This document shows, one piece after another, positions 1 to 44,578 of a stretch of DNA of 44,578 bases (positions within the stretch are counted from its first letter, which is position 1; the number at the start of each line of letters is the position of its first letter). The position numbers and the translations under genes were made by a program. Under the pieces are notes generated by a model that searched no databases, had not been told where the DNA came from, and saw only the letters and a program-made list of their open reading frames with translations. The stretch lies in NCBI GenBank assembly GCA_026776125.1, contig GCA_026776125.1_4343.1; one strand, 5' to 3'. The DNA comes from a phage.

Positions 1-12
1 AAAAAAAAAATA

Positions 13-30
13 AGGCCCGAAAGGGCCTTA
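13..30. terminator. GC-rich hairpin (ggccc-gaaa-gggcc) flanked by A10 and T-rich run; putative bidirectional terminator
   Basis: Inverted repeat read directly in sequence; sits at 3' end of minus-strand gene 28..999. Confidence 0.45.
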
Positions 31-999
31 TTTATGCGGAACTTTAGGCTTCACTCCGTCCCTACAAAGGGCCAAAATCTCTGGAATTATCTTAGGGTCT
101 GAGGTTAGCATCCACTCCGTGGATCCGTCGAAGCTGCCATAGCCCCACTCATTCGACGCTATTTTGTAAGTGTTATGGAAATACACTTCTAGCATTCGTA
201 TTTTTGCGCCGTTATCGTCGCGATGAATGCCAAGCACTTCGAAACCAAAGGGGGTAGCGTTACGCAGGTGACGTATCCGCTGTTTAGGCCTGTTTGATAT
301 CCCTATCTTCACGAATCGGCCGCATTCACTAAGTAACGCATAGAGGAACCCAGTTTTATTAGGGTCGTACCCGCTAGAGGCACATCCAGGACATCCTTGA
401 TTCTGATGAATGATATCTGCTATTCGCTGGCTAAACTCACCATGGATATCGCAAAGCCGCACCGCTTTGCTATACTGATTCTTATACCCTCCTTCGAAGC
501 GCAAGAACTTCCACTTATCACTCACGGCGTAAATCTGCGAGATGCGTTCCTCCTCTGAGTATGAAGGTCTTCCCGCGCAACTAGGACACCCATGTTCCTT
601 ACTAATTGCGTTAGCTATCAAAGTGTCGAACTCCCCGTGTTCGGGACAGAGCCTACGTACCTTAGAATAGGCGTTTCGATAGCCGTTAGGAAATCCTACA
701 AAACTGTATTGCGGGGCTACCTTAGCTAGTTCCTCTACTACATTGCTCTCAGGTTTTCGCTGTTTGCTTGATGAAGATTCTTTTCCACACCTAGGGCACC
801 CAATACCTTTTTTAATACTAGCGGCCGTTGCCGAGAAAGCCCCATGTTCGCGGCAAAATAGGGTTATCTTACTAAACGCACCTGTATACCCCGCACCATC
901 GTCCAACAACTCGTATTTACCGCCGTGGTTGGCTAAATCAGCTAATATCCTCTCGCGGCGCTCAGGCCATAGTATTTTCCGGCACATAATCAACCTCAA
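28..999 (-). CDS. Homing-endonuclease-like protein: three tandem zinc-ribbon repeats plus C-terminal T5orf172/GIY-YIG-like domain
   Basis: Three ~47-aa repeats each with LC.EHGEF...GCPxC pattern; C-terminal GFLYALLSECGRFVKIGISNRPKQR resembles T5orf172/GIY-YIG-type motif. Confidence 0.5.
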   Translation of the reverse strand: MRLIMCRKILWPERRERILADLANHGGKYELLDDGAGYTGAFSKITLFCREHGAFSATAASIKKGIGCPRCGKESSSSKQRKPESNVVEELAKVAPQYSFVGFPNGYRNAYSKVRRLCPEHGEFDTLIANAISKEHGCPSCAGRPSYSEEERISQIYAVSDKWKFLRFEGGYKNQYSKAVRLCDIHGEFSQRIADIIHQNQGCPGCASSGYDPNKTGFLYALLSECGRFVKIGISNRPKQRIRHLRNATPFGFEVLGIHRDDNGAKIRMLEVYFHNTYKIASNEWGYGSFDGSTEWMLTSDPKIIPEILALCRDGVKPKVPHK

Positions 1000-1132
1000 T
1001 AAAGAGTATTAACTAGTATACTATTCAACCATGGGGCCCGGGTCAACATAAACGTCGTGATGTTACGCCCCCTCCATGGTAGCATTGGCTTAAAGTTATT
1101 GCGATGGTATCCAATCTACCGGGGTTTAAATA

Positions 1133-2530
1133 ATGAGCGACTTATACTTTCCACGTAGCCTTAAGCCGGTGGTATCAAAAGGCTACTCAATGACCAGACG
1201 TAACAACGTCTGGAGTGTAGATTTAGCCGGTGGCGGGGTGCGTCAGGGCCGTGACACGTATTATGATGTGTTCCCAATAAGCGTAACCCTGATTACATCC
1301 GCAATGGGGCGGCAGGCGTTTCTGTCGTTCCTCGAGAAAGTCGATGGTGGCGCGTCAAGTTTCTGGATGGCGCACGACTTCGGCATGGGTATTGAGGATT
1401 ATCAAGTCACCATTACATCCACCGTCGCCGAGTCCACTGAAGACGGGATTAACTGGACAATTACTTTCACGGCAACCGCTGAGAAATCGCCGTTCCAGAA
1501 CCTGGAGAACCAGTGCCTGATTAACAATCTGCCAGATTTGTATGGTTGTTATGGGGATTGTCTGGGTAGTTTCCTGAAAATATACGCGAACTATGAGACA
1601 ACGTTCCCGCGCATCTGGAGCAATGAAGAGCCTGCCGGGTATCCACCGATTAACCTTCTGGCGTCGACTCTTGATAGCCGCATTGTGTATGACGCGCCGC
1701 AGGTTTATTACATCAACCGCAACGGCAATCTTGTGCAGTCCGCCGCTAATGAATGGCCTCTTACGTTTATTGATGGGGTTGCTGTTGGACGTGTTCCGCC
1801 GGAATCCGCGTCCAGTAATATCCTGATTAAATCGTCGAAATTATCTGACGCATCGTGGACTAAAACTAGAGCAACAGTGTCGGATGCAGTTGACGGATTT
1901 CTAAACGGTGGTACGTTCTCGCTAGTCCCGAACCAGACAAACGACCGCCATCTCGTATATCAATCGGTGTCTTCCGCTTTTGCGGAGGGTGATGTATACA
2001 CTCTCAGTTACGTTGCTAAGGCATATGGTTATAATTATGCGAGACTTCGCGCCGCTGATGATGCTGGGTTTATCGCGGATTGTGTTGCTAACTTATCGAC
2101 AGGGGTTATTTACGCAGGCGCCCTCGGCAGCGATATAGCAGAGCTTGGCGATGGTTGGTATCGATTTACAGAAACGGTAGCTATACGCCAGGGCGGCGCA
2201 TCTTCTCTGCTTTTAGCGTCACGGGTGTACAACAACTCCGCCGTTGGTTCATTTGTCGGTGACGGGGTTAGTGGGATATTAGTGTGCGCGATGCAAATAG
2301 AAAAATCACCTTTTGCCACGTCGCCAATAGTAACCGAATCGTCACCGGTAACCCGAACGACGGCATCGGCAAAAGTAGTAATGAACGGTGCAACAAGCAT
2401 TGATATTACATATTCAGACGGCTCTGTGGTAAACGTTCAGTCTGTTGACGGTTACGCCACCATCCCCCAAGCGAATTCTGCGTGGGGTAGTAAATATATC
2501 ACTCGTATCGACTTTAATGTGGACGGTTAA
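1133..2530 (+). CDS. Putative tail structural protein (distal tail / minor tail)
   Basis: 465-aa ORF with ATG start, first of a co-directional block that would follow the tape measure gene if window is circularly joined; no enzymatic motifs. Confidence 0.35.
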   Translation: MSDLYFPRSLKPVVSKGYSMTRRNNVWSVDLAGGGVRQGRDTYYDVFPISVTLITSAMGRQAFLSFLEKVDGGASSFWMAHDFGMGIEDYQVTITSTVAESTEDGINWTITFTATAEKSPFQNLENQCLINNLPDLYGCYGDCLGSFLKIYANYETTFPRIWSNEEPAGYPPINLLASTLDSRIVYDAPQVYYINRNGNLVQSAANEWPLTFIDGVAVGRVPPESASSNILIKSSKLSDASWTKTRATVSDAVDGFLNGGTFSLVPNQTNDRHLVYQSVSSAFAEGDVYTLSYVAKAYGYNYARLRAADDAGFIADCVANLSTGVIYAGALGSDIAELGDGWYRFTETVAIRQGGASSLLLASRVYNNSAVGSFVGDGVSGILVCAMQIEKSPFATSPIVTESSPVTRTTASAKVVMNGATSIDITYSDGSVVNVQSVDGYATIPQANSAWGSKYITRIDFNVDG

Positions 2531-2533
2531 TTT

Positions 2534-3049
2534 ATGAGTCAGGAATCAGTAGAAGCAGCCTATCGCCGTAAGCTGGCCTCAAACCCCGACGGCGAGATGG
2601 ACTACATTACGTTACAAATCAGCCACCCGTTGCTGTCGAAGACGTACTATCTTGTGCGCGGGCTACAGGAACTTACGGCAACACTGGAGACAGGCGAAAC
2701 TATCACATTCGAACCTACCCCGATGGAGGCGTCGGGGGCGGCTAACAACAGTGATATGGACCAGACGACAACATTCACTCTGCCGGATATTCTCAATCAA
2801 CTGGATGATGAGATGGATAAAATCCCGATGAGTAATACCGAGTTACCGAAGTTCATATTCCGCCGTTACGTCAGCACTGACCTGTCTTACCCGGCTGACG
2901 GCCCTGTCGTGTACGAGTTACAGGCCATTAATCAGGAGAAGGGCGAGTTCTCCGCGGATGTTGGTACACCTATGCTGAACCAGCGAAGCACTGGTATACT
3001 GATGACACCTAAAGAGATACCGTTATTACGCGGCCTGTTGACCACATGA
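2534..3049 (+). CDS. Putative minor tail protein
   Basis: 171-aa ORF tightly packed after 1133..2530; position in tail block. Confidence 0.3.
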   Translation: MSQESVEAAYRRKLASNPDGEMDYITLQISHPLLSKTYYLVRGLQELTATLETGETITFEPTPMEASGAANNSDMDQTTTFTLPDILNQLDDEMDKIPMSNTELPKFIFRRYVSTDLSYPADGPVVYELQAINQEKGEFSADVGTPMLNQRSTGILMTPKEIPLLRGLLTT

Positions 3050-3411
3050 ATATTAACGACTACACGGGCATACCTTACGACTTTCGCAAGCGCAATTGCT
3101 GGCATCACGTTCGCATTGTACGGGCCGATGCCGGGTTAGAAACCCCGGCGTTCGACGTTACAAGCCCAACGGCGATTAACGAAGCGTTCGACGAAGGCCA
3201 TCGTGACACGAAGGGGCTTACAAAAATTGATAAGCCTGAAAACTTCTGTGCGGTTCTTATGGGGTATCGCCGTGGCGGTCGTATCGTGTGGCACGCGGGA
3301 GTTTACTTCGACGGGATGGTGAGTCATTGCGAGCTTGCGTCCCGTCAGGTACGACTTGACCGGCTGGCGGACCTCAGAGACACGTACACGGAGATTGAAT
3401 TTTGGCGATAA
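3046..3411 (+). CDS. Putative minor tail protein
   Basis: 121-aa ORF with ATGA overlap to upstream gene; synteny only. Confidence 0.3.
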   Translation: MNINDYTGIPYDFRKRNCWHHVRIVRADAGLETPAFDVTSPTAINEAFDEGHRDTKGLTKIDKPENFCAVLMGYRRGGRIVWHAGVYFDGMVSHCELASRQVRLDRLADLRDTYTEIEFWR

Positions 3412-5969
3412 TCCTGCACTACACGCGAAACGCTGAAGGCGCTTTCGACCGTACAAAACACGTCGGGATGCCGATAGATTTTGTCGTTAACCATATTCCT
3501 GACGGCGTGCCTGTGCGCGTCTATCTCGGTGAGATTGGCGATGATACTGATGTTACAGACGACTTCAATGCGCTCAAAGACGAGGACGCCGTGTACCACA
3601 TTATCGAGGGTGCAGGCGGTGGTATCGGCGACGCTATCGGTAGTGTATTCAGTTTCATCCTTAAGCCAATTGCCAAATTGTTCGGGCTAGACACAGCAGC
3701 TAACGCTAATTATTCCGCTACCAACAATCAGGCTACGTCGCCTAACAACAGTCTTACTGACCGCTCGAACAAGCCACGTCCTTATGAACGTTCTTATGAC
3801 ATCTGCGGGACAGTGCAGACTATACCCAATGACCTGATGCAGACGTATAAGGTGTTTAACGCCACGGGGGCGCTTATTGAATATGCGTACTATGACGCCG
3901 GTCGAGGGTATCTGCATATTGAGGAAGACGGTGTAACTGAGGCAGATACCCGAATCAGCGAGATAACTGGCTCGTCGGCGGCGGTGTATTCCCCTTACAC
4001 TTCGCCGAATAACACCAGCACACCACAATTGCATATCGGCGGCCCTATAGACCAGAAATTGTACGTTACATTTAAAAACGCCGATGTCGATGGCGCTGTT
4101 CTTCCCGCCCCTAATGATATCGCTATAGACGTGCAGGACTACACTGTCCAGCGGCAGGGAACAACCGGCGTTGTAGTAGGCGATGACGCTGGTTTCGATG
4201 AGTTTTTGGCGGTCGGGGACCTGGCATACTTCGATAACGTATATGCAGATACAACCCCAGGGTCTTTGGGTAATGAGGTTAACCTGGACGGGAGGTACAC
4301 GGTTCTTTCTGTTAGTGAAACGACCCTTATTGTGGACGTCAGTACAAATCAATCAATATGGAACCAGCTAGGAACATCTGTATGGTTTATAGGTGAAGAG
4401 GGCAACCATCTTATAGGCCCGGCGGATACTTACGCGGCTTCCCTCTCTGGATGGGCGTACATCACCCGTGGAACCGTCGACCGTGTTGTAGCCAATGTGG
4501 CTGCCAGCAACGGCATGTACAAATACAACGGCGACTATAACCGCGCTTCAGTGACAGTCGAACTGCAATACCAGATGGTAGATGAATTGAAACAGCCTGT
4601 AGGTGACATATTTACCGTACGAGGAACCGTAACAGGCCGGAACACGGATTACACAGGGATTACTCTTTACGGAAGTTTACCAACTGCTTCCAGATTCCGC
4701 GCCCGTATGCGTCGTGTTTCGGACACCGATAAAGATTTTGAAGGTACTGTTAGCGACGAGGTTACTTTCACTAATCTATATGGGCAGTCGCTGGACACAA
4801 CCCCCCACTACGGCAACCGTACTACCGTACACTGCGCCCGTAAACAAACCCCACGTGCAGCCGAGGTGTCCGAACCGGAACTGCGCATGATTGCAACCGA
4901 GATGTGCTACAAATACTTAGGTAACGGCGTATTCGATACGGTAATGACACCGAACACTCAGGCCGTGCAGTCGCTAATCAGGCTGGCGCGCGACCCGGCG
5001 GTGGGTAATCTGGAGCTGACAACAGCAAACATGGACAAGTTACTTGCGGTGCAGGAAGAGATTGAGTCATATTTTGGCAGTGAATTAGCCGGGCAGTTCT
5101 GCTACACATTCGACGACTACGACACAACCATGCAAGACATCGTTCAGACCATCGCGGAAGCCGTGTTTTGTACGGCATACCGTAAAGGTGCTGATATTAT
5201 GCTGCGATTCGACCGTCCTGTTGCGGGGCCTGAGATGGTTTTCACCCACCGCAGCAAAACGACCGGTACGGAGAAATGGACGCGCACGTTCAACGATTCG
5301 ACAACCTACGATAGCCTGTCGTTCTCGTACATTGACCCGGATACAAACGTACAGGAGACGATTTATATCCCGGAAGAACTCGGCGCGAACACCGAGGAGT
5401 ACGAATCGAAGGGTGTACGTAACTATCAGCAAGCGTACTGGCTGGCGTGGCGTCGCTACCAGCGCAACACGTTAAGTAAAGTTGTCGTAGAGTTCGAAGC
5501 TACCGAAGAAGGCGCTCTCGCTACTCCCGGCGGCGTAATCAGTGTGGTTAAAGGCTCGCGTATCGCGCCGCAGGATGGTTATGTTGTTGCCGTCAATGGC
5601 CTTACGCTGACGCTGTCTCAGCCTGTTACGTTTACTCCTGGTGATGACCATTCCATCATTCTTAAGAAGCGCGACGGCTCTGTGCAGAGTATTTCTGTTA
5701 TCAAAGGAAGCCACGACCGCGAAGTGATTATGCTCTCCGCGCCGGAGGAGGCAATCTACACGGGGAATAGTGCGCTAAAAACTGAGTTTTCATTCGGCAA
5801 CGAAGCAAGGCATAATGCTCAGAAGATAGTTGTTTCTTCAATCGACCCCAGCGACGACCGCACGGTCAAGATTACGGGCTACAACTATGATGACGGATTC
5901 TATAAATACGACGGCGTCGCGCCATACGGCAGCGGTTTCTCCGACGGATTCAGCAATGGTTTTAATTAA
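3402..5969 (+). CDS. Putative tail tip / central tail fibre protein
   Basis: 855-aa ORF (TTG at 3402; an internal ATG about 60 nt downstream is an alternative start); large S/T/G-rich structural-looking protein. Confidence 0.35.
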   Translation: MAIILHYTRNAEGAFDRTKHVGMPIDFVVNHIPDGVPVRVYLGEIGDDTDVTDDFNALKDEDAVYHIIEGAGGGIGDAIGSVFSFILKPIAKLFGLDTAANANYSATNNQATSPNNSLTDRSNKPRPYERSYDICGTVQTIPNDLMQTYKVFNATGALIEYAYYDAGRGYLHIEEDGVTEADTRISEITGSSAAVYSPYTSPNNTSTPQLHIGGPIDQKLYVTFKNADVDGAVLPAPNDIAIDVQDYTVQRQGTTGVVVGDDAGFDEFLAVGDLAYFDNVYADTTPGSLGNEVNLDGRYTVLSVSETTLIVDVSTNQSIWNQLGTSVWFIGEEGNHLIGPADTYAASLSGWAYITRGTVDRVVANVAASNGMYKYNGDYNRASVTVELQYQMVDELKQPVGDIFTVRGTVTGRNTDYTGITLYGSLPTASRFRARMRRVSDTDKDFEGTVSDEVTFTNLYGQSLDTTPHYGNRTTVHCARKQTPRAAEVSEPELRMIATEMCYKYLGNGVFDTVMTPNTQAVQSLIRLARDPAVGNLELTTANMDKLLAVQEEIESYFGSELAGQFCYTFDDYDTTMQDIVQTIAEAVFCTAYRKGADIMLRFDRPVAGPEMVFTHRSKTTGTEKWTRTFNDSTTYDSLSFSYIDPDTNVQETIYIPEELGANTEEYESKGVRNYQQAYWLAWRRYQRNTLSKVVVEFEATEEGALATPGGVISVVKGSRIAPQDGYVVAVNGLTLTLSQPVTFTPGDDHSIILKKRDGSVQSISVIKGSHDREVIMLSAPEEAIYTGNSALKTEFSFGNEARHNAQKIVVSSIDPSDDRTVKITGYNYDDGFYKYDGVAPYGSGFSDGFSNGFN

Positions 5970-5981
5970 AGAGGACTCTAT

Positions 5982-7967
5982 ATGTCAAGCGGATGCGGTG
6001 ACGTTTTAAGCCTGGCGGATTTACAAACCGCCAAGAAACACCAAATTTTTGAAGCCGAGGTTATCACCGGTAAATCCGGCGGGGTTGCTGGTGGCGCCGA
6101 TATTGATTACGCGACCAACCCTGTTACCGGGCAGACCCAGAAGACGCTTCCTGCTGTGTTGCGTGATGCCGGTTTTTCTCCCGTATCGTGGGACTTTTCC
6201 ACCGGCGGTACGTTAACAGTTAATGACCGCGACAAAGTGGTGTATGACCCCGTAAGCAAGACGTGGTACTCATATGCGGGTACGTTGCCGGTTGTTGTTC
6301 CCGCGAGTTTTAATCCAGTCGGTAACGCTAACTGGAAGCCGCAGACAGACCCAAATTTGCGTAATGATTTGGCGTCAAGTACCGCCGGTTTAGGGGCTTC
6401 ACTGGTGTCTTTTTCCAACGGTAACACCGTTGAAACATTATCTGACGCGGAAGGTGCCAAGAACATAGGCAGTGGCGAAAGGAGTTTGCTTGCACGTAAC
6501 AATGATATTAAGCATTCTGGCGACTTTTCTACCCTTCAAGCCGCGGTAGATGCGTCGTTAACTAAAAACGACTTAATTGTTTCTCCGGGTGAGTATACAG
6601 AAGCAATCACTCTGGGTAGTAAGCAGATAAAAGGTGTAGGTGGTGCTGCAATATTAAAACCATCGGCAAACTATGCAAATACTGTACAGGTTAATTTATC
6701 CACCCCGCACTGGCAGTTTCGACACAGCGGTGGTTTTGCCGTAGATGGTACAGGTACAACTGGGGCCGTAGGTATTAGTTTTGACCCGTCAGACCAATAT
6801 TCCGGACGTCATAATTTTAGTGATTTATACATCCACAACATCAACAAGGCCATTCAGAAGCCTTCCGGGAACATCGGCAATACGTGGAGAAGTATTGGGG
6901 TATCTACGTGTGATTGGGGGTATTACGCGATTAGTGGCTCGAAGATGCATTGCGGGGCCGATACCCTCTACAATATCCACTTCGACGGCATCTCCACCTA
7001 TGCCGTCTACCTAAACGGTACTGTCGATAACGGTGGGATAGGCGGATGGTGGCTTAAAGACTCCATTATTGAGGCTTCCGGAGGCGGCGGGATATACTTA
7101 AAAAGCAAATCGGGTGACTGTCCTCCATCTCCATGCGGGGTATCCAATGTATGGATGGAAGCTATTGCAACATCATCGGCTGTTCAGGTAGATGGCGTGG
7201 CGCAAAAACCGCGAGTTCTCAAGTTGGTAGACACCGCGATATTCTTTGCTGAGTATTCTTATCTCAACAACATCGAGCTATCCAACTCCAACTTAGTAAC
7301 TTATGGTTGCCGTTTTGACAACGCTGATGGTAATCAGGATATTGTAGTGGATGCACAAAGCACCATTGTAGCCCACGATGTGTATTTAAACGGCAGTTCT
7401 GGAAAGGACGTTATTGTAGAGTCTGTCGCGTCGCAATCCGCAACGGTAGCCACTACAAACTTGTCTCTACGAGGAAATTTAACAAGGGGACGAGTGTTTA
7501 ATACGCCGACGGGGAATAAGTTAAAAGCTATCACATTTGACTCAGGTAGCCATAGTTTTTCTGGTAGCGGTACCGTTAACGGTTCGACTGTATCTGACGG
7601 ACTTCACGCCGCTACATGTACCGAATTTTCATTCCCTGGGTCCGGTTTATATGAAATGGTAGCGTCAAGAACGACACTTACATCCGGTAGATGGTACGTG
7701 TGGGGTGTCAACTCTCGCCTCCAATCAGGAACAGCAGATGTGAGTATAACGTTAGGTATTACTATGGGTAGCGTTTATACTAAGTCTGGTGAGTGGATTA
7801 GCACATTTGGGGTGGGTAAAGCTTCCGCTAACGGTATTGTAGGTCTGTACGTCTCTACTGGGGGAGGTTCAGGTGCTGTTATCAGATTTAGTGACTTCTT
7901 CATCGCTGAGTTTACGACGCAGGCTCAGGCTTTAGCTTTCGCTAACTCCCGAATGTCGTTGGCTTAA
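5982..7967 (+). CDS. Putative tail fibre / tailspike (receptor-binding) protein
   Basis: 661-aa ORF, last of tail block, Gly/Ser/Thr/Asn-rich repeats suggestive of beta-helix or fibre; followed by terminator. Confidence 0.45.
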   Translation: MSSGCGDVLSLADLQTAKKHQIFEAEVITGKSGGVAGGADIDYATNPVTGQTQKTLPAVLRDAGFSPVSWDFSTGGTLTVNDRDKVVYDPVSKTWYSYAGTLPVVVPASFNPVGNANWKPQTDPNLRNDLASSTAGLGASLVSFSNGNTVETLSDAEGAKNIGSGERSLLARNNDIKHSGDFSTLQAAVDASLTKNDLIVSPGEYTEAITLGSKQIKGVGGAAILKPSANYANTVQVNLSTPHWQFRHSGGFAVDGTGTTGAVGISFDPSDQYSGRHNFSDLYIHNINKAIQKPSGNIGNTWRSIGVSTCDWGYYAISGSKMHCGADTLYNIHFDGISTYAVYLNGTVDNGGIGGWWLKDSIIEASGGGGIYLKSKSGDCPPSPCGVSNVWMEAIATSSAVQVDGVAQKPRVLKLVDTAIFFAEYSYLNNIELSNSNLVTYGCRFDNADGNQDIVVDAQSTIVAHDVYLNGSSGKDVIVESVASQSATVATTNLSLRGNLTRGRVFNTPTGNKLKAITFDSGSHSFSGSGTVNGSTVSDGLHAATCTEFSFPGSGLYEMVASRTTLTSGRWYVWGVNSRLQSGTADVSITLGITMGSVYTKSGEWISTFGVGKASANGIVGLYVSTGGGSGAVIRFSDFFIAEFTTQAQALAFANSRMSLA

Positions 7968-7973
7968 AACTAA

Positions 7974-7996
7974 GGCCCCAAACGGGGCCTTTTCTC
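7974..7996 (+). terminator. Rho-independent terminator (ggcccc-aaac-ggggcc + TTTTCTC)
   Basis: Perfect 6-bp stem plus T-run directly after stop of 5982..7967. Confidence 0.6.
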
Positions 7997-8129
7997 TACT
8001 CTTCTGATAACTTCTCCAGTACAAACGCCAGTTGCGCATTAGCGGCGTCTCTTTGCTGACGTAGCCGCAGAACCTCTTCTTCGAGTTCCTTGATACGTTT
8101 TTGCAATGCCGGAATTGGGGCTATGATGT

Positions 8130-8615
8130 TCACGCGGTTTCTCCGTGGTTTTTATGAAATCCGTAAGCAGCTTCCGCGGCTTTACGCGCGGCAACAGCTT
8201 CTCCAAAATCATCAAACTGTCCTAGATGTATTTTTCTTCTGTCGACTTTTATCTCTGCTACCCATTTGTTTCTTCTCTTTTCCCGCCATACACCAAGAGC
8301 GCCGCTAGTATTGTTTACCCCTATCGATGCGTTGCGGCTATTTTCAGTGTTGGTAACTTTCCGCAGGTTGCATATTCGGTTATCGGTTCGAATGTGATTG
8401 ATATGGTCTATCTGTTCCTGTGGGGTAAGTGGGTTATCTGGATTGCATATGTCCCATGCTAACCGATGTGCTAGTTCTAGTTTTCCGTTTATTCGGATAC
8501 GAATGTACCCCTCCCGCGGACAAAAACATCCGGCTTTCTTTCCAACAAAACCCCTACGTTTTGTTTCGACCCATGTGAAAATACCGGTTTCAGGGTCGTA
8601 TGATACCTTGCTCAT
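8130..8615 (-). CDS. HNH homing endonuclease with AP2-like DNA-binding domain
   Basis: HNH-type region (ELAHRLAWDIC...IDHINHIRTDNRICNLR...TNTENSRN) and AP2-like segment (WVAEIKVDRRKIHLGQFDDFGEAVAARKAAEAAYG). Confidence 0.7.
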   Translation of the reverse strand: MSKVSYDPETGIFTWVETKRRGFVGKKAGCFCPREGYIRIRINGKLELAHRLAWDICNPDNPLTPQEQIDHINHIRTDNRICNLRKVTNTENSRNASIGVNNTSGALGVWREKRRNKWVAEIKVDRRKIHLGQFDDFGEAVAARKAAEAAYGFHKNHGETA

Positions 8616-10036
8616 TTCTTACTCCTACGTTTCATATAATTAAGTAGTTCGTCCTGTACAGACCTTTTCTCATCTGTACGCGTGGCGACAACTTCATCAA
8701 GAGTATCTCGGGCTATTATTTGATAAATGAATACTGACCGTTTGTACCCAGATTGCATCTGCCTTACAGGACCTATGCGTTCGATAACCTGCAGATAATG
8801 TTCCAGGTTCCACCCCTGACTCATAAAGGCCATGTGGTGCCCGCCGTGTTGTAGCGACAGCCCGTGGCCCGCGGAGGCTGGGTGTATCAGGAGCATAGGT
8901 ATTTCCCCACGGTTCCACGCTTCCATCTGCTTGTTCCCCCTAGCGCCTTTGGCGAACGCCTGTGCCTGTGGGAATCGCTTAAGGATACGCTCCAGTTCGT
9001 GTTTAAACTGATAGGCTACCAGCAACGGCGCACCCTGCAACTCCTCAACAATCGACTCGAGCGCATCCAGTTTCGTGTCGTGCACTTTCTCCCAGTCTTT
9101 GGTCGCTTCGCCATCAGGCCCAGACACATATACGGCGCCGGAAGCAATCTGCAAACACTTCGACGTCTTCGCTGCCGCGTTAGCCGCTTCAACTTCCCCG
9201 CTCTCCAGTTCCGCGAATAACTTCTCCTCCATATCGATGTACGCCTGACGCGCTTTCTTCGGCAGGTCGATTTCAACCGGCACAATAATCGGCGCTTCAC
9301 AACCGAACCACTCGGCAGGGTCGATGGTCAGGCTGATGTCTTTCATCTTCTGATGAATCTCATTATCTGCACCCGGTCGCGCATGATACTCGCGAGCCAT
9401 AGCCGATTTACCTTTCTGTACCGAGTTAAACCAGCGGTCGGTGAATGCTGTGTACGAAGAGCCGAGGCGCTCGCCAGCGTCGATAAACCAGTTCTGACCC
9501 CACAAGTCTTTGAGGCCGTTTGGTGACGGTGTGCCTGTCAGGTTGATGAAACGCTTAACCTTTCCGAACGCAACCTTGCTGAGCGCCTTTGCCCGCTTGC
9601 TACCACCCGAACGGCTGCGGAACGATTTAAGCTTCGTGCTTTCATCGGCAACGATAACCGTAAAAGGCCAGTCGTCTTTGCCGTAGTAGTCAATTAGCCA
9701 CTCGATAACTTCGTAGTTAGTGCACACCACGTTAGCGTCTGACTCCAGCGCCGCGATGCGGCGCTTCTCCGAACCGGTCGCATCGACGACACGCAGACAA
9801 GGGAAGTTCCATTTCTCTTGTTCTGCAGGCCACGTACCCGACGCAACACGCAACGGGGCGAGGATTAACACGCGGTCCTCTTCTGTAAGCTGCCCGTTGC
9901 GGAACAAGCGGTTTAACACCCACATAGTAGAGGAGGTTTTACCCCCTCCCATGCCACACCAGATATTACAGCGAGGGTGTTGCAGCATGAACGAAGTCAT
10001 GAGCTTCTGGTATTCGCGCCTTTGAAACTTACTCAT
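8612..10036 (-). CDS. SNF2-family (DEAD-like) DNA helicase
   Basis: Walker A GMGGGKT, motif II VIVADEST, SNF2 motif III LTGTPSPN. Confidence 0.75.
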   Translation of the reverse strand: MSKFQRREYQKLMTSFMLQHPRCNIWCGMGGGKTSSTMWVLNRLFRNGQLTEEDRVLILAPLRVASGTWPAEQEKWNFPCLRVVDATGSEKRRIAALESDANVVCTNYEVIEWLIDYYGKDDWPFTVIVADESTKLKSFRSRSGGSKRAKALSKVAFGKVKRFINLTGTPSPNGLKDLWGQNWFIDAGERLGSSYTAFTDRWFNSVQKGKSAMAREYHARPGADNEIHQKMKDISLTIDPAEWFGCEAPIIVPVEIDLPKKARQAYIDMEEKLFAELESGEVEAANAAAKTSKCLQIASGAVYVSGPDGEATKDWEKVHDTKLDALESIVEELQGAPLLVAYQFKHELERILKRFPQAQAFAKGARGNKQMEAWNRGEIPMLLIHPASAGHGLSLQHGGHHMAFMSQGWNLEHYLQVIERIGPVRQMQSGYKRSVFIYQIIARDTLDEVVATRTDEKRSVQDELLNYMKRRSKK

Positions 10037-10737
10037 TTACCGCCCCCATGAATGCCTTTATAAATTCAGCGGCTACTTGCGGGACGATGGCATTGCCGTA
10101 ACCGCGCAATCGTCCCACTCTGGCGGGTATCCCATTAGCCAGCGGGAATGTGCTGGGTTCAACTGGCCGGAACTTTCCATCCTTGCGTATCACTGTCACC
10201 CCGCTGCCTTTGAAGTCGTTCGCTGTCGGTGTAGGCCAATTGGTGTGCGCCAAAGAACAGTCTGTCGCGTTTGTGCGGTGCGCCGACGCTACAAGCTGGG
10301 AGTACGGCAAACCCGACGGCGTAGTCTTCTCCTTCCAGGTGAGTTTGTAAATCGCACATCCACGATTTTGCAATTGCTGGCGCAACCTGTTCCCCAAAGA
10401 GGACTGGAGGGTGGCACTCGCTGATGAGGTCGAGGAACACAGGTGCGAGGTGTCTCGGGTCGAACTGTCCGAGTTGCTTTCCTGCCGCGCTAAACGGTTG
10501 GCAAGGCGGGCTTCCCGTCCAGATAGGCGTATCTTCCGAAACTCCCGCAAGTCTGAGCGCGAGAGGCCAGCCGCCGATACCAGCGAAAAAATGACACTGG
10601 GTGAACCCGTCGAGGTCTTCTGGCTTAACTTCGGTAATGCTTCTTTCATCTACAACTCCAAAAGGTATATGACCCTGTTTTATTAGTTCACGCAGCCACG
10701 CGGCTGCGCCTTTATCCCATTCGTTGTAATAGTTCAT
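10029..10737 (-). CDS. DNA (cytosine-5)-methyltransferase, split across two reading frames (frameshift near 10240-10250)
   Basis: ORF 10159..10737 carries motif I FAGIGG, motif IV PCQPFS, motif VIII-like [10 protein letters not shown]; the +1 frame (ORF 10029..10649) carries the C-terminal motif [19 protein letters not shown]. Confidence 0.6.
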
Positions 10738-10925
10738 TTCGCCACCAGAACTAACTCTTTACGCCCGAATGCCGTAACGTTACCGGTTACATCTTCGATA
10801 ACCAGTTTACCGTTTGACTCGACGAATACCGTATCAACGGCAACAGGGCGGCGGGTCTTAACGTTGAAAATCATGTCGCCAGGTACGATGTCGCGGGCTG
10901 GTTTGCGGTCATATTCGTGTTTCAT
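10734..10925 (-). CDS. Hypothetical protein (63 aa)
   Basis: ORF with ATGA overlap to downstream MTase gene; preceded by class I promoter element. Confidence 0.4.
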   Translation of the reverse strand: MKHEYDRKPARDIVPGDMIFNVKTRRPVAVDTVFVESNGKLVIEDVTGNVTAFGRKELVLVAK

Positions 10926-10955
10926 TTCCCAATTCCTTATATTGTTGGTGTGTGA

Positions 10956-11258
10956 TTAACTATAATAGTTCGCTATTAGGTCGTCAATCTGTTTAAACGA
11001 ACCTACGACAAAAACATTTGCACCACGTCTACGCATCCGCTCATGCTCTCGTAACTGGTGCGGGTCTGGCTTCGTGTTTTCGTCTTTCTTAACCTCGACA
11101 AACCAGATTATGCCGTCGGGGAGAATTACCAGCAGGTCGGGCGCTCCGTTTCTACCCTCATACACTATCTTACGAACGAGGCCACCAATGGCCTCGAATC
11201 GGTCTTTTGCGTATTTCTGTATTTTGCCCTCAGGCGTACGCATCCACACACCCCTCAC
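10956..11258 (-). CDS. VRR-NUC domain nuclease (PD-(D/E)xK fold)
   Basis: GAPDLLVILPDG...IIWFVEVKK pattern typical of VRR-NUC. Confidence 0.6.
   Translation of the reverse strand: MRGVWMRTPEGKIQKYAKDRFEAIGGLVRKIVYEGRNGAPDLLVILPDGIIWFVEVKKDENTKPDPHQLREHERMRRRGANVFVVGSFKQIDDLIANYYS
10959..10987 (-). promoter_or_regulatory. Sigma70-like promoter, class I (TTGACG-N17-TATAGT on minus strand)
   Basis: Hexamers with 17-bp spacer read on minus strand; near-identical copies at 14527 and 17467. Confidence 0.45.
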
Positions 11259-11324
11259 GTTTCGTATGTTCAGTACCGCAGCGCGGACAGATTCGACAGT
11301 CTTCTTCGTAGAACCGGTAAATTT

Positions 11325-11456
11325 TCATTCCAGCACCCACAGATAAATTGCGATGAACATGCCCAATATGGCAACCATCATGCCGTATTGACCCTCGTGA
11401 CAGTAGACACCTGCGGCAAATCCCGCCAGTACCGCGATAATCAGTTTACTTAGCAT
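11325..11456 (-). CDS. Small hydrophobic peptide (43 aa), not in ORF track
   Basis: ATG-initiated ORF translated by hand (MLSKLIIAVLAGFAAGVYCHEGQYGMMVAILGMFIAIYLWVLE); overlaps the 3' end of the polymerase gene. Confidence 0.3.
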   Translation of the reverse strand: MLSKLIIAVLAGFAAGVYCHEGQYGMMVAILGMFIAIYLWVLE

Positions 11457-13617
11457 AGCGTTTTAACTCCTGACCTTCCGCTACAAGAGGGAACCCCTCC
11501 GCCCATTCTGGTAATTCGCACATCAATCGCTCAAGCTCTGCGACATTGTATTCCGGCGTATCTGGAGTTTCGCAGATAATCTCATCGTGGACATGAAGTA
11601 CAATTGGATAACCGTTTGCTTCAACGTTAAGTAGCGCATTAGCCAGCAAGTCACGGCACAGTGCCTGAGTGCAGTTTTCCACCAGTTTACCGGAGTAGGT
11701 GTACTGGAAGCCCCACTGCCTGGTTAACTGATTTTCACCCTGATACTTGATGCGCACGTTAGTAGAAACTTTTCCGTCTTCGTCTGTCTCTTTTGACACG
11801 CTCAACCCGACGCCCGGGTATGACATAACGCGACCTGACGGCAACGTCATGCGCAACCACCAACCAGCGACTTTGTTGCCGTTGTTGTCTGTTTCTACGT
11901 TGCGAGAAAACTTAACCCCGCGAGGGCCAGCGGTGAACTCTTTCCCCGGATTACGGATTGCTGCCATAGCTGCGTCTTCAATATCGCGCCAGAATTGGAC
12001 TATTGCAGGATTAGCTTCCCGGTACATGCGCTTTAAAGCGTCACAGGTGCGCCAAACTTTCTTATCAAGGATATATGAGGGTCGGTCATCTTTTTCACCA
12101 GGACGTGGTGGTCGCTTGGCTTCCTGAATACGCGCCCATTCGTATCCGCGTGCGGTAGCGGCCCAAATATGGTCCGGGAATGTACTGTCTAAAGTGTTAG
12201 TCATGTCATTCAAATCAAGACCTAAGTTTTTAGCAAACGTGACGAAAGCACCGACGCCCCCCGCGTAGCCGAGTCCCAGAACCATTGCTTTGGCTATTTG
12301 TCTTTGGTCCTTTGTTACGGCTTCATATGCAACATTGAACACCGTTGATGCGAGTTTCTTATACACATCAACCCCGTTTACAAATACTTCGATTAAATCG
12401 TCTTCACCCGCCAGCCACGCAAGACCGCGGCCTTCGACGTTAGAGTAATCGGCAACGACAAACTTATGCCCTGCTTCCGGTATGATGCAACTGCGAACCG
12501 TCGATGCCGTTAGCTTGGCTACGTCAAATCGGCGGTGCGCACGGCCCTTAAGTAACGCAGAAATGCCTTTATCCAGTTCATCATCATGATAGTACCCGCG
12601 CGCCAGGTTCTGCGGCTGGAAGCCTTTACCGGCAAATCGTAATGTACGCTTAGCTCCACCGTACTGGATACAACCGCGGCGTCGGTCGTCCGACGAGCGG
12701 CCTAACAGCAGCGGGTTATATTTCGTGGACGCTGTTGACGCGGCCCCGAGGCGCATTTCGATAATCATCCGGGCGTCGTCCGGTAAATCATCATCTGCCA
12801 ACAGGTCATTCAGCGTCGACTTCTGCGCGTTGTGGATTCGATGCGCAGGTGCCAGTTCACGCAGAATCGGAAGGAAGTCTTTACCAGTAAGAGAGCCGCC
12901 ATATTTGCGTTGGGCTTCTTCCTGTAACTGCGCCTTGTGTTTCTCTACGGCTTCAATCGCGGCTTCCGCCAGTGCGACGTCAACCTTAAACCCACGGTCA
13001 TTGATTAACTGGTCCAGTTCCAGTACACGGTCCTCGAACTCGGAGTTACCCCAACGCGGTAGCTTATGGAAGACTTCACGCATAGCAGTAATGTCGCTTA
13101 CGGCGTATTTGATGAACAGCGCCCACTCGTCAGGGTGAGTTTCTGCGGTGTAGCGGCGGATTTTGTAGTTCTTCGGCGCCGGTTTAGAGAAACGCTTAAT
13201 CAGAGCCTTGCCGCGTTTATCTTTCGCGTTGTCTGCAGACACGCCCAGCACTTCGCACAGCGCATCAAGAGAACCCGGCAGCGCGTGACGGAACGCCCAA
13301 ATCATAGTATCAATGGTGTTACTTACCGGAATATCAAAGCCCCAGCAGTGTTTCATGATTAGGCGATCGAAAAGTCCACCGTTGTGCCACACCATCTTGA
13401 TGCGGCTGTTGGGCTTAACAAGGCGGCGCAGTGCGCGGTGCAAATCCCCCGGCATGTCGCTGCCGTCGGTGCAATCCCATACCTGTACAGGCTCGTCATC
13501 AAAAGCATAGGTACAGATGAGCACTTCTGTAGTCGGATGCTCGGCGTAAGCATAGGAACCGACTTTCTTTAAATCGGCTTCGGAGAATGTTTCAAAGTCC
13601 AGGTATAAGTAGCTCAT
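11446..13617 (-). CDS. Family A DNA polymerase with N-terminal 3'-5' exonuclease domain
   Basis: Exo I motif LDFETFS; motif A VADYSNVEGRGLAW; motif B RQIAKAMVLGLGYAGG; motif C HVHDEI. Confidence 0.85.
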   Translation of the reverse strand: MSYLYLDFETFSEADLKKVGSYAYAEHPTTEVLICTYAFDDEPVQVWDCTDGSDMPGDLHRALRRLVKPNSRIKMVWHNGGLFDRLIMKHCWGFDIPVSNTIDTMIWAFRHALPGSLDALCEVLGVSADNAKDKRGKALIKRFSKPAPKNYKIRRYTAETHPDEWALFIKYAVSDITAMREVFHKLPRWGNSEFEDRVLELDQLINDRGFKVDVALAEAAIEAVEKHKAQLQEEAQRKYGGSLTGKDFLPILRELAPAHRIHNAQKSTLNDLLADDDLPDDARMIIEMRLGAASTASTKYNPLLLGRSSDDRRRGCIQYGGAKRTLRFAGKGFQPQNLARGYYHDDELDKGISALLKGRAHRRFDVAKLTASTVRSCIIPEAGHKFVVADYSNVEGRGLAWLAGEDDLIEVFVNGVDVYKKLASTVFNVAYEAVTKDQRQIAKAMVLGLGYAGGVGAFVTFAKNLGLDLNDMTNTLDSTFPDHIWAATARGYEWARIQEAKRPPRPGEKDDRPSYILDKKVWRTCDALKRMYREANPAIVQFWRDIEDAAMAAIRNPGKEFTAGPRGVKFSRNVETDNNGNKVAGWWLRMTLPSGRVMSYPGVGLSVSKETDEDGKVSTNVRIKYQGENQLTRQWGFQYTYSGKLVENCTQALCRDLLANALLNVEANGYPIVLHVHDEIICETPDTPEYNVAELERLMCELPEWAEGFPLVAEGQELKRYAK

Positions 13618-13778
13618 TTCTTTTTCCTTAAATCCAGTGCCTTAGTTTCGCTGAGTCTTATTTTCATACAATCACGGCAAATCCACACATGCCTGTACCC
13701 GGCACGGTACTCATCCGCGTACCACGGAAGTGACTTCATATATCGGTATACGTGCTTACAGAAAAACATCATTTTCGA
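13614..13778 (-). CDS. Small Cys-containing protein (about 54 aa), not in ORF track
   Basis: Hand-translated ORF (MMFFCKHVYRYMKSLPWYADEYRAGYRHVWICRDCMKIRLSE...) with stop overlapping the polymerase ATG (ATGA). Confidence 0.3.
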   Translation of the reverse strand, partial: SKMMFFCKHVYRYMKSLPWYADEYRAGYRHVWICRDCMKIRLSETKALDLRKKK

Positions 13779-13828
13779 CCCTTAGTAAAAAGACCCAATG
13801 AAGGGCCTTAGTTAAATTGATTCAGATA

Positions 13829-14458
13829 TTAGCGGCGGCGACGTTCGCGGCGCGGTGCTTCATCTTCTTCGTCGTCTTCCAGGTCGTCGGTGCTCGCTAC
13901 TACACTGGAGCCGCCGAAGCGTTTACCTTCGCCCATATACTTGATGCCGAGGATGGTAGCGCACAGGTTTTTCCAATCTTTGTGCCACCATAGCTCTACA
14001 GATACGTTTGCGACACATCCGCTATATACCTGCTCGCCTTCTATTTCCTTCCCGTCGATGTTGAAATCAGGCTCTGTTTGTTTTTCACCTTTAGCCGATG
14101 TCATAATCACCGGTTGGCGGTTGTTAGTAGCACGGAAATACAAACCTTCTTCAAAATCCTCAATCGGATTGTCACGCATTGCCAGGTCGCGTACGCAGCA
14201 TTTGTCTGCGTGGTGGTCTACTCCGTAGTTGGCTTTCATCCATTTTTCAGCAGCAGCGGTCCCGATTGCCTCCGTTACAACTTCCAGCGCGGTGTCGTAA
14301 AGCGCGTCGATTTGAGGGTGGTCAGGCTGCATAAGAACCGTAACCTGATATTTGCCCTTAATCAGTTTACCGGTTTTCTTGTCCTCAGAGTCGGCAGCTC
14401 GTTCGAATACGTTAACCCATGCAGTGTTTACTTTACGCAGATTCAGTTTAATACCCAT
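13829..14458 (-). CDS. Hypothetical protein with acidic C-terminal tail; possible ssDNA-binding protein
   Basis: 209-aa ORF ending DDLEDDEEDEAPRRERRRR; position in replication operon; function is inference. Confidence 0.3.
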   Translation of the reverse strand: MGIKLNLRKVNTAWVNVFERAADSEDKKTGKLIKGKYQVTVLMQPDHPQIDALYDTALEVVTEAIGTAAAEKWMKANYGVDHHADKCCVRDLAMRDNPIEDFEEGLYFRATNNRQPVIMTSAKGEKQTEPDFNIDGKEIEGEQVYSGCVANVSVELWWHKDWKNLCATILGIKYMGEGKRFGGSSVVASTDDLEDDEEDEAPRRERRRR

Positions 14459-14526
14459 CGTGATTTCTCGCTTTTCAGTTTATATTTCAAAGTTTACTCC
14501 GGGAAGCTGCCCGGCCAGTGATTAGA

Positions 14527-14555
14527 ACTATAATAGCTAACTATTCAGGTGTCAA
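14527..14555 (-). promoter_or_regulatory. Sigma70-like promoter, class I (TTGACA-N17-TATAGT)
   Basis: Near-identical to elements at 10959 and 17467; about 65 nt upstream of gene start at 14458. Confidence 0.45.
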
Positions 14556-14803
14556 CCCTTCCAGCCAGTTATTTTCTCAACTATCTCGATATATTTGTTA
14601 GGCCATTTCATGCTGTTTATGAATCGAAGCGCCTGTGTCTTCCACGATTTATCACTCAGGATGGCTTCTATGTCGCGAGTTTGCGCTATGCATACCGTAA
14701 TACACATTAAGATAAATGTTGGTAGCGTTAGGGGTAGCATAAGAACCCAGAAAACAATACACGCCACAAAACCGCCAATTACTCTGAACATTTTACGAAT
14801 CAT
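14552..14803 (-). CDS. Small membrane protein
   Basis: Hydrophobic segments (FVACIVFWVLMLPLTLPTFILMCITVCIA); ATG at 14803 forms ATGA overlap with upstream gene. Confidence 0.4.
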   Translation of the reverse strand: MIRKMFRVIGGFVACIVFWVLMLPLTLPTFILMCITVCIAQTRDIEAILSDKSWKTQALRFINSMKWPNKYIEIVEKITGWKG

Positions 14804-16041
14804 TCTAAATCCTCCTCTGTTACCTGATTCCACTCAGGACGCTTGTCGTCTGCCGTTGCAACACATGGCGCGCCGGGCTTACGAGTAATAAAGTCTTTCA
14901 GTTCTTCTTCCGGTATGACTTTAACAGCTTCGGTAGGTGACATGAGCACTTCTTTAGTCAGCTTGTCGCCGTAGAGTTCTGTTACTTTCTCCGCGTCTTT
15001 CCATGCACGATTACCCGGGCGGCCTTCAACCAACTTGTAACCAGGAACTTTCTTACCTGAATGCAACGCGGCCGCCATAGCTTTCTCAACCTTGTCGATG
15101 TGCTGGCGCAACAGCGGCAACTTCTCATACTCAGCTACGAGTTGCTCCGGCGTCAGTTCCAGCACAAAGTCGTCTTCCAGTTCTTCCGCCAGTACAGAAT
15201 TAACCGTCTTTGTACGCGCAGCGCATTGTTCAGAGAACCGGCACCACTGACAACCATCTACCGATGGCTTGAAGTCCGACGCTTTCAGGTTCTTCTTGCC
15301 ACGGAAATACGCATCAAGCGCTAACAGCGCGCGTTTCTGTGCGAACTTAGCGAACAGTTCCAGTCCTTCAACCGAGATGTCCCACTCTGTCGCGCCCCCA
15401 GCGTAAGGCTGGAAGATGACCAGACGAACGGTTGTTATGTTATAACGTCTCTTGAGTCGACGATAAACACCGAGAGCGTAAAGCATAAGCTGCTTGTTTT
15501 CTTTCGCTTCGACGCGATGCCGCCCGGTTTTCAGGTCGCCGATAATGAGCATGTGCTCGTCGGTGTTTGCCAGTTCCTGGACAGCAACGAGGTCAGCGGT
15601 TCCGAACGTCTCAACGCCTTCATACCCCGGATGCAATACCTCAGTAAGATTGACACGCATTTCCAGCTTGGCGTAAGTCGCTACGTCTATAATCGCTTTG
15701 CAGTAGTCGGTGTACTTGCGCACCTGCTCAATCATGTCCGCCGTAATCAGTACCGCGCCTTTCATCGGGCTGATTAGCGCCTTAATCTGACCTTTGCCTT
15801 CATCCAGTACGTAAGCGCCGACTTCACGCTCCAACGGCAACGCAGTGCCGCGTATATAGGCGTTGAGATGGACCTCAGCTATGGTGTGCATGGCGGTCCC
15901 CGTAACGGCAGCTTTACCTGACGTGTTAGGAATATCTTTTTCACAGGCCAGTGATGCACTGCACGTCAGCCACTTCTTAGCACCTGACGGCGACAATAAG
16001 GCGTGCACATCATTATTGCCACCGCGTTCTTTTAGAATCAT
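14800..16041 (-). CDS. PD-(D/E)xK exonuclease, Cas4/RecB-like with Cys cluster
   Basis: IGDLKTG...QLMLYA nuclease-type motifs; cysteines at N-terminus (LTCSASLAC) and C-terminus (CQWCRFSEQC) suggest an Fe-S cluster; ATG at 16041 preferred over GTG at 16056. Confidence 0.6.
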   Translation of the reverse strand: MILKERGGNNDVHALLSPSGAKKWLTCSASLACEKDIPNTSGKAAVTGTAMHTIAEVHLNAYIRGTALPLEREVGAYVLDEGKGQIKALISPMKGAVLITADMIEQVRKYTDYCKAIIDVATYAKLEMRVNLTEVLHPGYEGVETFGTADLVAVQELANTDEHMLIIGDLKTGRHRVEAKENKQLMLYALGVYRRLKRRYNITTVRLVIFQPYAGGATEWDISVEGLELFAKFAQKRALLALDAYFRGKKNLKASDFKPSVDGCQWCRFSEQCAARTKTVNSVLAEELEDDFVLELTPEQLVAEYEKLPLLRQHIDKVEKAMAAALHSGKKVPGYKLVEGRPGNRAWKDAEKVTELYGDKLTKEVLMSPTEAVKVIPEEELKDFITRKPGAPCVATADDKRPEWNQVTEEDLE

Positions 16042-16310
16042 GCTCTGTTCTCCCACTGGTCAATTAAATGTCGTGTCTTATGGTCGCAGTGCATGGCCCA
16101 CCCATACATCGACTCGAAGACATAAAAGTCAGGCTTGGCGAAAGTTGTGCGCTTAATCTGTGACACGTGACGGCCTATATCTTTAGGCCGTGGTACTTTT
16201 CCTAAGTACGCCATCTCTTCCATCTGGTGCGCACCGGACGGAGCACGCAATAGCCATAGCGCCTCTGTGTTATCCCGCCTGTCGACGGCTCGGTAGAGTT
16301 GGTAAATCAT
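16038..16310 (-). CDS. Hypothetical protein (90 aa)
   Basis: ORF in operon with ATGA coupling. Confidence 0.4.
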   Translation of the reverse strand: MIYQLYRAVDRRDNTEALWLLRAPSGAHQMEEMAYLGKVPRPKDIGRHVSQIKRTTFAKPDFYVFESMYGWAMHCDHKTRHLIDQWENRA

Positions 16311-16642
16311 TTACCCTCCTCATGCGTTCTCAAGAAGACAATCATAGCGGCGCGTAGAGGGTTTTTGCCGATAACGCATTCGTCGCCAGCGTAAATCATA
16401 CTGGTGGCGTCTCCGGTAATACCGTCAATAACCGCATTATCCGGTAAAGCAATCCATTCTGAATCGGTAGCTACAATCGAGATGTTGTTACCGGTGATAA
16501 CAGGCCATGCGTCTTCCACGCGGTTGCAATAATCAACATCACCAGAAGCTAACTCCATCTGATGCCCTCGCGAAACATTACCGTATAGTGCGCGGCTAAC
16601 CCGTGCGTTAATTTCTATGTCTGTTAGATTTTCGTAGTTCAT
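16307..16642 (-). CDS. Hypothetical protein (111 aa)
   Basis: ORF in operon, overlapping stop/start with neighbour. Confidence 0.4.
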   Translation of the reverse strand: MNYENLTDIEINARVSRALYGNVSRGHQMELASGDVDYCNRVEDAWPVITGNNISIVATDSEWIALPDNAVIDGITGDATSMIYAGDECVIGKNPLRAAMIVFLRTHEEGK

Positions 16643-16685
16643 AATTCCGACCCTCAGTTAAAGCGGCCCGAAGGCCGCGGGATAG

Positions 16686-17186
16686 TTATTCTTCTTCGAA
16701 ATACTTGTTCTTGATTGCTGTCAGGCGTTCCAGGTACTCAGCCAGGTCTTCGTCTTTAATCGCGGCAATCTTCATCTTCTTACCTGTGAACTCTTCCAGC
16801 AGTTCATCAGAATCATCGCACGCGGCATCGCTAGGACCTTCATTAATTGCATCGTCGATGGCCTGAATCTGGTCACGCAGAGACTTGTAATCGACTTCTT
16901 CTTTCTCTTCTTCCGGTTCTGGCGCAGGTTCCTCTACTTTAGCTTTACGCGGCTTGCGTTTTGGCTTCTCTTCCTCCGCCGGTTTAGTGTCAACTACGTC
17001 TTCACCTTCTACCGGGATTTCTTTTGTTGCTTCTTCAGCGCACTCAGCTACCGCTTCTTTGGTGTACGATACCGTCTCTACTTCCAGCGGCGCGGCAACC
17101 TGAACAACTTGTTTCGCACTGTTCGCGGCAATCAGTTCATGTGCAACTACGAAACGTTCCAGCAATACTAAGAATTTCTCTAACAT
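16686..17186 (-). CDS. Highly acidic hypothetical protein (166 aa)
   Basis: E/D-rich with a K/R-rich patch (EEEKPKRKPRKAKVEEPAPEPEEEKEE). Confidence 0.4.
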   Translation of the reverse strand: MLEKFLVLLERFVVAHELIAANSAKQVVQVAAPLEVETVSYTKEAVAECAEEATKEIPVEGEDVVDTKPAEEEKPKRKPRKAKVEEPAPEPEEEKEEVDYKSLRDQIQAIDDAINEGPSDAACDDSDELLEEFTGKKMKIAAIKDEDLAEYLERLTAIKNKYFEEE

Positions 17187-17210
17187 TTGTTTCTATCCTG
17201 TTTGTGTAAG

Positions 17211-17438
17211 TTACTCACCGTCGCCTTCAGTAAGGCTATCGTCTATTAGTTCAAATTTACCGTTTGAGTGTTGAATAGCTTCTTGCCCGCAATGGTCACA
17301 GACAACAAGTTTATCGAACCCATCAAACTCATCCCCTACTACGCAAGAAAGTACAAATTTATGTTTTGTGCACACTTCTTGCGGAGCGCCGAAAATTGCT
17401 CGAAAACCTTTAGCTATGGCCCCAGTGATTGTGTTCAT
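17211..17438 (-). CDS. Small Cys-containing protein, possible zinc-binding (75 aa)
   Basis: Cys pairs C..C and CDHCG; first gene downstream of promoter at 17467. Confidence 0.4.
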   Translation of the reverse strand: MNTITGAIAKGFRAIFGAPQEVCTKHKFVLSCVVGDEFDGFDKLVVCDHCGQEAIQHSNGKFELIDDSLTEGDGE

Positions 17439-17466
17439 ATCTGCCCCTCTCGTTTGGTATGGGCTA

Positions 17467-17495
17467 ACTATAATAGCGAACTATTCACATGTCAA
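17467..17495 (-). promoter_or_regulatory. Sigma70-like promoter, class I (TTGACA-N17-TATAGT)
   Basis: Hexamers and spacer nearly identical to elements at 10959 and 14527. Confidence 0.5.
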
Positions 17496-17559
17496 TGGGC
17501 TTTTCTAAAATAATTAATATGGTACTATTCACATATCAACTGACTAAGGAGTAATTGAC

Positions 17560-17775
17560 ATGCAACCATCTGAACTAGGCATCCGTGTAGAACAACGCCG
17601 CAAAGAACTCGGCATCTCCCAGCGCCGTTTGGCGGCCCTGACCGGCGTTTCCCAGGGCGCGATTAACCAACTGGCACTTGGAGTAACTCAGGACGTCCGC
17701 CCGGCAACGCTGTTCAAACTGGCGGAAGTTCTGGAAGTAGACGCCAAGTGGCTGGCGTTAGGTGAAGGGGCTTAA
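17560..17775 (+). CDS. XRE-family (Cro/CI-type) helix-turn-helix transcriptional regulator
   Basis: LGISQRRLAALTGVSQGAINQLALG HTH signature; RBS AAGGAG upstream. Confidence 0.75.
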   Translation: MQPSELGIRVEQRRKELGISQRRLAALTGVSQGAINQLALGVTQDVRPATLFKLAEVLEVDAKWLALGEGA

Positions 17776-17790
17776 AGCCCCTTTCTTTTT
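17764..17790. terminator. Hairpin terminator (aggggct-taa-agcccct + T-run), likely bidirectional
   Basis: Stem-loop plus TTTCTTTTT overlapping stop of 17560..17775 and 3' end of 17793..20051. Confidence 0.55.
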
Positions 17791-17792
17791 AC

Positions 17793-20051
17793 CTATTCCA
17801 AATCCTCCTCTGTCACCACCAGCATCTCATTTGGTTCGTATAGTGTCTTCGGCCTTAATCTATCCCCTATTCTTTCGGGTATACGATATGTTCTCGGTAC
17901 TACTTCGCCGTTAGCATCGCAACCAAGCATTAGTTCTCCATCTTTCAACATTTTATCAAGATGGGTGTTAGTCACAGAGAAGTCACCGGAACGAGCCACT
18001 ATCTGCTGCTGAGTAAAACCGCGACCTGTGTCATCTGACTGTTGCAGGTCTTCCAGTGCCGAAAGTATTGACTCCTTCCTTACTTCATCCCTGCCGCGTT
18101 TAACTTCTTCCTTTACTTTTTGCTTACCTTCTTTCGTCAACCCTTCTTCCCGCTCTTTCTCCTCGTCAGTTTTGAACGGCTCGAAACCCCACGGCATCAA
18201 CACAAGCGCCTTGTGTGGTTCAGGCAGGTCCAGGTTTACGATTGTGCCGTATTCCTCTGTGCTACCCAGGAACTCAACCGCTCGGTATTCTTTAGGCGGC
18301 GGCGCTTCACGGAACTGTACCGACTCCAGCACCATGCCAACCGTCTTCTGCTGAGGCCCGTGCTTGAATTTCGAGTGATATACGTTTATCTGACGGTCGG
18401 TTGCACGTTCGATTGTCAGTTCCACGTCAACACCCGCATACAGCGCCCCACTGCCGCGTGCTTTCTTTCCACCCTTCGGCGTATGGTGGACAACGCCTAC
18501 TGCGGCTTTAGTTGCATCGCGTACTTCTTTCAGAATGGCGATAACTTTACCCATGCCGATTGCTGTTGATGAACTGTTCTCGTCGAACTTATCAATCGTC
18601 AGGGCCAGCGTCTGGTTAAGGGTGTCGAAGGCAACCATGCCAATAGGTTCATCCCCTGCGGTTTCGCGCATCCTGCGGATTAGAGCTGGAATTTTTTTAT
18701 CACCATGCGTAGCGAGTATTTCGCCCGTATCGATGACATGTACATAATCTTTACCTTCCTCGCCATATTTAGCCGCGAGTGCATCAATACGTGTTCGTGT
18801 AGCTGCACCACCCTCGCCGTCAATATAGAAATGGTGGCAACGTTGGGTGTCAGCCCCCGCAAACCGGTACCCGGCGGCGCTCAGGTACATCATCCCCAGC
18901 GTATAGAATGATTTGTACGTGCCGGATTCCCCGACAATATCCCAGATACAATCCGACGGCATGTACCCCTCAACGACGAAATCAGCCTTTACCGGTTCTG
19001 GTAACTCGTCCTCCTCTGAGTCCTCGTCGTCTTCCAGGTCGTCGAGGCTGCATGAGACAGATTCACGCGCCCCCCAACCGATGGCCTCTGCGACTTCACT
19101 GAACGGCAGCCCGGTCGCATCGCACGCGTACTTCCACACCTCTTTCGGTGACAGGCCTTCTGTCGCCGTAATGTCTGTGTCGTGAATCATGGTTACGTTT
19201 GGCGCTTCATACCCCTCGCGCGGGAAGCACAGCAGGAAGTCGTCCGGGCGCGGTGTCGGGTCGCTGTAGTTTTCGGCATGTTCCGGTGTGGCTGGCATCT
19301 TAAGGCCGCGCGGCGTCATGACGCCGCCGTACTCAAACGCCAGTGCTTCAAACGCGTCTGTAAACGCGGTGCGCAGTTCTTCCGGTATCTGGTAATCCGA
19401 TGCGCTGCTAACGTCAACGGCTGGGATGCCTTCCAGTAACTCGTTCGGGTCGATCAGGTCGTTGCGGCGCGACCAGATAACGGTAGCGCCGACCGGCGGC
19501 AGGTACATCGGCTGCGACAGAGTGAACCCGCTGCGGTCCGCACCCATGCCTTTGAAGAAGTGCTCCAGCAACCCATGACGAACACGGATGATGTCACCAC
19601 CCTCCACCGGACGGGCCAGTGGCATTACGACGCGAAAGCGCGGTGACTCATCAGTATGTGATGCCGTGGTATAGAGGCACATGGCCCAGCGGCTGCGCTT
19701 AACCAGGCGCACCGCTTCCTGATACTCTTCCGGTGTTGTGCTGTCGAAATCCAGATAGGCCAGCGACGATTTGCTTACAGACGCATCGCAGCGGTAGAAA
19801 AAACCTTTACGCGCTTGCTTAAAGTCTCCAGTTTCCGGGTCTTTTACGGTGCTGTGCGTTGAGTCGCACGCGGCGGTGATATAACCGGGCGCGGTCTTAG
19901 GGTTAATCCCGTCGCGAACGGCATCGAGCGGCTGGATTAACTCTTTCAGGTCGTCCAGTGTTGCCGTGTGTGCGGTTCTGACATTTATATCCTTTTTTCC
20001 CGCCCGCGCGTTGCGGCGTGACCACGAGTAGGATAAAATTACATCGGACAT
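17793..20051 (-). CDS. Primase-helicase: N-terminal primase-polymerase-like region plus RecA/DnaB-like ATPase
   Basis: LAYLDFDS (DxD-type motif) in N-terminal half; Walker A GESGTYKSF and Walker B-like VGVVHHTPKGG in C-terminal half. Confidence 0.6.
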   Translation of the reverse strand: MSDVILSYSWSRRNARAGKKDINVRTAHTATLDDLKELIQPLDAVRDGINPKTAPGYITAACDSTHSTVKDPETGDFKQARKGFFYRCDASVSKSSLAYLDFDSTTPEEYQEAVRLVKRSRWAMCLYTTASHTDESPRFRVVMPLARPVEGGDIIRVRHGLLEHFFKGMGADRSGFTLSQPMYLPPVGATVIWSRRNDLIDPNELLEGIPAVDVSSASDYQIPEELRTAFTDAFEALAFEYGGVMTPRGLKMPATPEHAENYSDPTPRPDDFLLCFPREGYEAPNVTMIHDTDITATEGLSPKEVWKYACDATGLPFSEVAEAIGWGARESVSCSLDDLEDDEDSEEDELPEPVKADFVVEGYMPSDCIWDIVGESGTYKSFYTLGMMYLSAAGYRFAGADTQRCHHFYIDGEGGAATRTRIDALAAKYGEEGKDYVHVIDTGEILATHGDKKIPALIRRMRETAGDEPIGMVAFDTLNQTLALTIDKFDENSSSTAIGMGKVIAILKEVRDATKAAVGVVHHTPKGGKKARGSGALYAGVDVELTIERATDRQINVYHSKFKHGPQQKTVGMVLESVQFREAPPPKEYRAVEFLGSTEEYGTIVNLDLPEPHKALVLMPWGFEPFKTDEEKEREEGLTKEGKQKVKEEVKRGRDEVRKESILSALEDLQQSDDTGRGFTQQQIVARSGDFSVTNTHLDKMLKDGELMLGCDANGEVVPRTYRIPERIGDRLRPKTLYEPNEMLVVTEEDLE

Positions 20052-20108
20052 GTTGTATTTCCTTCAGCAAGTAATTTGGCCTCGGCGCTCTAACGCTGGG
20101 GCTTTCTT

Positions 20109-20342
20109 TTATTCCAGGTCTTCTAAAGTGGCTGTCACCCCACGAACTTCGGCAACAGCACTATATCTCCCGCCAACATTTTTCACGACACCAGATTTAA
20201 CCAGCACCTTCAACGACCCTTCAATGATGGCGGAACTATAGTACCTAAAATAACTGCGGCGCAAGTCCATAACGCTGCACGACCCTTTTTTACGTGTTAC
20301 CGAAACAACCGCCGTAAATACGCGTGACTGGAACTCGGTCAT
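20109..20342 (-). CDS. Hypothetical protein (77 aa)
   Basis: ORF with ATGA overlap to upstream HTH gene. Confidence 0.4.
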   Translation of the reverse strand: MTEFQSRVFTAVVSVTRKKGSCSVMDLRRSYFRYYSSAIIEGSLKVLVKSGVVKNVGGRYSAVAEVRGVTATLEDLE

Positions 20343-20533
20343 TTTACATTCTCCTTAATCCACGCTTCTACTTTCTCCGGGTCGAACGTACCAGGCTGCC
20401 GGCGGCCCATAATACGGATACAACAATCCGGGAACTTCCCACTCTTTAACCAGTTATTCAGCGTGCGACGAGTAACCCCGATACGCTCAGCTACCTCATT
20501 CTGTGTCATTCTCAAACCCTCATTATCAGTCAA
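20339..20533 (-). CDS. Small HTH DNA-binding protein
   Basis: VAERIGVTRRTLNNWLKSGKFP HTH-like segment; first gene of leftward operon. Confidence 0.5.
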   Translation of the reverse strand: MTDNEGLRMTQNEVAERIGVTRRTLNNWLKSGKFPDCCIRIMGRRQPGTFDPEKVEAWIKENVK

Positions 20534-20857
20534 CGAAACTTAGTATACATTGCGAATAATGGGAAATCAAACATAATCGCACCTATTGACATTATGAAAA
20601 TCTTCGTTTAAGGTGCTTTTGTATCTTAGTTACTTTGATTCCTGTTCACCTTGTAAAACCGCTTAAAACGCAGCTGCGCGCAGCGCAAGCAAAGTGTTAA
20701 GCGAAAGTTTACTGAACATAAGAATTATCGTAACTTTCCTTCCTAAGTATCTCCGGTTGCCCTGGGCAAGCTCTATTCTCATCGGCAGCATATCTCTTAA
20801 GTATCTGATTTTCTTAATGTGCCGTAGATTCGCAACCGTAAAAATGTAACGATTATT

Positions 20858-20883
20858 GGGCAGGCTTAAGCCTGCCCTTTAGT
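20858..20883. terminator. Perfect 10-bp-stem hairpin (gggcaggctt/aagcctgccc) in divergent intergenic region
   Basis: Palindrome read in sequence; weak T-run after it. Confidence 0.4.
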
Positions 20884-20949
20884 TACCAAGTAATAAGAAT
20901 AAAGGCACAACCCTCCCCGAAGAATCACAACGGCAACGTAACTATTCTC

Positions 20950-20978
20950 TTGCACACCCCAACATAATAGGTTACTAT
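20950..20978 (+). promoter_or_regulatory. Promoter-like element, class II (TTGCAC-N17-TACTAT)
   Basis: Shared with 21751(+), 32092(-), 41325(-); followed by conserved leader CGAAACGAGA and RBS before 21013. Confidence 0.45.
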
Positions 20979-21012
20979 TCACTTATCGAAACGAGACATA
21001 AGGAATTTAGAA

Positions 21013-21231
21013 ATGAACAAAGCGACCGCAAGCGTAGTTTCCGCAATCAAACAAGTTTACGGCATCGATATTTCAGAGCGCGTAATTATCGGGAACAAAC
21101 GCAACTTCTTTACGTTCGGCACCGACGGTATGGATGGAAACGATTTTAACAACGTACAACGTTTCGCTATCGGTAAGGGGCTTCGTAATGAGCCCGCGGG
21201 TTACAAGAAATTCGCTATCTACTTTAAATAA
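21013..21231 (+). CDS. Hypothetical early protein (72 aa)
   Basis: ORF with RBS AAGGAA, downstream of class II promoter. Confidence 0.45.
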   Translation: MNKATASVVSAIKQVYGIDISERVIIGNKRNFFTFGTDGMDGNDFNNVQRFAIGKGLRNEPAGYKKFAIYFK

Positions 21232-21288
21232 ACCCACGGCGCCGAATCATGGCGCCAGTGCCGACGACTCTGAGGGAGGTTGCCGTTA

Positions 21289-21444
21289 ATGAAAATTCGA
21301 ATAACTGGCCGCAGGCTTATAGATTTCGGTATCTCGGTAGGTGATGTTTTTCTGGCGTTCAGCAGCAACCATTATGGTTTTATGATTGAGTACAAAGGGT
21401 CATTATTGTTCGTGTATCGGGATGAATGCGAGGTTCTGGTATGA
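21289..21444 (+). CDS. Hypothetical small protein (51 aa), not in ORF track
   Basis: Hand-translated; strong RBS GAGGGAGG upstream of ATG. Confidence 0.35.
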   Translation: MKIRITGRRLIDFGISVGDVFLAFSSNHYGFMIEYKGSLLFVYRDECEVLV

Positions 21445-21602
21445 GAGAAGCATTCGAACGGTGGGCCGTCGTCGATGGTCTGCCGGTTAATAAGGGTTCG
21501 AAGAAAGAGTACCTGAACGTTAAGACGCGTCTTGCGTGGCGGGCGTGGAAAGCTGGTGCGCAATATCGGGCCGGTGTAACAGGCGGTGTAACAGGTCAAT
21601 AG
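21441..21602 (+). CDS. Hypothetical small protein (53 aa), not in ORF track
   Basis: Hand-translated; ATGA overlap with upstream ORF. Confidence 0.3.
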   Translation: MREAFERWAVVDGLPVNKGSKKEYLNVKTRLAWRAWKAGAQYRAGVTGGVTGQ

Positions 21603-21750
21603 GTTACTATTTGTCTTTGTGTCTTACGCTGCTACACAGCAGCGTACAACTTTAACTTAGTGTCGTCAAAAGGCGACACTTCCATAAGACACTGTTGGGG
21701 CAGGGATAAAGTGTCCCCAGTTAGCGACACTAAGCACCAATAAAATTTAC

Positions 21751-21779
21751 TTGCACACTAGGATAGAATAGACTACTAT
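21751..21779 (+). promoter_or_regulatory. Promoter-like element, class II (TTGCAC-N17-TACTAT)
   Basis: Same architecture as 20950; followed by leader CACGAACGAGAGGAG. Confidence 0.45.
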
Positions 21780-21810
21780 TCATTTACACGAACGAGAGGA
21801 GATACGGAAG

Positions 21811-21960
21811 ATGGTTACTTTGATGGTTATGGAATTCGAAAACAGCGCAGCAACTTACCGTGAGATGACTATGGCGCAGGCGTATCACCTGGCCTCAAAC
21901 GGCAACTTCTACAAGGCGCAAATAATCAACGAGTTTGGGGTAATTGACTATGAATTTTAG
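21811..21960 (+). CDS. Hypothetical small protein (49 aa), not in ORF track
   Basis: Hand-translated; RBS GAGAGGAG upstream. Confidence 0.3.
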   Translation: MVTLMVMEFENSAATYREMTMAQAYHLASNGNFYKAQIINEFGVIDYEF

Positions 21961-22222
21961 CAGCTACACCGTTACCGTTGATTTTGAGGGGCTGGAGTTG
22001 CCCCTCCCCAACAACTACAGATATGTCACGCGCGACCGTAACGGGTTTATCCAGGGGTGGCGGAACAAACCGACAGATACTGAGTTCGGGATGTCGGGCG
22101 GCGAAGAGTTGCCTATCACTTTCGGGCATCAGAGTAGCAGCGAAGAGCTTAAAACTGTGATTCGTAAGTATCGCCGCCGCGGTAACACTGGGCTTATAGC
22201 AATAACAGGTGCTGTTGAATAA
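21950..22222 (+). CDS. Hypothetical protein (about 90 aa)
   Basis: ORF track 21944..22222; ATG at 21950 preferred over TTG at 21944. Confidence 0.4.
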   Translation: MNFSSYTVTVDFEGLELPLPNNYRYVTRDRNGFIQGWRNKPTDTEFGMSGGEELPITFGHQSSSEELKTVIRKYRRRGNTGLIAITGAVE

Positions 22223-22251
22223 GCGAGAGGAGAGACAAAGGTGAAAGAGCT

Positions 22252-22455
22252 ATGACCAGCATCTTATTTATCTGGGTATTGTCGGCGGGCCAGATGCAAC
22301 TAGCGGCATCAGAAACGTTTTACTCGATGGAGGCGTGCCAGTCAGCGGCACGCGCCGCAGAAAACGCGCACTTCCTGTTTCAGGGTGACAAGCCCATCGA
22401 TTCAGAGGTACGCGCTATCTGCTCACCTAAGAGACTTGGTAAACAGGAGAAGTGA
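22252..22455 (+). CDS. Small secreted protein with N-terminal signal peptide
   Basis: MTSILFIWVLSAGQMQLAASE hydrophobic leader followed by soluble Cys-containing domain. Confidence 0.45.
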   Translation: MTSILFIWVLSAGQMQLAASETFYSMEACQSAARAAENAHFLFQGDKPIDSEVRAICSPKRLGKQEK

Positions 22456-22640
22456 TTATGGTGCAGAGATATACCTACGACCAGATATTCGGGTTTACTC
22501 CTGATGTTGAGGGCGTGTTAGTGCTTTACGAAGATTACGCGAAACTTGAAGCTGAGTTACAGAAATACAAAGACCAGTACCCTGATTACGTCGAGTGCGC
22601 GAACTGTGGGTCGGTTACACATGTGGAGGGGGTGGAGTGA
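22452..22640 (+). CDS. Hypothetical small protein (62 aa)
   Basis: ORF with ATGA overlaps on both sides; CANCGS Cys pair. Confidence 0.4.
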   Translation: MIMVQRYTYDQIFGFTPDVEGVLVLYEDYAKLEAELQKYKDQYPDYVECANCGSVTHVEGVE

Positions 22641-22933
22641 TGTCGTTAGCAACTGACATCCTGAAACGAAGCGGCCTTGCGCCGCTGTCACCGAGAGCGA
22701 AGACACGTATACACAAGCGTCGCCGTAACGTGCTGTACCCAGAGATACAAGAACGGCGTAAAGCTATCCGCGCCTGTGGATTCCAGAACGGAAAGGCCGT
22801 GAATCTAGGAGAGTTTAAAACACAGGAACGCGCGGCAATCGCTAATCGGTTATTTAATTACTGGAAATCGCTGGGATACGATGATATTCCATCGAAACCG
22901 CAGAGACGACAATACATCTGGCGTCATAAATGA
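22640..22933 (+). CDS. Hypothetical basic protein (97 aa)
   Basis: ATG at 22640 with RBS GGAGGGGG, in frame with ORF-track entry 22595..22933. Confidence 0.4.
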   Translation: MSLATDILKRSGLAPLSPRAKTRIHKRRRNVLYPEIQERRKAIRACGFQNGKAVNLGEFKTQERAAIANRLFNYWKSLGYDDIPSKPQRRQYIWRHK

Positions 22934-23008
22934 ACCGTTATTAAGATAATTCCTAACCGTGCTATCCTCCAGTTACTGCATACTTAATACGCACCTGGAG
23001 GATTCATC

Positions 23009-23317
23009 TTGGATAAATTTACTGAAACAGTGACGGGGTGGCTTCTGGCAGCCGCACTAGCTGGTGGGGTAATAGGCTTACGGCAACATAAGTCCGCTAT
23101 TTCCGGCCCTATCGACGGATTCTGCTTTATTGCAACTGGCTTCGCTTGCGCCGTATTTGGCGCGCCTCTTGCCGCTCAATGGTTCGGTATTACCGGAGAG
23201 CGCGAGATAGCTGGCCTCGGATTCATCATCGCAATTCTCTGGATGCCCATCTATTCCCGTCTCTCCGGTATCGTCGCCGGAGAATACATCGCACGTCGAG
23301 GAGGCACAGATGAATGA
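23009..23317 (+). CDS. Putative holin (membrane protein)
   Basis: Multiple hydrophobic helices and charged C-terminus; immediately upstream of lysozyme gene. Confidence 0.5.
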   Translation: MDKFTETVTGWLLAAALAGGVIGLRQHKSAISGPIDGFCFIATGFACAVFGAPLAAQWFGITGEREIAGLGFIIAILWMPIYSRLSGIVAGEYIARRGGTDE

Positions 23318-23582
23318 GTTATTCTGGTTCTGCGGTATGCTGGCAATCGGAGGCACATCGCTGTTTAATGTGTATCATCCCAGCGTTGACGACGGGCTAT
23401 TTGGCCGGGTGCTCTATATCCTGACAGCTATTGTCTGCGCCGCCGGATGTATCCACCTGTTACAGGGCAGCATGTCACCTACGCTGCCTGAGACATTAAT
23501 CACTTTAGTTGCGCTGCGCCAGATTCGTCAGGCGTGGCTGTCGTACGGAGGACATAAGCGTGTCTCGAAACATTTCAGATAA
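23310..23582 (+). CDS. Membrane protein, possible second holin/antiholin
   Basis: Two hydrophobic segments; overlaps holin end and lysozyme start. Confidence 0.35.
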   Translation: MNELFWFCGMLAIGGTSLFNVYHPSVDDGLFGRVLYILTAIVCAAGCIHLLQGSMSPTLPETLITLVALRQIRQAWLSYGGHKRVSKHFR

Positions 23583-24048
23583 TGGCATCAAATTCACCGC
23601 CGCGTTCGAGGGATTCCGCGGAACCGCGTATCGCGCTACACCGAACGAGAAGTACCTGACTATCGGGTACGGTCACTACGGGCCGGACGTTAAGGCGGGG
23701 CAAACAATCACGCCGGGACAAGGCCTCCTGTTACTTAATCGCGATATGGCTAAAGCCGTAGCTGCGGTTGATGCGGCAGCACACCATTCACTGACACAGG
23801 CACAGTTCGACGCAGTGTGCGACCTGGTGTATAACGCGGGTGCCGGTGTGATTGCCGCTACCACGGGCACAGGTAAGGCGCTGCGTTCTGGTGACATCGC
23901 GACGCTGCGGGCTAAGCTGGCGCTGTTCATCAACCAGAACGGCAAACCGTTACTAGGCCTGCGTCGTCGTACCGCCGGTCGTCTGGCGCTGTTCGACGGT
24001 AAACCGTGGCAAGAGGCTGAGGCTATTGGGCGCGCGGTGAAAGGTTGA
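23560..24048 (+). CDS. Endolysin, T4/P22-type lysozyme (glycoside hydrolase family 24)
   Basis: FEGFRGTAYRATPNE...LTIGYGHYG...FDAVCDLVYNAGAG signature; GTG at 23560 preferred start within ORF-track entry 23509..24048. Confidence 0.8.
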   Translation: MSRNISDNGIKFTAAFEGFRGTAYRATPNEKYLTIGYGHYGPDVKAGQTITPGQGLLLLNRDMAKAVAAVDAAAHHSLTQAQFDAVCDLVYNAGAGVIAATTGTGKALRSGDIATLRAKLALFINQNGKPLLGLRRRTAGRLALFDGKPWQEAEAIGRAVKG

Positions 24049-24114
24049 CACATAAGACTAATCCGACGATACTTAAATCACCTCCTGCTCCATCCCTCTA
24101 CTCTCCAGTTTTAT

Positions 24115-24144
24115 CCCGGCCCTGACCCAGCCGGGATTTTTTTT
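24115..24144 (+). terminator. Rho-independent terminator (cccggc-loop-gccggg + T9)
   Basis: Stem-loop followed by ATTTTTTTTT after the lysis genes. Confidence 0.65.
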
Positions 24145-24166
24145 ATCTATTTTCTGCAATGACTAG

Positions 24167-24195
24167 TTGACTATTATCATCGACCCTATTATATT
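24167..24195 (+). promoter_or_regulatory. Sigma70-like promoter (TTGACT-N17-TATATT)
   Basis: Hexamers with 17-bp spacer, followed by conserved leader CGACAACGAGAG and RBS before 24229. Confidence 0.45.
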
Positions 24196-24228
24196 TACTC
24201 CATCGACAACGAGAGCGGAGTAGAGAAG

Positions 24229-24378
24229 ATGAAAATCACAGATATCGAAGCATTCAAAGACGCGCAACTGATGGCGCGCATCGCCGTTAGCAACCTGAGC
24301 AGTAGCATTCCGGCGGACGCGTTCTGGTTCGCTGCGATGCAGACACTAAAAGCCGCTTATGCAGGAGAGAAGAAATGA
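24229..24378 (+). CDS. Hypothetical small protein (49 aa), not in ORF track
   Basis: Hand-translated; RBS GGAGTAGAGAAG; ATGA overlap with next gene. Confidence 0.35.
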   Translation: MKITDIEAFKDAQLMARIAVSNLSSSIPADAFWFAAMQTLKAAYAGEKK

Positions 24379-24659
24379 CAAACCAACAGTTAATTAGCGC
24401 GGGTTATAGGGTTGTGTCGCGAAAGCATAAGACACTTTCTCGCATAGACCGCGCGGACTGGAAACAGGTGTTGGCTAAACATCAATGCCCGTGGGACGCA
24501 GACGGCGAAGGGATGGAGTGGGTGCTTAATCTAGGTGAGCGCAATTCCGAAGATTATTACAGACGCTGTATAAGTAAGGATATGATAGCTGTTGATGATA
24601 TAAACGGAATCCCTAACAGCGGGAGCGCGGTAACTGGATACATAGGAGAGAAGAAATGA
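24375..24659 (+). CDS. Hypothetical protein (94 aa)
   Basis: ORF with coupled start. Confidence 0.45.
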   Translation: MTNQQLISAGYRVVSRKHKTLSRIDRADWKQVLAKHQCPWDADGEGMEWVLNLGERNSEDYYRRCISKDMIAVDDINGIPNSGSAVTGYIGEKK

Positions 24660-24817
24660 GCGAACAAGGCCAAGTAAGCCAACCATTACGCGTAGGCCGT
24701 AAGGTGAGTCACACCCCGTTCCCGACACGCGAGGAACTGATGAAACGTAACAGTTTCCCTGGGCCGGACAAGAACAAGTATCTCAACCGCATGTGGGGAG
24801 AGCGTAAAAATGACTGA
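24656..24817 (+). CDS. Hypothetical small protein (53 aa), not in ORF track
   Basis: Hand-translated; ATGA overlap with upstream ORF. Confidence 0.3.
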   Translation: MSEQGQVSQPLRVGRKVSHTPFPTREELMKRNSFPGPDKNKYLNRMWGERKND

Positions 24818-24995
24818 CCGTGAATATGAAAAGATGATGGTAGAGGCCGTTAACGGCGGCGTAGACATTAGCCACGTGATGTGCGTCCTGAATAATAAAA
24901 TCGCGGTAGCCGAGCAAATGGTGGAGTCGCTTTATGAGACGCGCCGCGAACTGATTAACCGCTTCAACCTGAACAAAGGTGACACCAATGCCTAA
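24810..24995 (+). CDS. Hypothetical protein (61 aa)
   Basis: ORF in early block. Confidence 0.4.
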   Translation: MTDREYEKMMVEAVNGGVDISHVMCVLNNKIAVAEQMVESLYETRRELINRFNLNKGDTNA

Positions 24996-25287
24996 AATCA
25001 CAATTGCATCGCTCGAGCGCCGTATTATGGTGCTTGAGTCGGAGAAACAGACGTTAGGCGGGCAACTGTCAATTAACGGTGAGTTTCAACTGGAGGCGTA
25101 TAAAGAACTTCTAGAGGCGTTTAAAGAGCTACAAGCCATCGCGTCTGACATAGAAAATATGATTGGATTGTTGCAATCCGGGGAGTGGGCCGAACACTGC
25201 ACTAAATCGGTGTTAGGAAAACGGCTTGAGACGGAGATTACTGACATGCTGAGTTGTCTTGTTGAGGCGCCAGATGAGCACGCCTGA
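24979..25287 (+). CDS. Hypothetical protein (102 aa)
   Basis: ORF in early block. Confidence 0.4.
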   Translation: MTPMPKITIASLERRIMVLESEKQTLGGQLSINGEFQLEAYKELLEAFKELQAIASDIENMIGLLQSGEWAEHCTKSVLGKRLETEITDMLSCLVEAPDEHA

Positions 25288-25456
25288 GCCGGTAGTTATC
25301 GATGGCGTCCTGTGGAAACCTTACTCGGTTAACCACATCGACGCCGATGGGAAGAAGTTCAGTTTCTACATTTTTGCGATTAGCCGTGAGCACGCTGCGT
25401 GTGTAGTAGACGATATACGAGAAACGGCGTGGCTTGGCGATGAGATAGTGGGGTGA
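25259..25456 (+). CDS. Hypothetical protein (65 aa)
   Basis: ORF in early block. Confidence 0.4.
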   Translation: MLRRQMSTPEPVVIDGVLWKPYSVNHIDADGKKFSFYIFAISREHAACVVDDIRETAWLGDEIVG

Positions 25457-25686
25457 GAGCATGAGTCTTGAGGTTGTTATAAGTCTGGTTGGTCTTAGTT
25501 ACTTCATTGGGCTATTGGTCGGTTTTCTGTGGGGTAGATACTAATGTTCAGCGACATCAACGCAGCAATCGAAGAAGCAATCTGGCGCCGTTACAACGGC
25601 GAGCAGCAACGGCACTTCTGCCTGGTGCAACGCGGCAACATGGTCGCCGTGGTGCAGGACCGCGATAACAAATATCCGAATGCGAT

Positions 25687-25947
25687 GTGGACGACGAGGA
25701 ATTTCTTAGGATGATTACCAGCATTCCTAACCTTATTAAAGAATTTGGCACGATGGCGGAGACGTGCCGACAAACAGGCCTCAACGAAATGACGATTGCT
25801 AAGTACAGTAAAGACGTTGATTGTGAGCGCCACGTAATTTATAACAATCGTCTGATGACGCACGTTAAGACTAGCCCGGTGTTATTCACGCGCCGTGGTA
25901 TCACTAAAACTGAGCAACGTATTGCTAAAGAGGAGAGTGGAGAATGA
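25687..25947 (+). CDS. Hypothetical protein (86 aa)
   Basis: ORF in early block. Confidence 0.4.
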   Translation: MDDEEFLRMITSIPNLIKEFGTMAETCRQTGLNEMTIAKYSKDVDCERHVIYNNRLMTHVKTSPVLFTRRGITKTEQRIAKEESGE

Positions 25948-26099
25948 AAAAGTTAACTATCTACTGGAAAACAGGGGCTACGTCAGAACTCGATGTTTTC
26001 AGCGTAACGCAGTGTGAAAAGTTCTGGTATGCCGAAACATTCAACGGTGAAGTGAGAATACCAATCGCACTGGTAGACGGCGGCGATATAACAGAATAA
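25944..26099 (+). CDS. Hypothetical small protein (51 aa), not in ORF track
   Basis: Hand-translated; RBS AGGAGAG; followed by terminator. Confidence 0.3.
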   Translation: MKKLTIYWKTGATSELDVFSVTQCEKFWYAETFNGEVRIPIALVDGGDITE

Positions 26100-26110
26100 C
26101 CAACCCACAA

Positions 26111-26132
26111 GCCCTCTACGGAGGGCTTTTCT
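26111..26132 (+). terminator. Rho-independent terminator (gccctc-tacg-gagggc + TTTTCTG)
   Basis: Stem-loop plus T-run at end of early block. Confidence 0.6.
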
Positions 26133-26226
26133 GTACATCCCGCCCAATACCCTTATATAATCCATTTAGACGCGTAGGGCGCGTCTGGTGCGCTCTGATG
26201 GTCAGACGCATATGCAAGGGGATTCT

Positions 26227-26772
26227 ATGAAGCTGAAACTCAAGCAGCCATCGCCAGAGGTGGTGCAAGCTGCACATGAAGAAGCTGTTAGCGCAAACCG
26301 TCGCCGTAGACGACCGCGCGGCAAACAGAGCCTTTATCAATCATCCCGTAATTCCGCCGCGTTGTGGGACCCGGACTATTGCGACGCTTTAATCGAGTTC
26401 TTCGACCGCACGTCATGGGAGCTTGTGCCTACGTCTAAGGGTGACGAACGCCCGCTGATTCAGGATAAACCACCGTCACTGGCCCGCTTCGCCTTACACA
26501 TCGGAGTCACTATCCCGATTATTAAGCTTTGGCTGCGTGAGATTCCCGCATTTGCAGAAGCCTATGAAACGGCGCAGGCGCTGGAAGAGGCGTACTTCAC
26601 CGAGACAGGGGCTGCGGGCATCTCGGCTACGTTTGCCGCGGCTAAACTGGGCCTCAGCAAAGAGAAACCGGTTGCATCCACCGAAGAACCAGCACCGACT
26701 GAGATTGTTTTCAGTGTTGCGGAGCCTGTAGGTAAAATCGTAACAACGAACATGGGTGAGGTGGAGGAATGA
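26227..26772 (+). CDS. Putative terminase small subunit
   Basis: Immediately upstream of and coupled to terminase large subunit; basic N-terminal region; ATG at 26227 with RBS AAGGGGA. Confidence 0.45.
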   Translation: MKLKLKQPSPEVVQAAHEEAVSANRRRRRPRGKQSLYQSSRNSAALWDPDYCDALIEFFDRTSWELVPTSKGDERPLIQDKPPSLARFALHIGVTIPIIKLWLREIPAFAEAYETAQALEEAYFTETGAAGISATFAAAKLGLSKEKPVASTEEPAPTEIVFSVAEPVGKIVTTNMGEVEE

Positions 26773-28019
26773 GTATTCAGCTATCCGCACCACAGGCACT
26801 GTTCCTGAATTGCGATAACAAATACAAGGCCTATGTCGGAGGCTTCGGTAGCGGCAAGACATTTGTCGGCTGTCTCGACCTGCTTACGTTCATGCTCCGG
26901 AACCCGGGTACCCGCCTGGGCTACTTCGGCCCCACCTACCCGGCTATCCGCGACATCTTCTACCCGACATTCGAGGAAGCGGCTAACCTCCTCGGCCTCG
27001 ATGTGCTGGTTAAATCTGGCGACAAAGAAGTCGTGGTCACTCGCGGTAAGACGGTGCTCGGAACTGTTATCTGCCGCTCGATGGATAACCCCGGCTCGAT
27101 AGTCGGCTTCAAAATCGCGGCTGCGGTCGTGGATGAGCTGGACGTATTGAGCCGTGAGAAAGCCGAGCTGGCGTGGAACAAAATCGTAGCCCGCATGCGT
27201 CTGGTTATCCCGGGGGTAATTAACCACATCTCCGTCACCACGACTCCGGAAGGGTTCAAGTTCGTTTACGCCAAGTTCAAGGAGAACCCGACGCCGAGTT
27301 ACTCAATGGTGCAGGCGTCCACTCACGAGAACGCCAGATTCCTGCCGCCGGATTACATTAGCTCGCTGACTGAGACTTACCCGGCGCAACTGATTAACGC
27401 GTATCTGAACGGTGAGTTTGTCAACCTGACATCCGGAAGCGTGTATTACGCATACGACCGACGCAAGCACCGCAGCAAAGAGACAATTCAACCGGGCGAC
27501 ACGCTGTACATCGGGCAGGACTTCAACGTTACGAAGAACGCCAGCGCCGTGTATGTGCAGCGTAAAGATGGATGGCACGCGGTTGCCGAACTGAAGGGCC
27601 TGTTCGATACGCCGGACACCGTGCGCGTAATTACCGAGAAGTGGAAGTCACAAGGCCACCGCATCGTCGTTTACCCCGACGCTAGCGGCAAGAACCGTAA
27701 GACAAACTCGGCGTCAATCTCTGATATTGCATTACTCCAGCAGGCGGGTTTCGATGTTCGCGCTAAATCAGCCAACCCCCCGGTTAAAGACCGCGTTTTA
27801 GCCGTGAACACCGCGCTGGAAAAAGGTAAGCTGTGGGTTAATGACCACTTATGTCCTGAGATAGCCAAGACGCTGGAACAGCAGGCATACGACGATAACG
27901 GAGAGCCGGCTAAAGACGGCGTCATTGACCATATGGCTGATGCTCTCGGCTATCCTGTAGTTTATGAGATGCCGGTGGTTAAACCAGTAATCAACATCCC
28001 GGTGACTTTCGCACTTTAA
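26769..28019 (+). CDS. Terminase large subunit
   Basis: Walker A YVGGFGSGKT near N-terminus; size and position before portal. Confidence 0.8.
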   Translation: MSIQLSAPQALFLNCDNKYKAYVGGFGSGKTFVGCLDLLTFMLRNPGTRLGYFGPTYPAIRDIFYPTFEEAANLLGLDVLVKSGDKEVVVTRGKTVLGTVICRSMDNPGSIVGFKIAAAVVDELDVLSREKAELAWNKIVARMRLVIPGVINHISVTTTPEGFKFVYAKFKENPTPSYSMVQASTHENARFLPPDYISSLTETYPAQLINAYLNGEFVNLTSGSVYYAYDRRKHRSKETIQPGDTLYIGQDFNVTKNASAVYVQRKDGWHAVAELKGLFDTPDTVRVITEKWKSQGHRIVVYPDASGKNRKTNSASISDIALLQQAGFDVRAKSANPPVKDRVLAVNTALEKGKLWVNDHLCPEIAKTLEQQAYDDNGEPAKDGVIDHMADALGYPVVYEMPVVKPVINIPVTFAL

Positions 28020-28031
28020 GAGGATTATTAA

Positions 28032-29501
28032 ATGTTAACTATGAACGGTCAGAATCAGGGTGTTAAGACAAAACACCGGGAATGGCTGCATCACTTCGAT
28101 AAATGGCAGAAGGTACGCCACGCGCTGGAAGGCGACCTTATTCGCTATCTGCGCAACGTCGGGAAGAACGAACCTGACCCGACCTACGCAGCCCAGCGCC
28201 AGGAAGAATACGAGAACGGTGCTATCTGTTACAACTTCACTAAACGTACCCTGGCGGGGATGACGGGGTCAGTGATGCGCAAAGACCCTGAGCAGATTAT
28301 CCCGCCTGAACTTGAGTACCTGTTGCACAACGCTGACGGTTCGGGTGTAGGGCTGTGGCAGCACGCGCAGGATACGTTAATGGAGATTGACTCGGTGGGT
28401 CGTGGCGGGTTGCTGGTGGACGCCCCGGAGACAGCCGCGGCAACGGCAGCCGAACAGAACGCGGGGTTACTAAACCCGGTCATTGCATTCTACACTGCTG
28501 AGAACATCATCAACTGGCGACTGACCCGCATCGGCTCAGTGAACCGTGTGACGATGGTTGTATTGCGTGAGGCATGGGAATACTCGGAACCAGGCGCTGA
28601 GTTTGAAACAAAATTCGGCGAGCAATACCGCGTCCTTGACCTGATTGACGGTCGCTACCGCCAGCGCATCTACCGCTTCGATGCCGAAGGTGGCGCACAG
28701 GATGAAGTAATCGAAATCTTCCCGGAACTCGGCGAACAGTTGCGCGGTAAAATCCCGTTCACGTTCATTGGCGCAAGCAACAACGACGCCACTATAGACG
28801 ATGCGCCTTTACTGCCGTTAGCTGAGCTAAATATAGGACACTTCAGAAATTCGGCCGATGTGGAAGAGGCCAGCTTTATAGTAGGTCAACCGACACTGTT
28901 CATTGCCCCCGGCGAGAACATGAGCATGGAGCAGTGGAAAGAAGCCAACCCACACGGCATACGCATGGGGTCGCGTTCAGGCCACAACATCGGCTCCGGC
29001 GGAAATGCGTTTCTGGTTCAGGCGGCGGAAACTAACCTCGCCAAACAGAATATGCTGGATAAAGAGAATCAGGCCATCCAGATTGGCGCGCAGCTTATCA
29101 CCCCGACGCAGCAAATCACCGCGGAATCGGCCCGCCTGCAACGCGGCGCCGACACGTCAGTCATGGCAACAATAGCACGTAATGTAAGCATGGCGTATAC
29201 CGATGCGTTGCGCTGGGTTGCGGGTATGCTTGGGCTTAGTGAAGATACTGAGATTGAATTCAAGCTGAACATGGAGTTCTTCCTGCAACCGATGACAGCT
29301 CAGGACCGCGCTCAGTGGATGGCGGACATTAACGCAGGCCTGCTACCAGCTACTGCTTACTACGCCGCGTTGCGTAAGGCTGGCGTAACCGACTGGACCG
29401 ATGAAGACATTCAGAACGCTATTGGGGACGCACCGCTGCCGTTGGGTGCGGTTGCTCAGGTAGCAGGAGAAATTCCGCAGTCCTCGCAACAACAGGAGTA
29501 A
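28032..29501 (+). CDS. Portal protein
   Basis: 489-aa ORF directly after terminase large subunit; synteny and size. Confidence 0.65.
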   Translation: MLTMNGQNQGVKTKHREWLHHFDKWQKVRHALEGDLIRYLRNVGKNEPDPTYAAQRQEEYENGAICYNFTKRTLAGMTGSVMRKDPEQIIPPELEYLLHNADGSGVGLWQHAQDTLMEIDSVGRGGLLVDAPETAAATAAEQNAGLLNPVIAFYTAENIINWRLTRIGSVNRVTMVVLREAWEYSEPGAEFETKFGEQYRVLDLIDGRYRQRIYRFDAEGGAQDEVIEIFPELGEQLRGKIPFTFIGASNNDATIDDAPLLPLAELNIGHFRNSADVEEASFIVGQPTLFIAPGENMSMEQWKEANPHGIRMGSRSGHNIGSGGNAFLVQAAETNLAKQNMLDKENQAIQIGAQLITPTQQITAESARLQRGADTSVMATIARNVSMAYTDALRWVAGMLGLSEDTEIEFKLNMEFFLQPMTAQDRAQWMADINAGLLPATAYYAALRKAGVTDWTDEDIQNAIGDAPLPLGAVAQVAGEIPQSSQQQE

Positions 29502-29506
29502 ATAGA

Positions 29507-29532
29507 AAGGCCCCGCTAGGGGCCTTAGTTTT
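29507..29532. terminator. Bidirectional hairpin terminator (aaggcccc-gcta-ggggcctt)
   Basis: 8-bp stem between convergent genes (portal + and 29531..30184 -). Confidence 0.6.
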
Positions 29533-30184
29533 AACGTATATTAGCCGCACATTTACGCACAACCCGAGGTATCGCCTCTTTCAGTTCACCCCATGTATTA
29601 ACGGCCTCCATGTCAAGAAGCGTCACCAGAGCTTTCTGGATGTCACTTCGCAACTGATTGGTCTTCGCATCCTGAGAGTCCCATGTATCGAAACCCGTTA
29701 CGTCGCGGATATCTACGGATTCCTTTACCGCTTTAGCCACCTGTATGAAGTGTCCACTGTGGCCAATTCTTCCCTCCGTGCGCTCGATCATTCGACTAAC
29801 GGCAGCGTTAAGCTCGACAAAGCTCACCGCGCCAATGTTTCGTAGTTCTACCTGCCGTTGTGTGATAAAGCGGTCGATAACGAGGAAATGGAAATAGGCG
29901 CTGTATTGCTCAGCAATATATACTGCCAGATGGAGACATGCAAAGGTGCGACCGTTTCGGCCTTTCGTCGCCCTTATGGCATTCTCGATTCCGAGTTGTT
30001 TTTCGCATTCCTCCTTGAAAATCTTGAAGCCATCCGTTGCCATGACCTGGCGAAGCTCTCTGGCCCCCATGCCGTTGTCTAAACGCCAACGGTTCATCTG
30101 GTCAACCAGCTCGTTTACGTTAATAAAGTTTTCACGGTCAAAAGTGATTTCTCCATAAGGGAACTCTAATGTTTGCAGTTTCAT
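29531..30184 (-). CDS. KilA-N-like domain protein (moron on opposite strand)
   Basis: N-terminal region ending GRTFACLHLAVYIAEQYSAYF resembles KilA-N domain signature; unknown C-terminal domain. Confidence 0.4.
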   Translation of the reverse strand: MKLQTLEFPYGEITFDRENFINVNELVDQMNRWRLDNGMGARELRQVMATDGFKIFKEECEKQLGIENAIRATKGRNGRTFACLHLAVYIAEQYSAYFHFLVIDRFITQRQVELRNIGAVSFVELNAAVSRMIERTEGRIGHSGHFIQVAKAVKESVDIRDVTGFDTWDSQDAKTNQLRSDIQKALVTLLDMEAVNTWGELKEAIPRVVRKCAANIR

Positions 30185-30210
30185 GTGTATTTCTCCTGTT
30201 TAAGTGTACG

Positions 30211-30240
30211 TTTAAATTCTACATTTGAATGTAGAATTTA
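30211..30240. promoter_or_regulatory. Perfect 13-bp inverted repeat with 4-bp spacer (TTAAATTCTACAT-TTGA-ATGTAGAATTTAA); putative operator
   Basis: Verified by reverse-complementing; lies 27-56 nt upstream of start of 29531..30184. Confidence 0.5.
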
Positions 30241-30326
30241 ATCAAGCTCTTTTTAACCTTAAATGCGTATGATTATGCCAATACGTTACCGACTGATATG
30301 ATTGTCATATCGAAACAGGAGGGTAT

Positions 30327-31370
30327 ATGAGCTTACTGACATCACTAATCAGCCACCAGATTTGGCTGCAACGCACCGCATCTGGTGAAGTGAAAGACCT
30401 AGCACCGTTCATTCAGGAGATGCGGGACGAAATAAAACGTCAGGTGCTGTTATTCGGTGACGACGGGCGAAGCACTGCCCGACTGAATAAATTGTTACGC
30501 GACCTTGAAGAAGCACTGGTGGGGCTTACGGGCGACTGGCAGACAAAGCTGACAGAAGACCTTAAGGAACTGGCGGCGTATGAGGCTGAGTGGAACGTAA
30601 AGACACTGACCGCCAACGTAGACGCGGAATTTGTTACGCCTACCGCTGAGCAGGTATGGGCCGCTGCCGAGTTTCAACCATTATCATTGAGCGACAAGCC
30701 CGTTGATTTCACCAAGCTGATGTCTGGATGGGGTGAAACGGAAGTAGCACGTCTTGTAACTGGAGTTAAGATGGGCTTTGTGCAAGGTCAAACCACACGG
30801 CAGATTGTTAAGAATGTTGTTGGCGCTGGTGGACTAGCCGACATCTCAGAACGTAACGCGACTACGGTAATCCGCACCGCGCTGTCCCACGTATCCAACG
30901 AGGCCCGTAACGAGACGTACCGCCAGAACGACGACATCATCGAGAAATATGAGTGGGTGTCAACTTTGGACAGCCGTACCAGCACGATTTGCAGGGCCAG
31001 AGACGGAATGACGTGGGAAATCGGTAAAGGTCCGATGCCACCAGCCCATCCTAATTGCCGAAGTACCACTGCACCGGTAATCAGTTCAGAGTTCGACTTC
31101 CTTGATAAAGGCGCAAAACGTGCGGCTAAGGGTGCGGACGGCGGTACTCAGGTAAGCGCAGACACCACCTATTACGAGTTCCTGAAACAACAACCAGCAT
31201 GGTTTCAGGACCAGGCGCTCGGTCCTGTTCGTGGTAAGATTTTCCGTAACAGCGGTATATCGCCGGAAGAGTTTCGCGTAAAATCTGTAGATGGTTTCGG
31301 GAATCCGCTTACGCTTAAGCAGATGGCGGAACTCGATAAACGTGTTGCTGATTATCTGAAAGGGGATTAA
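30327..31370 (+). CDS. Putative head morphogenesis / minor head protein
   Basis: 347-aa ORF following portal; assignment by synteny. Confidence 0.4.
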   Translation: MSLLTSLISHQIWLQRTASGEVKDLAPFIQEMRDEIKRQVLLFGDDGRSTARLNKLLRDLEEALVGLTGDWQTKLTEDLKELAAYEAEWNVKTLTANVDAEFVTPTAEQVWAAAEFQPLSLSDKPVDFTKLMSGWGETEVARLVTGVKMGFVQGQTTRQIVKNVVGAGGLADISERNATTVIRTALSHVSNEARNETYRQNDDIIEKYEWVSTLDSRTSTICRARDGMTWEIGKGPMPPAHPNCRSTTAPVISSEFDFLDKGAKRAAKGADGGTQVSADTTYYEFLKQQPAWFQDQALGPVRGKIFRNSGISPEEFRVKSVDGFGNPLTLKQMAELDKRVADYLKGD

Positions 31371-31831
31371 TGATGGGCTTTTTCAAAGTAACTGATGTGC
31401 CGTCACGTCGCGTAGTCCAGTACGCTCGGGTGTCTGGCTCCGGTGAGAACGTAACCTACGTTGAGGATGAAAGTGTACTAGGTACACCTGTAGACGAGAT
31501 GCCGTGCGCAGACAAGACAGGTATCGCACTCTCTGCCGCTGGTATGCTTTATGAAATTCCGTATCTGGCGGACGCTGGTGACGTGTATCTCTCTGCGCAA
31601 CCGCAGGACGCTGAACTGGCGGGCGGCAGCGCAACCATCACTGTCGAGGTTAAGGCAGGCAAAGCGCCGTATTCTTCGACCTGGTACAAAGACGGTAAGG
31701 AAGTGGTGAATGTGCCTGAGGAGTCTCTGTCTCTGACGGTTAATGCGGTCGGCGAATACTTCGTTAAAGTTACTGATGCCGATGGAGTAGAGGCGGTAAG
31801 CAAAGCGGCGAAGGTTACTAAGCCAGAATGA
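31370..31831 (+). CDS. Ig-like domain protein (possible head decoration/accessory)
   Basis: C-terminal region (ATITVEVKAGKAPYSSTWYKDGKEV...GEYFVKVTDADG) parallels Ig-like domain of 34833..35174. Confidence 0.4.
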   Translation: MMGFFKVTDVPSRRVVQYARVSGSGENVTYVEDESVLGTPVDEMPCADKTGIALSAAGMLYEIPYLADAGDVYLSAQPQDAELAGGSATITVEVKAGKAPYSSTWYKDGKEVVNVPEESLSLTVNAVGEYFVKVTDADGVEAVSKAAKVTKPE

Positions 31832-31834
31832 TAA

Positions 31835-31862
31835 AAGGCCCCATTATGGGGCCTTAGTTTTC
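31835..31862. terminator. Bidirectional hairpin terminator (aaggcccca-tta-tggggcctt)
   Basis: 9-bp stem between convergent genes. Confidence 0.55.
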
Positions 31863-32064
31863 AACGGAATCTTGTGTTTAAATCCTGCTCATGGACAACC
31901 CTCAGAACAGTGTCATAATCCCCGTATCTTCCAGGTTCAAATATATCTAATGCCTTGTAAGCAGACATTGCGTCAGGGAAAACCTGCAGAACCTTTTTAA
32001 CCCGGCACAAGTCACCGTCGAACTCTTCATCGAACTCTTGAACTACTTCGCAAATTGCATACAT
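31861..32064 (-). CDS. Hypothetical acidic protein (67 aa), opposite-strand insert
   Basis: ORF with RBS AGGAGG, driven by class II promoter element at 32092. Confidence 0.45.
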   Translation of the reverse strand: MYAICEVVQEFDEEFDGDLCRVKKVLQVFPDAMSAYKALDIFEPGRYGDYDTVLRVVHEQDLNTRFR

Positions 32065-32091
32065 TTTTCACCTCCTGTTTAAGTTAACTGA

Positions 32092-32120
32092 ATAGTACCC
32101 TATTATATTGGGGTGTGCAA
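32092..32120 (-). promoter_or_regulatory. Promoter-like element, class II (TTGCAC-N17-TACTAT on minus strand)
   Basis: Near-identical to 41325(-) and 20950(+). Confidence 0.5.
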
Positions 32121-32395
32121 ACTATTTATTTACGTATTCCAGTTATTCCTCCGAATTGTAAATGTTGGAATAAACTATTCGAATAGTTGACTTTTCACTA
32201 AAAATATGATAAGCTCCACCTGAGCTTGTGAAGTATGAACAAGCGACCGCGGCGCGGGCAGGTAACGGAGCGGGACGTAAGTCCTGAGTGTAGTTACGCT
32301 GACGCGTTCGGAAGGGCCATACTCTATTGCTTGTGTAAAAAGTAACTGGTTTACTGAGATTACGCCGTTTCTATGTTTAAATGATAAGGACTAGC

Positions 32396-32418
32396 GCCCC
32401 GCTTTATGGCGGGGCTTT
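32396..32418 (+). terminator. Rho-independent terminator (gccccgc-tttatg-gcggggc + TTT)
   Basis: 7-bp GC stem plus T-run, 20 nt before Rz start. Confidence 0.5.
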
Positions 32419-32439
32419 ACTTATCGAGAAAGGGGAAAC

Positions 32440-32826
32440 ATGAATCTTAAAGCAACTGTCGTAGCAGGAGCATGTTTCATCATCCTGGTTTACGCACACG
32501 GCATCTACCAGTATCGCAGCGGATGGAACGAAGGCCGGGCTAATCTCGTTTCGCAGCAACAGCAGAAAGCACAGACTGAGTTAGCGAAGAAAACACAACG
32601 GCAGCAGCAGGATGAATCGAAGGCCGCCGCCGCTGACAACGAAGGCAAGACGAAATCAGAGGTGATTATCCGTGAAGTCGTTAAGTACATTAAAACGCCT
32701 GGTCGCAGCGTGTGCACTTTTGACGATGCTCGCGTCCTGCTCAAGTCCCGCGCCGTCGCCAACGCCAATTCCATCCCCGGATACGACGATGATGCAGCCG
32801 CCGTGCAAGCTGGCGCCACCAAGTAG
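32440..32826 (+). CDS. i-spanin (Rz-like)
   Basis: N-terminal transmembrane segment (ATVVAGACFIILVYAHGIY) followed by Q/K/E-rich predicted coiled coil. Confidence 0.6.
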   Translation: MNLKATVVAGACFIILVYAHGIYQYRSGWNEGRANLVSQQQQKAQTELAKKTQRQQQDESKAAAADNEGKTKSEVIIREVVKYIKTPGRSVCTFDDARVLLKSRAVANANSIPGYDDDAAAVQAGATK

Positions 32827-32935
32827 TGACGCGGACGAGGATTTAGCTATCGACGTTCAGAACGCCGAATGCGTACGGCAACTGAGACTGAAAGTGTTCA
32901 TGTTGCAGGATTACGTGAGGAATATTCTGGAATAG
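32672..32935 (+). CDS. o-spanin (Rz1-like lipoprotein) overlapping Rz in +1 frame
   Basis: Signal peptide with lipobox LASC, proline-rich mature region (SPAPSPTPIPSPDT); starts inside Rz and extends past it. Confidence 0.6.
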   Translation: MKSLSTLKRLVAACALLTMLASCSSPAPSPTPIPSPDTTMMQPPCKLAPPSSDADEDLAIDVQNAECVRQLRLKVFMLQDYVRNILE

Positions 32936-33017
32936 TTGCCTTGCATGTTGGAATAATTTATTCTTGACATGTAAATCCGGGTGGCCCGGATTCCAACGTC
33001 CAGGGGACATACTGACT

Positions 33018-33719
33018 ATGAATCGTTTTTTACGTTATCCGTTCCAGGAAGAAGCTGGAGCAGAAGATAAAGCTGGTGGCGGTGACGCTCCTAAAATGTT
33101 CACCGCTGAAGAAGTTCAGGCGCTGATTGAGAAAGAAGTTGCCGGGCTTAAGGCCAATCAGGAAGCATTGCTGGCGGAGAAGAAAGAAGCCGCCCGTAAA
33201 GCAAAAGAGGCCGAAGAAGAACGGCAGCGCGCGCACCAGGAGGCGTTAAAAGCCGCTGGTAAGATGGATGAGTTCGAAAAGACGATTCGTAGCCAGTATG
33301 ACCCGGTGTTAGCCGAGAAAGACGGTCGCATCTCCAGAATGGCAGAGCGTATCCTCGGCAGCGAACGTAAAGCGGTGCTAGGCTCTTTCGCGGGTGACTT
33401 TATTACCCCAGAAGCAGTGGACATTCTTGCGCCGTTCGTTAAGACTGAGTTCGAAGGCGATGATGTGGTTACTAAGTTTGTTGGTGCAGACGGTAACGTA
33501 ATCACGACTGACCCGGAACAGTTCCGCAAATACCTGCGCGAACACAAGGCGTTTTCGCATTTGATCAAAGCAAATGCAGCTTCCGGCGGCGGGGCTTCCG
33601 GTAGCAAAGGCGGCGGGGCCGCACCAGCGTTTAAAGACATGAGTGAAGCAGAGCGTTTAGCCCTGTATAAATCGAACCCTGCCGAATTTGAACGGCAACT
33701 TAAAGCCCTGAGGAAATAA
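33018..33719 (+). CDS. Putative scaffolding protein
   Basis: Charged, alanine-rich coiled-coil-like sequence directly upstream of major capsid gene; ATG at 33018 preferred over ORF-track start 32964. Confidence 0.55.
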   Translation: MNRFLRYPFQEEAGAEDKAGGGDAPKMFTAEEVQALIEKEVAGLKANQEALLAEKKEAARKAKEAEEERQRAHQEALKAAGKMDEFEKTIRSQYDPVLAEKDGRISRMAERILGSERKAVLGSFAGDFITPEAVDILAPFVKTEFEGDDVVTKFVGADGNVITTDPEQFRKYLREHKAFSHLIKANAASGGGASGSKGGGAAPAFKDMSEAERLALYKSNPAEFERQLKALRK

Positions 33720-33721
33720 TA

Positions 33722-34771
33722 ATGGCAATTACCACTATCGGCGATATCGTAACTGGCAACATCCCGGTCCTGGCGTCTTATATGACCGAGGACCCGGTAG
33801 AAAAAACCGCGTTCTTCCAGTCTGGTATTCTCACCCCGACCCCATACGCCGCCGAGATTGCCCGCGGCCCGTCCAACGTCGCTAATATTCCTTTCTGGAA
33901 AGCGATTGATACCTCTATCGAGCCGAACTACTCGAACGACGTATACCAGGACATCGCCACCCCGCGTAACGTGCAGACCGGCGAGATGATGGCGCGCGTT
34001 GCGTACCTGAACGAAGGTTTCGGTCAGGCGGATTTGACCGTTGAACTGACCAGCCAGAACCCGCTGCAATCCGTAGCGTCACGTCTGGATAACTTCTGGC
34101 AGCGTCAGGCACAACGCCGTCTGATTGCTACCGCGCTCGGGCTGTACAATGACAACGTAGCCGCTACCGACGCATACCACAAGCAGAATGACATGGTAAT
34201 CGACGTGTCTGCTACTCTGGGCTTCGATGCGGGCGCGTTCATCGACGCTACCCAGACTATGGGTGATGCGCTGATGGGCAACGGCGGTGAAGTGCTGGGG
34301 GCTATCGCGATGCATAGCTTCGTTTATGCGCAGGCACGTAAGCAGCAGCTTATCGACTTCATCCGTGACGCGGACAACAACACCATGTTCGCCACCTACC
34401 AGGGCTACCGCGTGATTGTTGACGACAGCATGACCGTAGTCAGCACTGGCCCGACCCGTAAGTTCATCTCCATCATCTTCGGCAACGGCGCTATCGGTTA
34501 CGGTGAAGGTTCTCCGTCCAACCCGCTGGAATACGAGCGCGAAGCGTCCCGCGGCAACGGCGGCGGCGTTGAAACCCTGTGGACCCGTAAGACCTGGTTG
34601 CTACATCCGTTTGGTTACAGCTTCACCAGTGCAGTAATCACTGGCAACGGCACCGAGACTACCCCGCGCTCTGCTTCCTGGCAGGACCTGGCGAACGCCT
34701 CCAACTGGAACCGTGTGGTTGACCGCAAGCACGTACCGATTGCCTTCCTGGTAACTGGTGTCGGTGCTTAA
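33722..34771 (+). CDS. Major capsid protein
   Basis: 349-aa ORF following scaffold and followed by terminator; synteny and size. Confidence 0.65.
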   Translation: MAITTIGDIVTGNIPVLASYMTEDPVEKTAFFQSGILTPTPYAAEIARGPSNVANIPFWKAIDTSIEPNYSNDVYQDIATPRNVQTGEMMARVAYLNEGFGQADLTVELTSQNPLQSVASRLDNFWQRQAQRRLIATALGLYNDNVAATDAYHKQNDMVIDVSATLGFDAGAFIDATQTMGDALMGNGGEVLGAIAMHSFVYAQARKQQLIDFIRDADNNTMFATYQGYRVIVDDSMTVVSTGPTRKFISIIFGNGAIGYGEGSPSNPLEYEREASRGNGGGVETLWTRKTWLLHPFGYSFTSAVITGNGTETTPRSASWQDLANASNWNRVVDRKHVPIAFLVTGVGA

Positions 34772-34787
34772 GGTTAAGCTATAATCG

Positions 34788-34811
34788 AGAGGGACTTCGG
34801 TCCCTCTTTTC
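34788..34811 (+). terminator. Rho-independent terminator (agagggac-ttcg-gtccctct + TTTTCATTT)
   Basis: Perfect 8-bp stem plus T-run after capsid gene. Confidence 0.65.
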
Positions 34812-34832
34812 ATTTACTAAGAGGATTCCTAA

Positions 34833-35174
34833 ATGGTAGACGTATTGAAGCGACGTATCACCGGCGTCTCCGCTGACGCCCCGGGCGCTAAGATTGACAT
34901 GGCGACTATTTCTCCTGCGTCTTTCTCTTCCGCGCTGGCGGCTACTACCGCAGTGACCACAGGTGAAACTATGACGCTGACCGTAACGGTAGCCGGTGGT
35001 CTGGAGCCATATTCTTACCAGTGGTATAAGAATAACAACGCCATCGCCGGGGCTACCGCAGCTACCTATGCTAAAGCATCGACCACTGCCGCCGACTCCG
35101 GTACGTATAAAGTGGTTGTTCACGATGCGTATGGTAATATTATCTCCAGCAGCACTGTAGCAACTGTGTCTTAA
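34833..35174 (+). CDS. Ig-like domain protein (putative capsid decoration)
   Basis: TMTLTVTVAGGLEPYSYQWYKNNNAIAG...GTYKVVVHDAYG Ig-like pattern. Confidence 0.45.
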   Translation: MVDVLKRRITGVSADAPGAKIDMATISPASFSSALAATTAVTTGETMTLTVTVAGGLEPYSYQWYKNNNAIAGATAATYAKASTTAADSGTYKVVVHDAYGNIISSSTVATVS

Positions 35175-35210
35175 TACAGCGGCCCTTCGGGGCCGTAATA
35201 AGGAAAGGTC

Positions 35211-35390
35211 ATGGCAGATAATTATGTAATCCGCGAAAAGTACACCCACGTTGATATTGTAGACGGTCAGGTGATGCCTGTTCGCGGTGTGGTAGAAGCG
35301 GATGAACTGGTTGCGACTCAACCGGACAACGAAGAAGCGCACAACAACGGCGGTGGTGCTAAGCGTCGTCGCCGTAAATCAGAGGAATAA
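35211..35390 (+). CDS. Hypothetical small protein with basic C-terminus (59 aa), not in ORF track
   Basis: Hand-translated; RBS AAGGAAAGG; ends GGGAKRRRRKSEE. Confidence 0.35.
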   Translation: MADNYVIREKYTHVDIVDGQVMPVRGVVEADELVATQPDNEEAHNNGGGAKRRRRKSEE

Positions 35391-35393
35391 TTT

Positions 35394-35906
35394 ATGCCGC
35401 TAATCGTGGAAGACGGGTCGATAGTACCTAACGCCGACAGTTACATTAGTCTGGCTGACGCCCGCGCGTTAGCGGCTAATTACGGTCTTGAGTTACCCGC
35501 AGACGATACTGCCGCAGAGGTGGCACTGCGCAACGGTGCTACCTATGTCGGGCTTGCAGAACCTCAGATGTGTGGTCACCGCGTATCCGCCGAGCAGTCC
35601 CTGGCGTACCCACGTACGGGAACAACACTAAACGGCTTCACCGTAGCTGATAATGTTATCCCACCGCAGTTAATCCGGGCGCAGGTAATCGCCGCTGTTA
35701 CGTATGGAGCGGGCACTGATGTTCGGGCTAACTCCGATGGACGTTCCGTGCAGACCGAGCGTGTAGAGGGTGCGGTAACAGTTACCTACTTCAACAACGG
35801 CAACAGCGGGGCCACAACCGCGATTACCGCCGCTGACGACGCCTTACGCCCGTTACTGTGTGGTGGTCTTAACAACGGCTTCTCATTTAATGTGTACCGG
35901 GGTTAA
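35394..35906 (+). CDS. Putative head-tail connector/adaptor protein
   Basis: Position between capsid and tail genes; synteny only. Confidence 0.35.
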   Translation: MPLIVEDGSIVPNADSYISLADARALAANYGLELPADDTAAEVALRNGATYVGLAEPQMCGHRVSAEQSLAYPRTGTTLNGFTVADNVIPPQLIRAQVIAAVTYGAGTDVRANSDGRSVQTERVEGAVTVTYFNNGNSGATTAITAADDALRPLLCGGLNNGFSFNVYRG

Positions 35907-35908
35907 AA

Positions 35909-36523
35909 ATGGCGAAGACTAAATCAGAGATGTTTACTCTTATCGGCGCAAACCTCCCCGATAACACTACCGGGCTTATTACCCCAGCACCGTTGCGCGA
36001 GGTAATGACACAGATGGCTGACTCACCTATTTACGCCACTCCAGGTGTTAAAGAGGTTGAAGTTCTCCGTGCCGCGTCTAAGGAAACCCAAGCGCCTACC
36101 GCGGTAGATACGGCATTGCAGTTAACTTTCGGTGCAGCTCAGGGTAGTGCATCCGACCCGGTAATGATTAATGCTGCGGGGCTGGTTACATTCAACACCG
36201 CCGGTAACTACGCCGTTCGCATCAAGTTACAGGCAGGCCGCACAGGTGCCAGCGGAACGTCTATCCTGTTATCACGCATTCTTCTGAACGGTGCTCAGTA
36301 CGGCTCACCTGCCGCCACGAAACTGGTAAGCGCGGACACCACAATCACGATTGAATCTCGCGTTGTTATTAACCCAACAGCAGGCCAGACGTTTGCCGTT
36401 CAGATTATGCGGGATAGCGTCGGAACTAACTTCGGTGGTGTATACCCGCAAGTAGCTACCGTAACCGCATGGGGTACAGCACCCTCTGCGCTACTGGTTA
36501 TTTCGAGACTGGAGGCCGCCTGA
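35909..36523 (+). CDS. Putative head-tail joining protein
   Basis: Synteny only. Confidence 0.3.
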   Translation: MAKTKSEMFTLIGANLPDNTTGLITPAPLREVMTQMADSPIYATPGVKEVEVLRAASKETQAPTAVDTALQLTFGAAQGSASDPVMINAAGLVTFNTAGNYAVRIKLQAGRTGASGTSILLSRILLNGAQYGSPAATKLVSADTTITIESRVVINPTAGQTFAVQIMRDSVGTNFGGVYPQVATVTAWGTAPSALLVISRLEAA

Positions 36524-36882
36524 TGAGCACAGCTTTCAGTAAACGTATGCAAGGCGTAGGTACACGCCTGTTAACCAAATTCGGTAGTACGGTATCTCTG
36601 ATTCGCGCTGGCTCGAAAGTGTGGGATGAAGTTCTCGGTGAGTACGTCTGGTCTGCGGACGAAGTGTTGCCGTTGAAGGCCGTTCCGGTTCCTGTTAATG
36701 CGGGTCTGGTGAACGGTACGACGATTCAGGCTGGTGACATGATTGTTAAAGCCGATTACAGCGTCGTTCCTAAGATGGAAGACAAAGTGCAATTCGGCGG
36801 CGAGCAATGGTCCGTCGTAGCCATTGAGAAGAAGGTGGTTAACGATGATGTTGTGGCCTACTTTATTCAGGTGAGAAAATGA
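36523..36882 (+). CDS. Putative head closure / neck protein
   Basis: ATG at 36523 (TGATG overlap) within ORF-track entry 36469..36882; synteny. Confidence 0.3.
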   Translation: MSTAFSKRMQGVGTRLLTKFGSTVSLIRAGSKVWDEVLGEYVWSADEVLPLKAVPVPVNAGLVNGTTIQAGDMIVKADYSVVPKMEDKVQFGGEQWSVVAIEKKVVNDDVVAYFIQVRK

Positions 36883-37274
36883 GTTTCGCGCTTGATGTGT
36901 CTAAGTTCGTGGAAAAGGCGAAGAAGAACCCTGAGACGGTGATGCGTCAGGTGTCTATCAAACTGTTTTCCGCTATTATAAAGGCGAGTCCGGTAGATAC
37001 AGGCCGCTTTCGCATGAACTGGATGCCATCTGGCGGTACTCCTGATTCCGGGGTTACAGATGCTACAGATAAATCGGGAAACACGGCAACCGGAAACGCT
37101 ACGAGTTTCGTACTGAAAGCCACAGACTGGCGCGAGTTCACGCTGACAAATAATCTGCCGTATGCTCAACGGCTGGAATATGGCTGGTCGCAACAGGCCC
37201 CCGCCGGGATGGTCAGGACTAACGTATCCCGCTTTCAGCAACTCATTAACGAAGAAGCCAACAAGGTGAAATGA
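36879..37274 (+). CDS. Putative tail completion / neck protein
   Basis: Synteny; ATGA coupling. Confidence 0.3.
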   Translation: MSFALDVSKFVEKAKKNPETVMRQVSIKLFSAIIKASPVDTGRFRMNWMPSGGTPDSGVTDATDKSGNTATGNATSFVLKATDWREFTLTNNLPYAQRLEYGWSQQAPAGMVRTNVSRFQQLINEEANKVK

Positions 37275-37687
37275 TGGGCTACTTTGAGGACTTAACAAAA
37301 GCGTTTGATGTGCCGCTGGTAGCCTTCGGAACCGCCAACGGCATCAAGGTCGCGCTTGAAAACATCGACGCGCCGACGTCAACCGATACGCCGTATCTGG
37401 CGAGTTACATGCTACTAGCGGATACCGAGCAGGCTGATTTGTTCTTTACGGAACAACGCTCTGGTATTTATCAGGTCGACATTAACTACGCATCGGCGAA
37501 AGGTAGCGCGGAAATCAATAAAATGGCAGACTTACTTAACACGGCGTTTAAAGCAGGTAAGTCATTTTCACGTAACGACATCTGCGCCGAGGTTCAATCG
37601 GTTAGCCTGGGGCCGCTGATTGTAGAAAACGTATGGGCCAAACGGCCATTGTCAATTAACTTTATAGCATTCACCAAGAGGCTGTGA
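37271..37687 (+). CDS. Putative tail terminator protein
   Basis: Synteny, immediately before major tail protein. Confidence 0.3.
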   Translation: MMGYFEDLTKAFDVPLVAFGTANGIKVALENIDAPTSTDTPYLASYMLLADTEQADLFFTEQRSGIYQVDINYASAKGSAEINKMADLLNTAFKAGKSFSRNDICAEVQSVSLGPLIVENVWAKRPLSINFIAFTKRL

Positions 37688-37689
37688 AT

Positions 37690-38856
37690 ATGGCTACAAC
37701 TCCTTTTAAGGGCGCGAATACCGCGCAATTCTATGTGGCGGAAGTGACCCCGGGCGTAACACCGGCTAACCCGGTATGGTCGCCGTTGCGCAACACGGGC
37801 GGCGTTCCTGCCATTACCCGCGACACGCTGACCTCCAACGAACTCGACGGCAGCCGTGAAACTACATCCATCCGCACCGGTAACAAACAGGTTAGCGGTG
37901 AATACGCAATTGAGCTTAGCTCTAAAAGCCAGGATGACTGGTTGGCAGGTGCTTTAGGCTCTACGTGGCAATCCGGTGTTTCTCTGTCAGGACTATCGAT
38001 CACCGTCGCACCCGCGGGCAAGACGTTCACACGCGCTACCGGCAGTTTTATCACTGACGGAGTTGGGGTAGGCGACCTGATTGCGTTTACCGACTTAACA
38101 GGCGATAACGCAAAACCATTTATTGTTACCGCAGTAACGGCTACGGTTGTTACTGGTGCGGGCATCCAACACACCCTGACCACCGAGACAAAAACTAGTA
38201 AGGCTAAAACTGGCGACACGTTGGAAACCGGTAACACGTGTAAGACGTTCTCTATCCTTACCTGGTACAAAGGCCAGTGCGGCGGTACTGACGCGTACAC
38301 GTTAACCAAAGGCGTGGAAGTTTCTGGTTTTACCATCGAACAGGCTGTTAACGCGATGGTAACTGGCAGCTTCCCATTCATCGGTCGCAGTCAGGAGATT
38401 CTCACTACGCCGCCGACCGGTTCCAACTTCTCATCTGTTACTTTTGGTGATGAGCCGTTCTCTTCGGTTGACGTTTCCGTGTTCGACGGCTCTACGCCGT
38501 TGCGTTGCGACAGTCTGACTATCACCAACGATAACAGCGCGTCCGCGCAGTTTGAACTTGGTAACACTAACGTAGCGTTTGTGGAGCGTAGCCGTGCAGC
38601 TAACACCTTCTCCATCTCCGGTAAGCTGTATGACATGGCGATGATTCAGAAGTTTATCAACGAGCAGCAGGTAGAGATTAACTCTATTCTGGCAGGGGTA
38701 AACGGGGCTATGTCTTTCAGTTTGAAACGTGCAGAGCTTACGGCGGTTACACCTGAGATTGGTGGGCCTGAGTCAATCACTCAGTCCATTGAAGGCCAGG
38801 CTACCGGCAATCAGTACCAGTCGTCTATCGTAATTCAACGTATCACCTACGCATAA
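37690..38856 (+). CDS. Putative major tail protein
   Basis: 389-aa ORF preceding the chaperone and tape measure genes; RBS AAGAGG; followed by strong terminator. Confidence 0.5.
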   Translation: MATTPFKGANTAQFYVAEVTPGVTPANPVWSPLRNTGGVPAITRDTLTSNELDGSRETTSIRTGNKQVSGEYAIELSSKSQDDWLAGALGSTWQSGVSLSGLSITVAPAGKTFTRATGSFITDGVGVGDLIAFTDLTGDNAKPFIVTAVTATVVTGAGIQHTLTTETKTSKAKTGDTLETGNTCKTFSILTWYKGQCGGTDAYTLTKGVEVSGFTIEQAVNAMVTGSFPFIGRSQEILTTPPTGSNFSSVTFGDEPFSSVDVSVFDGSTPLRCDSLTITNDNSASAQFELGNTNVAFVERSRAANTFSISGKLYDMAMIQKFINEQQVEINSILAGVNGAMSFSLKRAELTAVTPEIGGPESITQSIEGQATGNQYQSSIVIQRITYA

Positions 38857-38860
38857 AACT

Positions 38861-38886
38861 AAGGCCCCTTTCGGGGCCTTTTTCTT
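38861..38886. terminator. Bidirectional hairpin terminator (aaggcccc-tttc-ggggcctt + TTTTCTT)
   Basis: 8-bp stem between convergent major tail gene and minus-strand cassette. Confidence 0.65.
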
Positions 38887-39439
38887 ACAAACCTAATTTT
38901 AAAGCAATGTCTATAACGTTCGATTTAACGTCACCCGGTATGATGTAGGTGTCGTAATCTTTTACACCACTAACATCGTACAGATAGCCACGGCTATCGC
39001 AGATGAACGTATAGCCGTCACGATGGAGGCGGACGATTCGCACGTCATGCCCCGCGGCGACGATAGGGGCAACTTCACTGGCGAATCCACCGTCGGACAC
39101 TACAAAAACTTCGTCGCCGTCAGGCAAGTTTTCAGCAAGATACTTACCGAAATAATCATCGCCGAATACCGGTTTAATGAATTGCTCAGAAATGGCAATC
39201 ATTAACCGGCGGCGGGACAACCCATTAAGAAAACCCTCGGGTTTTTCTTTCCGCGCCCGGTCGTCGTAGCCGTCGAGAAATTCGTGGTAAGCATCCTGGC
39301 CTAACGCTGCCAAAGCAATATTGAACATTGGGTTCTTGAAACTGGTAGTTCCTTTCGCAAAGCCCATTTCTACCAGCGCCATAGCAAGCGTGTCTTTCCC
39401 GCAACCCGCAGGGCCATTAAGAATAATTACCTTAGCCAT
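38885..39439 (-). CDS. P-loop nucleotide kinase, dNMP-kinase-like
   Basis: Walker A GPAGCGKDT at N-terminus; overall resemblance to phage deoxynucleoside monophosphate kinases (by eye, unverified). Confidence 0.55.
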   Translation of the reverse strand: MAKVIILNGPAGCGKDTLAMALVEMGFAKGTTSFKNPMFNIALAALGQDAYHEFLDGYDDRARKEKPEGFLNGLSRRRLMIAISEQFIKPVFGDDYFGKYLAENLPDGDEVFVVSDGGFASEVAPIVAAGHDVRIVRLHRDGYTFICDSRGYLYDVSGVKDYDTYIIPGDVKSNVIDIALKLGL

Positions 39440-39927
39440 TATTTATTGCTCCCGTGTGGTTTTAAGTGTGTAGAGTTCCCGTTACAGTCGTATTCGGTAA
39501 CTGCGTGTGCGGTTATGCCGAGGTCACGGAAATGCTTTATTACCGCTGGGGAGTCGTCGAACGCACACAAGATTCTTTCCAGTCCGAAAGCACGCAACAC
39601 CTCTTCTTTAATTACGATGTCTTTTCTGTTGTCGTGTTTGCTGCGCATGATTAGCGTGTCAAACCTAACGTTATTCTCTCGTAACCATTCGCGAGTCTCC
39701 TCCTCAGCGTCATCACTTCGCCCGGTAAGGATAATTATAGTAAGTCCGGAATGCCACAGTACGCTACACAAATGGATATTGTCGTATATCGGAGCGTCAT
39801 CTTTGCAGGCCATGTTAAATGGCTTCCACGCCCACGTTTCTCCGTAGTTATCTTTTGGTAACAGGTGTAAGCGATGGGTACCGTCGGCCAATGTCCCGTC
39901 TAAATCGAAAATTACAATATCTTTCAT
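39439..39927 (-). CDS. HAD-superfamily phosphatase, resembling the 3'-phosphatase domain of polynucleotide kinase-phosphatase
   Basis: HAD motif I IFDLDGTLA at N-terminus; further motifs TGR and RKDIVIKEEVL...FDDSP. Confidence 0.55.
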   Translation of the reverse strand: MKDIVIFDLDGTLADGTHRLHLLPKDNYGETWAWKPFNMACKDDAPIYDNIHLCSVLWHSGLTIIILTGRSDDAEEETREWLRENNVRFDTLIMRSKHDNRKDIVIKEEVLRAFGLERILCAFDDSPAVIKHFRDLGITAHAVTEYDCNGNSTHLKPHGSNK

Positions 39928-41054
39928 CCCAGCATCTCCGGTGAAATAGTTAAACGTGCGACCTCGCCATATTCGGCGCTATAAGTAATTACATTTGCAC
40001 TGCGGCCCGACATCCATCCGCCGTGAGAGGCGTAGGCGTCTTTAGCCGCTAAGGTGCGGTGTTGCTCAACAATCATGTTACGGCTTTCTACAATCTTCTG
40101 GTGGTGCAGATGGCCTACGTGGGCGTAGCTGTAAACACTCTCGCCGAACGCTTTACGGAACTTGGCAATCATAACCGGTTCGATAGCGTCGAATCGTGCT
40201 TTATGCCCGTGATGGAAGAACAGCGTCGTTTTGCCGTGTTGCACCATCTTGTAAACATCCGGCGACGTATCAACAATCACTCGGCTGTCGTTTGAGTATA
40301 AAACCGTGAACATTTCGGCAAGCCATACGGAGCCAACAGGGTCGTGGTTACCTTGAACGATTAAAAGTTTTACTGTGTGATGCTTAACCAGCGCCATATC
40401 AACAACACGGCGGACCATACGAATCATGTAACGTACCAGTTTCTGATAGCGAGTATCCGCATCTAATACATGGCGCGACTCGGGGGTAACGGCATCAAGA
40501 CTATCGAAGTGTGCGAAGTCCCCAAGCAGGTTAATAACTCCTGTTCCTGCATCCGGTGCTTTCTGAAACGCCGCGTCGAACCACCGAGAGAACAGGTCTT
40601 CTGCAATCTTCATGTCCCAGTCGTCGCCGCTCTCATCGGCCCATGCCAGCATACCGAGATGGAAATCAGATACAGTGTAAAGATTGAGTAGCTTGTCGTC
40701 ACGTTTGGCGCGCGCCGCTTTAACAGGCGCAACGGGCGTAATCTCTGACTTCATGCCCTCTATTACGGCTTTCATCAATTCAACCTGACGTTCGGCGTCG
40801 GTATCAGTCTTAACCCATTGCAACTTAGTGTTGCCGAACTCGTCCACAAGTGACGACGTTCCTTTAATCTTGTAGCCGTCTGGCACAAGGTGGCTAACGT
40901 CGCGCCCGTGGCCCACGCCTTTCTTAGCCAGCTTCGCTTTACGGATACGAATTACGCGGTCTGAGATGCCGTATTTACGGGCGATATCTACATTCTTCAT
41001 ACCGGCGTTCAATTCTTCCTGCAACTGTTCGTCGGTTATTTTCTTCCGGGCCAT
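39924..41054 (-). CDS. Calcineurin-like metallophosphoesterase with N-terminal HTH domain
   Basis: HTH-like N-terminus (VDIARKYGISDRVIRIRK); phosphoesterase motifs SDFHLG, GDFAHFD, GNHD, HHGH, GHLHH (Mre11/SbcD-like pattern). Confidence 0.55.
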   Translation of the reverse strand: MARKKITDEQLQEELNAGMKNVDIARKYGISDRVIRIRKAKLAKKGVGHGRDVSHLVPDGYKIKGTSSLVDEFGNTKLQWVKTDTDAERQVELMKAVIEGMKSEITPVAPVKAARAKRDDKLLNLYTVSDFHLGMLAWADESGDDWDMKIAEDLFSRWFDAAFQKAPDAGTGVINLLGDFAHFDSLDAVTPESRHVLDADTRYQKLVRYMIRMVRRVVDMALVKHHTVKLLIVQGNHDPVGSVWLAEMFTVLYSNDSRVIVDTSPDVYKMVQHGKTTLFFHHGHKARFDAIEPVMIAKFRKAFGESVYSYAHVGHLHHQKIVESRNMIVEQHRTLAAKDAYASHGGWMSGRSANVITYSAEYGEVARLTISPEMLG

Positions 41055-41091
41055 GTTTATTCCTCGTGCTTAGGATTTGTCCTATACTAGC

Positions 41092-41283
41092 TCACTTCTC
41101 TTTGACATTCGAGTTGCAAGCCCAGATTAAAATAAATACCCACGGCAGCAGAACCCATCCAAGAAACAGATTAGCCATGAATATCGCTAATTTCGCTTTA
41201 TGGTCGCGCATATGCGCCACGAGAAATGGAGTAAAATAAACTAAAACGATAATGATTAAGAAGAACATAGTAATACCCGTCAT
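41092..41283 (-). CDS. Small membrane protein (63 aa)
   Basis: ATG at 41283 with RBS AGGAG; two hydrophobic helices (ITMFFLIIIVLVYFTPFLV and FLGWVLLPWVFILIWA); ORF-track entry 41092..41421 starts too far upstream. Confidence 0.45.
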   Translation of the reverse strand: MTGITMFFLIIIVLVYFTPFLVAHMRDHKAKLAIFMANLFLGWVLLPWVFILIWACNSNVKEK

Positions 41284-41324
41284 GGTGTAGCTCCTGTTTG
41301 GGATAACATCGTTGGTGTAAGTGA

Positions 41325-41353
41325 ATAGTACACTATTATATTGGGGTGTGCAA
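41325..41353 (-). promoter_or_regulatory. Promoter-like element, class II (TTGCAC-N17-TACTAT on minus strand)
   Basis: Near-identical to 32092 copy; about 40 nt upstream of 41283 start. Confidence 0.5.
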
Positions 41354-41460
41354 GTAATGTGATAGAATAATTTTGCGCCTAGTGTCGCACACGAAAAGCG
41401 GGTGGTTCCCGTCTGGCGCATTAACCTTAACCCGTAACCTCTTAACCAAAGGATTAAAGA

Positions 41461-41877
41461 ATGAAACTTTCTGATTTTTATTACGAAGCTGAGGCAGAAA
41501 AAGGCGCCCGTATGCCGATCCCACTGAAAGACGGCACCGATTCAGGGGAGTGGCTGAACGTTGTTTCACCGGAGGCAGACGTTGCGGTTAAAGCCATGCG
41601 TGCATTTACCCTGGCGTACCGCGCGTCGTTAGGTAAACTGAAGCCGCTTCGTGATAAATGCGAGGAACTGAAAGATTTCTCGGAATATAACATTAAGATG
41701 GAAGACGCCGCGACGGACCTTAACCGCCAGTTAGCACTTGAACTGGTTAACGGTTGGAGTCTCGACGATGAATTTAATAAAGAGAACCTGAATACTCTTT
41801 TTTCACAATATAAACGCCTCGCTGAACACGTTGTTGTTTTCCACAACGAACAGCTTCACCAATTGCAGGAAAAGTAG
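41461..41877 (+). CDS. Tail assembly chaperone (G-like)
   Basis: 138-aa ORF immediately before a -1 frame ORF and the tape measure gene. Confidence 0.5.
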   Translation: MKLSDFYYEAEAEKGARMPIPLKDGTDSGEWLNVVSPEADVAVKAMRAFTLAYRASLGKLKPLRDKCEELKDFSEYNIKMEDAATDLNRQLALELVNGWSLDDEFNKENLNTLFSQYKRLAEHVVVFHNEQLHQLQEK

Positions 41878-42242
41878 ACGCGTTGCTCCAGTTTGCCCGT
41901 TGGAACTTCATAGCCCGCCACAAACGGCGGGAGTTTGACAGTATTGCCGACGGGCATAAAGCCGCGCTAATTGCTATGGGGGTTATGCAAGATGCGCCGG
42001 AAGCAACGCAGGACACCGGGCCGGAATGCCCCCCTGAACTATTAACCACCTTCGAGAAGTACCGGGAAATCAAATTTACCCGCCGAGTGGATGACGATGG
42101 CATCAAGATGTACCCGCGCGAACAGTTAAGATGGTCGGATTTAGTGGCATACAGCACCGTTTCAGGCCAGAATATAGGCATGTTTGAATCTGACATCATC
42201 ATGAGCTTAGACGCTATTTTCGAGGGTAGAAACGATGGCTGA
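41826..42242 (+). CDS. Tail assembly chaperone frameshift extension (T-like), expressed via putative -1 frameshift
   Basis: -1 frame open from 41826; overlaps end of 41461..41877; ends with ATGA-type overlap at tape measure start. Confidence 0.4.
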   Translation, partial: TRCCFPQRTASPIAGKVDALLQFARWNFIARHKRREFDSIADGHKAALIAMGVMQDAPEATQDTGPECPPELLTTFEKYREIKFTRRVDDDGIKMYPREQLRWSDLVAYSTVSGQNIGMFESDIIMSLDAIFEGRNDG

Positions 42243-44574
42243 TGTAGCTAGTTTAGTTGTAAAAGTATCAGAGCAAGGCGCGAAAGCTACATCAGACCGT
42301 CTTGATAACCTTTCCAAGTCTGCAAAGGTAGCCGGAGCTGCGGTAGCTGGCCTTGCTTCCATCGTCGCCGCTACCGCGTACAAGGCCGCACAGGAACTGG
42401 TAGACTCCCAACGGCAACTGGACAAGATGTCCGCCAGCCTGAAAACACTAACCGGAAGCACGCAGGGTGCAAGACAGGCGTTAAGCATCCTGCAAGACTT
42501 CGCGCGCGACACCCCGTATGGTCTTGAACAGGCGGTAGAGGGATTCCGTAAACTGGTGGCTCTCGGCCTTACACCGTCAGAAGAAGCGTTGCGCTCCTAT
42601 GGCAACACTGCCGCTGCTATGGGTAAAGACCTTAATCAGATGATTGAGGCTGTTGCGGATGCAAGTACGTTTGAATTTGAGCGCCTTAAAGAATTCGGCA
42701 TCAAGGCTAAGCAGAACAAAGACGATGTTGAATTTACATTCCAGGGCACTACTACGGTGGTTAAGAAGAGCGCTGCCGATATCGAGCAATACCTGCTCAA
42801 CATTGGTAACGTAAACTTCGCTGGGGCTATGGCGGACCAGGCTAACACACTTAACGGGGCCATAGCCAGTGCCAGCGACTCATGGTCGCAGTTAAAAATG
42901 ACACTGGCTACCAGTCTTGATGTTGGTGCGCTCGCCGAACCTATCCGATACATCGATGATTTAATCCAGGAACTTAACGCACAGGTTGCATCCGGTGAAC
43001 TTGCCGCAGAGATGCGTATGTGGGGTGACATCGCGTCGGAAGTAGGAAGCGCGATAGAGATGTCGTTCGACGCGGCATTTGGTTTTGTAGGTGACGCGAT
43101 AAATGGACTGAATGAACTTTGGGATTTTAGCAGTAAAAGTATCACCGACAGCGGCGAACAAACGGCGACAACCATCGCGGAATCAGCAGCCGATGCGCTC
43201 GATTTCATCGCGGAAGAATTTACCGCGATGGAGCGCTTCTTTGAAGATATGGTTAAAGGGGCGCAGGACGCTGGCCGGTTGGTGAAAGCAGCCTTCACAC
43301 CAGGGGAATCTGTAGACGTAGCAAAAAACATTAACTTCCAGCTAGGGATGGCACTGGATACTCAGCGCGATGTTGCGGACCTGACCCGTAAAAGTTTCCG
43401 CGAACAGGTGGAGGCTCAGCAAAATATCGTCGCGCTTAAACGCGCGGCATATGACATCGACAAAGAAGCCGCTAAGGAAGAAGGGCTTAGTAAATTTAAG
43501 GTAACTGGTACTGGTGGCGGGTCCGAAGATGATAATGCTGGTGCAAAAGCCGCCAAGAAAGCTGCGGACGCGTTCGAGCGCCAGAAGAAAGCGGCGGAAG
43601 ACTTCTACTATCAGTCAATCCATCTTAATGATGACGTATTTCAGAAAATAGAAGCTAACCAGGAAGAGCAACTATCTAAGTTGCAGGATTTCTATAGCAA
43701 TAAGCTTCTTAGCGACCAGCAATACGAAAACGCCAAGACGCAGATTATGCTCTCTGCCGAACAGGCCCGCCAGGAAGAACTGGATAAGAAAAGGAAGGAG
43801 GCCCAGGAGAAGCAACAGAAAGGTGATGATTTCATGGCTCAGATTATGGGCCAGAACGCTACTGAGCTTGAGCTTCTCGACATCCAGGAACAGCAGAAAC
43901 TGGCGGTAGCCGATAAGTACCGTGAGCAGGGTCTTATTAGTGAGAAGCAGTATCAGGCCGCGCTTAACGCCATCAATGATCAATACGCAACCAAGCGTGC
44001 CGACGCAACGGCAACCGCCTTCGGTAACATGGCCTCAAACATCGGGTCTGCGTTGGGCGAGGCCTCTGGTGCGTATAAGGCATTCGCTATCGTACAGGCC
44101 ACCATAGCCACTTACACCGCGGCTATCGAGGCGTACAAGTCCACGGCGGCTATCCCTGTAGTTGGCCCATTCCTGGCTCCTGTAGCTGCTGCCGCTGCCG
44201 TTGGGGCGGGTATGGCTCAGGTTTCCGCTATCAGGTCAGCACGTGAACAGGGCGGTCAGTTATCAGCGGGACAGGCTTCCACCATCGCCGAGCGCGGAAA
44301 ACCAGAAGTTATCATGCCTGCGGGTGCATCGCGTGTGCGCACCGCGCAGCAGATGAAAGAAATTATGGGGCAAAACGGCGGCAGTACCGGACCAGCCAAT
44401 ATCAGCATTATAAATAACACCAGTGCACAAATTGGCAACACCAGCGTTGAACAGGACGAAGAAGGCCGCCTACGTATCATCATCGAAGAACAGGTAGCCG
44501 CCTCTTTGCAGAATAGCAACAGCAAAATATCGAAAGCGAGGAAGGCTACAAGAAACGCACCGGGCTTTAAGTAG
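42235..44574 (+). CDS. Tail tape measure protein
   Basis: 779-aa alanine/glutamine-rich largely helical protein after G/T chaperone pair. Confidence 0.75.
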   Translation: MADVASLVVKVSEQGAKATSDRLDNLSKSAKVAGAAVAGLASIVAATAYKAAQELVDSQRQLDKMSASLKTLTGSTQGARQALSILQDFARDTPYGLEQAVEGFRKLVALGLTPSEEALRSYGNTAAAMGKDLNQMIEAVADASTFEFERLKEFGIKAKQNKDDVEFTFQGTTTVVKKSAADIEQYLLNIGNVNFAGAMADQANTLNGAIASASDSWSQLKMTLATSLDVGALAEPIRYIDDLIQELNAQVASGELAAEMRMWGDIASEVGSAIEMSFDAAFGFVGDAINGLNELWDFSSKSITDSGEQTATTIAESAADALDFIAEEFTAMERFFEDMVKGAQDAGRLVKAAFTPGESVDVAKNINFQLGMALDTQRDVADLTRKSFREQVEAQQNIVALKRAAYDIDKEAAKEEGLSKFKVTGTGGGSEDDNAGAKAAKKAADAFERQKKAAEDFYYQSIHLNDDVFQKIEANQEEQLSKLQDFYSNKLLSDQQYENAKTQIMLSAEQARQEELDKKRKEAQEKQQKGDDFMAQIMGQNATELELLDIQEQQKLAVADKYREQGLISEKQYQAALNAINDQYATKRADATATAFGNMASNIGSALGEASGAYKAFAIVQATIATYTAAIEAYKSTAAIPVVGPFLAPVAAAAAVGAGMAQVSAIRSAREQGGQLSAGQASTIAERGKPEVIMPAGASRVRTAQQMKEIMGQNGGSTGPANISIINNTSAQIGNTSVEQDEEGRLRIIIEEQVAASLQNSNSKISKARKATRNAPGFK

Positions 44575-44578
44575 TAAC

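Follow-up and report, generated by a model that had tools for sequence, protein, structure and literature searches.

Several described phage systems bear on the arrangement considered here. In lambdoid early-promoter control, as known from phage 434, the Cro protein and the repressor act as dimers on 14-bp operators. Class II promoters of phage T7 are 23-bp sites for the phage single-subunit polymerase. Morons, defined for HK97/HK022-type phages, are promoter-gene-terminator units inserted in late operons and, for T4-type phages, Arbiol et al. 2010 reportedly described PeSL cassettes, units of an early promoter and a stem-loop that flank hypervariable genes. The moron concept has been used for phage eta too (PMC3918226).

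The motif treated below is itself already known from relatives, as the PHIRE "phage promoters" of Kagunavirus Golestan, given as TAATAGGGTACTATTCA-type sites (n=7, two of them before ORF48; PMC7203180, Table S4), and of fBC-Eco01, with the consensus tgAATAGTa-ccTATTat-T (PMC9825357, Table S2), which is the reverse complement of ATAATAGG.TACTATTCA. Both papers give 20-mers only, and the -35 hexamer, the palindrome and the Cro-like gene are unremarked there.

The window, a stretch of 44,578 nucleotides, is a complete Kagunavirus-type siphophage genome (Guernseyvirinae) and belongs to a virulent tailed phage of E. coli. It carries the pattern TTGCAC-N17-TACTAT without mismatch at the four places where a sequence-only reading had reported promoter-like elements, 20950-20978 and 21751-21779 on the plus strand and 32092-32120 and 41325-41353 on the minus strand. 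As 32-nt elements of class A these are:

20950..20981, plus strand: P1, putative class A promoter, TTGCAC-17-TACTAT plus TCA; palindrome 20966-20979; predicted +1 near 20985
21751..21782, plus strand: P2, putative class A promoter; palindrome 21767-21780; predicted +1 near 21786
32089..32120, minus strand: P3, putative class A promoter; palindrome 32091-32104; predicted +1 near 32085
41322..41353, minus strand: P4, putative class A promoter; palindrome 41324-41337; predicted +1 near 41318

Allowing one mismatch added no site in the window (0.25 expected; none of 100 shuffles reached four), and the longer pattern TTGCACAC-N4-A.A.AATAG-NN-TACTATTCA returned the identical four sites only, even at three mismatches (0.00 expected); the bare hexamer pattern at three mismatches is background, with 24 matches versus 33.6 expected. 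The elements had been called near-identical, which holds for P1, P3 and P4 and more loosely for P2: the two minus-strand copies differ at one of 32 positions, the G/T already pointed out, P1 and P3 at two, and P2 and P3 at seven. The conserved leader after the plus-strand copies is real, reading TCACTTATCGAAACGAGA at P1 and TCATTTACACGAACGAGA at P2, and a motif scan of related genomes, which had been suggested as a check, found the promoter leader in about 90 related contigs. The pattern is also wider than the sequence-only reading saw, as both the 3' half of the element, TACTATTCA (six copies versus about 0.3 expected), and the palindrome recur outside the four sites.

The genome carries no RNA polymerase gene, nor does that of an annotated relative, and the four elements are therefore probably sigma70-type promoters for the host enzyme rather than class II promoters in the T7 sense, as their earlier label had implied. 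Their hexamers match the sigma70 consensus at 7 of 12 positions, hence their absence from the output of a simple promoter scan, and all four retain the TTG of the -35 and the TA...T of the -10 at 17-bp spacing, with TTGCAC invariant. Transcription would start about 7 nt past the -10, and a Shine-Dalgarno sequence and ATG follow within 21-35 nt of the predicted +1; the promoter-like nature of the elements was upheld. Their only resemblance to T7 class II promoters is that both are promoter-like sequences of about 30 bp, conserved and repeated within a phage genome. PHIRE found this motif, and one of the two PHIRE papers, that on fBC-Eco01, credited it to an RNA polymerase of the phage, which its genome does not encode. 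All ORFs above 300 aa in the window are explained by homology, as genes for tail, helicase, DNA polymerase, primase-helicase, nuclease, terminase, portal, capsid and the like, apart from ORF 1133-2530, which has no Pfam match and occupies a tail-gene position of the relative; none resembles an RNA polymerase. Moreover, the T7 promoter consensus has no match in the genome at up to three mismatches, and the element geometry is that of sigma70. Promoters for a phage-encoded T7-like polymerase are thus scarcely credible, being already refuted by gene content.

The following genes and terminators lie behind P1-P4:

21013-21231, plus strand: 72-aa gene, cargo of P1
21811-21960, plus strand: DUF7170, 49 aa, first gene of P2
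31861..32064, minus strand: 67-aa orphan protein, cargo of P3, with Shine-Dalgarno AGGAGG
31835..31855, minus strand: intrinsic terminator of the P3 unit, AAGGCCCCATAATGGGGCCTT then a T run
38885..41283, minus strand: cargo of P4, the four genes that follow
41092-41283, minus strand: Imm_superinfect, 63 aa, first P4 gene (Pfam 8.6e-13)
39924-41054, minus strand: metallophosphoesterase, 376 aa
39439-39927, minus strand: HAD-PNKP phosphatase, 162 aa
38885-39439, minus strand: P-loop kinase, 184 aa
38861..38880, no strand assigned: bidirectional intrinsic terminator, separating the tail tube gene (plus) from the P4 cassette (minus)

P3 and P4 do head opposite-strand inserts, as had been claimed, and these are self-contained units, each closed by an intrinsic terminator, inside the structural operon. 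The downstream genes were as earlier described, except that the Imm_superinfect gene, the first after the 41353 element, had been omitted. The 67-aa gene of P3 is found in 33 phage records. Behind P2, a run of small genes leads onward to the holins and endolysin and to a terminator at about 24115-24145, with no obvious terminator in the unit ahead of 24115; such a reach into the lysis genes fits poorly with a purely early unit.

Each class A element contains the 14-bp palindrome AATAG-N4-CTATT, which is present in the genome in eight exact and four one-mismatch copies versus 1.1 expected, a count matched by none of 100 shuffles. In an unbiased count over all 5-Nk-5 palindromes it ranks first in the window (8), in K1G (6) and in Jersey (4), the other top palindromes of these genomes being mainly GC-rich terminator stems. 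With some reserve, we favour the reading that it would serve a phage repressor regulon as its operator. The features outside P1-P4 on which this reading draws are:

17467..17495, minus strand: class B promoter, TTGACA-17-TATAGT, 11/12; spacer palindrome 17472-17485; back-to-back with the Cro-like gene promoter
14527..14555, minus strand: class B promoter, TTGACA-17-TATAGT, 11/12; spacer palindrome 14532-14545; upstream of the ssDNA-binding protein gene
10959..10987, minus strand: class B promoter, TTGACG-17-TATAGT, 10/12; spacer palindrome 10964-10977
1012..1046, minus strand: promoter TTGACC-17-TAGTAT of a third opposite-strand insert; one-mismatch palindrome 1012-1025 over the -10
28-999, minus strand: 323-aa GIY-YIG/T5orf172-like gene of the third insert; terminator 8-33
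21598..21611, no strand assigned: orphan exact palindrome AATAGGTTACTATT, without a -35; overlaps the stop codon of ORF 21426-21602
24162..24195, plus strand: promoter TTGACT-17-TATATT, past the endolysin terminator; one-mismatch palindrome 24162-24175 over the -35
32182..32215, plus strand: candidate promoter TTGACT-17-TAAGCT, divergent from P3; one-mismatch palindrome over the -35
17516..17529, plus strand: second putative operator copy AATATGGTACTATT, overlapping the Cro-like gene promoter region
17560..17775, plus strand: 71-aa HTH_3 protein, candidate repressor (HTH_3 match 3.9e-13); terminator 17764-17784

Of the promoters in the minus-strand replication module, the three of class B come closest to consensus, and they were among the top matches (11/12, 11/12 and 10/12) of an independent sigma70 scan of positions 1-20000. 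The palindrome lies over the -10 in P1-P4, in the spacer of the three class B promoters and over the -35 in two plus-strand promoters, and two copies occur upstream of the Cro-like gene. The centre of the palindrome falls, by manual count, near -12.5 in P1-P4, near -18.5 in the class B promoters and near -33.5 at 24162 and 32182; in the Jersey equivalent of P4 the palindrome lies 3 bp further upstream. Because the register differs by promoter and the orphan copy lacks a -35, the palindrome can be separated from the polymerase hexamers. AATAG is near-invariant over 76 unique related elements, collected with a pattern that did not include it, and the two adjoining central bases vary freely. The promoter at 24162 has a related leader, ATCGACAACGAGAG, and that at 32182 would restart transcription toward the spanin and head genes. 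The four class A units had been proposed to form a common regulon and their shared sequence does argue for joint regulation, but the link is not private to them; promoters in the replication module, at the Cro-like gene and at the 28-999 insert carry the palindrome too, which suggests a genome-wide operator.

On the reverse strand of class A, a -10-like TATATT or TATGTT stands to the palindrome in the register of TATAGT in class B, and the plus strand has TTGGGG-16-TAGAAT across part of the conserved flank upstream of P4, so that P3 and P4 might act, wholly or also, as restart promoters for the late genes past each insert. We consider this very improbable, since by our own reading that strand offers no acceptable -35 at the class B distance, while in the orientation given above TTGCAC is invariant at 17 bp and the conserved leader follows, with a Shine-Dalgarno sequence and ATG.

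The best candidate for the protein that would bind the palindrome is the 71-aa protein, whose best solved homologues are 434 Cro, also of 71 aa, and the 434 repressor (E about 1e-5). The likeness to phage 434 extends from this small dimer-type helix-turn-helix protein to 14-bp palindromes that overlap sigma70 promoters and are conserved in the arms but free at the centre, and to the pair of sites separating the regulator gene from a strong divergent promoter, a layout kept in about 35 Kagunavirus contigs. The Cro-like gene promoter has two readings, TGGTACTAT (extended -10) or TTCACA-16-TAAAAT. The half-site is AATAG here versus ACAA in 434, binding here is predicted from sequence and, unlike the lambdoid phages, this phage lacks both an integrase and a long CI-type repressor and has relatives described as lytic. 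Moreover, in place of the tripartite OL/OR clusters, single operators would be scattered over at least 10 promoters, including antisense inserts in the structural operon.

In five distant homologues (L177, L178, L180, L181 and L184) 5-N4-5 palindromes also lie upstream of the gene, with ATTAG as half-site instead, and the Guernseyvirinae member SE1, whose Cro-like homologue is 41% identical, lacks the AATAG palindrome. The recognition helix, however, reads QGAINQ in Kagunavirus and QSLITH in Jerseyvirus while AATAG-N4-CTATT is retained in both, so that the palindrome could instead be bound by another protein, such as the HTH_17 protein encoded at 20339-20533, or by a host factor; next to the Cro-like gene, Jersey-type genomes have degenerate copies.

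Plain constitutive sigma70 promoters, with the palindrome kept through recent duplication and recombination of a portable block and no regulator bound, are an unlikely explanation. The promoter-leader block is sharply bounded and stands ahead of unrelated genes, hybrid arrangements occur (in L087 the P3 upstream flank is joined to the P1 leader), and the orphan copy at 21598, identical to the P1 palindrome over all 14 bp and with a counterpart in matching flanks in phage K1B4 and none in K1G, could be left over from recombination. Recent recombinational spread, and not operator selection, could also account for part of the block's conservation. Class B, however, shares the palindrome alone with class A, in another register and in inverted orientation, and common descent of one block therefore fails to explain it. 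Furthermore, the conserved pentamer in the class B spacer exactly matches the reverse complement of that over the -10, which is not expected from drift, and the palindrome is retained across genera only about 70-80% identical in neighbouring non-coding DNA.

For the repressor regulon that we favour, the proposed sequence of events would be that, after injection, unmodified host polymerase fires all palindrome-bearing promoters, so that the replication, Cro-like and small plus-strand genes are expressed along with the backward-facing inserts, which comprise the 67-aa gene, superinfection immunity and the phosphoesterase/phosphatase/kinase cassette. Accumulating repressor would then block polymerase at every operator and turn down the whole set together, its own gene included. 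The regulatory design overall would be tidy and conventional.

Early timing of the units is suggested by gene content and promoter type. The sole time-course RNA-seq dataset on a relative, that for K1B4 (PMC12645636), groups the Imm gene, there preceded by a P4-type element, with DNA polymerase and methylases and not with the flanking structural genes, which fits separate regulation. The authors label that group "late", their latest-peaking class, but sampling extended to 120 min versus a 30-min latent period and the labels are therefore unreliable. This late peak, the 7/12 hexamers and the passage of P2 into lysis genes would suit middle or late promoters needing an activator or host factor bound at the palindrome. 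Yet sites across the -10, in the spacer or across the -35 are positions of steric repression and not the usual upstream ones of activators, and the palindrome-bearing class B promoters, near consensus at 11/12, should need no activator; we hold an activator site to be distinctly improbable. To our knowledge, no E. coli regulator has an AATAG-N4-CTATT site.

The opposite-strand inserts may be regarded as moron-like units of promoter, cargo and terminator plugged into the regulon. As with morons, every insert brings a promoter and an intrinsic terminator of its own and is flanked by conserved late genes, and relatives differ in whether they carry it and in what it contains. Unlike morons, the inserts run antisense to the late operon of a virulent phage and rely on the promoter-operator shared within that phage, which would tie them to the phage programme and not to prophage expression.

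In relatives, the first genes behind the blocks are of about 20 different kinds at P2, about five at P3 and about three at P4, and the P3 region in other records overlies genes annotated as methyltransferase or RusA-like resolvase. Around P2, pairwise identity is 80-97% within a stretch of roughly -20 to +60 and about 30-40% outside it, such that the promoter-operator-leader block of about 80 bp appears as a conserved island before many unrelated cargo genes. A regulatory block at the 5' edge of slots holding unrelated genes, with terminator hairpins at their 3' edges, recalls the PeSL cassettes. The two have no sequence relationship, however, and the block here also carries a putative operator; the slots are known here from sequence. 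The hairpins, AAGGCCCC...GGGGCCTT, are conserved at the 3' edges of the cargo slots.

To judge from its sequence, the window is an essentially complete genome of a Kagunavirus-type siphophage (Guernseyvirinae) of 44.6 kb. Megablast retrieved E. coli and Salmonella phage relatives in hundreds, the best being EF2-1, phiEc3 and BEU33 at about 90-93% identity. The layout, taken from the ORF map and the annotated relative EF2-1, is as follows:

up to 7967, plus strand: tail genes
8130-20533, minus strand: replication module
21013 to about 26100, plus strand: small genes and lysis genes
26188 to the window end: packaging, head and tail genes
28-999, 29531-30184, 31861-32064 and 38885-41283, minus strand: opposite-strand inserts within the structural genes

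Neither an RNA polymerase gene nor a sigma factor gene was found among the window ORFs. The large ORFs have other assigned functions, except for 1133-2530, which has no Pfam match and occupies the position of a tail gene, and none is RNA-polymerase-like. An Rfam scan of the whole window at the gathering threshold yielded zero matches.

The sequence-only reading had described four near-identical promoter-like elements, which lie exactly at the places it named and are denoted here, as 32-nt elements, class A: P1 (20950-20981, plus strand), P2 (21751-21782, plus), P3 (32089-32120, minus) and P4 (41322-41353, minus). A window-wide scan with TTGCAC-N17-TACTAT recovered all four at 0 mismatches and, when 1 mismatch was allowed, no additional site (0.25 expected). 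A pattern built from the 20 positions common to all four copies returned the same sites and no fifth at up to 3 mismatches, while the bare hexamer pattern at 3 mismatches is indistinguishable from background. The four elements are a discrete class. Direct comparison bore out near-identity for P3 and P4, which differ at 1 of 32 positions, and for P1 and P3 (2/32), and more loosely for P2, which differs from P3 at 7/32. The conserved leader reported after the plus-strand copies is indeed present behind P1 and P2, and the downstream genes are as described save that the first gene of the P4 unit had been overlooked. It encodes a 63-aa Imm_superinfect protein and is followed by genes for a metallophosphoesterase, a HAD-type PNKP phosphatase and a P-loop kinase. 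The P3 gene, present in 33 phage records, encodes a 67-aa product without known function; it is preceded by a strong ribosome-binding site and followed by a terminator of its own. The BASEL Kagunavirus phages Bas70-76 carry this gene too.

The hexamers TTGCAC and TACTAT, which keep the TTG of a -35 and the TA...T of a -10, are found in 4/4 copies and in some 90 related ones, with a constant 17-bp spacer in the four. Since they match the sigma70 consensus at only 7/12 positions, the class A elements are missed by a simple promoter scan. The predicted starts lie near 20985 (P1) and 21786 (P2) on the plus strand and near 32085 (P3) and 41318 (P4) on the minus strand. From the inferred +1 to the Shine-Dalgarno sequence and ATG the class A leaders measure 21-35 nt, and the P3 and P4 units are closed by terminators. 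We therefore predict that the class A elements are promoters of sigma70 geometry heading transcription units. The earlier label "class II" does not hold in the T7 sense, given that the genome carries no phage polymerase gene and a T7-like consensus is absent: the T7-type 23-bp consensus TAATACGACTCACTATAGGGAGA had 0 matches in the window at up to 3 mismatches. It is apt if it merely means a second promoter class of the genome, because a second class (class B, below) exists.

Several other readings of these elements were tried and rejected. Consensus sequences for sigma32, sigma54, sigma28 and sigmaS promoters do not fit, as judged by eye; for sigma32, the CCCCAAYAT lying 3' of the -35 resembles a -10, but there is no -35 at the right distance and the word is absent from P2. 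A perfect TATAAT in the P3 and P4 spacers lacks a conserved -35 that would make it the true -10, only P4 having a weak ATCACA. The P4 leader carries AACGAT, which we take to be the lambda pause element, but P1 and P2 carry AACGAG, in which the key T is missing, and no Q-like gene was seen, which speaks against pausing of the lambda PR' type.

The motif itself has been listed before. It appears as seven PHIRE "conserved promoter sequences" of phage Golestan (PMC7203180), and seven "phage RNAP promoters" were reported by PHIRE for fBC-Eco01, with a consensus that is the reverse complement of ATAATAGG.TACTATTCA (PMC9825357, Table S2). The paper on fBC-Eco01 credits these sites, in its main text and Table S2, to a "phage-encoded RNA polymerase" (PMC9825357). 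Genomes of this group encode no such polymerase, and the published attribution, which is corrected here, is apparently an artefact that PHIRE itself introduced. In the Jersey record, sigma70-like promoters are already annotated at the P2-equivalent and at the class B positions. The searchable papers on the motif are silent on the -35, on the palindrome and its several registers, on the cassette behaviour and on any link to the Cro-like gene.

The 3' half of the class A element, TACTATTCA, occurs in 6 copies against 0.3 expected. The 14-bp palindrome AATAG-N4-CTATT is present in the window as 8 exact and 4 one-mismatch copies, against 1.1 expected, and in a blind count it ranked first among all 5-Nk-5 palindromes in the window, K1G and Jersey, where the remaining top palindromes are mostly GC-rich terminator stems. 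Eleven of the 12 copies overlap part of a promoter, be it the -35, the spacer or the -10, in the following registers:

P1-P4, class A promoters: palindrome over the -10
10964, 14532 and 17472, minus strand: palindrome in the spacer of the class B promoters, TTGAC(A/G)-17-TATAGT
24162 and 32182, plus strand: palindrome over the -35 of plus-strand promoters
1012, minus strand: palindrome over the -10 of the promoter of the GIY-YIG-like insert 28-999
21598: lone palindrome without a -35

The three class B promoters match the sigma70 consensus at 11/12, 11/12 and 10/12 positions, among the best matches of the first 20 kb, and there the palindrome stands in the opposite orientation to transcription. 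The P4-equivalent of Jersey has the palindrome too, shifted 3 bp toward the -35, and the -35 of the P2-equivalent is the consensus TTGACA. Since the palindrome retains its own symmetry while its position slides relative to the polymerase hexamers, it is best read as a separate protein-binding site and not as part of promoter recognition. This reading is supported by 76 unique related elements in which AATAG and the arms are nearly invariant and the two adjoining central bases are free, although the pattern used to gather them did not include AATAG. With arms that are conserved, a centre that varies and several copies that overlap promoters, the 14-bp palindrome has the form of a Cro/CI-type operator, for which a length of about 14-17 bp is typical. 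The palindrome is absent from the leftward promoter 20542-20570 and from the candidate late promoter 26132-26161 before the terminase gene. To our knowledge, the sites of ArgR, Fur, OxyR and CRP all have a spacing unlike that of the palindrome, and these host regulators were rejected as its binder on that ground.

A strong minus-strand promoter and the plus-strand gene 17560-17775 enclose the palindromes at 17472 and 17516; the gene product is a 71-aa HTH_3 protein. The solved structures nearest to this Cro-like protein are those of 434 Cro, also of 71 aa, and the 434 repressor, both of which act as dimers on 14-bp operators. The two-operator layout upstream of the gene is kept in every Kagunavirus contig examined, so that an HTH regulator gene adjoins operator copies in an arrangement that would fit autoregulation. 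More distant homologues have upstream palindromes of the same 5-N4-5 form with the half-site ATTAG (ATTAG-N4-CTAAT), and SE1, another member of the Guernseyvirinae with a homologue only 41% identical, has no AATAG palindrome. In Jerseyvirus the recognition helix reads QSLITH as against QGAINQ, and the palindrome copies beside its own Cro-like gene are degenerate, yet AATAG sites are kept elsewhere in the genome, which would speak against a simple one-to-one link between protein and site. For this reason the Cro-like protein is the predicted binder only in the sense of a leading candidate, and the HTH_17 protein encoded at 20339-20533 is an alternative one.

We regard, with moderate confidence, a set of host-type promoters shut down by the Cro-like repressor at a shared operator as the best explanation of the whole. 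On entry, host polymerase would fire every operator-bearing promoter; the Cro-like protein would then build up and occlude polymerase at all sites, including its own promoter, and each observed position of the palindrome, over the -10, spacer or -35, would be a position for repression. An awkward point for this mechanism is the P2 unit, which runs on into the holin and endolysin genes, the first clear terminator lying at about 24115-24145. The proposal that the opposite-strand inserts are wired to the non-structural programme gains support from this mechanism and would extend to the replication genes and a third insert.

We infer that the operator-bearing promoters act early. In the relative K1B4, where a P4-type element precedes the Imm gene, time-course RNA-seq places the gene in one group with the DNA polymerase and methylases, and the structural genes next to it fall outside that group (PMC12645636). 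The authors named this group "late"; with sampling to 120 min against a 30-min latent period, and phage reads of at most 8.9%, the data cannot settle early versus late (PMC12645636). The contents of the paper's supplements do not include per-gene expression values or phage gene coordinates by which its four "early" genes might be placed on the map, and a literature search for transcription mapping in Jerseyvirus or Kagunavirus gave only this study and the two PHIRE lists.

Three inserts have their own promoter and terminator: P3 with 31835-31855, P4 with 38861-38880, and the promoter 1018-1046 with 8-33. They lie between conserved late genes and their content varies among relatives, EF2-1 having no annotated gene in the P3 slot; their antisense orientation would imply expression independent of the surrounding operon. 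A motif scan in related genomes, suggested by the sequence-only reading, located the class A block at the same four genomic positions in IMG/VR and GenBank, with 34 instances at P1, 31 at P2, 9 at P3 and 23 at P4 among the loci retrieved. Behind the block the first-gene N-termini differ, with about 20 at P2, five at P3 and three at P4, and in other records the P3 region overlies annotated methyltransferase or RusA-like resolvase genes. Around P2, pairwise identity reaches 80-97% only from about -20 to +60 and falls to background on either side, and in one hybrid contig the P3 upstream flank is fused to the P1 leader. The insert ends are near-identical bidirectional terminators, AAGGCCCC...GGGGCCTT. 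With the block fixed at four positions, the cargo variable and the terminators shared, the units seem to act as morons with a conserved regulatory block on either side, and they recall the PeSL cassettes of T4-type phages, in which early-promoter and stem-loop units flank hypervariable genes.

A broader scheme, which we consider possible but on balance doubtful, is that one 434-Cro-like protein governs nearly all strong host-type promoters of a strictly virulent siphophage through a 14-bp operator at four registers, and that the promoter-operator-leader block of about 80 bp is a portable recombination module by which antisense inserts and other new genes are enrolled in a timed programme across the Guernseyvirinae. 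Morons are a familiar kind of element, as are host-type promoters under a repressor; the window adds a fresh example and no new principle. Kagunavirus and Jerseyvirus phages are frequent candidates for therapy and biocontrol against E. coli and Salmonella. If correct, the model of shared repressor control would provide a regulatory map of co-firing promoters, shut-off protein and transcript starts, would account for how backward accessory genes (superinfection immunity, the end-repair-type cassette and orphans) are expressed without upsetting the structural operon, and would offer compact repressible cassettes, driven by host polymerase, for engineering these phages.

Further features were observed in the window. 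Every convergent plus/minus gene junction carries a copy of nearly the same bidirectional terminator, AAGGCCCC-loop-GGGGCCTT, frequently with AACTA in front of it; the four copies lie at 7972-7991, 29507-29526, 31835-31855 and 38861-38880. As with the promoters, these appear to be regulatory modules put to repeated use. Insert 28-999, which lies backwards between the tape-measure gene and the tail gene that follows it, encodes a GIY-YIG/T5orf172-like protein of 323 aa that has CapR/zinc-ribbon motifs and is probably of homing-endonuclease type; its minus-strand promoter (to 1046) bears a one-mismatch palindrome and its terminator is at 8-33. Behind the Imm gene, the P4 cassette (38885-41054, minus strand) encodes its metallophosphoesterase, phosphatase and kinase as three separate proteins, a combination that recalls a polynucleotide kinase-phosphatase end-healing system in split form; no ligase was seen. 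The cassette may serve, for example, in countering a nucleic-acid-cleaving host defence. An ApeA preprint, considered as a link, has no relevance to the cassette. The insert 29531-30245 (minus strand), between the portal and head-morphogenesis genes, encodes a 217-aa protein with a weak KilA-N match and a PHROG family annotated "amidase". Its promoter differs, being TTGATT-18-TAGAAT inside a 26-bp palindrome, AAATTCTACATTcaaATGTAGAATTT, which implies a site for a second, separate regulator, and the Jersey record annotates a promoter at the equivalent place.

Directly 5' of P1 lies a gene-free stretch of about 416 bp (20534-20949) that is kept in 398 phage records from Kagunavirus and Jerseyvirus, with no CDS under the match in any listed annotated record and no match in Rfam. 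An invariant TTGACA-17-TAAG(G/T)T promoter (20586-20614, plus strand) and an intrinsic terminator (20858-20877) belong to the stretch itself. The predicted transcript of about 265 nt gives a fold z of -4.7, and RNAalifold on 9 sequences yielded a long-range helix that shows compensatory changes and, at the apex, a lineage-specific hairpin. The stretch is a candidate conserved non-coding RNA or origin-like DNA structure. At 26110-26161 (plus strand), a terminator-like hairpin is followed by TGTACA-18-TATAAT immediately upstream of the small terminase gene; with a perfect -10, a poor -35 and no palindrome (26132-26161), this is a candidate activator-dependent late promoter. Finally, the 9-mer AACGGCAAC or its complement occurs in 12 copies, where base composition predicts about 0.3. 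The copies lie on both strands with respect to gene direction, at sites including 10836, 15833, 20929, 21898, 35796, 42410 and 44007. Akin words that share ACGGCA are common as well, Jersey and SE1 included, and the excess could reflect either an oligonucleotide bias or a functional word.

Follow-up and report, generated by a model that had tools for sequence, protein, structure and literature searches.

A predicted folded leader RNA, rather than a protein, in the gap upstream of the spanin genes of a Kagunavirus

Directly upstream of the spanin gene Rz, the 44,578-nt stretch of phage DNA analyzed here (GenBank assembly GCA_026776125.1, contig GCA_026776125.1_4343.1; hereafter, the window) contains a gap of 375 nt (positions 32065 to 32439) in which open reading frames (ORFs) are scarce, and the question is what this gap encodes. 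A sequence-only reading had proposed a regulatory leader or small RNA controlling late or lysis gene expression. The phage is a Kagunavirus (Guernseyvirinae), and comparison with its relatives indicates that the gap 5' of the spanin genes specifies a folded RNA of ~200 nt and no protein. This leader RNA is conserved in a whole subfamily of phages of E. coli and Salmonella, and it probably exerts control over transcription entering the genes behind it, from Rz onward. The noncoding, RNA-level part of the earlier proposal was upheld, given an unconserved ORF, a covarying fold, a conserved promoter on the 5' side and a terminator-like hairpin on the 3' side before Rz. Control over late or lysis genes is what position alone may suggest, and the module is not confined to lysis genes, as in some relatives its promoter and RNA stand at the head of the early operon too.

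All features listed in that reading were found in the sequence, exactly or within 1 to 2 bases of where they had been placed. The gap consists of three layers (32065 to 32134, 32136 to 32215 and about 32222 to 32439; Table 1), of which the left 70 bp belong to another, leftward promoter. The latter is one copy of a roughly 36-bp repeated family, which self-BLAST also located at 41318 to 41353, 20950 to 20985 and 21751 to 21786, plus partial copies; in an alignment, each copy is followed by a Shine-Dalgarno (SD) sequence and a gene. Genome announcements list PHIRE "phage promoters" and ARNold terminators, and these "phage promoters" are the same 36-bp family, wrongly ascribed to a phage polymerase. 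Both the 67-amino-acid (aa) accessory gene and its promoter are absent or replaced in K1ind2, ER11, TU03 and PK1.

Table 1. Features of the gap upstream of Rz and of the sister site at the scaffold gene (window coordinates)
Feature	Position	Strand	Basis or remark
Variable insert with promoter of leftward accessory gene	32065-32134
Leftward sigma-70 promoter TTGCAC-N17-TACTAT of 67-aa accessory gene (31861..32064)	32085..32120	-	self-BLAST, alignment of copies
Layer with conserved sigma-70 promoter; GGAATA/TATTCC boxes 5' of TTGACT-N17-TGaTAAGCT	32136-32215
Direct repeats TATTCC-AGT-TATTCC (GGAATA boxes), upstream regulatory site	32136..32150	.	kept in element types A, B, C
Inverted repeat GGAATA-AAC-TATTC (32167-32180), overlapping palindrome AACTATTCGAATAGTT (32173-32188); candidate operator/activator site just 5' of -35	32167..32188	.
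Sigma-70 promoter: -35 TTGACT (32187-92), 17-nt spacer, extended -10 TG (32207-08), TAAGCT (32210-15)	32187..32215	+	conservation
Structured RNA, roughly 200 nt, terminator-like hairpin at 3' end	about 32222-32439
5' RNA domain: P1 hairpin, long rod (P2', P3 outer, P3 inner), tail	32222..32322	+	minimum free energy (MFE), covariance model (CM), covariation
P1 hairpin	32224-29/32239-44	+	starts at +3 of predicted transcript
P2'	32247-49 and 32251-56 with 32303-11	+
P3 outer	32259-66 with 32293-97 and 32299-301	+
P3 inner, GUAA loop	32271-76 with 32281-86	+
Conserved tail AAGGGCC	32312-18	+
36-codon ORF, "hypothetical protein" in some relatives; not a gene	32235..32345	+	comparison
A+U-rich linker; conserved blocks TCTATTG (32323-29), GTTTCTATGTTT (32367-78)	32323..32382	+
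Extended 3' hairpin: GAUAAG/CUUAUC (32383-88/32420-25) closes G+C stem 32396-32415	32383..32425	+	terminator scan, fold
Rz ribosome-binding site AAGGGG (32430-35) and start codon (32440-42)	32430..32442	+	sequence, ORF list
Sister site: GGAATA-TTCT-GGAATA (32919-34); scaffold promoter TTGCCT (32936-41), N17, TATTCT (32959-64)	32919..32992	+

The short motifs that first drew attention to the middle layer do occur. The 12-mer ATGTTGGAATAA has exact copies at 32162 to 32173 and 32945 to 32956, and the palindrome CTATTCGAATAG (32175 to 32186) is the core of a perfect 16-bp palindrome, AACTATTCGAATAGTT. Taken singly, the 12-mer repeat and the 12-bp palindrome are nevertheless at chance level: the genome holds 151 exact 12-mer repeat pairs (about 65 in shuffles), 11 palindromes of 12 bp (about 13 expected) and 3 of 16 bp (0.67 expected). 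No single feature is therefore significant on its own; what is significant is that, in relatives, the RNA fold, the GGAATA boxes and the promoter are conserved and covary. The 12-mer was rejected as a repeated motif, since exact 12-mers are at chance level and no enrichment was seen at up to 2 mismatches; in relatives, only its GGAATA(A) part is conserved and the ATGTT part is not kept. What had been called a promoter-like repeat is a GGAATA-N3-TATTC box shared with the scaffold-gene promoter and is probably a regulator site rather than a promoter hexamer. This pattern yielded 7 matches on both strands, versus 0.5 expected, at 15929, 32167/8, 32950/1 and 35384/5; only those at 32167 and 32950 are exact, the one at 15929 has 1 mismatch, and the one at 35384 was dismissed as a coincidental overlap of SD, stop and start. 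The box is kept in types A to C, the 16-bp palindrome in type A only.

At the scaffold gene, the direct repeats recur in mirrored form 5' of the promoter, and GGAATA-ATT-TATTC (32950 to 32963) spans the spacer and -10 of that promoter. A 5' hairpin, AAUCCGGG-UGG-CCCGGAUU (32974 to 32992), precedes the scaffold SD and ATG (33018). This sister site is kept in types A to D, with an invariant core, CCGGGTGGCCCGG, and a covarying outer stem (AAU/AUU, ACA/UGU, G/C). The Rz and scaffold promoters would share a candidate GGAATA-box operator.

The TTGAC reported at 32187 does start there, as part of a -35 element. The predicted promoter has the TGn, the A at position 2, the T at position 6 and the -35 at 17 bp of an extended -10 sigma-70 promoter; it was missed by the promoter scan because TAAGCT scores only 3/6. 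Its pattern, T(T/A/G)GACT-N17-TGnTA(A/C)(G/C)CT, is kept in more than 40 distinct sequences (types A, B and C) as well as in copy 2 (see below), while the spacer varies and the distance from promoter to P1 stays fixed. Transcription is predicted to start near G32222. A local agctc/gagct hairpin noted earlier is present (32212 to 32216 with 32222 to 32226), but it extends over both the predicted start site and the -10 hexamer and so falls mostly outside the RNA.

For the first 100 nt of the predicted transcript, the single-sequence MFE fold is the same as the 5' domain structure in Table 1 (z = -2.6). Covariation across relatives, which had been suggested as a check, proved strong in this domain: both sides change in 17 of the 29 pairs, and pairing is kept in 95.7% of cells, versus 30 to 41% in controls with the partners slid. 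At the P2' pair 32253:32306, three Watson-Crick types occur (CG 17, UA 12, AU 2). Because the long-range P2' accounts for this covariation, it was preferred in types A and B over a local P2 hairpin (CCGC-GGC-GCGG), which never varies; type C may use a local GNRA hairpin in place of P2'. The covarying helices are accompanied by invariant internal-loop and junction nucleotides and by tandem G-U pairs. The covariance model (R1) matches type B with E values of 1e-8 to 1e-5, phiEap-2 with 0.08 and copy 2 with 1e-13 to 1e-21.

The only ORF in the gap, given as 35 codons at 32236 to 32343, exists and lacks an SD sequence, as stated, but really comprises 36 codons plus stop and lies slightly differently (Table 1). 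According to several GenBank records it specifies a small basic protein (MNKRPRRGQVTERDV...), labeled "hypothetical protein" in Bas70-76, KMB35, TU03 and others, and in most type A sequences it is intact. The sequence-only reading had named its conservation as a protein as an observation that would contradict an RNA; when checked, the ORF was not conserved. Single-nucleotide indels cut it to 9 codons (K1ind-type) or 17 (L012) or shift its frame (L026), its stop is read through in L025 and L030, and its start codon is missing in L027, types B, C and D, phiEap-2 and Tsm2. Being truncated, shifted or absent in relatives, this frame is not a gene. Moreover, substitutions keep base pairs rather than the reading frame, and the ATG sits in the P1 loop, all of which makes a protein product extremely improbable.

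Downstream of the 5' domain, the linker blocks are common to copy 1 and copy 2a and partly to type B. A helix P4, in which GUUUCU (32367 to 32372) may pair with GGAAAC (32434 to 32439), is perfect in copy 2a and shows a U-A to A-U change in type B; it is kept as tentative because it is absent in copy 2c. A role for P4 as a ribosome-site trap was not adopted, as it is present in copy 2a, which lacks Rz, and missing from copy 2c. The extended 3' hairpin folds at -21.5 kcal/mol (z = -4.8), has compensatory changes in L045 and L035 and an outer stem that covaries with type B (UAUACG/CGUAUA), and owes its intrinsic-terminator appearance to the tail UUUACUUAUC (32416 to 32425). The strong terminator reported here does have, in this phage, the 8 pairs (7 of them G-C), the 4-nt loop and the U-rich tail (TTTACTTATC) of an intrinsic terminator, but this canonical form is confined to its own lineage and is not found in types B, C or D. 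In type B the U tract is weak (tail UUAGCGUAU), it is missing from types C and E, and Tsm2 lacks the hairpin altogether. In type C an anti-SD, UCCCUC, pairs with GAGGGG. Where no canonical terminator separates the RNA from Rz, as in types C and D, the RNA physically forms the 5' untranslated region (UTR) of the spanin message. The spacing from the terminator-like hairpin to the Rz ATG is 24 nt, and the promoter scan found no promoter-like site on the + strand over 32322 to 32440, a stretch that includes the interval from hairpin to Rz. Inspection of types A and B showed no conserved antiterminator pairing that would involve the 5' arm of the 3' hairpin. Further down the late operon, strong + strand terminators lie at 34787 and 38861.

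The element occurs 5' of Rz in Kagunavirus, Jerseyvirus and phiEap-2, and in Tsm2 by sequence alignment alone; across five lineages, it invariably sits directly 5' of Rz without a change of orientation. Phages of E. coli and of Salmonella are 95 to 100% identical in the element, versus 77 to 90% in Hoc, Rz, scaffold and major capsid protein (MCP), which makes it the best-conserved stretch locally. We rejected "ultraconservation" by selection alone, as part of this identity is cassette exchange; ER11, for example, is SETP3-like 3' of mid-Rz and Kagunavirus-like 5' of it. Still, the element exceeds the cotransferred Hoc gene in conservation. In ~20 of the ~180 records with the element, a second copy (copy 2; promoter and 5' domain) heads the early rightward operon, where it takes the place of the 5' portion of a different leader; the two loci have also exchanged sequence. 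The early-region cassette consists of promoter, RNA and terminator, and the genes after it have their own promoter. Searches for known RNAs returned little: Rfam 15 over 31500 to 33300 (E up to 10) gave only generic terminator look-alikes far below gathering scores, and ARAGORN found no tRNA or tmRNA in the region. No homologue was found in 5,426 E. coli genomes. The few papers on Guernseyvirinae that we retrieved hold no description of the element, and the one Kagunavirus transcriptome sequencing (RNA-seq) paper found gives gene-level data only. Overall, the sequence comparison shows the noncoding status, the fold, the conservation of the promoter, the family distribution and the modular duplication.

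How, then, might the RNA work? We infer its start site, termination, read-through and action in cis as follows. The strong host-type promoter would start an RNA near 32222, with the GGAATA/TATTCC boxes upstream presumably letting a phage DNA-binding protein time transcription. The first 100 nt would immediately form a small hairpin and a long irregular rod capped by a GNRA loop, with the conserved purine tail AAGGGCC left over, and the A+U-rich linker would then lead into the stable extended hairpin, of intrinsic-terminator form in this phage, 24 nt before the Rz start. Most polymerases would stop at this hairpin, releasing a stable RNA of about 200 nt (195 to 205), while those reading through it would make the Rz/Rz1 message. 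The conserved fold would set, in cis, how much transcription passes the hairpin and later terminators, either by attenuation or by protein-independent antitermination like that of HK022 put, and once released, the RNA may work in trans as well. We tentatively favor, at somewhat less than an even chance, a self-contained noncoding transcription unit that is also the only visible route for RNA polymerase into the spanin genes, with a fold acting most likely in cis. For such a cis-acting leader speak the lack of any other promoter for Rz and the position of the element, always directly 5' of Rz; the promoter-proximal module at two operon heads would parallel putL/putR. Since scaffold and MCP have their own downstream promoter and hence do not depend on the leader, a cis effect would matter mainly for Rz/Rz1. 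On the other hand, no conserved alternative pairing of antiterminator and terminator was found, promoter and good terminator in this phage look like a stand-alone small-RNA gene (as does the early cassette), both favoring a product acting in trans, and the high conservation of unpaired nucleotides is as compatible with a binding partner as with a cis switch.

That stand-alone alternative, a trans-acting small RNA of about 195 to 205 nt whose unpaired stretches bind host or phage RNA or protein, with read-through into the spanin genes being incidental, strikes us as possible though rather unlikely. Its binding parts could be the conserved unpaired UUCGGAAGGGCC, the internal-loop purines and the A+U-rich linker, and the near-invariance of unpaired sequence across hosts, the canonical terminator that accompanies the promoter in this phage and the duplication in some genomes, which is common among small-RNA paralogues, all fit. 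So does the early slot, with its promoter-RNA-terminator cassettes and downstream genes under their own promoter; an early-slot RNA stretch, CUUUCCUUCC (20734), could even pair over 7 bp with GGAAGGG, in SETP3 too, although this match is weak and could be chance. However, the RNA is not followed by a canonical terminator in types C, D and E, and the element is never orphan or reversed but stands at the head of an operon in every case. Hfq-dependent small RNAs do not typically have a U tail that, as here, is interrupted and base paired with an upstream strand; exact complements of the conserved tail occur in the genome at chance level; and E. coli genomes lack a homologue, as noted above.

Two other roles were considered. 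As a leader that senses a ligand or protein, in the manner of a riboswitch or as a translational operator, it would tune spanin synthesis, with the hairpin and the possible GUUUCU/GGAAAC helix as expression platform. The aptamer-like pattern of covarying helices, invariant loop and junction nucleotides and tandem G-U pairs suits this idea, as do the enclosure of SD and spacer by hairpin and possible helix and the anti-SD pairing in type C. It is nonetheless improbable: the same 5' domain heads the early operon, where there is no Rz ribosome site, P4 is missing in copy 2c, neither an Rfam match nor a conserved alternative pairing was found, and we know of no obvious need for tight control of spanins. 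Alternatively, the transcript might prime or open a replication origin, as an R-loop or primer RNA comparable to those of the T7 and T4 origins or ColE1 RNA II. The phage encodes a T7-like replisome (gp2.5-like single-stranded DNA-binding protein [SSB], family A DNA polymerase, helicase-primase), copy 2 lies in a divergent control region beside the helicase-primase operon and at the GC-skew minimum (near 20 to 21 kb in window coordinates), and the order of promoter, G+C-rich folded RNA and A+T-rich stretch would be suitable. At 32.2 kb, however, there is no GC-skew extremum, and an origin at this locus was rejected for want of skew support. Moreover, the universal copy 1 sits amid the head-gene cluster while copy 2 is limited to ~20 of ~180 records, and the fixed position relative to the Rz start would go unexplained. 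We consider this very unlikely.

Whichever way the leader acts, it is a compact object of about 100 nt for which nature already supplies compensatory variants. No other non-protein feature of the head-gene region is as conserved, and it is mis-annotated as a protein in several GenBank records, in phages that are among the most often isolated from E. coli and Salmonella, are therapy candidates and have no polymerase of their own. If it acts in trans, it would be a new phage small RNA common to phages of several host genera.

Among known systems, the origin transcripts (T7 primary origin, T4 oriF/oriG, ColE1 RNA II) share the promoter, folded RNA and A+T-rich stretch, and, for copy 2, the neighborhood of replication genes, but the locus here has no skew signal and the element keeps its position relative to Rz. 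Phage leader and intercistronic hairpins processed by RNase III, such as the T7 R1.1-type sites, resemble the rod of ~23 bp with its asymmetric internal loop and upper stem, and a second long hairpin here likewise lies just before the ribosome-binding site; yet the helices here have more interruptions than those of classical substrates, and RNase III recognition does not explain the conserved unpaired bases. In lambda PR'-6S RNA-tR' (and StxS of Stx phages), a strong promoter is followed by a ~200-nt leader and an intrinsic terminator before late or lysis genes, the terminated leader being a discrete RNA. The layout here is similar (promoter 32187 to 32215, ~200-nt leader, hairpin 32396 to 32415 with U-rich tail, Rz ATG at 32440). 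However, only spanins follow, not holin or endolysin, and no Q-like protein appeared among ten candidates, drawn from the unassigned or regulatory proteins of near-identical Bas70, in which Pfam recognized only two small helix-turn-helix (HTH) proteins (HTH_3, HTH_17; in the window, one is Cro-like and the other the product of 20339..20533) and no Q family. A -10-like pause element in the early transcribed region does not appear to be conserved; type A has AAGTAT at +10 to +15, which L027, copy 2a and type B do not retain. The leader is also highly structured and covarying, which to our knowledge is not a feature of 6S or StxS.

The put RNAs of HK022 are cis-acting, protein-independent antiterminators that suppress downstream terminators and depend on the zinc-binding domain of the RNA polymerase beta' subunit. 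Like them, the element starts within a few bases of a predicted sigma-70 start, has terminators downstream (32396, 34787 and 38861) and has no evident dedicated protein. Its architecture, though nothing more, is comparable, put having two stem-loop units with bulges and internal loops and the element P1 and one long rod. Just as putL and putR are promoter-proximal modules at two operon heads (PMC9378689), copies of the element head two long operons in some genomes. Differences are its length (about 90 to 100 nt versus about 70 for put), its occurrence in virulent Guernseyvirinae rather than a lambdoid phage and the single copy in most genomes that have it. Homology to put is not indicated, since the element model found nothing in the HK022 immunity region (24000 to 32000 on both strands with filters off; the top match, in A+T-rich sequence, had 7.8 bits and E 0.21), a search whose model was built from the element, not put, and in which the put sites were not located within the stretch. 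A put-like, protein-independent processive antitermination RNA of the Guernseyvirinae, unrelated in sequence to HK022 put and carried as a swappable, promoter-fused module at the head of the late (Rz-scaffold-capsid-tail) and sometimes the early operon, is a reading that we regard as unlikely. Were it true, only polymerases from the leader promoter would ignore the terminators at 32396, 34787 and beyond. If the leader does act in cis, it would give phages a second, independent case in which RNA alone controls transcription elongation, and virulent siphoviruses their first.

Comparison with relatives (GenBank phages plus 78 IMG/VR loci found via the capsid protein) shows that, of the three layers making up the 375 bases upstream of Rz, the second and third form one element, a noncoding folded RNA joined to its own putative sigma-70 promoter, which heads a rightward operon in every case. 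All features listed in a sequence-only reading of this region were recovered, in place or within 1 to 2 bases. Taken one by one, they are unremarkable: about 65 exact pairs of 12-mers occur in shuffled copies of the window, along with about 13 palindromes of 12 bp, and no enrichment of the 12-mer was seen within two mismatches. The palindrome, described as 12 bp long, is really 16 bp (AACTATTCGAATAGTT, 32173-32188), a rarer class (0.67 expected versus 3 seen). The case for function rests on the comparison with relatives.

Coordinates of the element, its predicted helices, related promoters, and second-copy loci
Feature	Position	Strand	Remark
Leftward 67-aa gene territory, including its promoter	32065-32134	-	First layer
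Conserved rightward promoter region	32136-32215	+	Second layer
RNA	About 32222 to Rz start	+	Third layer
P1	32224-29 with 32239-44	+	Covariation supported
P2' (long rod)	32247-49 and 32251-56 with 32303-11	+	Covariation supported
P3 outer (rod)	32259-66 with 32293-97 and 32299-301	+	Covariation supported
P3 inner (rod)	32271-76 with 32281-86	+	Covariation supported; GUAA loop
Unpaired tail AAGGGCC	After rod of 5' domain
36-bp family promoters	32085-32120, 41318-41353	-
36-bp family promoters	20950-20985, 21751-21786	+	20950, early promoter after cassette terminator
36-bp family, partial copies	Near 17469-17531 and 14529-14548
ORF-poor early cassette	20534-21012		Divergent early control region
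Early cassette promoter	20586		TTGACA-N17-TAAGGT
Early cassette canonical terminator	20858		GGGCAGGC-TTAA-GCCTGCCC-TTTAGTT
Copy 2, L105	11815-11917	-
Copy 2, L137	12247-12349	-
Copy 2, L149	8508-8610	+
Copy 2, L152	2544-2646
Copy 2, L153-L156

Escherichia phages 590B and NTEC3 share 99% identity with the sequence around the element, which also has matches in hundreds of Kagunavirus and Jerseyvirus (Guernseyvirinae) records. In the near-identical phage Bas70, the gene order is terminase, portal, head morphogenesis, Hoc-like, the region itself, Rz/Rz1, scaffold, major capsid protein, and head-tail/tail genes, with holin and endolysin encoded away from Rz/Rz1. The Rz1 frame (32672-32935) starts within Rz and extends 109 nt beyond its stop; annotation in relatives is inconsistent, giving 264 nt or just the last 144 nt. 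The 67-aa gene and its minus-strand promoter (TTGCAC-N17-TACTAT) are a variable insert: K1ind2 and ER11 lack them, and TU03 and PK1 have an endonuclease gene in their place. They sit between the Hoc terminator and the element (31861-32134), at an insertion hot spot where relatives have nothing or an endonuclease, DNA methylase, or sliding-clamp-like gene. A minus-strand tRNA-Ser that GenBank gives for phage wast (locus L007, 732-809) overlaps the Hoc-like gene's end and terminator and seems spurious; in the window, no tRNA was found by ARAGORN.

Before Rz, the region comes in several types: A (Kagunavirus and part of Jerseyvirus, with variants at loci L026 and L027), B (SETP3 and wast), C (phiEap-2 plus four metagenomic contigs), the short type D (Tsm2), and E, which joins a different 5' half to a type C 3' half. 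Across these, the small ORF, which runs to 36 codons (32235..32345) rather than the 35 first reported, yields no conserved protein, the outcome named beforehand as the alternative to an RNA. Several type A variants carry internal 1-nt indels. K1ind-type phages retain only 9 codons and L012 only 17, L026 has a frameshift, and L027 lacks the ATG, as do types B, C, and D; in phiEap-2 and Tsm2, not even a 20-codon ORF exists in the region. Since neither frame nor ATG is kept in relatives, we rejected a small protein.

A covariance model of type A sequences, with the structure set by hand, recovers type B at E values of 1e-8 to 1e-5 and phiEap-2 at 0.08; it does not match Tsm2 or the four type C metagenomic contigs, which were assigned by nhmmer and MAFFT alignment only. 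The covariation analysis across relatives that had been proposed found changes on both sides at 17 of 29 pairs in the model-guided alignment (32 distinct sequences). Standard pairs occupy 95.7% of cells, versus 30-41% when partners are slid by 1-3 columns, the fairer comparison because an alignment fitted to the model favors the structure. Pair 32253:32306 varies as C-G (17 sequences), U-A (12), and A-U (2), with one exception, and P2' is therefore preferred over a local hairpin; the single-sequence minimum-energy fold is the same structure (z = -2.6). The agctc/gagct hairpin noted earlier is present; it shares bases with both the -10 hexamer and the probable start site. In the 5' domain, almost no variation is seen in the tail, a tandem G-U, or the purines of the internal loop, hinting at tertiary folding or a binding partner.

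The 3' half opens with an A+U-rich linker carrying conserved blocks and continues into an extended hairpin, in which GAUAAG/CUUAUC closes GCCCCGCU/GGCGGGGC (-21.5 kcal/mol, z = -4.8), 24 nt before the Rz ATG. In both type A and type B, its stem has undergone compensatory changes, and the outer stem covaries between the two types. Of the terminator proposed here, the stable hairpin stands, but the U tract is good only in type A, reading UUAGCGUAU in type B and missing from types C and E, while Tsm2 lacks the hairpin altogether. What is conserved, then, is a stable hairpin ahead of the spanin ribosome site, and only in this phage is efficient termination plausible. A further helix, GUUUCU (32367-72) with GGAAAC (32434-39), could form in types A and B and, for the second copy described below, in copy 2a; it is lacking in copy 2c and stays tentative.

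The promoter region reads TATTCC-AGT-TATTCC, then GGAATA-AAC-TATTC (overlapping the palindrome), TTGACT, a 17-nt spacer, and TGaTAAGCT. This extended -10 promoter, T(T/A/G)GACT-N17-TGnTA(A/C)(G/C)CT, is retained in more than 40 distinct sequences from three diverged element types. Exact GGAATA-N3-TATTC matches occur only twice in the genome, before Rz and at 32950-32963, where the box spans the spacer and -10 of a conserved scaffold promoter (TTGCCT-N17-TATTCT) that likewise has GGAATA repeats upstream. A near-match with one mismatch lies at 15929; another, at 35384, was rejected as a ribosome-site/stop/start coincidence. Both copies of the reported 12-mer repeat are real, but only GGAATA(A) is conserved in relatives; because the box is present at the Rz and scaffold promoters, we read it as a shared regulator site. 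Behind the scaffold promoter and its boxes (32919-33020) lies a 5' hairpin with a core, CCGGGUGGCCCGG, invariant from Kagunavirus to Serratia phage Tsm2 and an outer stem that covaries; it may be an mRNA stabilizer or a translational operator.

The 67-aa gene promoter belongs to a separate family of about 36 bp, each copy preceding a ribosome site and gene. The copies are near-identical (TTGCACACCCCAAyATAATAGnnTACTATTCAnTTA), and the conserved spacer suggests a bound regulator. Published genome notes give the family as seven PHIRE "phage promoters," ascribed to a phage polymerase; the Bas70 and SETP3 annotations contain no phage RNA polymerase gene.

Compared with its counterpart in Salmonella phage ER11, the element shows 95-100% identity; values are 77-90% for the neighboring Hoc gene and 60-90% for Rz, scaffold, and capsid genes farther on. 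ER11 is a mosaic, SETP3-like from mid-Rz on and Kagunavirus-like upstream, which accounts for part of this conservation; the RNA is the best-kept part even inside the transferred block.

Scanning IMG/VR by pattern and then with the covariance model brought up contigs in which two copies lie about 11 kb from each other. The second copy is present in about 20 Kagunavirus genomes in GenBank (phiEc3/4, fFiEco02/03, GZMU_E2010, Golestan, G AB-2017, and 22664BS2); the window genome has one copy only. Copy 2 shares the promoter, minus its GGAATA boxes, and the 5' domain, diverged and with further compensatory changes; another hairpin and a 36-bp family promoter follow. It occupies a divergent control region, with a leftward HTH regulator gene on one side and a rightward early operon on the other; in the window and SETP3, this slot holds a different conserved cassette. 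Since copy 2 replaces the 5' part of that cassette while its 3' blocks remain in two-copy phages, promoter plus 5' domain constitute a swappable module. Copy 2 of GZMU_E2010 is the same variant as copy 1 of L026, which points to sequence exchange between the loci. The early leaders of Golestan-type phages (copy 2c, L154-L156) carry a CTCA microsatellite of 3 to 7 units.

The resident cassette is probably another undescribed phage RNA: after its promoter come about 250 nt without annotated gene, containing two unconserved-looking ORFs (42 and 51 codons), its conserved blocks are common to SETP3 37520-37850, and it matched nothing in Rfam. In its RNA, CUUUCCUUCC (20734-20743) offers 7 bp of complementarity to the conserved GGAAGGG of the element (32310-32316), as does CUUUCUUCC in SETP3; this could be chance.

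Transcription would start near 32222, and in this phage many transcripts would terminate at the hairpin as an RNA about 200 nt long, with the spanin message arising from read-through; no other promoter was found between the element and Rz/Rz1 in the window. The GGAATA boxes would let a phage protein time the Rz-side and scaffold promoters, two small HTH proteins being the obvious candidates. Strong plus-strand terminators lie directly after the major capsid gene (34787-34808) and after the tail-tube region (38861-38880), so that distal late genes need read-through.

We favor a role for the fold in cis, through attenuation or antitermination of the transcript it belongs to, because the element is promoter-proximal in every instance, the RNA is a true 5' UTR where the terminator is absent, strong terminators lie downstream (34787 and 38861), and in some genomes it heads two operons, as putL and putR do in HK022 (PMC9378689). 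Against this count the lack of put homology (element's covariance model versus HK022 24000-32000), the lack of a Q-like protein among ten Bas70 proteins scanned, and the scaffold and capsid genes' own promoter. The unit's resemblance to a small-RNA gene in this phage also counts against action in cis and speaks for a trans-acting small RNA, which we nevertheless consider rather unlikely. A leader sensing a ligand or protein seems improbable; slimmer still are the chances of an origin or primer transcript, as 32.2 kb shows no GC-skew signal and the genome minimum lies near 20-21 kb.

Rfam contains no family for the element, no tRNA or tmRNA was found at it, complete E. coli genomes hold no homologue, and a limited set of Guernseyvirinae papers does not mention the RNA. 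We file it as a promoter-proximal phage leader or terminated RNA of an undescribed family. Good covariation, a conserved promoter, a putative operator shared with the scaffold promoter, and modular duplication mark it as more than a simple leader and as a candidate for a new family of structured RNAs. Although it fails homology tests for both, in its proposed workings it most resembles the layout of lambda PR'-6S-tR' or HK022 put.

Follow-up and report, generated by a model that had tools for sequence, protein, structure and literature searches.

Two-component spanins are recognized by a type II membrane protein combined with a lipoprotein, the two being encoded by overlapping genes and carrying conserved periplasmic cysteines (PMC6139136). 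Among the described systems, the closest is the 'Jersey' family of overlapped spanins defined by Kongari et al. 2018 (BMC Bioinformatics 19:326; PMC6139136), which includes those of Jersey, SETP3, SE2, K1G, K1H, K1ind1-3, HK578, and SO-1. In this family, the two genes overlap by 155 bp, the i-spanin contains polyQ, and Cys45 and Cys67 of the o-spanin are constant; the spanins of FSL SP-031 were described as having a 'separated' form (PMC6139136). Known spanin genes that are unlinked from those for holin and endolysin include T4 pseT.3 and pseT.2 (PseT.3/PseT.2; PMC6139136). In the literature consulted, we found no experimental report on spanin function in the Jersey family, no comment on the position of spanin genes in Guernseyvirinae, and no comment on a small RNA at that position.

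The window, i.e. the whole 44,578-nt stretch of phage DNA that was analysed, represents a Kagunavirus (Guernseyvirinae) and shows ~99% (98.9%) nucleotide identity to 590B, NTEC3, and Bas74. Two overlapping genes in the window very probably specify a Jersey-family two-component spanin, which would disrupt the outer membrane as the last step of lysis. The features of this pair are as follows.

32440-32826, + strand: i-spanin (Rz-like), ATG start, 128 aa; PHROG 2536 'Rz-like spanin' (E=3.7e-54)
32672-32935, + strand: o-spanin (Rz1-like) precursor, GTG start, 87 aa; PHROG 1267 and PHROG 5672
32659-32664, + strand: Shine-Dalgarno sequence (GAGGTG; GAGG at 32659-32662) of the o-spanin GTG, inside the Rz CDS, read from the sequence

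Both open reading frames at 32440-32935 are present as described in the initial annotation, with Rz1 starting within Rz and ending beyond it. The overlap is 155 nt in length, and Rz1, read in the +1 frame, continues for 109 nt after the stop codon of Rz, an arrangement belonging to those found for two-component spanins (embedded, overlapping, or adjoining genes). Exactly the same geometry is kept in 42 of 47 related loci.

Rz contains a single N-terminal transmembrane segment, as had been noticed earlier; its strongest hydrophobic stretch comprises residues 5-23 (Kyte-Doolittle 19-residue mean, 1.85), and TMHMM is cited in the record of phage Shashou for an identical protein. The transmembrane helix is followed by a long helix with polyQ, a break (TPGRSVCT, containing Cys92), a second helix, and a disordered tail, so that the periplasmic domain is predicted to be mostly helical. 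In a single-sequence AlphaFold2 model of low confidence (mean pLDDT, 65), residues 3-85 and 94-107 form helices separated by a break at residues 86-93, and this break coincides with the conserved cysteine. The cysteine residues of Rz are Cys12 and Cys92, the latter being periplasmic.

Rz1 begins with the n-region MKSLSTLKR, followed by a hydrophobic core and the lipobox LASC with the predicted lipidation site Cys23. The lipobox and the proline-richness, both pointed out in the initial annotation, were borne out: the lipobox fits a PROSITE PS51257-like rule, and the mature protein of 65 aa contains 10 prolines. Residue +2 is Ser and not Asp, the residue for inner-membrane retention, and Rz1 thus has the signal peptidase II lipobox cysteine of an o-spanin without an Asp at +2. 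The mature part consists of a proline-rich linker and a conserved C-terminal domain and contains Cys45 and Cys67, which together with Cys92 of Rz provide periplasmic cysteines for predicted homotypic intermolecular disulfides. The GTG at 32672 is the first start codon past an in-frame stop codon (32663-32665), and relatives use the same start position, as either GTG or ATG. In the Shashou record, a ribosome-binding site is annotated at the place equivalent to the Shine-Dalgarno sequence of Rz1, and the identical gene model is described as 'o-spanin, contains N-terminal lipobox'. The signal peptide and the lipobox cysteine are kept despite sequence divergence, the corresponding motif being LLSGC or LLNGC in Jerseyvirus.

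Assignment of the pair to the Jersey family rests on the similarity of both subunits as well as the 155-bp overlap and the cysteines at positions 45 and 67 of the o-spanin. It also shares with this family the lipobox, the proline-rich linker, and the helical C-terminal part of Rz1, and the N-terminal membrane helix, polyQ stretches, and two helices of the i-spanin. Protein identity to the K1-type members is 90-99%, and a tblastn search with Rz1 detected 92% identity in K1ind1, where the gene is annotated as 'putative spanin'. More distantly, the C-terminal domain of Rz1 is 41-50% identical to those of HK578-like Dhillonviruses, and Rz is 43% identical to a protein of the Dhillonvirus YD-2008.s (E=6e-11). 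One relative (L038) has the 'separated' spanin form with a different signal peptide. There is no difference of substance from the family, and the pair represents one more Kagunavirus allele. Genes at the same position are annotated as spanins in the phages with 98.9% nucleotide identity to the window, and the exact gene model is already present in GenBank in the curated Shashou record. The finding is thus already known, the family, the overlapped arrangement, and the location in the genome all having been published and annotated. Because the Jersey family has been catalogued and the location among head genes is common to all relatives, the pair is an ordinary one, and as a spanin locus it alters nothing in current knowledge.

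Lambda Rz/Rz1 likewise consist of a type II helical inner-membrane protein and a small outer-membrane lipoprotein rich in proline, whose gene uses the +1 frame of the same DNA, with periplasmic cysteines for intermolecular disulfides. However, lambda Rz1 is wholly embedded in Rz, whereas Rz1 of the window begins within Rz and runs beyond it. The mature o-spanin of the window, with its conserved helical C-terminal domain, is longer than that of lambda (~40 aa), whereas its Rz, with one periplasmic cysteine, is shorter than lambda Rz (153 aa). In addition, the lambda genes directly follow S and R, from which the equivalents in the window are distant. At the sequence level, BLASTP with Rz of the window yielded no alignment to lambda Rz, and BLASTP of the two Rz1 proteins yielded only E=0.019 over 38 residues. 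No match to the Pfam spanin families (PF03245 and PF06085) was obtained at E<=0.1, with DUF2514 (E=0.026, below its cutoff) as the only hit, and the pair thus falls outside the sequence families of lambda Rz (PF03245) and Rz1 (PF06085).

Many database records shorten Rz1 to a form of 47 aa without a signal, and a widely used phage annotation route (via PHROG 5672) repeats this form, even in recent reference collections. If these records were right, the second gene would be only the ORF starting at ATG 32792 (MQPPCK...), encoding no lipoprotein, and the longer +1 ORF would be a by-product of the Rz sequence. Such a gene of 144 nt is given for Bas74_0009 and in other Pharokka-style annotations, and it agrees with PHROG 5672, a profile of 47 positions that matches residues 41-87 of Rz1 only. 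However, its product would have no export signal, and PHROG 1267 aligns with residues 8-86 (E=9.5e-19). The upstream part of the +1 frame is open in 42 of the 47 relatives and, though its sequence varies between genera, invariably specifies an n-region with positive charge, followed by a hydrophobic core and a lipobox cysteine. Moreover, a Shine-Dalgarno sequence precedes GTG 32672, an ATG occupies this position in some relatives, and expert curation (Shashou; Kongari 2018, PMC6139136) takes the long form.

Substitution patterns among 40 distinct relatives bear on the same point and show purifying selection in both frames. Among codon differences of a single base, 88% of those in the Rz1-only segment are synonymous when read as Rz1 (versus 6 and 16% for the other two frames), and 69% of those in the Rz-only segment are synonymous when read as Rz. 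In the overlap, the synonymous fraction is 0.60 in the Rz frame versus 0.29 in the Rz1 frame. This predominance of changes synonymous in Rz, which the short gene would also explain, indicates that selection in the overlap favours the Rz frame and that the N-terminal third of Rz1 is only loosely constrained, as expected of a signal peptide and linker. The conserved geometry and the frame-specific synonymous bias indicate that the Rz1 ORF did not arise by chance, and we regard the 47-aa gene as scarcely credible. The 47-aa annotations imply that current inventories of Guernseyvirinae lysis genes understate the real gene.

It is also conceivable, but very unlikely, that the products are a membrane protein and an outer-membrane lipoprotein with a role other than lysis (superinfection exclusion or receptor blocking, like Cor or Llp), carried as a moron in the head module. 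The distance of the pair from the holin and endolysin genes, its own promoter and leader (see below), and the lack of homology to lambda Rz would fit such a role, but unlinked spanins have a precedent in T4 (PMC6139136), and overlapping genes for a type II protein and a lipoprotein with periplasmic cysteines are the defining signature of two-component spanins (PMC6139136). The host is Gram-negative, and no other credible lipoprotein or spanin candidate was found within the window. Unlike variable, moron-type genes, the pair is present throughout Guernseyvirinae and Dhillonvirus with conserved synteny. The T4 spanin genes differ in being separated, non-overlapping, and of an unrelated sequence family, and T4 is a large myovirus in which all lysis genes are dispersed.

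As a Jersey-family spanin, the pair would act in the manner of the lambda paradigm, on which complex formation, disulfide-linked dimers, and membrane fusion are modelled here. Rz would be anchored in the inner membrane with type II topology, its helical periplasmic domain extending toward the outer membrane, to which Rz1 would be sorted after export and lipidation at Cys23. The conserved C-terminal domain of Rz1 would bind Rz, so that the complex would span the periplasm. After removal of the peptidoglycan by holin and endolysin, disruption of the outer membrane by the complexes would follow, probably through membrane fusion.

The genomic surroundings of the pair include the following features.

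31370-31831: Hoc-like head decoration gene, upstream of the spanin pair
33018-33719: scaffold gene, downstream of the pair
33722-34771: major capsid gene, downstream of the pair
23009-23317, + strand: holin gene of the lysis cassette
23310-23582, + strand: second holin gene of the cassette (PHROG 2359 and 2508 for the holins; Bas74 annotation)
23563-24048, + strand: endolysin gene of the cassette (endolysin PHROGs; Bas74 annotation)
29507-29526: hairpin terminator between the lysis cassette and the spanin unit
31835-31855: GC-rich hairpin terminator between the Hoc-like gene and a minus-strand ORF, splitting the upstream head genes from the spanin unit
31861-32064, - strand: small ORF of 67 aa (PHROG 27256, E=4e-4) between the Hoc-like gene and the spanin leader
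32085-32120, - strand: promoter of the minus-strand ORF, a copy of a 36-nt motif (TTGCAC-N17-TACTAT on the transcribed strand)

The location of the pair in the head module, ~8.4 kb from holin and endolysin, was confirmed, the interval between the endolysin stop codon and the Rz start codon being 8,391 nt. The cassette contains two holin genes, and the endolysin is a lysozyme (Pfam PF00959, E=2.9e-27). This distant position between head genes is common to Guernseyvirinae and Dhillonvirus; in the latter, the pair likewise lies between the head morphogenesis and scaffold genes. The region around the minus-strand ORF is variable among relatives, and the ORF is absent from Shashou, in which a terminator is annotated at the site equivalent to 31835-31855.

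The initial annotation placed holin and lysozyme among early genes. This assignment was not supported: both share the orientation of the structural genes, lie 2.1 kb ahead of the gene for the terminase small subunit, and have small genes on either side, and in time-course RNA-seq of Kagunavirus K1B4, the lysozyme gene falls into the 'middle' class with capsid and tail genes (PMC12645636). The same data weaken the idea that early holin and endolysin and late spanins constitute a split temporal control of lysis functions, as does the position of the cassette, which resembles that of the lambda lysis genes ahead of the late structural genes. The idea draws on a rightward arm that starts at the divergent control region 20540-21012 and contains the lysis cassette. 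This arm is preceded by a strong sigma-70-like promoter motif (20950-20985), which is used also for minus-strand accessory genes, whereas the spanin promoter is of a different type, with a palindrome and a structured leader, and hairpin terminators lie between the cassette and the spanins. However, the spanin genes of Dhillonvirus abut the head morphogenesis gene and have no regulatory region of their own, early expression of holin would be hazardous, and no mechanism is apparent; split temporal control is considered unlikely, although split regulation of some kind is plausible. The motif is one of three copies of the 36-nt element, located at 20950-20985 (+), 32085-32120 (-), and 41318-41353 (-). 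A Pfam search of ten small ORFs detected no Q-type antiterminator, and the only recognizable regulator among them was an HTH_17 protein (20339-20533).

That the spanins form a separate transcription unit is plausible, because they appear to have their own promoter and the terminators at 29507-29526 and 31835-31855 separate them from the lysis cassette. The control region of this putative unit and the region following it contain the features below.

32168-32180, strand not assigned: palindrome GAATA-N3-TATTC, just upstream of the -35 element and within the direct repeat ATGTTGGAATAA...TATTC
32187-32215, + strand: candidate sigma-70-type promoter, -35 TTGACT (32187-32192), 17-nt spacer ending in TG, -10 TAAGCT (32210-32215)
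32216-32318, + strand: 5' domain of the leader (P1, P2/P3, internal loop, P4)
32319-32439, + strand: 3' part of the leader (conserved single-stranded blocks, then a long hairpin)
32936-33017, + strand: conserved Rz1-scaffold intergenic region (repeat, TTGACA, hairpin, scaffold Shine-Dalgarno sequence)

Two sites had been put forward as promoters of the pair. The one near 32162-32200 belongs to the conserved promoter, which is separated from Rz by a structured leader of ~225 nt, whereas the motif at 32945-32975 lies downstream of Rz/Rz1 and cannot express them. The promoter pattern T(T/A)GACT, 17 nt, TGnTA(A/C)GCT is kept in all three sequence variants, which suggests that it is functional. The spanin pair is most likely transcribed from this promoter through the leader, and the transcript probably continues into the scaffold and capsid genes that follow. 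The palindrome at 32168-32180 may be an operator; it overlaps a perfect 16-bp palindrome (32173-32188) and is retained in the Jersey-type variant as GAATACTTTATTC.

Conservation of the leader exceeds that of the genes next to it, and its stems show compensatory base changes. Its 5' domain comprises a hairpin (P1, 32224-32244), a long irregular stem (P2/P3, 32247-32266 with 32293-32311), and, beyond an internal loop, a tetraloop hairpin (P4, 32271-32286), and the same topology was obtained from each variant folded alone. The covariance model matches 47 of 47 Guernseyvirinae loci. In the covariance alignment of the 5' domain, 96% of the cells are paired and 14 of 29 pairs are changed on both sides, whereas only 28-41% are paired when the structure is slid, and none of 500 shuffles equalled the observed values. 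Because RNAalifold on a mixed MAFFT alignment of window and Jersey types misaligned the inner helices by 1-2 columns and lost helices, the structure is based on separate folds and the covariance-model alignment instead.

In the 3' part, the conserved single-stranded blocks CTATTGCTT, AGATTACGCCGT, and ATGTTTA are followed by an extended hairpin, which is seen in the folds of both the window and Jersey types. TGATAAG (32382-32388) pairs with CTTATCG (32420-32426), enclosing a GC stem (32396-32415) with compensatory changes and forming a terminator-like site, after which the U-run is poor or lacking in the Jersey type. At its base, GTTTCT (32367-32372) pairs with GGAAAC (32434-32439), located between the Shine-Dalgarno sequence and the ATG of Rz; GUUU/AAAC is replaced by GUAU/AUAC.

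Three other candidates in the leader were discarded. A 36-aa ORF (32235-32345), annotated as 'hypothetical protein' in relatives, is either reduced to 9-17 aa by frameshifts or missing its ATG in 13 of 35 distinct variants. A long-range pairing between the 5' end and 32320-32334, suggested by the window-type fold, is disrupted in several variants and is not retained in the Jersey type. The block AAGATT, complementary to AATCTT at the Rz start, shows no co-variation in the Jersey type and was thus taken as a chance match.

Rfam 15 covariance searches gave no match at E<=1 in 31800-33100 or in three variant loci and none in the whole window at gathering thresholds. No relative of the leader was found in 5,426 complete E. 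coli genomes. A scan of viral contigs for the motif ACCGCGNNGCGG...CGGAAGG returned mostly chance matches, none of which fitted the covariance model; a tighter scan returned the same Guernseyvirinae contigs and chance matches, and in bacterial genomes only chance matches in unrelated taxa. The leader is an undescribed element, and Guernseyvirinae spanin genes reside behind a conserved promoter and an RNA that is more conserved than the adjacent proteins.

Structured leaders of phage operons include the lambda pR'-6S RNA-tR' region, the put RNA of HK022, and the RNase III processing hairpins of T7 or lambda. The leader shares with this group the order of a promoter, a structured transcript of ~200 nt, and a GC-rich hairpin immediately before lysis and head genes, as well as two adjacent stem-loops near the transcription start and a long irregular stem with an asymmetric internal loop. 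It differs from them in having no sequence or Rfam match and no Q-like antiterminator encoded in the ten small ORFs, and the resemblance is only a lead.

The structure of the leader is well supported, a standing that does not extend to its function. The neighbouring stem-loops of the 5' domain could influence the polymerase during transcription or serve as a site for RNase III processing, and the 3' hairpin could sequester the spacer between the Shine-Dalgarno sequence and the AUG of Rz and thereby gate translation. We tentatively propose, at somewhat less than even chances, that the leader is a new cis-regulatory RNA of Guernseyvirinae setting the timing and amount of the spanins and possibly also of scaffold and capsid. 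Because Kagunaviruses are in development as phages for therapy and as chassis for synthetic biology, knowledge of the control of their late and lysis genes would be useful.

The Rz1-scaffold intergenic region contains a second copy of ATGTTGGAATAA and of GAATA-N3-TATTC (32945-32963), followed by TTGACA (32964-32969). No acceptable -10 element is present 16-18 nt from this hexamer, which makes its status as a promoter doubtful, and the Jersey type has TTGTTA. Farther downstream, AATCCGGG-TGG-CCCGGATT forms a hairpin (32974-32992), which shows compensatory changes in the Jersey type (CACCGGG/CCCGGTG).

The 2-kb stretch around the spanin pair shares 98.9% identity with Escherichia phages 590B and NTEC3 and ~98% identity with BASEL phages Bas70-76. 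This stretch matched 483 phage records, mostly those of Salmonella Jerseyviruses and Escherichia Kagunaviruses, and on the basis of these matches the window belongs to Kagunavirus (subfamily Guernseyvirinae) and represents a small virulent siphovirus infecting E. coli. The genes around the pair are arranged as follows.

Gene order around the spanin pair
26188-28019, plus strand, terminase
28032-29501, plus strand, portal
30327-31370, plus strand, head morphogenesis
31370-31831, plus strand, Hoc-like decoration protein, directly before Rz/Rz1 in the order
32440-32826, plus strand, Rz (i-spanin), 128 aa
32672-32935, plus strand, Rz1 (o-spanin), 87 aa
33018-33719, plus strand, scaffold
33722-34771, plus strand, major capsid, with connector and tail genes next

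The sole strongly hydrophobic stretch of Rz comprises residues 5-23. Rz1 starts at GTG 32672, the first start codon past an in-frame stop, with GAGG nine bases upstream, and its N-terminus (MKSLSTLKRLVAACALLTMLASC) has a charged n-region followed by a hydrophobic core and then the lipobox LASC. The residue after Cys23 is Ser, which is compatible with outer-membrane sorting, and the mature protein has 65 residues, including ten prolines and two further cysteines (45 and 67). The two genes overlap by 155 nt, Rz1 being in the +1 frame and extending 109 nt beyond the Rz stop. The initial annotation, which described an overlapping Rz/Rz1 pair with a transmembrane stretch, a lipobox and prolines, located among head genes ~8.4 kb from holin and endolysin, was borne out by this ORF and residue analysis and by the measured distance of 8,391 nt from the endolysin stop (24048) to the Rz start. 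No further credible lipoprotein candidate emerged when every ORF in the window was scanned. A single-sequence AlphaFold2 model of Rz, of low confidence (pLDDT 65), contains one long helix (residues 3-85) that breaks at TPGRSVCT, where the periplasmic Cys92 lies, then a second helix (94-107) and finally a disordered tail.

Rz matched PHROG 2536 ('Rz-like spanin') with E=3.7e-54, and residues 8-86 and 41-87 of Rz1 matched PHROG 1267 and PHROG 5672, respectively. Kongari et al. (2018; PMC6139136) grouped 27 overlapped two-component spanin members, among them K1G, K1H, K1ind1-3 and HK578, into a 'Jersey' family. Its traits according to these authors are an overlap of 155 bp (stated for Jersey itself), an i-spanin with polyQ stretches, and an o-spanin with two helices and constant cysteines at positions 45 and 67; every one of these traits is also present in the window pair. 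For Kagunavirus Shashou, the curated GenBank entry lists a 387-nt i-spanin and a 264-nt o-spanin 'containing N-terminal lipobox', the latter beginning 232 nt into the former, and the window pair is identical in this respect. Judged by these family traits, the PHROG matches and the Shashou gene model, the pair is therefore a new allele of an already described family, and its identification as spanins is right, with high confidence. The pair is unrelated in sequence to lambda Rz/Rz1: BLASTP gave no alignment between the Rz proteins and E=0.019 between the Rz1 proteins, and Pfam spanin families did not match the pair. That it functions like lambda Rz/Rz1 we infer only by analogy; the literature surveyed contained no experimental tests of any Jersey-family spanin.

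Many records, including BASEL Bas74 (Bas74_0009; 5838-5981 in locus L001), give the o-spanin as 47 aa from ATG 32792 (window 32792-32935). This model, which omits both signal peptide and lipobox, must be wrong. Because PHROG 5672 is a 47-position profile covering exactly the truncated part, Pharokka-type annotation repeats the truncated form. Kongari et al. reported that o-spanin starts are often mis-called (PMC6139136).

The placement of spanins between head genes was universal in the relatives examined and is shared by the genus Dhillonvirus. In Dhillonvirus YD-2008.s, the order is terminase, portal, head morphogenesis, Rz, Rz1, two minus-strand ORFs, scaffold and major head protein, with the Rz gene overlapping the end of the head morphogenesis gene. 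In a Jerseyvirus genome paper (PMC9409062), the spanins are gp9 and gp10 and the holins/endolysin gp63-65; T4 spanin genes are likewise unlinked from holin and endolysin (PMC6139136). From these gene orders, the placement is old and stable and no peculiarity of the window genome.

Among 48 related loci taken from IMG/VR, 47 were evaluable for gene geometry, and 42 of these keep the exact Rz/Rz1 arrangement. Single-base codon differences were counted among 40 distinct sequences. Downstream of the Rz stop, 88% were synonymous in the Rz1 frame vs 6 and 16% in the other frames, and in the Rz-only segment 69% were synonymous in the Rz frame. Within the overlap, the synonymous fraction was 60% in the Rz frame vs 29% in the Rz1 frame, a dominance of Rz that is consistent with loose constraint on the Rz1 signal peptide and linker. 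Wholly different Rz1 N-termini, found in Jerseyvirus relatives and in a locus with 'separated' spanins (L038), still combine a charged n-region with a hydrophobic core and a lipobox Cys (LLSGC, LLNGC or ITGC). In L038 (IMGVR_UViG_3300045988_013393; Rz 2501-2857), Rz and Rz1 have 118 and 81 aa and overlap by just 14 nt, with a different signal peptide and the lipobox ITGC, and the window-type leader is retained with 97.7% identity; Kongari et al. discuss a similar case, FSL SP-031.

The holins and endolysin lie in a rightward arm beginning at the divergent control region 20540-21012, amid small ORFs with no assigned function; the terminase genes lie 2.1 kb downstream on the same strand. A 36-nt motif, TTGCAC-N17-TACTAT when read along the transcribed strand, occurs in three copies with 92-94% identity. 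The copy at 20950-20985 (plus strand) precedes this arm, and those at 32120-32085 and 41353-41318 (minus strand) face minus-strand accessory genes, namely the ORF 31861-32064 and a superinfection immunity and exonuclease block, respectively. Each copy sits where transcription must start, and the motif looks like a phage promoter family. Hairpin terminators (29507-29526 and 31835-31855) and two minus-strand genes intervene between the lysis cassette and the spanins, which are also preceded by a conserved predicted promoter; the spanins therefore probably form a separate transcription unit. The split regulation of lysis proposed in the initial annotation, which put holin and endolysin among early genes, was only partly supported: a separate unit is probable, and a different temporal class found no support. 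In the sole Kagunavirus time-course RNA-seq study, which used coarse sampling and does not mention spanins, the lysozyme gene is grouped with capsid and tail genes in one class (PMC12645636). The motif at 32945-32975, also put forward as a promoter of the pair, is located downstream of it and cannot serve as such.

Across 35 of the 48 loci and some 180 GenBank phages, the 305 bp before Rz (32135-32439) show 95-99.7% identity, even in Salmonella phages with Rz only 64-73% identical (L035, L036, L038 and L049). Two further variants were found, one in L024 and one of Jersey type (L039-L048). Common to every variant are the palindrome GAATA-N3-TATTC, a -35 element T(T/A)GACT, a 17-nt spacer with TG at its end and a -10 element TA(A/C)GCT (predicted promoter elements at 32187-32215 in the window), followed by ~185-215 transcribed bases, a GC-rich hairpin and the Rz Shine-Dalgarno sequence. 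Copies of the direct repeat ATGTTGGAATAA(N)TATTC and of GAATA-N3-TATTC stand on both sides of the spanin cassette (32162-32193 and 32930-32969), 783 bp apart. GAATA-N3-TATTC, which the Jersey type retains, may bind a regulator, and a perfect 16-bp palindrome, AACTATTCGAATAGTT (32173-32188), adjoins the -35 element. No part of the region varies more than the segment from the Hoc-like gene to the leader (31740-32130), where mean pairwise identity is 0.2-0.5. This segment contains a minus-strand 67-aa ORF (31861-32064) with no assigned function and its own predicted promoter and terminator; because this ORF is absent from phage Shashou, the segment behaves like a moron slot.

When the first 103 nt of the leader (32216-32318) were folded separately for each variant, one common shape was obtained, in which a first hairpin precedes a long irregular stem; this stem has an asymmetric internal loop and ends in a tetraloop hairpin. 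A covariance model built from twelve window-type sequences matched all ten Jersey-type loci at full length (E = 3e-5 to 6e-4). In the resulting alignment, which was fitted to the model and thus favours structure, standard pairs occupied 96% of cells and both sides had changed in 14 of 29 pairs; the separate folds and a count restricted to window-type sequences agree with this structure. With partners slid by 1-3 columns, 28-41% were paired and at most three pairs had changed on both sides, and none of 500 shuffles reached the observed values. The conserved G-U pairs make the structure strand-specific, pointing to RNA rather than DNA. By this comparative evidence, the leader is a structured RNA. 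It is present in all sampled Guernseyvirinae; the model found no second copy in the window, no copy in Dhillonvirus and no match in 101 unrelated loci except one more Jerseyvirus contig, from the motif scan. No Rfam 15 family matched it, complete E. coli genomes contained no relative, and no mention was found in the literature searched. The leader is thus an undescribed, highly conserved element directly upstream of Rz.

The 3' hairpin (32382-32426) is kept with different sequences, namely TGATAAG/CTTATCG around GCCCCGC/GCGGGGC in the window and UAUACG/CGUAUA around GCCCGGC/GCCGGGC in the Jersey type. At its base, GUUU(CU) pairs with (GG)AAAC right before the Rz AUG (GUAU with AUAC in the Jersey type). 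A terminator at this position, as for a separate small RNA, is doubtful because the hairpin, followed by UUUACUUAU in the window type, is followed merely by UUAGCG in the Jersey type; a 5' untranslated leader is hence more likely. Such a leader might act on the polymerase, be processed by RNase III or gate the translation of Rz. Ten small ORFs yielded no Q-like antiterminator.

Two ORFs overlap the leader. The 36-aa ORF 32235-32345 ('hypothetical protein' in many relatives, e.g. Bas74_0007 and CPT_Shashou_007) was rejected as a gene; it lies inside the structured RNA, and its frame is not conserved, being disrupted in 13 of 35 distinct variants (frameshifted to 9-17 aa in five and missing the ATG in eight). 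A 20-codon ORF (ATG 32381 to TGA 32441-32443), which crosses the 3' hairpin and overlaps the Rz start codon as ATGA, has no Shine-Dalgarno sequence, is not conserved in the Jersey type and probably arose by chance.

The 82-bp Rz1-scaffold spacer (32936-33017) is also highly conserved, and contains a second copy of ATGTTGGAATAA and the palindrome, TTGACA, a hairpin with compensatory changes (AUCCGGG/CCCGGAU vs CACCGGG/CCCGGUG) and the scaffold Shine-Dalgarno sequence. TTGACA was rejected as a promoter, as no acceptable -10 hexamer follows it. In five relatives (L008, L015, L021, L027 and L030), the sequence past ...GGGGACATACTGA switches to another gene start (ATGAGCGAAGAAGTGAAAGACG...), suggesting a recombination junction exactly at the scaffold ribosome-binding site. 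Directly 3' of the major capsid gene, a strong terminator-like hairpin, GAGAGGGAC-TTCG-GTCCCTCTT, with a T-run (34787-34808, plus strand) was identified, and the polymerase would have to read through it to reach the connector and tail genes.

Follow-up and report, generated by a model that had tools for sequence, protein, structure and literature searches.

A minus-strand cargo island encoding predicted nucleotide- and DNA-metabolism enzymes and an Imm-family protein in the tail module of a Kagunavirus coliphage

The phage kinases T4 gp1, T5 dNMP kinase and T7 gp1.7 convert dNMPs to dNDPs and thereby feed phage DNA synthesis, and since E. coli already has dNMP kinases of its own, any benefit of such a phage enzyme is expected to be quantitative. 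HAD phosphatases of the T4 Pnkp 3'-phosphatase-domain family are best known for nucleic-acid end healing, and nucleases of the Mre11 type leave products with 5'-phosphate and 3'-hydroxyl ends. Here we analyze a locus at which proteins resembling these three systems in family or predicted fold are encoded together, behind a gene of the T4 Imm superinfection-immunity family. The window, that is, the whole stretch of DNA analyzed (44,578 nucleotides), is the complete genome of a coliphage of the genus Kagunavirus (Guernseyvirinae) with 99% identity to GenBank MZ234010.

The four minus-strand ORFs of the cassette lie between two plus-strand genes that anchor the locus: on the left the major tail (tube) protein gene (37684-38856), with homologues in 693 phage records by tblastn, and on the right the tail assembly chaperone gene (41461-41877). 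A sequence-only reading of this DNA had described an independent opposite-strand unit of four genes inside the tail module, and that arrangement was recovered with every element in place or displaced by a few bases. The GC content of the cassette (0.48-0.51) shows no anomaly against the genome-wide value of about 0.50, and neither Rfam nor tRNA scans returned a hit anywhere in the window.

The four genes and their transcription unit

The first gene of the operon (41092-41283, minus strand) encodes a 63-residue membrane protein with two hydrophobic segments. Its mechanically called ORF spans 41092-41421; translation plausibly begins at position 41283, where an ATG has CAGGAG just upstream. The protein scores above the gathering threshold of Pfam Imm_superinfect PF14373 (46.6 bits against 27.9; E 3e-12) and matches phrog_1039 'immunity to superinfection' (E 6e-26), which bears out the earlier description of a small membrane protein and makes it specific. 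Small size and the paired hydrophobic segments add to its likeness to the T4 Imm family; it departs from T4 Imm in its length of 63 residues, in coming from a virulent siphovirus and in the position of its gene inside the tail module, where its predicted role would be the exclusion of superinfecting phages. In Kagunavirus RNA-seq data the Imm gene was grouped with methylases and DNA polymerase, in a temporal class unlike that of the tail and capsid genes (PMC12645636). For the three enzyme genes, the supplementary data of the K1B4 transcriptome study list no per-gene classes.

Downstream lies the gene for an HTH-fused binuclear metallophosphoesterase (MPE; 39924-41054, minus strand, 376 aa), composed of a three-helix HTH (residues 1-45), a linker of beta-hairpin and helix (61-102) and an MPE core (119-376). 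A first family search gave only relatives at least 93% identical, and the alignment was built from 68 homologues gathered through a 50%-representative search. Across these, D130, H132, G178, D179, N236, H237, H282 and H317 are invariant, and G235, D238, G314 and H315 are nearly so (at least 90% of the 68). All five metal-binding motifs of the calcineurin-like superfamily (DxH, GD, GNH(D/E), H and GHxH) are thus represented, and the beta-sandwich MPE fold is predicted as well. Because the Pfam models Metallophos and Metallophos_2 score below their gathering thresholds (21.8 bits against 27 and 17.4 against 21.5), placement in the superfamily rests on these motifs and the fold. Searches of the MPE and kinase sequences against PDB sequences returned only HTH or P-loop matches and profile searches did little better, so fold comparison was needed for both proteins.

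Nuclease-type structures rank first among the neighbours of the MPE, the nearest predicted folds being PolD-DP1, Mre11 and SbcD. With Mre11/SbcD, archaeal PolD DP1 and the Pseudomonas putida MPE nuclease (6NVO) it shares the binuclear fold and all metal-binding motifs at identities of just 12-18%; it differs from all of them in its family-specific N-terminal HTH and beta-hairpin domain and in a conserved insertion that follows motif II (H182, D184, T190, L197, D198, R202). Unlike Mre11/SbcD, it has no capping domain, the protein ending at the MPE core, and the product annotation of a 92%-identical relative names no Rad50/SbcC-type gene; on both counts, the MPE resembles the Mre11/SbcD nucleases in modelled fold and is not a member of that family. 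The HTH and the calcineurin-like MPE named by the sequence-only reading therefore stand, with structural neighbours of the nuclease type. The family of HTH-fused MPEs is very large: grouping at 50% identity gives 4,540 clusters, and members appear in about 2,000 phage records. The window MPE would bind DNA and degrade or resect it. Elsewhere in the genome, the replication-module 'exonuclease' (14800-16056, minus strand), which one paper presents as an SbcD paralogue, is a PD-(D/E)XK DUF2800 protein.

The third gene (39439-39927, minus strand) encodes a 162-residue HAD phosphatase of the T4 Pnkp 3'-phosphatase-domain family. The protein exceeds the gathering score of Pfam HAD_PNKP PF25109 (73.1 bits against 27.6; E 3e-20), matches phrog_415 (E 3e-64) and residues 162-300 of T4 PseT (BLASTP, E 4e-10), and finds Pnkp1 (4xrp) and T4 Pnk (1ltq/5uj0) among PDB sequences. 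Its residues D8, D10, T12, R19, R70, D103 and D124 align with D165, D167, T169, R176, R213, D254 and D277 of T4 Pnkp, the Arg and Asp residues of which are reportedly essential, according to mutagenesis by the Shuman laboratory. The resemblance to the Pnk 3'-phosphatase domain noted from sequence is thereby upheld at the level of family and catalytic residues, the DxDGT motif of the PseT phosphatase domain (1LTQ) being kept together with the equivalents of R176, R213, D254 and D277. The window protein differs from T4 PseT in standing alone, in carrying a 15-residue insertion and in having its partner kinase encoded by a separate downstream gene, from another P-loop kinase clade, in place of an N-terminal domain; a further difference is that the window genome has no detectable Rnl-type ligase partner. 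Its predicted activity would be to strip nucleotides or DNA ends of their 3'-phosphates.

The last gene (38885-39439, minus strand) encodes a 184-residue P-loop kinase with the Walker A sequence GPAGCGKDT. Structure comparison places T4 gp1 first, followed by other small-molecule kinases; similarity to the T4 Pnk kinase is limited to the P-loop, so that the protein has the gp1 fold and P-loop signature and lacks the features of a Pnk-type 5'-OH polynucleotide kinase domain. The sequence-only reading of a dNMP-kinase-like protein agrees with this result, with action on dNMPs suggested by the fold. The unusual G-K-D-T Walker A is shared with T4 gp1 (1DEK), the profile alignment reaches beyond the P-loop, and both proteins fall in PHROG family 139; the T4 gp1 gene is likewise embedded among virion genes (57A-1-3-2). 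The two differ in that identity is 21%, that the window protein is 57 residues shorter and shows no direct BLAST similarity to T4 gp1, and that genetic coupling to a HAD phosphatase is seen for the window kinase and not for T4 gp1. A homologue of the kinase adjoins dUTPase in a Chaseviridae phage and others lie among replication genes, which is suggestive. Together, profile-HMM and structure searches confirmed the family assignments of all four proteins.

The MPE and HAD genes overlap by 4 nt and the HAD and kinase genes by 1 nt, which suggests translational coupling of each pair. Downstream of the kinase gene, the bidirectional terminator proposed from sequence at 38861-38886 corresponds to an intrinsic-terminator hairpin at 38861-38880 found for both strands, with an 8-bp GC-rich stem and a 4-nt loop. 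Its folding energy is -15.4 kcal/mol on the plus strand and -19.9 kcal/mol on the minus strand, stable against shuffled sequences (z about -4); the T-run is good on the plus strand and weaker on the minus strand (UUAGUUUUAU). The hairpin is predicted to end both the plus-strand transcript of the major tail protein and the minus-strand transcript of the cassette.

Upstream of the Imm gene, the promoter-like element TTGCAC-N17-TACTAT (41325-41353, minus strand) was found where the sequence-only reading had placed it, with TTGCAC at 41353-41348, a 17-nt spacer and TACTAT at 41330-41325. Its match to the sigma-70 consensus is moderate, and a promoter scan favoured the overlapping ATCACA-N17-TATAAT at 41363-41335. 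Promoter-like sites are at least as frequent in shuffled sequences (five found in the region, 7.0 expected), so the element draws no statistical support from this count alone. Its position is kept in Salmonella jerseyviruses, there as TTGCAT-N17-TATTAT. From the moderate match and the conserved position, with no enrichment over shuffles, a minus-strand promoter at 41325-41353 is a plausible candidate that rests on a weak consensus match.

A variable locus and a recurrent enzyme set

Within this phage group the cassette is a known cargo island, and its four genes already carry annotations in dozens of Kagunavirus records in GenBank. Imm and MPE genes at this locus are common to Salmonella jerseyviruses, and the enzyme trio recurs in other phage families; the sequence-only reading, which had considered such a set atypical within a structural operon, thus did not point to an oddity of this genome.

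As that reading had allowed, the cassette is variably present among relatives. Salmonella jerseyviruses carry Imm-MPE-HNH-76aa-Ant at the same locus, Bas72 carries phrog_14165-MPE-76aa, phiEap-2 has phrog_14165 alone and Smarc3 a single lipoprotein-like ORF; in Vibrio phage 1.233.A nothing lies between the major tail and chaperone genes. Judged by gene content, the region between these genes is a variable cargo (recombination) hot spot of the Guernseyvirinae.

Outside this subfamily, the MPE-HAD-kinase trio keeps its gene order in Klebsiella Webervirus (Drexlerviridae) and in the Autographiviridae Erwinia phiEa100 and Aeromonas Tola, where it follows exonuclease and endonuclease VII genes and precedes a DNA ligase gene; Arno160 has an MPE-kinase arrangement. 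The Webervirus and phiEa100/Tola trios share gene order and orientation with the window; identity to the window proteins is 39-48% for their MPEs and 36-43% for the three kinases that were aligned. They differ in being encoded on the main coding strand, within a DNA-metabolism or pre-lysis region, and in having no Imm gene.

Gene neighbourhoods were counted in a sample of 80 IMG/VR loci encoding a homologue of the kinase, plus a dozen annotated records. The strict trio is found at 23 of the 80 loci, seven of which have a kinase only 45-49% identical to that of the window. HAD and kinase genes are adjacent at 7 further loci, and at 31 of the 80 the HAD gene lies 0.9-2.6 kb upstream of the kinase on the same strand. 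Overall, HAD and kinase genes occur without the MPE at 36 loci and the kinase alone at 19. The HAD-kinase pair travels together in many phages, with the HAD gene always upstream, and the HTH-MPE occurs alone in T1/Rtp phages, Dhillonvirus, jerseyviruses and others.

Weighing the functional readings

We read the cassette as an independently transcribed cargo island that does not serve tail assembly and that combines an accessory DNA/nucleotide-metabolism module with Imm exclusion, and we give this reading a probability of about 0.5. Judged from homology and context, nucleotide and DNA metabolism is the most likely function of the cassette, and nucleotide salvage appears to fit best among the three roles the sequence-only reading had offered. 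The kinase would convert 5'-dNMPs to dNDPs for phage DNA synthesis, as do T4 gp1, T5 dNMP kinase and T7 gp1.7, and the MPE, HAD and kinase would act with the same-strand DNA-replication genes. Literature searches on the four proteins returned genome descriptions and announcements only, with no biochemical or genetic work found. Against salvage counts the end-healing reputation of the HAD's Pnkp family, and it is hard to see what a 3'-phosphatase would act on in a simple line of salvage, since Mre11-type products carry 5'-P and 3'-OH. The three enzymes need not form one pathway, because the MPE occurs alone and so, at 19 of the 80 loci, does the kinase.

End healing, another role raised from sequence, would make the trio a split Pnkp-like set that mends nuclease-cut phage DNA or host tRNA: the HAD would clear a 3'-phosphate or 2',3'-cyclic phosphate, the P-loop protein would phosphorylate a 5'-OH, the MPE would trim blocked ends and a ligase would seal. 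We consider this unlikely. It draws on the Pnkp phosphatase family membership of the HAD with six T4 Pnkp residues aligned, on the nearest MPE folds being DNA-end-processing nucleases, and on the HAD gene's systematic partnership with a gene for a P-loop kinase, a combination also seen in Pnkp; yet the kinase is nearest T4 gp1 and then small-molecule kinases, its similarity to T4 Pnk being confined to the P-loop. A gene for an ATP-dependent DNA ligase immediately follows the trio, or the kinase alone, in Autographiviridae (12 of 80 loci), but this neighbourhood of kinase and ligase is also seen where HAD and MPE are missing and may reflect only the gene order of the lineage, so it is weak evidence for a repair pathway. 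In addition, a tblastn search of the window found nothing significant when queried with a partial RNA ligase of the Rnl1 type and with two ATP-dependent DNA ligases from phages, and no ligase is annotated in the 92%-identical relative. The gp1-type kinase and the lack of a detectable ligase weaken the end-healing proposal.

It is similarly doubtful that the four genes are independent morons at a permissive insertion site, with Imm serving exclusion, the HTH-MPE a role of its own and the HAD-kinase pair another, grouped for transcriptional convenience. The modular content of the locus across relatives, the solitary MPE of many phage groups and the loci with HAD-kinase without MPE (36/80) or kinase alone (19/80) agree with such independence, but the MPE-HAD-kinase order with overlapping frames recurs in three unrelated phage families.

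Less probable still is a self-contained, horizontally mobile DNA-end repair system in which the gp1-type kinase has been recruited to polynucleotide ends; here the MPE may resect, the HAD may remove the 3'-phosphate and a phage or host ligase may seal. If true, the trio would shield phage genomes against host nucleases whose cuts end in 3'-P and 5'-OH, and would represent PNKP-like repair that combines a different kinase clade with a previously uncharacterised family of HTH-tethered nucleases numbering more than 4,500 sequence clusters.

An anti-defence set, in which the MPE and perhaps the HAD destroy abortive-infection second messengers or counter nucleotide depletion while the kinase restores pools, is very improbable: a variable hot spot adjoining an exclusion gene is typical for conflict genes, but none of the four proteins matched a PADLOC-DB profile at E <= 0.01, nuclease-type structures lead the neighbours of an MPE that carries a DNA-binding HTH, the MPE family lies among DNA-metabolism genes in other phages and the literature searched reports no such role, so that the second-messenger degradation suggested from sequence gains no positive support. 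NCBIfam profiles gave nothing above cut-offs for the cassette proteins.

Meaning for Kagunavirus and other phages

The locus between the major tail protein and chaperone genes is a lineage-typical cargo site, and annotators of Kagunavirus genomes have no reason to mark it as anomalous. The HTH-fused MPE belongs to a very large family without assigned activity and offers a hypothesis for the bench, and the pair of HAD phosphatase and gp1-like kinase occurs widely among T1-like phages, Kagunavirus and some T7-like phages. Deciding among dNTP supply, end repair and anti-defence would shed light on an accessory function common among therapeutic coliphages and phages of Klebsiella.

Layout of the opposite-strand cassette

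At 44,578 bp, the window comprises a complete, circularly permuted genome of a siphovirus, in which no tRNA genes and no Rfam families at gathering score are detected. Between the plus-strand genes for the major tail protein (37684-38856) and a tail assembly chaperone (41461-41877) lie four minus-strand ORFs, in agreement with the sequence-only reading of an opposite-strand unit inside the tail module. These encode a P-loop kinase (38885-39439), a HAD phosphatase (39439-39927), an HTH-tethered metallophosphoesterase (HTH-MPE; 39924-41054) and a 63-aa Imm small membrane protein (41092-41283), for which the ATG at 41283, preceded by CAGGAG, is most likely the real start. The GC content of the cassette is that of the remainder of the genome. 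An overlap of 4 nt joins MPE to HAD and one of 1 nt joins HAD to kinase, so the three genes look translationally coupled. The bidirectional terminator proposed at the left end was recovered by a terminator scan as a hairpin at 38861-38880 on both strands, with folding energies of -15.4 kcal/mol (plus) and -19.9 kcal/mol (minus) and z ~ -4 against shuffles. The promoter-like element proposed at the right end, TTGCAC-N17-TACTAT (41353-41325, minus strand), is present and its position is kept in Salmonella jerseyviruses as TTGCAT-N17-TATTAT, but promoter-like sites near the cassette are no more frequent than in shuffled sequence, and the scan tool prefers an overlapping site, ATCACA-N17-TATAAT (41363-41335, minus strand). 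We consider the proposed element a plausible, unproven promoter.

The intergenic block GCGCCAGACGGGAACCACCCGCTTTTCGTGTGCGAC (41370-41420), strongly conserved between Kagunavirus and Salmonella jerseyviruses, lies upstream of both the cassette promoter and the plus-strand chaperone gene and may regulate one or other of the two divergent units. Its minus strand shows a short hairpin with a T-run after it, and the scan places a weak terminator-like site at 41391-41374; a 37-aa hypothetical ORF is annotated there in a relative. The two plus-strand ORFs that follow the cassette upstream of the tape measure gene (41461-41877 and 41883-42242) resemble the tail assembly chaperone pair usually seen there; the second lacks a convincing start codon and fits a programmed-frameshift product, and the homologous pair is annotated as a joined frameshift protein in Serratia phage Smarc3.

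The four proteins and their existing annotation

Profile matches and alignments confirmed the four protein identifications made from sequence alone. The Imm-family protein matches Pfam Imm_superinfect (46.6 bits; gathering score 27.9) and phrog_1039. The nuclease-like HTH-MPE (376 aa) is covered from end to end by a phrog_704 match (E 6e-162), and its hits to the Pfam MPE models fall short of the gathering scores. Its metal-binding motifs are intact: in an alignment of 68 homologues (32-49% identity), D130, H132, G178, D179, N236, H237, H282 and H317 are invariant and G235, D238, G314 and H315 at least 90% conserved. The Pnkp-type HAD phosphatase (HAD_PNKP, 73 bits; gathering score 27.6) aligns with residues 162-300 of PseT, the T4 polynucleotide kinase/phosphatase (Pnkp; E 4e-10), its D8, D10, R19, R70, D103 and D124 standing opposite T4 D165, D167, R176, R213, D254 and D277, residues essential to that enzyme. 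The kinase is of the nucleotide-kinase type represented by T4 gp1, not of the polynucleotide-kinase type. T4 gene 1 (NC_000866, locus positions 2650-3375), a dNMP kinase gene amid virion genes in the order 57A, 1, 3, 2 and 4, shows that a nucleotide kinase can be encoded within a structural cluster.

A 3.4-kb query around the cassette shares 99.1% identity with Escherichia phage vB_EcoS-22664BS2 (MZ234010) and 88-92% with many further Kagunavirus (Guernseyvirinae) records. Public records label the genes as superinfection immunity protein (Imm), DNA repair exonuclease or metallophosphoesterase (MPE), polynucleotide kinase or acid phosphatase (HAD) and deoxynucleoside monophosphate kinase. Because the cassette is annotated in such records, one of them 99% identical to the window, it is already known as annotation. 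The feature itself is genuine, and its proteins fall within, or close to, well-known families. Searches of the accessible literature turned up no experiments on the MPE-HAD-kinase trio. Elsewhere in the window, the replication-module "exonuclease" (14800-16056, minus strand) proved to be a PD-(D/E)XK / DUF2800 protein (E 2e-68) instead of SbcD; one published description of a related phage, Golestan, terms that phage's ORF31 an SbcD subunit.

Variable cargo and gene linkage

The cassette forms its own transcription unit on the opposite strand, at a variable hot spot. This insertion site, flanked by the genes for the major tail protein and the chaperone, holds opposite-strand cargo that differs between relatives. 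Salmonella jerseyviruses carry Imm, HTH-MPE, an HNH endonuclease, a 76-aa protein and an Ant-like protein; E. coli phage Bas72 a phrog_14165 protein, HTH-MPE and the same 76-aa protein; Enterobacter phiEap-2 the phrog_14165 protein only; Smarc3 a single unannotated ORF; and Vibrio phage 1.233.A, with a tail protein 34% identical, nothing. Four separate, non-intersected tblastn searches gave rough counts of ~115 (tail protein), 53 (kinase), 57 (HAD) and 286 (MPE) records at ≥ 80% identity. These counts suggest that only some of the Kagunavirus-like phages have HAD-kinase, with Imm and MPE shared more widely.

The Smarc3 ORF (vB_SmaS-Smarc3, MT980832; locus positions 5683-6066, minus strand), with an N-terminus resembling a signal peptide or lipoprotein signal (MKIAIAAVLLAVSFSAAAGKSC) and no match in a PHROG search, may encode a Cor/Llp-like exclusion lipoprotein. 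The gene for the 76-aa protein follows the MPE gene in jerseyviruses (PV057337, locus positions 5612-5842) and Bas72 (locus positions 5702-5932). Its product corresponds to no more than the C-terminal ~70 residues of several PHROG families of ~240 aa, one of them labelled ATPase, and represents a free-standing domain or what is left of a longer gene. Jerseyviruses PV052272 (Salmonella phage SE131_1NRH) and PV057337 have identical locus organisation and MPEs 55% and 82% identical to that of the window, which suggests that recombination within the island has replaced alleles. The taxonomy line of SE131_1NRH (Rountreeviridae; Minhovirus) seems erroneous, given that the phage is a siphovirus of 42.5 kb and carries this tail module.

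The HTH-MPE family comprises 4,540 clusters at 50% identity (E ≤ 1e-3), with matches in 2,040 phage records. It occurs alone in Rtp (annotated as a homologue of T1 gp16), Dhillonvirus and a Casjensviridae phage, usually at the border between DNA-metabolism and lysis genes. The trio is found again, its order unchanged, in Klebsiella Webervirus, directly upstream of the holin gene, and in Erwinia phiEa100 and Aeromonas Tola, downstream of exonuclease and endonuclease VII genes and directly followed by an ATP-dependent DNA ligase gene; Arno160 carries MPE-kinase, and in a Chaseviridae phage a kinase homologue adjoins dUTPase. Among 80 IMG/VR loci with a kinase homologue, scored by local tblastn, the strict trio is found in 23 (16 Kagunavirus-like, seven only 45-49% identical), adjacent HAD-kinase with MPE slightly further upstream in two, adjacent HAD-kinase without MPE in five, HAD 0.9-2.6 kb upstream on the same strand with small ORFs between (as in phage tunus) in 31, and the kinase alone in 19. 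Where linked to the kinase gene, the HAD gene is always upstream. From these counts, HAD-kinase linkage is strong and the link to MPE looser. In 12 of the 80 loci the kinase gene has a ligase gene after it; some of these loci lack HAD or MPE, so this adjacency may be mere lineage gene order.

Function of the cassette

We assign a probability of roughly one half to the reading that the cassette combines accessory DNA/nucleotide-metabolism enzymes with an excluding Imm protein. Imm would exclude competing phages, and the other three products would be co-expressed with the same-strand replication genes, the MPE degrading or resecting DNA, the HAD clearing 3'-phosphates and the kinase converting dNMPs to dNDPs, as T4 gp1, T5 dNMP kinase and T7 gp1.7 do. 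Kagunavirus RNA-seq (PMC12645636) places the Imm gene in a temporal class distinct from that of capsid and tail genes and shared with methylases and DNA polymerase, an assignment that covers Imm and not MPE, HAD or kinase. Pnkp-style end healing, which the sequence-only reading had raised, would account for the HAD family and its obligatory kinase partner, but the kinase belongs to another clade and tblastn with phage DNA and RNA ligases found no ligase in the genome, leaving this an unlikely explanation. It is similarly doubtful that the four genes are independent morons at a common permissive site, an idea in keeping with the modular locus but at odds with a gene order conserved in three phage families. 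That the cassette degrades second messengers of defence systems found no support and is very improbable.

Relative to prior annotation, the analysis makes three modest additions: cargo of at least five content types marks the tail locus as a hot spot, HAD and kinase form a tightly linked pair that recurs with MPE as a module, and the window kinase is gp1-like rather than Pnk-like.

What the first reader, a model, noticed from the sequence alone, without database searches (positions are those of the whole stretch)
41826..41877. Putative programmed -1 frameshift joining the tail assembly chaperone ORFs
ORF 41461..41877 ends at TAG while the -1 frame is open from 41826 to 42242, the conserved G/GT arrangement before the tape measure gene. 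A candidate slip site is G GAA AAG at 41868-41874 just before the stop (tRNA-Lys slipping AAG to AAA); an alternative is the GTT GTT GTT TTC run at 41830-41841.
Basis: partly seen in the sequence, partly recalled or inferred. Interest (0 to 1): 0.45.

Follow-up and report, generated by a model that had tools for sequence, protein, structure and literature searches.

The report
Phage tail-chaperone frameshift with long-range RNA helix
This E. coli phage almost certainly makes a second, longer tail-assembly chaperone by slipping the ribosome back one base on the last lysine codon of the first gene, an expected phage trick, but the signal is an unusual minimal one that appears to be boosted by a conserved RNA helix whose two halves lie about 120 bases apart.

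Summary
ORF G (41461-41877) ends at TAG, and the -1 frame is open from 41826 to 42242, overlapping the tape-measure start.

The window is a Kagunavirus. Two close relatives already carry a GenBank/RefSeq joined CDS with exactly the junction ...LQEK|VDALLQF. Another group wrote that there is "no canonical slippery sequence".

Comparison of 92 distinct relatives, down to 43% identity, puts the shift on the terminal NNA_AAG (window G_GAA_AAG, 41868-41874).
- A_AAG is invariant at synonymous sites, while the codon before it varies.
- The -1 overlap is as short as 7 nt.
- -1 frame protein conservation starts exactly at K-V-x-A-L.
- TTG 41883 is CTG in most lineages.

The GTT run is rejected.

New here: exactly 5 nt after AAG lies an invariant GCGYUG. 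It pairs with a complement 129 nt downstream of the stop (window 41880-41889 with 41999-42009) or 203 nt downstream in the sister lineages. Support comes from compensatory changes, from synonymous-site conservation peaks, and from a strongly non-random fold (z -4.5).

Best reading: a lambda-type G/GT -1 frameshift on a minimal A_AAG site, stimulated by a long-range closing helix, with the stop codon in the spacer. The frameshift itself is ordinary. The signal architecture looks undescribed. Nothing has been tested experimentally.

The parts
41461..41877 (+). Gene G: 138-aa tail assembly chaperone, the zero-frame product, ending in TAG
   Evidence: ORF listing and translation. Pfam Phage_TAC_4 at 34.2 bits against a cut-off of 21.1. 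PHROG 15027 and PHROG 313 'tail assembly chaperone'.
41868..41874 (+). Shift site G_GAA_AAG. The conserved core is A_AAG (41871-41874), where tRNA-Lys re-pairs from AAG to AAA.
   Evidence: All 92 distinct relatives have an in-frame A_AAG here. The preceding codon varies (GAA, GCA, GUA, GGA, CAA). The A at -4 and the G at -1 are invariant third positions. The -1 overlap is as short as 7 nt.
41875..41879 (+). 5-nt spacer UAGAC, containing the zero-frame stop codon (41875-41877)
   Evidence: The spacer is 5 nt in all 92 sequences. It reads UAG or UAA (never UGA), followed by A or C, in 91 of them. In one lineage the stop is one codon later, but the 5-nt spacing to the helix is kept.
41880..41889 (+). 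5' arm of the long-range helix P1 (GCGUUGCUCC). It includes TTG 41883, which some annotators use as a start codon.
   Evidence: GCGYUG is invariant, including two wobble positions. It is paired in the MFE and centroid fold. Pair probability is about 1.0 in contexts up to 520 nt.
41890..41998 (+). Enclosed domain, predicted in this phage as two arms of a three-way junction. Arm 1 is 41894-41903 with 41947-41956, carrying an apical hairpin 41914-41919 with 41926-41931. Arm 2 is 41964-41967 with 41994-41997.
   Evidence: Fold of 41875-42015: -60 kcal/mol, z = -4.46, 0 of 200 shuffles as stable. The interior stems are not conserved outside the Kagunavirus/Jerseyvirus clade, so this is a lineage-specific prediction only.
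41999..42009 (+). 3' arm of helix P1 (GG-A-AGCAACGC, with A42001 bulged), lying in a variable protein linker of T
   Evidence: CA[R]CGC is invariant in group 1 although the encoded residues vary (AT Q, TAQ, AAR, PAQ...). R covaries with the Y of the 5' arm (CG 18, UA 14, none unpaired). Four pairs show compensatory changes. RNAalifold finds the helix independently.
41874..42242 (+). T segment read in the -1 frame after the slip: first codon GTA at 41874, 122 aa, stop TGA at 42240-42242
   Evidence: Translation. Pfam Phage_TAC_18 at 67 bits. PHROG 4557 and PHROG 15027 positions 135-259. Conservation of K-V-x-A-L starts at the junction.
42235..44574 (+). Tape measure protein gene (779 aa). Its ATG overlaps the T stop (ATGGCTGA).
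   Evidence: PHROG 1538 at E = 2e-205. ORF list. The overlap is conserved in relatives.

Best explanation
Genes G (41461-41877) and T (-1 frame, to 42242) form a lambda-type G/GT tail assembly chaperone pair, expressed by programmed -1 ribosomal frameshifting.

**Zero-frame product.** Most ribosomes end at TAG 41875 and make the 138-aa G protein.

**The shift.** A minority slip back one base on the last sense codon. Host tRNA-Lys (anticodon UUU, the only lysine tRNA in E. coli) leaves AAG (41872-41874) and re-pairs with AAA (41871-41873). The tRNA-Glu on GAA can re-pair only partly, with GGA. Reading then continues GTA GAC GCG TTG... and yields a 260-aa GT fusion with the junction ...LQEK-VDALLQF...

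**The stimulator.** The site is a minimal A_AAG (hexanucleotide NNA_AAG) motif, which is weak on its own. I infer that it is stimulated by an RNA helix whose 5' arm starts exactly 5 nt after AAG (41880-41889). Its 3' arm lies about 120 nt downstream (41999-42009). The helix closes a folded domain, so its G+C-rich base sits at the ribosome's mRNA entrance when GAA and AAG occupy the P and A sites.

**The stop codon.** The zero-frame stop lies inside the spacer. It may add a pause, acting as a 'shifty stop'. It also means that non-shifting ribosomes never traverse the enclosed domain.

**Shown here:** the ORF geometry, the homology, the conservation of the site, and the conserved base pairing.

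**Inferred:** that slippage occurs, how efficient it is, and that the helix and the stop stimulate it.
For: **Gene identities and public annotation**
- Geometry and translations are confirmed.
- G is Phage_TAC_4, T is Phage_TAC_18, and PHROG 15027 spans both frames with the join at profile positions 135-138.
- The window is 99% identical to Kagunavirus phages.
- A joined CDS is annotated in fFiEco03 and in Serratia phage Smarc3.
- The exact fusion with the junction QEK|VDAL equals QNO11663.1 and YP_010748927.1. Junctions placed further upstream are absent from the database.

**Comparative evidence for the shift site**
- In 92 distinct sequences down to 43% aa identity, G ends in A_AAG, the -1 frame continues for about 120 aa to the tape measure start, and the +1 frame never does.
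- The -1 overlap is as short as 7 nt.
- Third positions -4 and -1 are invariant.
- -1 frame protein conservation begins at the junction.
- There is no conserved start codon.

**Evidence for the helix**
- The complement sits at a fixed place in 91 of 92 sequences.
- Group 1 is 90.6% paired, against 17-47% in slid controls, with 4 compensatory pairs and 0 of 500 shuffles reaching the covariation score.
- Group 2 is 94.4% paired, against 18-51% in slid controls, with 3 compensatory pairs.
- RNAalifold predicts the helix on its own.
- The window fold has z = -4.46, and pair probability is about 1.0 in larger contexts and in most lineages.
- An unbiased scan of third-position entropy puts the minima on the slip site with the 5' arm, and on the class-specific 3' arm.
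- The 5-nt spacing is kept even where the stop moved.

**Literature**
- A_AAG is the best -1 tetramer in E. coli. It is near background alone and reaches 5.6% with a 3' pseudoknot (PMC4066793).
- NNA_AAG sites are used in Bacillus cdd and in IS1222, and the lambda G:GT ratio is about 30:1 (PMC5009743).
- Typical spacers are 5-9 nt, and IS911 uses a three-way-junction stimulator.
- The stability of the first 3-4 bp determines frameshift efficiency (shown for HIV-1; PMC3561942).
Against: - There is no protein, ribosome-profiling or reporter evidence for this phage or any relative.
- G_GAA_AAG is not a canonical heptamer. One published annotation of a 96%-identical phage states there is no canonical slippery sequence (PMC6776780).
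- A 6-10 bp helix closing about 110 nt is an unusual stimulator. Its interior is not conserved across the family.
- In 4-5 lineages the thermodynamic model prefers other partners.
- One lineage (L141/L142) has a degenerate helix.
- Much of the covariation in group 1 separates a few clades, so the number of independent events is small.
- The helix could serve another purpose.
- In the window itself, an AGGA sits 12 nt before TTG 41883, so some independent initiation cannot be excluded.
Confidence: 0.75

Rival explanations
1. The -1 frameshift occurs at A_AAG, but the long-range helix is not its stimulator. The shift would be driven by the lysine tRNA's slipperiness plus the pause at the adjacent, weak-context stop codon (P-site slippage with an empty A site). 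The helix would serve something else, such as mRNA stability, masking the spurious TTG/AGGA start, or pacing translation before the tape measure gene.
For: The stop is immediately adjacent in 91 of 92 sequences. It is always UAG or UAA followed by A or C, although TGA makes up 38% of stops in this genome. The 5' arm covers TTG 41883. The interior of the domain is not conserved.
Against: Lineage L075/L128 moved the stop by one codon yet kept the exact 5-nt distance from AAG to the helix. The helix base is invariant G+C-rich sequence at the distance expected for an entrance-channel stimulator. A_AAG alone is near background in E. coli.
Confidence: 0.15
2. There is no frameshift. T is made as a separate 119-aa protein starting at TTG 41883, using AGGA (41867-41870) as its ribosome binding site, possibly by re-initiation after termination at TAG.
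For: Several GenBank records annotate it this way. AGGA lies 12 nt upstream of TTG. The Shashou paper found no canonical slippery sequence.
Against: - TTG is CTG in most lineages, and annotators of Bas70 and AG11 had to call a CTG start.
- Six lineages have no ATG, GTG or TTG in the first 35 codons.
- The residues V-x-A upstream of that Leu are conserved in the -1 frame.
- The TTG lies inside a helix with pair probability about 1.
- The 12-nt spacing and the TTG codon are both poor for initiation.
Confidence: 0.06
3. The frameshift happens further upstream, at the GTT GTT GTT TTC run (41830-41841), with tRNA-Phe slipping from TTC to TTT.
For: In this window the -1 frame is open from 41826, and U_UUC is a moderately shift-prone tetramer in E. 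coli.
Against: The run is not conserved: relatives read GTT GTT GTG TTT or GTA GTC GTA TTC. In many close relatives a -1 frame stop lies between it and the G stop, leaving overlaps of 25-28 nt. -1 frame residues upstream of K-V are not conserved. The deposited fusion sequences use the terminal site.
Confidence: 0.02

Closest known systems
Phage lambda G/GT (and the conserved tail assembly chaperone frameshift of dsDNA tailed phages)
   Same: Two overlapping ORFs lie immediately upstream of the tape measure gene. [quoted passage not shown] One relative here (L059) even reads G_GGA_AAG.
   Different: The site is not a full X_XXY_YYZ heptamer. The P-site codon varies and often cannot re-pair. The stop codon directly abuts the site. 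A conserved downstream helix is present, whereas from memory lambda needs no 3' structure (Levin et al. 1993; not checked here). G is separated from the tail tube gene by four leftward genes.
A_AAG tetranucleotide / NNA_AAG hexanucleotide -1 frameshift sites (Bacillus subtilis cdd A_CGA_AAG; IS1222 G_CGA_AAG)
   Same: The shift is carried by single-tRNA-Lys slippage on A_AAG, with little or no P-site re-pairing. The 5' codon ends in A and its identity varies.
   Different: It is used here for a phage chaperone. The 5' codons are GAA, GCA, GUA, GGA or CAA rather than CGA. The candidate stimulator is a long-range helix plus an adjacent stop codon. From memory, cdd uses an upstream Shine-Dalgarno-like sequence.
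IS911 frameshift stimulator (three-way junction 3' of A_AAA_AAG)
   Same: Both are bacterial -1 frameshift signals in which a closing helix of a branched structure starts a few nucleotides after an AAG-ending shift site. The window folds as a three-way junction.
   Different: There is no sequence relationship. Here only the closing helix is conserved. The enclosed region is 109-190 nt of coding sequence, and the 3' arm sits at two different places in two clades.
Long-distance frameshift stimulators (barley yellow dwarf virus 4-kb pairing; the T7 gene 10 effect more than 200 nt downstream)
   Same: Sequence far downstream of the shift site contributes to the signal.
   Different: In those cases a local stem-loop kisses a distant loop, or the mechanism is unexplained. 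Here the distant sequence forms the 3' strand of the very helix that abuts the shift site.

Membership tests
G/GT tail assembly chaperone pair with programmed -1 frameshift | Two overlapping ORFs directly upstream of the tape measure gene, the second in the -1 frame and lacking its own conserved start | tested here: met
   Geometry. The tape measure gene is identified. The -1 extension of about 120 aa is conserved in all relatives, while the +1 frame is never long. No start codon is conserved.
G/GT tail assembly chaperone pair with programmed -1 frameshift | Sequence homology of both parts to tail assembly chaperone families | tested here: met
   Phage_TAC_4 and Phage_TAC_18 both score above their cut-offs. 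PHROG 15027 covers both parts. No relative with a solved structure was found by sequence.
G/GT tail assembly chaperone pair with programmed -1 frameshift | A shift-prone site near the 3' end of G that is conserved among relatives | tested here: met
   A_AAG is invariant in 92 sequences, including at synonymous positions.
G/GT tail assembly chaperone pair with programmed -1 frameshift | Gene order tail tube - G - T - tape measure | tested here: inconclusive
   G and T directly precede the tape measure gene. The tail tube gene (37684-38856, Phage_tube_2) is separated from G by four genes on the opposite strand.
G/GT tail assembly chaperone pair with programmed -1 frameshift | The GT fusion protein is actually made, at a few percent of G, and is needed for tail assembly | not testable with these tools
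   Only annotations exist. No proteomic or genetic data were found in the paper library.
Canonical X_XXY_YYZ heptanucleotide slippery site | Both the P-site and the A-site tRNA can re-pair in the -1 frame | tested here: not met
   In G_GAA_AAG, GAA re-pairs with GGA, leaving a G:U at the middle position. Relatives with C_GCA_AAG or A_GCA_AAG cannot re-pair at all. Only 1 of 92 sequences has G_GGA_AAG.
A_AAG tetranucleotide / NNA_AAG hexanucleotide -1 site | In-frame A_AAG decoded by a single tRNA-Lys(UUU), with a variable 5' codon ending in A | tested here: met
   Motif counts. The hosts of the isolates are E. coli, Salmonella and Serratia. The window carries no phage tRNA genes. That E. coli has a single tRNA-Lys comes from the literature.
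3' RNA-structure-stimulated -1 frameshifting | A stable helix begins 5-9 nt after the shift site and is evolutionarily maintained | tested here: met
   The spacer is 5 nt in all sequences. Covariation and slid controls. Fold z = -4.46. Pair probabilities. Synonymous-site minima.
3' RNA-structure-stimulated -1 frameshifting | Disrupting the helix lowers frameshifting and restoring it rescues frameshifting | not testable with these tools
   This needs reporter assays.
'Shifty stop' (a stop codon next to the shift site enhances slippage) | The zero-frame stop lies immediately 3' of the slippery codon, and its identity and context matter | tested here: inconclusive
   The stop is adjacent in 91 of 92 sequences. 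It is only UAG or UAA, followed only by A or C. One lineage has the stop one codon later, and the next base is also constrained by T coding. The concept is recalled from Weiss et al. 1987 and was not read here.

The most novel reading that the evidence does not exclude
A whole family of enterobacterial siphophages would express GT from a minimal A_AAG site. The family includes Kagunavirus, Jerseyvirus, and relatives such as Bas70, AG11 and Smarc3.

Their efficiency would be set by a previously undescribed stimulator: a G+C-based helix that starts 5 nt after the site. Its 3' strand lies 129 or 203 nt downstream of the stop (about 110-190 nt enclosed), inside the T coding sequence.

The 5' strand is frozen as GCGYUG. 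The 3' strand was relocated once in evolution, from +203 to +129 or the reverse.

The zero-frame stop sits in the spacer, so terminating ribosomes never enter the enclosed domain.
Probability: 0.5. Interest if true: 0.6.

Novelty: new variant of a known kind. Interest (0 to 1): 0.45.

Why it matters
**Annotation.** Hundreds of Guernseyvirinae-like phage genomes, many of them therapy candidates, split this gene pair into a 'hypothetical protein' or call a CTG or TTG start. The conserved signature NNA_AAG-UAR-NN-GCGYUG gives a rule for annotating the 260-aa GT product. It also gives frameshift predictors a case they miss, because they search only for runs and heptamers.

**Mechanism.** This is a natural test bed with built-in evolutionary controls for three questions:
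- how a minimal tetranucleotide site reaches useful efficiency;
- whether a helix closed over 110-190 nt can act at the mRNA entrance channel;
- what an abutting stop codon contributes.

The controls are two alternative 3' arms, a lineage with a displaced stop, and a lineage with a decayed helix.

The frameshift itself is expected biology and would surprise no phage biologist.

Tried and rejected
- **Short-window RNA folds.** RNAalifold on alignments ending 115 nt after the stop gave only -5.5 and 0 kcal/mol. I nearly concluded there was no structure. The alignments simply stopped short of the 3' arm.
- **A helix to the AAL codons.** I tested pairing between GCGYUG and the GCGC of the AAL codons (columns 103-108). 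There was no covariation, and it did no better than shuffles. Rejected.
- **Upstream Shine-Dalgarno stimulator.** AGGA abuts the site in this clade but is absent elsewhere (for example AACGCAAAG), and it is too close for -1 stimulation. Rejected as a conserved element.
- **Transcriptional slippage.** The run is only four A's. Rejected from established knowledge.
- **Interior stems of the window's domain.** The stem 41894-41903 with 41947-41956 and the others are not conserved beyond the clade. I keep them as predictions only.
- **Databases.** Rfam, NCBIfam and PDB sequence search returned nothing useful.
- **Literature.** The Xu et al. 2004 and Anany et al. 2015 papers are not in the library. 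Searches for Kagunavirus or Jerseyvirus frameshift papers found only the Shashou announcement.
- **Not attempted.** I ran no protein structure prediction and no large homology search, because the family assignments were already clear.

Full report
**1. What is in the sequence**

- ORF 41461-41877 encodes 138 aa and ends CAG GAA AAG TAG.
- The -1 frame carries TGA at 41823-41825. It is then open from 41826 to TGA 42240-42242.
- The 779-aa tape measure gene starts at ATG 42235, overlapping that stop.
- Neither motif is a canonical X_XXY_YYZ heptamer.
- An in-frame A_AAG is common in this genome, with 26 occurrences. The motif alone proves nothing.

**2. Identity of the genes and what is already public**

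The window is a Kagunavirus (Guernseyvirinae) siphophage of E. coli. It is 99% identical across this region to phages BUCT823 and HSE2.

Family assignments:
- G matches Pfam Phage_TAC_4.
- The -1 product matches Phage_TAC_18.
- PHROG 15027 is a 259-position 'tail assembly chaperone' family. G aligns to its positions 1-138 and the -1 frame to positions 135-259. Fused proteins are therefore already in public collections.

Public annotation is inconsistent:
- fFiEco03 carries a joined CDS labelled 'frameshift product'.
- An exact-sequence look-up shows that the fusion ...LQEK-VDALLQF... is QNO11663.1, QNO11812.1, YP_010748927.1 and YP_010749081.1. Fusions joined further upstream are not on record.
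- XY1 and Shashou instead annotate a separate TTG-start ORF.

**3. Where the shift happens**

I collected relatives from IMG/VR, metagenomes and GenBank phages. This gave 92 distinct sequences down to about 43% amino-acid identity.

- In all of them G ends with an in-frame A_AAG.
- In 91 of them the stop follows directly.
- The -1 frame always runs about 120 aa to the tape measure start. The +1 frame never does.
- The -1 overlap is only 25-28 nt in many close relatives, 16 nt in some, and 7 nt in L077 and L080. That leaves only the last two codons as a possible site.
- The codon before AAG varies: GAA 67, GCA 17, GUA 6, GGA 1, CAA 1 (counts derived from the heptamers). The base before that codon also varies. 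P-site re-pairing is therefore not conserved.
- The A at the wobble position of that codon, and the G of AAG, are invariant in 21 lineages that are less than 90% identical. Ordinary third positions in the same region have about 1.3 bits of entropy.
- In the -1 frame, residues upstream of the junction are unconserved, and one lineage has a stop there. Conservation starts abruptly at K-V-x-A-L-(Y/L/F).

The GTT GTT GTT TTC run is not conserved. In many relatives it is also cut off by a -1 stop, so it is rejected.

TTG 41883 is CTG in most lineages. Annotators of Bas70 and AG11 had to call CTG as the start. Six lineages have no ATG, GTG or TTG in the first 35 codons. An independent start is therefore not the conserved way to express T.

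**4. How the site compares with known sites**

- A_AAG is the best -1 tetranucleotide in E. coli. It is essentially at background without a stimulator (0.15% against 0.11%) and reaches 5.6% with a 3' pseudoknot (PMC4066793).
- NNA_AAG hexanucleotide sites operate in Bacillus cdd and in IS1222.
- E. coli has a single tRNA-Lys, which favours AAA over AAG (PMC5009743).
- The phage encodes no tRNA.
- Lambda needs G and GT in a ratio of roughly 30:1.

A stimulator is therefore expected for this minimal site.

**5. The stimulator candidate**

*First attempts failed.* Short-window consensus folds found nothing. However, the six bases GCGYUG starting 5 nt after AAG are invariant, including the wobble bases of an Ala and a Leu codon.

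*A complement at a fixed place.* Searching each lineage for complements showed a perfect partner at a fixed position:
- at +129 from the stop in one set of lineages, which includes the window (CAACGC at 42004-42009);
- at +203 in the rest.

Of 92 sequences, 91 have one or the other: 46 at +129 and 45 at +203.

*The +129 class.*
- The 3' arm lies in a variable protein linker (DAPEATQD, SAQRTAQD, KKKRAARR...). Yet CA[R]CGC is invariant.
- The R covaries with the Y of the 5' arm: C-G in 18 sequences, U-A in 14, none unpaired.
- Three further pairs show compensatory changes.
- 90.6% of cells are paired, against 17-47% when the partner is slid.
- None of 500 shuffles reaches the observed covariation score.
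- RNAalifold finds the helix unaided once the alignment reaches far enough.

*The +203 class.*
- The helix is 7-16 bp long, typically GCGCUGUAUGA with UCAUACAGCGC.
- 94.4% of cells are paired.
- Compensatory changes occur, for example in L091 (GCGCUGUUGAAA with UUUCAACAGCGC) and in L029 (UAC with GUA).

*Independent checks.*
- An unbiased scan of third-position entropy over 450 nt puts the minima on the slip site with the 5' arm, and on the class-specific 3' arm.
- On a neighbour-joining tree of the conceptual GT proteins, the +129 class is a single clade. The 3' arm was therefore relocated once.

*In the window.*
- Segment 41875-42015 folds to -60 kcal/mol, with the MFE equal to the centroid. 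The z-score is -4.46, and 0 of 200 shuffles fold as well.
- The predicted shape is a three-way junction closed by 41880-41889 paired with 41999-42009.
- The helix keeps a pair probability of about 1.0 in contexts up to 520 nt.
- It has P of at least 0.48 in 26 of 31 lineages.
- Rfam has no such family.

**6. Geometry and mechanism (inference)**

With GAA in the P site and AAG in the A site, the helix base is 5 nt beyond the A-site codon. That is the short end of the 5-9 nt spacer range, which places a stimulator at the mRNA entrance. The first base pairs are invariant G-C pairs, and in the HIV signal the stability of those first pairs sets efficiency.

Lineage L075/L128 moved the stop one codon downstream but kept the 5-nt spacing. 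This argues that the helix is coupled to the shift site rather than to the stop.

The stop may still contribute:
- it is nearly always adjacent;
- it is only UAG or UAA, although 38% of this genome's stops are TGA;
- it is followed only by A or C.

Those bases are also constrained by T coding, so I leave the stop's role open.

A branched stimulator has a precedent in IS911, and unexplained long-range effects exist in T7 gene 10.

**7. Limits**

- There are no experimental data.
- The interior of the domain is not conserved.
- A few lineages have alternative partners: +87 and +115 in L052, L118 and L119, and +122 in L076.
- In L141/L142 the helix has decayed.
- The covariation rests on a modest number of independent clades.
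- A more distant relative (L148, 30% identity) uses a canonical U_UUU_UUC 9 nt before its stop. This shows that the frameshift is older than this particular signal.

**8. Verdict**

The frameshift itself is expected and already annotated in close relatives. What is not described, as far as the available literature and Rfam show, is the signal:
- a minimal NNA_AAG site;
- a stop codon inside a fixed 5-nt spacer;
- a conserved long-range helix with two evolutionary positions for its 3' strand.

Noticed in passing
window 38885-41421 (- strand): Four leftward genes sit between the tail tube gene (37684-38856) and G. They are a 184-aa kinase-like ORF, a 162-aa HAD-like ORF, a 376-aa metallophosphoesterase and a 109-aa superinfection-immunity-like protein. 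This breaks the usual tube-G-T-tape measure order. The names come from relatives' annotations.
   Followed up: no
window 42235-42242: The T stop and the tape measure start overlap as ATGGCTGA. The same overlap (GACGATGGCTGAT) is kept in relatives at 45-60% identity, which suggests translational coupling of the tape measure gene to T-frame ribosomes.
   Followed up: partly
L052, L118, L119 (relative to their G stop: +87, +115, +129): These lineages carry two or three alternative 7-bp complements to the 5' arm, and the thermodynamic model prefers a partner other than +129. They may represent alternative or transitional 3' arms.
   Followed up: partly
L076, L131, L146 (+122 and +203): This +203-class lineage also has a 10-bp complement at +122 (GCGCAGCGCG). 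It is a candidate intermediate in the relocation of the 3' arm.
   Followed up: no
L141 and L142 (metagenome contigs PPYF01422658.1, OLHG01011002.1): This is the only lineage with an altered 5' arm (GCGCUC) and a decayed helix, with two mismatches and a duplex of -11 kcal/mol. It keeps G_GUA_AAG UAG. Its G gene also contains an upstream copy of AAAGCGCUGU.
   Followed up: partly
L075 and L128: The junction reads C_GCA_AAG UUA UAG CGCUG. The stop is displaced by one codon and overlaps the first base of the helix. The 5-nt distance from AAG to the helix and the -1 frame reading K-V-I-A-L-Y are both kept.
   Followed up: yes
L148 (JACCDQ011322710.1), about 9 nt before its G stop: A 30%-identical relative has the canonical heptamer U_UUU_UUC instead of A_AAG, and no GCGYUG arm. 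The -1 frame is open across it.
   Followed up: partly
L149 (Bas70) and L150 (AG11), locus position 710: Public annotations start the second chaperone ORF at a CTG codon. This is a sign that gene callers are forcing a start where the frameshift product should be annotated.
   Followed up: yes
L024 / L031 (IMGVR_UViG_638275545_000001): In this contig the G reading frame is interrupted after 37 codons although the protein match continues. This is probably an assembly or sequencing indel.
   Followed up: no
window 41774-42202 (- strand): A 142-aa antisense ORF overlaps T. It has no support and is probably a by-product of the G+C-rich, structured coding sequence opposite. It beats G and T in a naive longest-ORF selection.
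   Followed up: no
Jerseyvirus genus (L041-type versus L150 AG11): Phages placed in the same ICTV genus carry different helix classes (+129 versus +203) and chaperones only about 43% identical. This suggests the G-T module has been exchanged by recombination.
   Followed up: no
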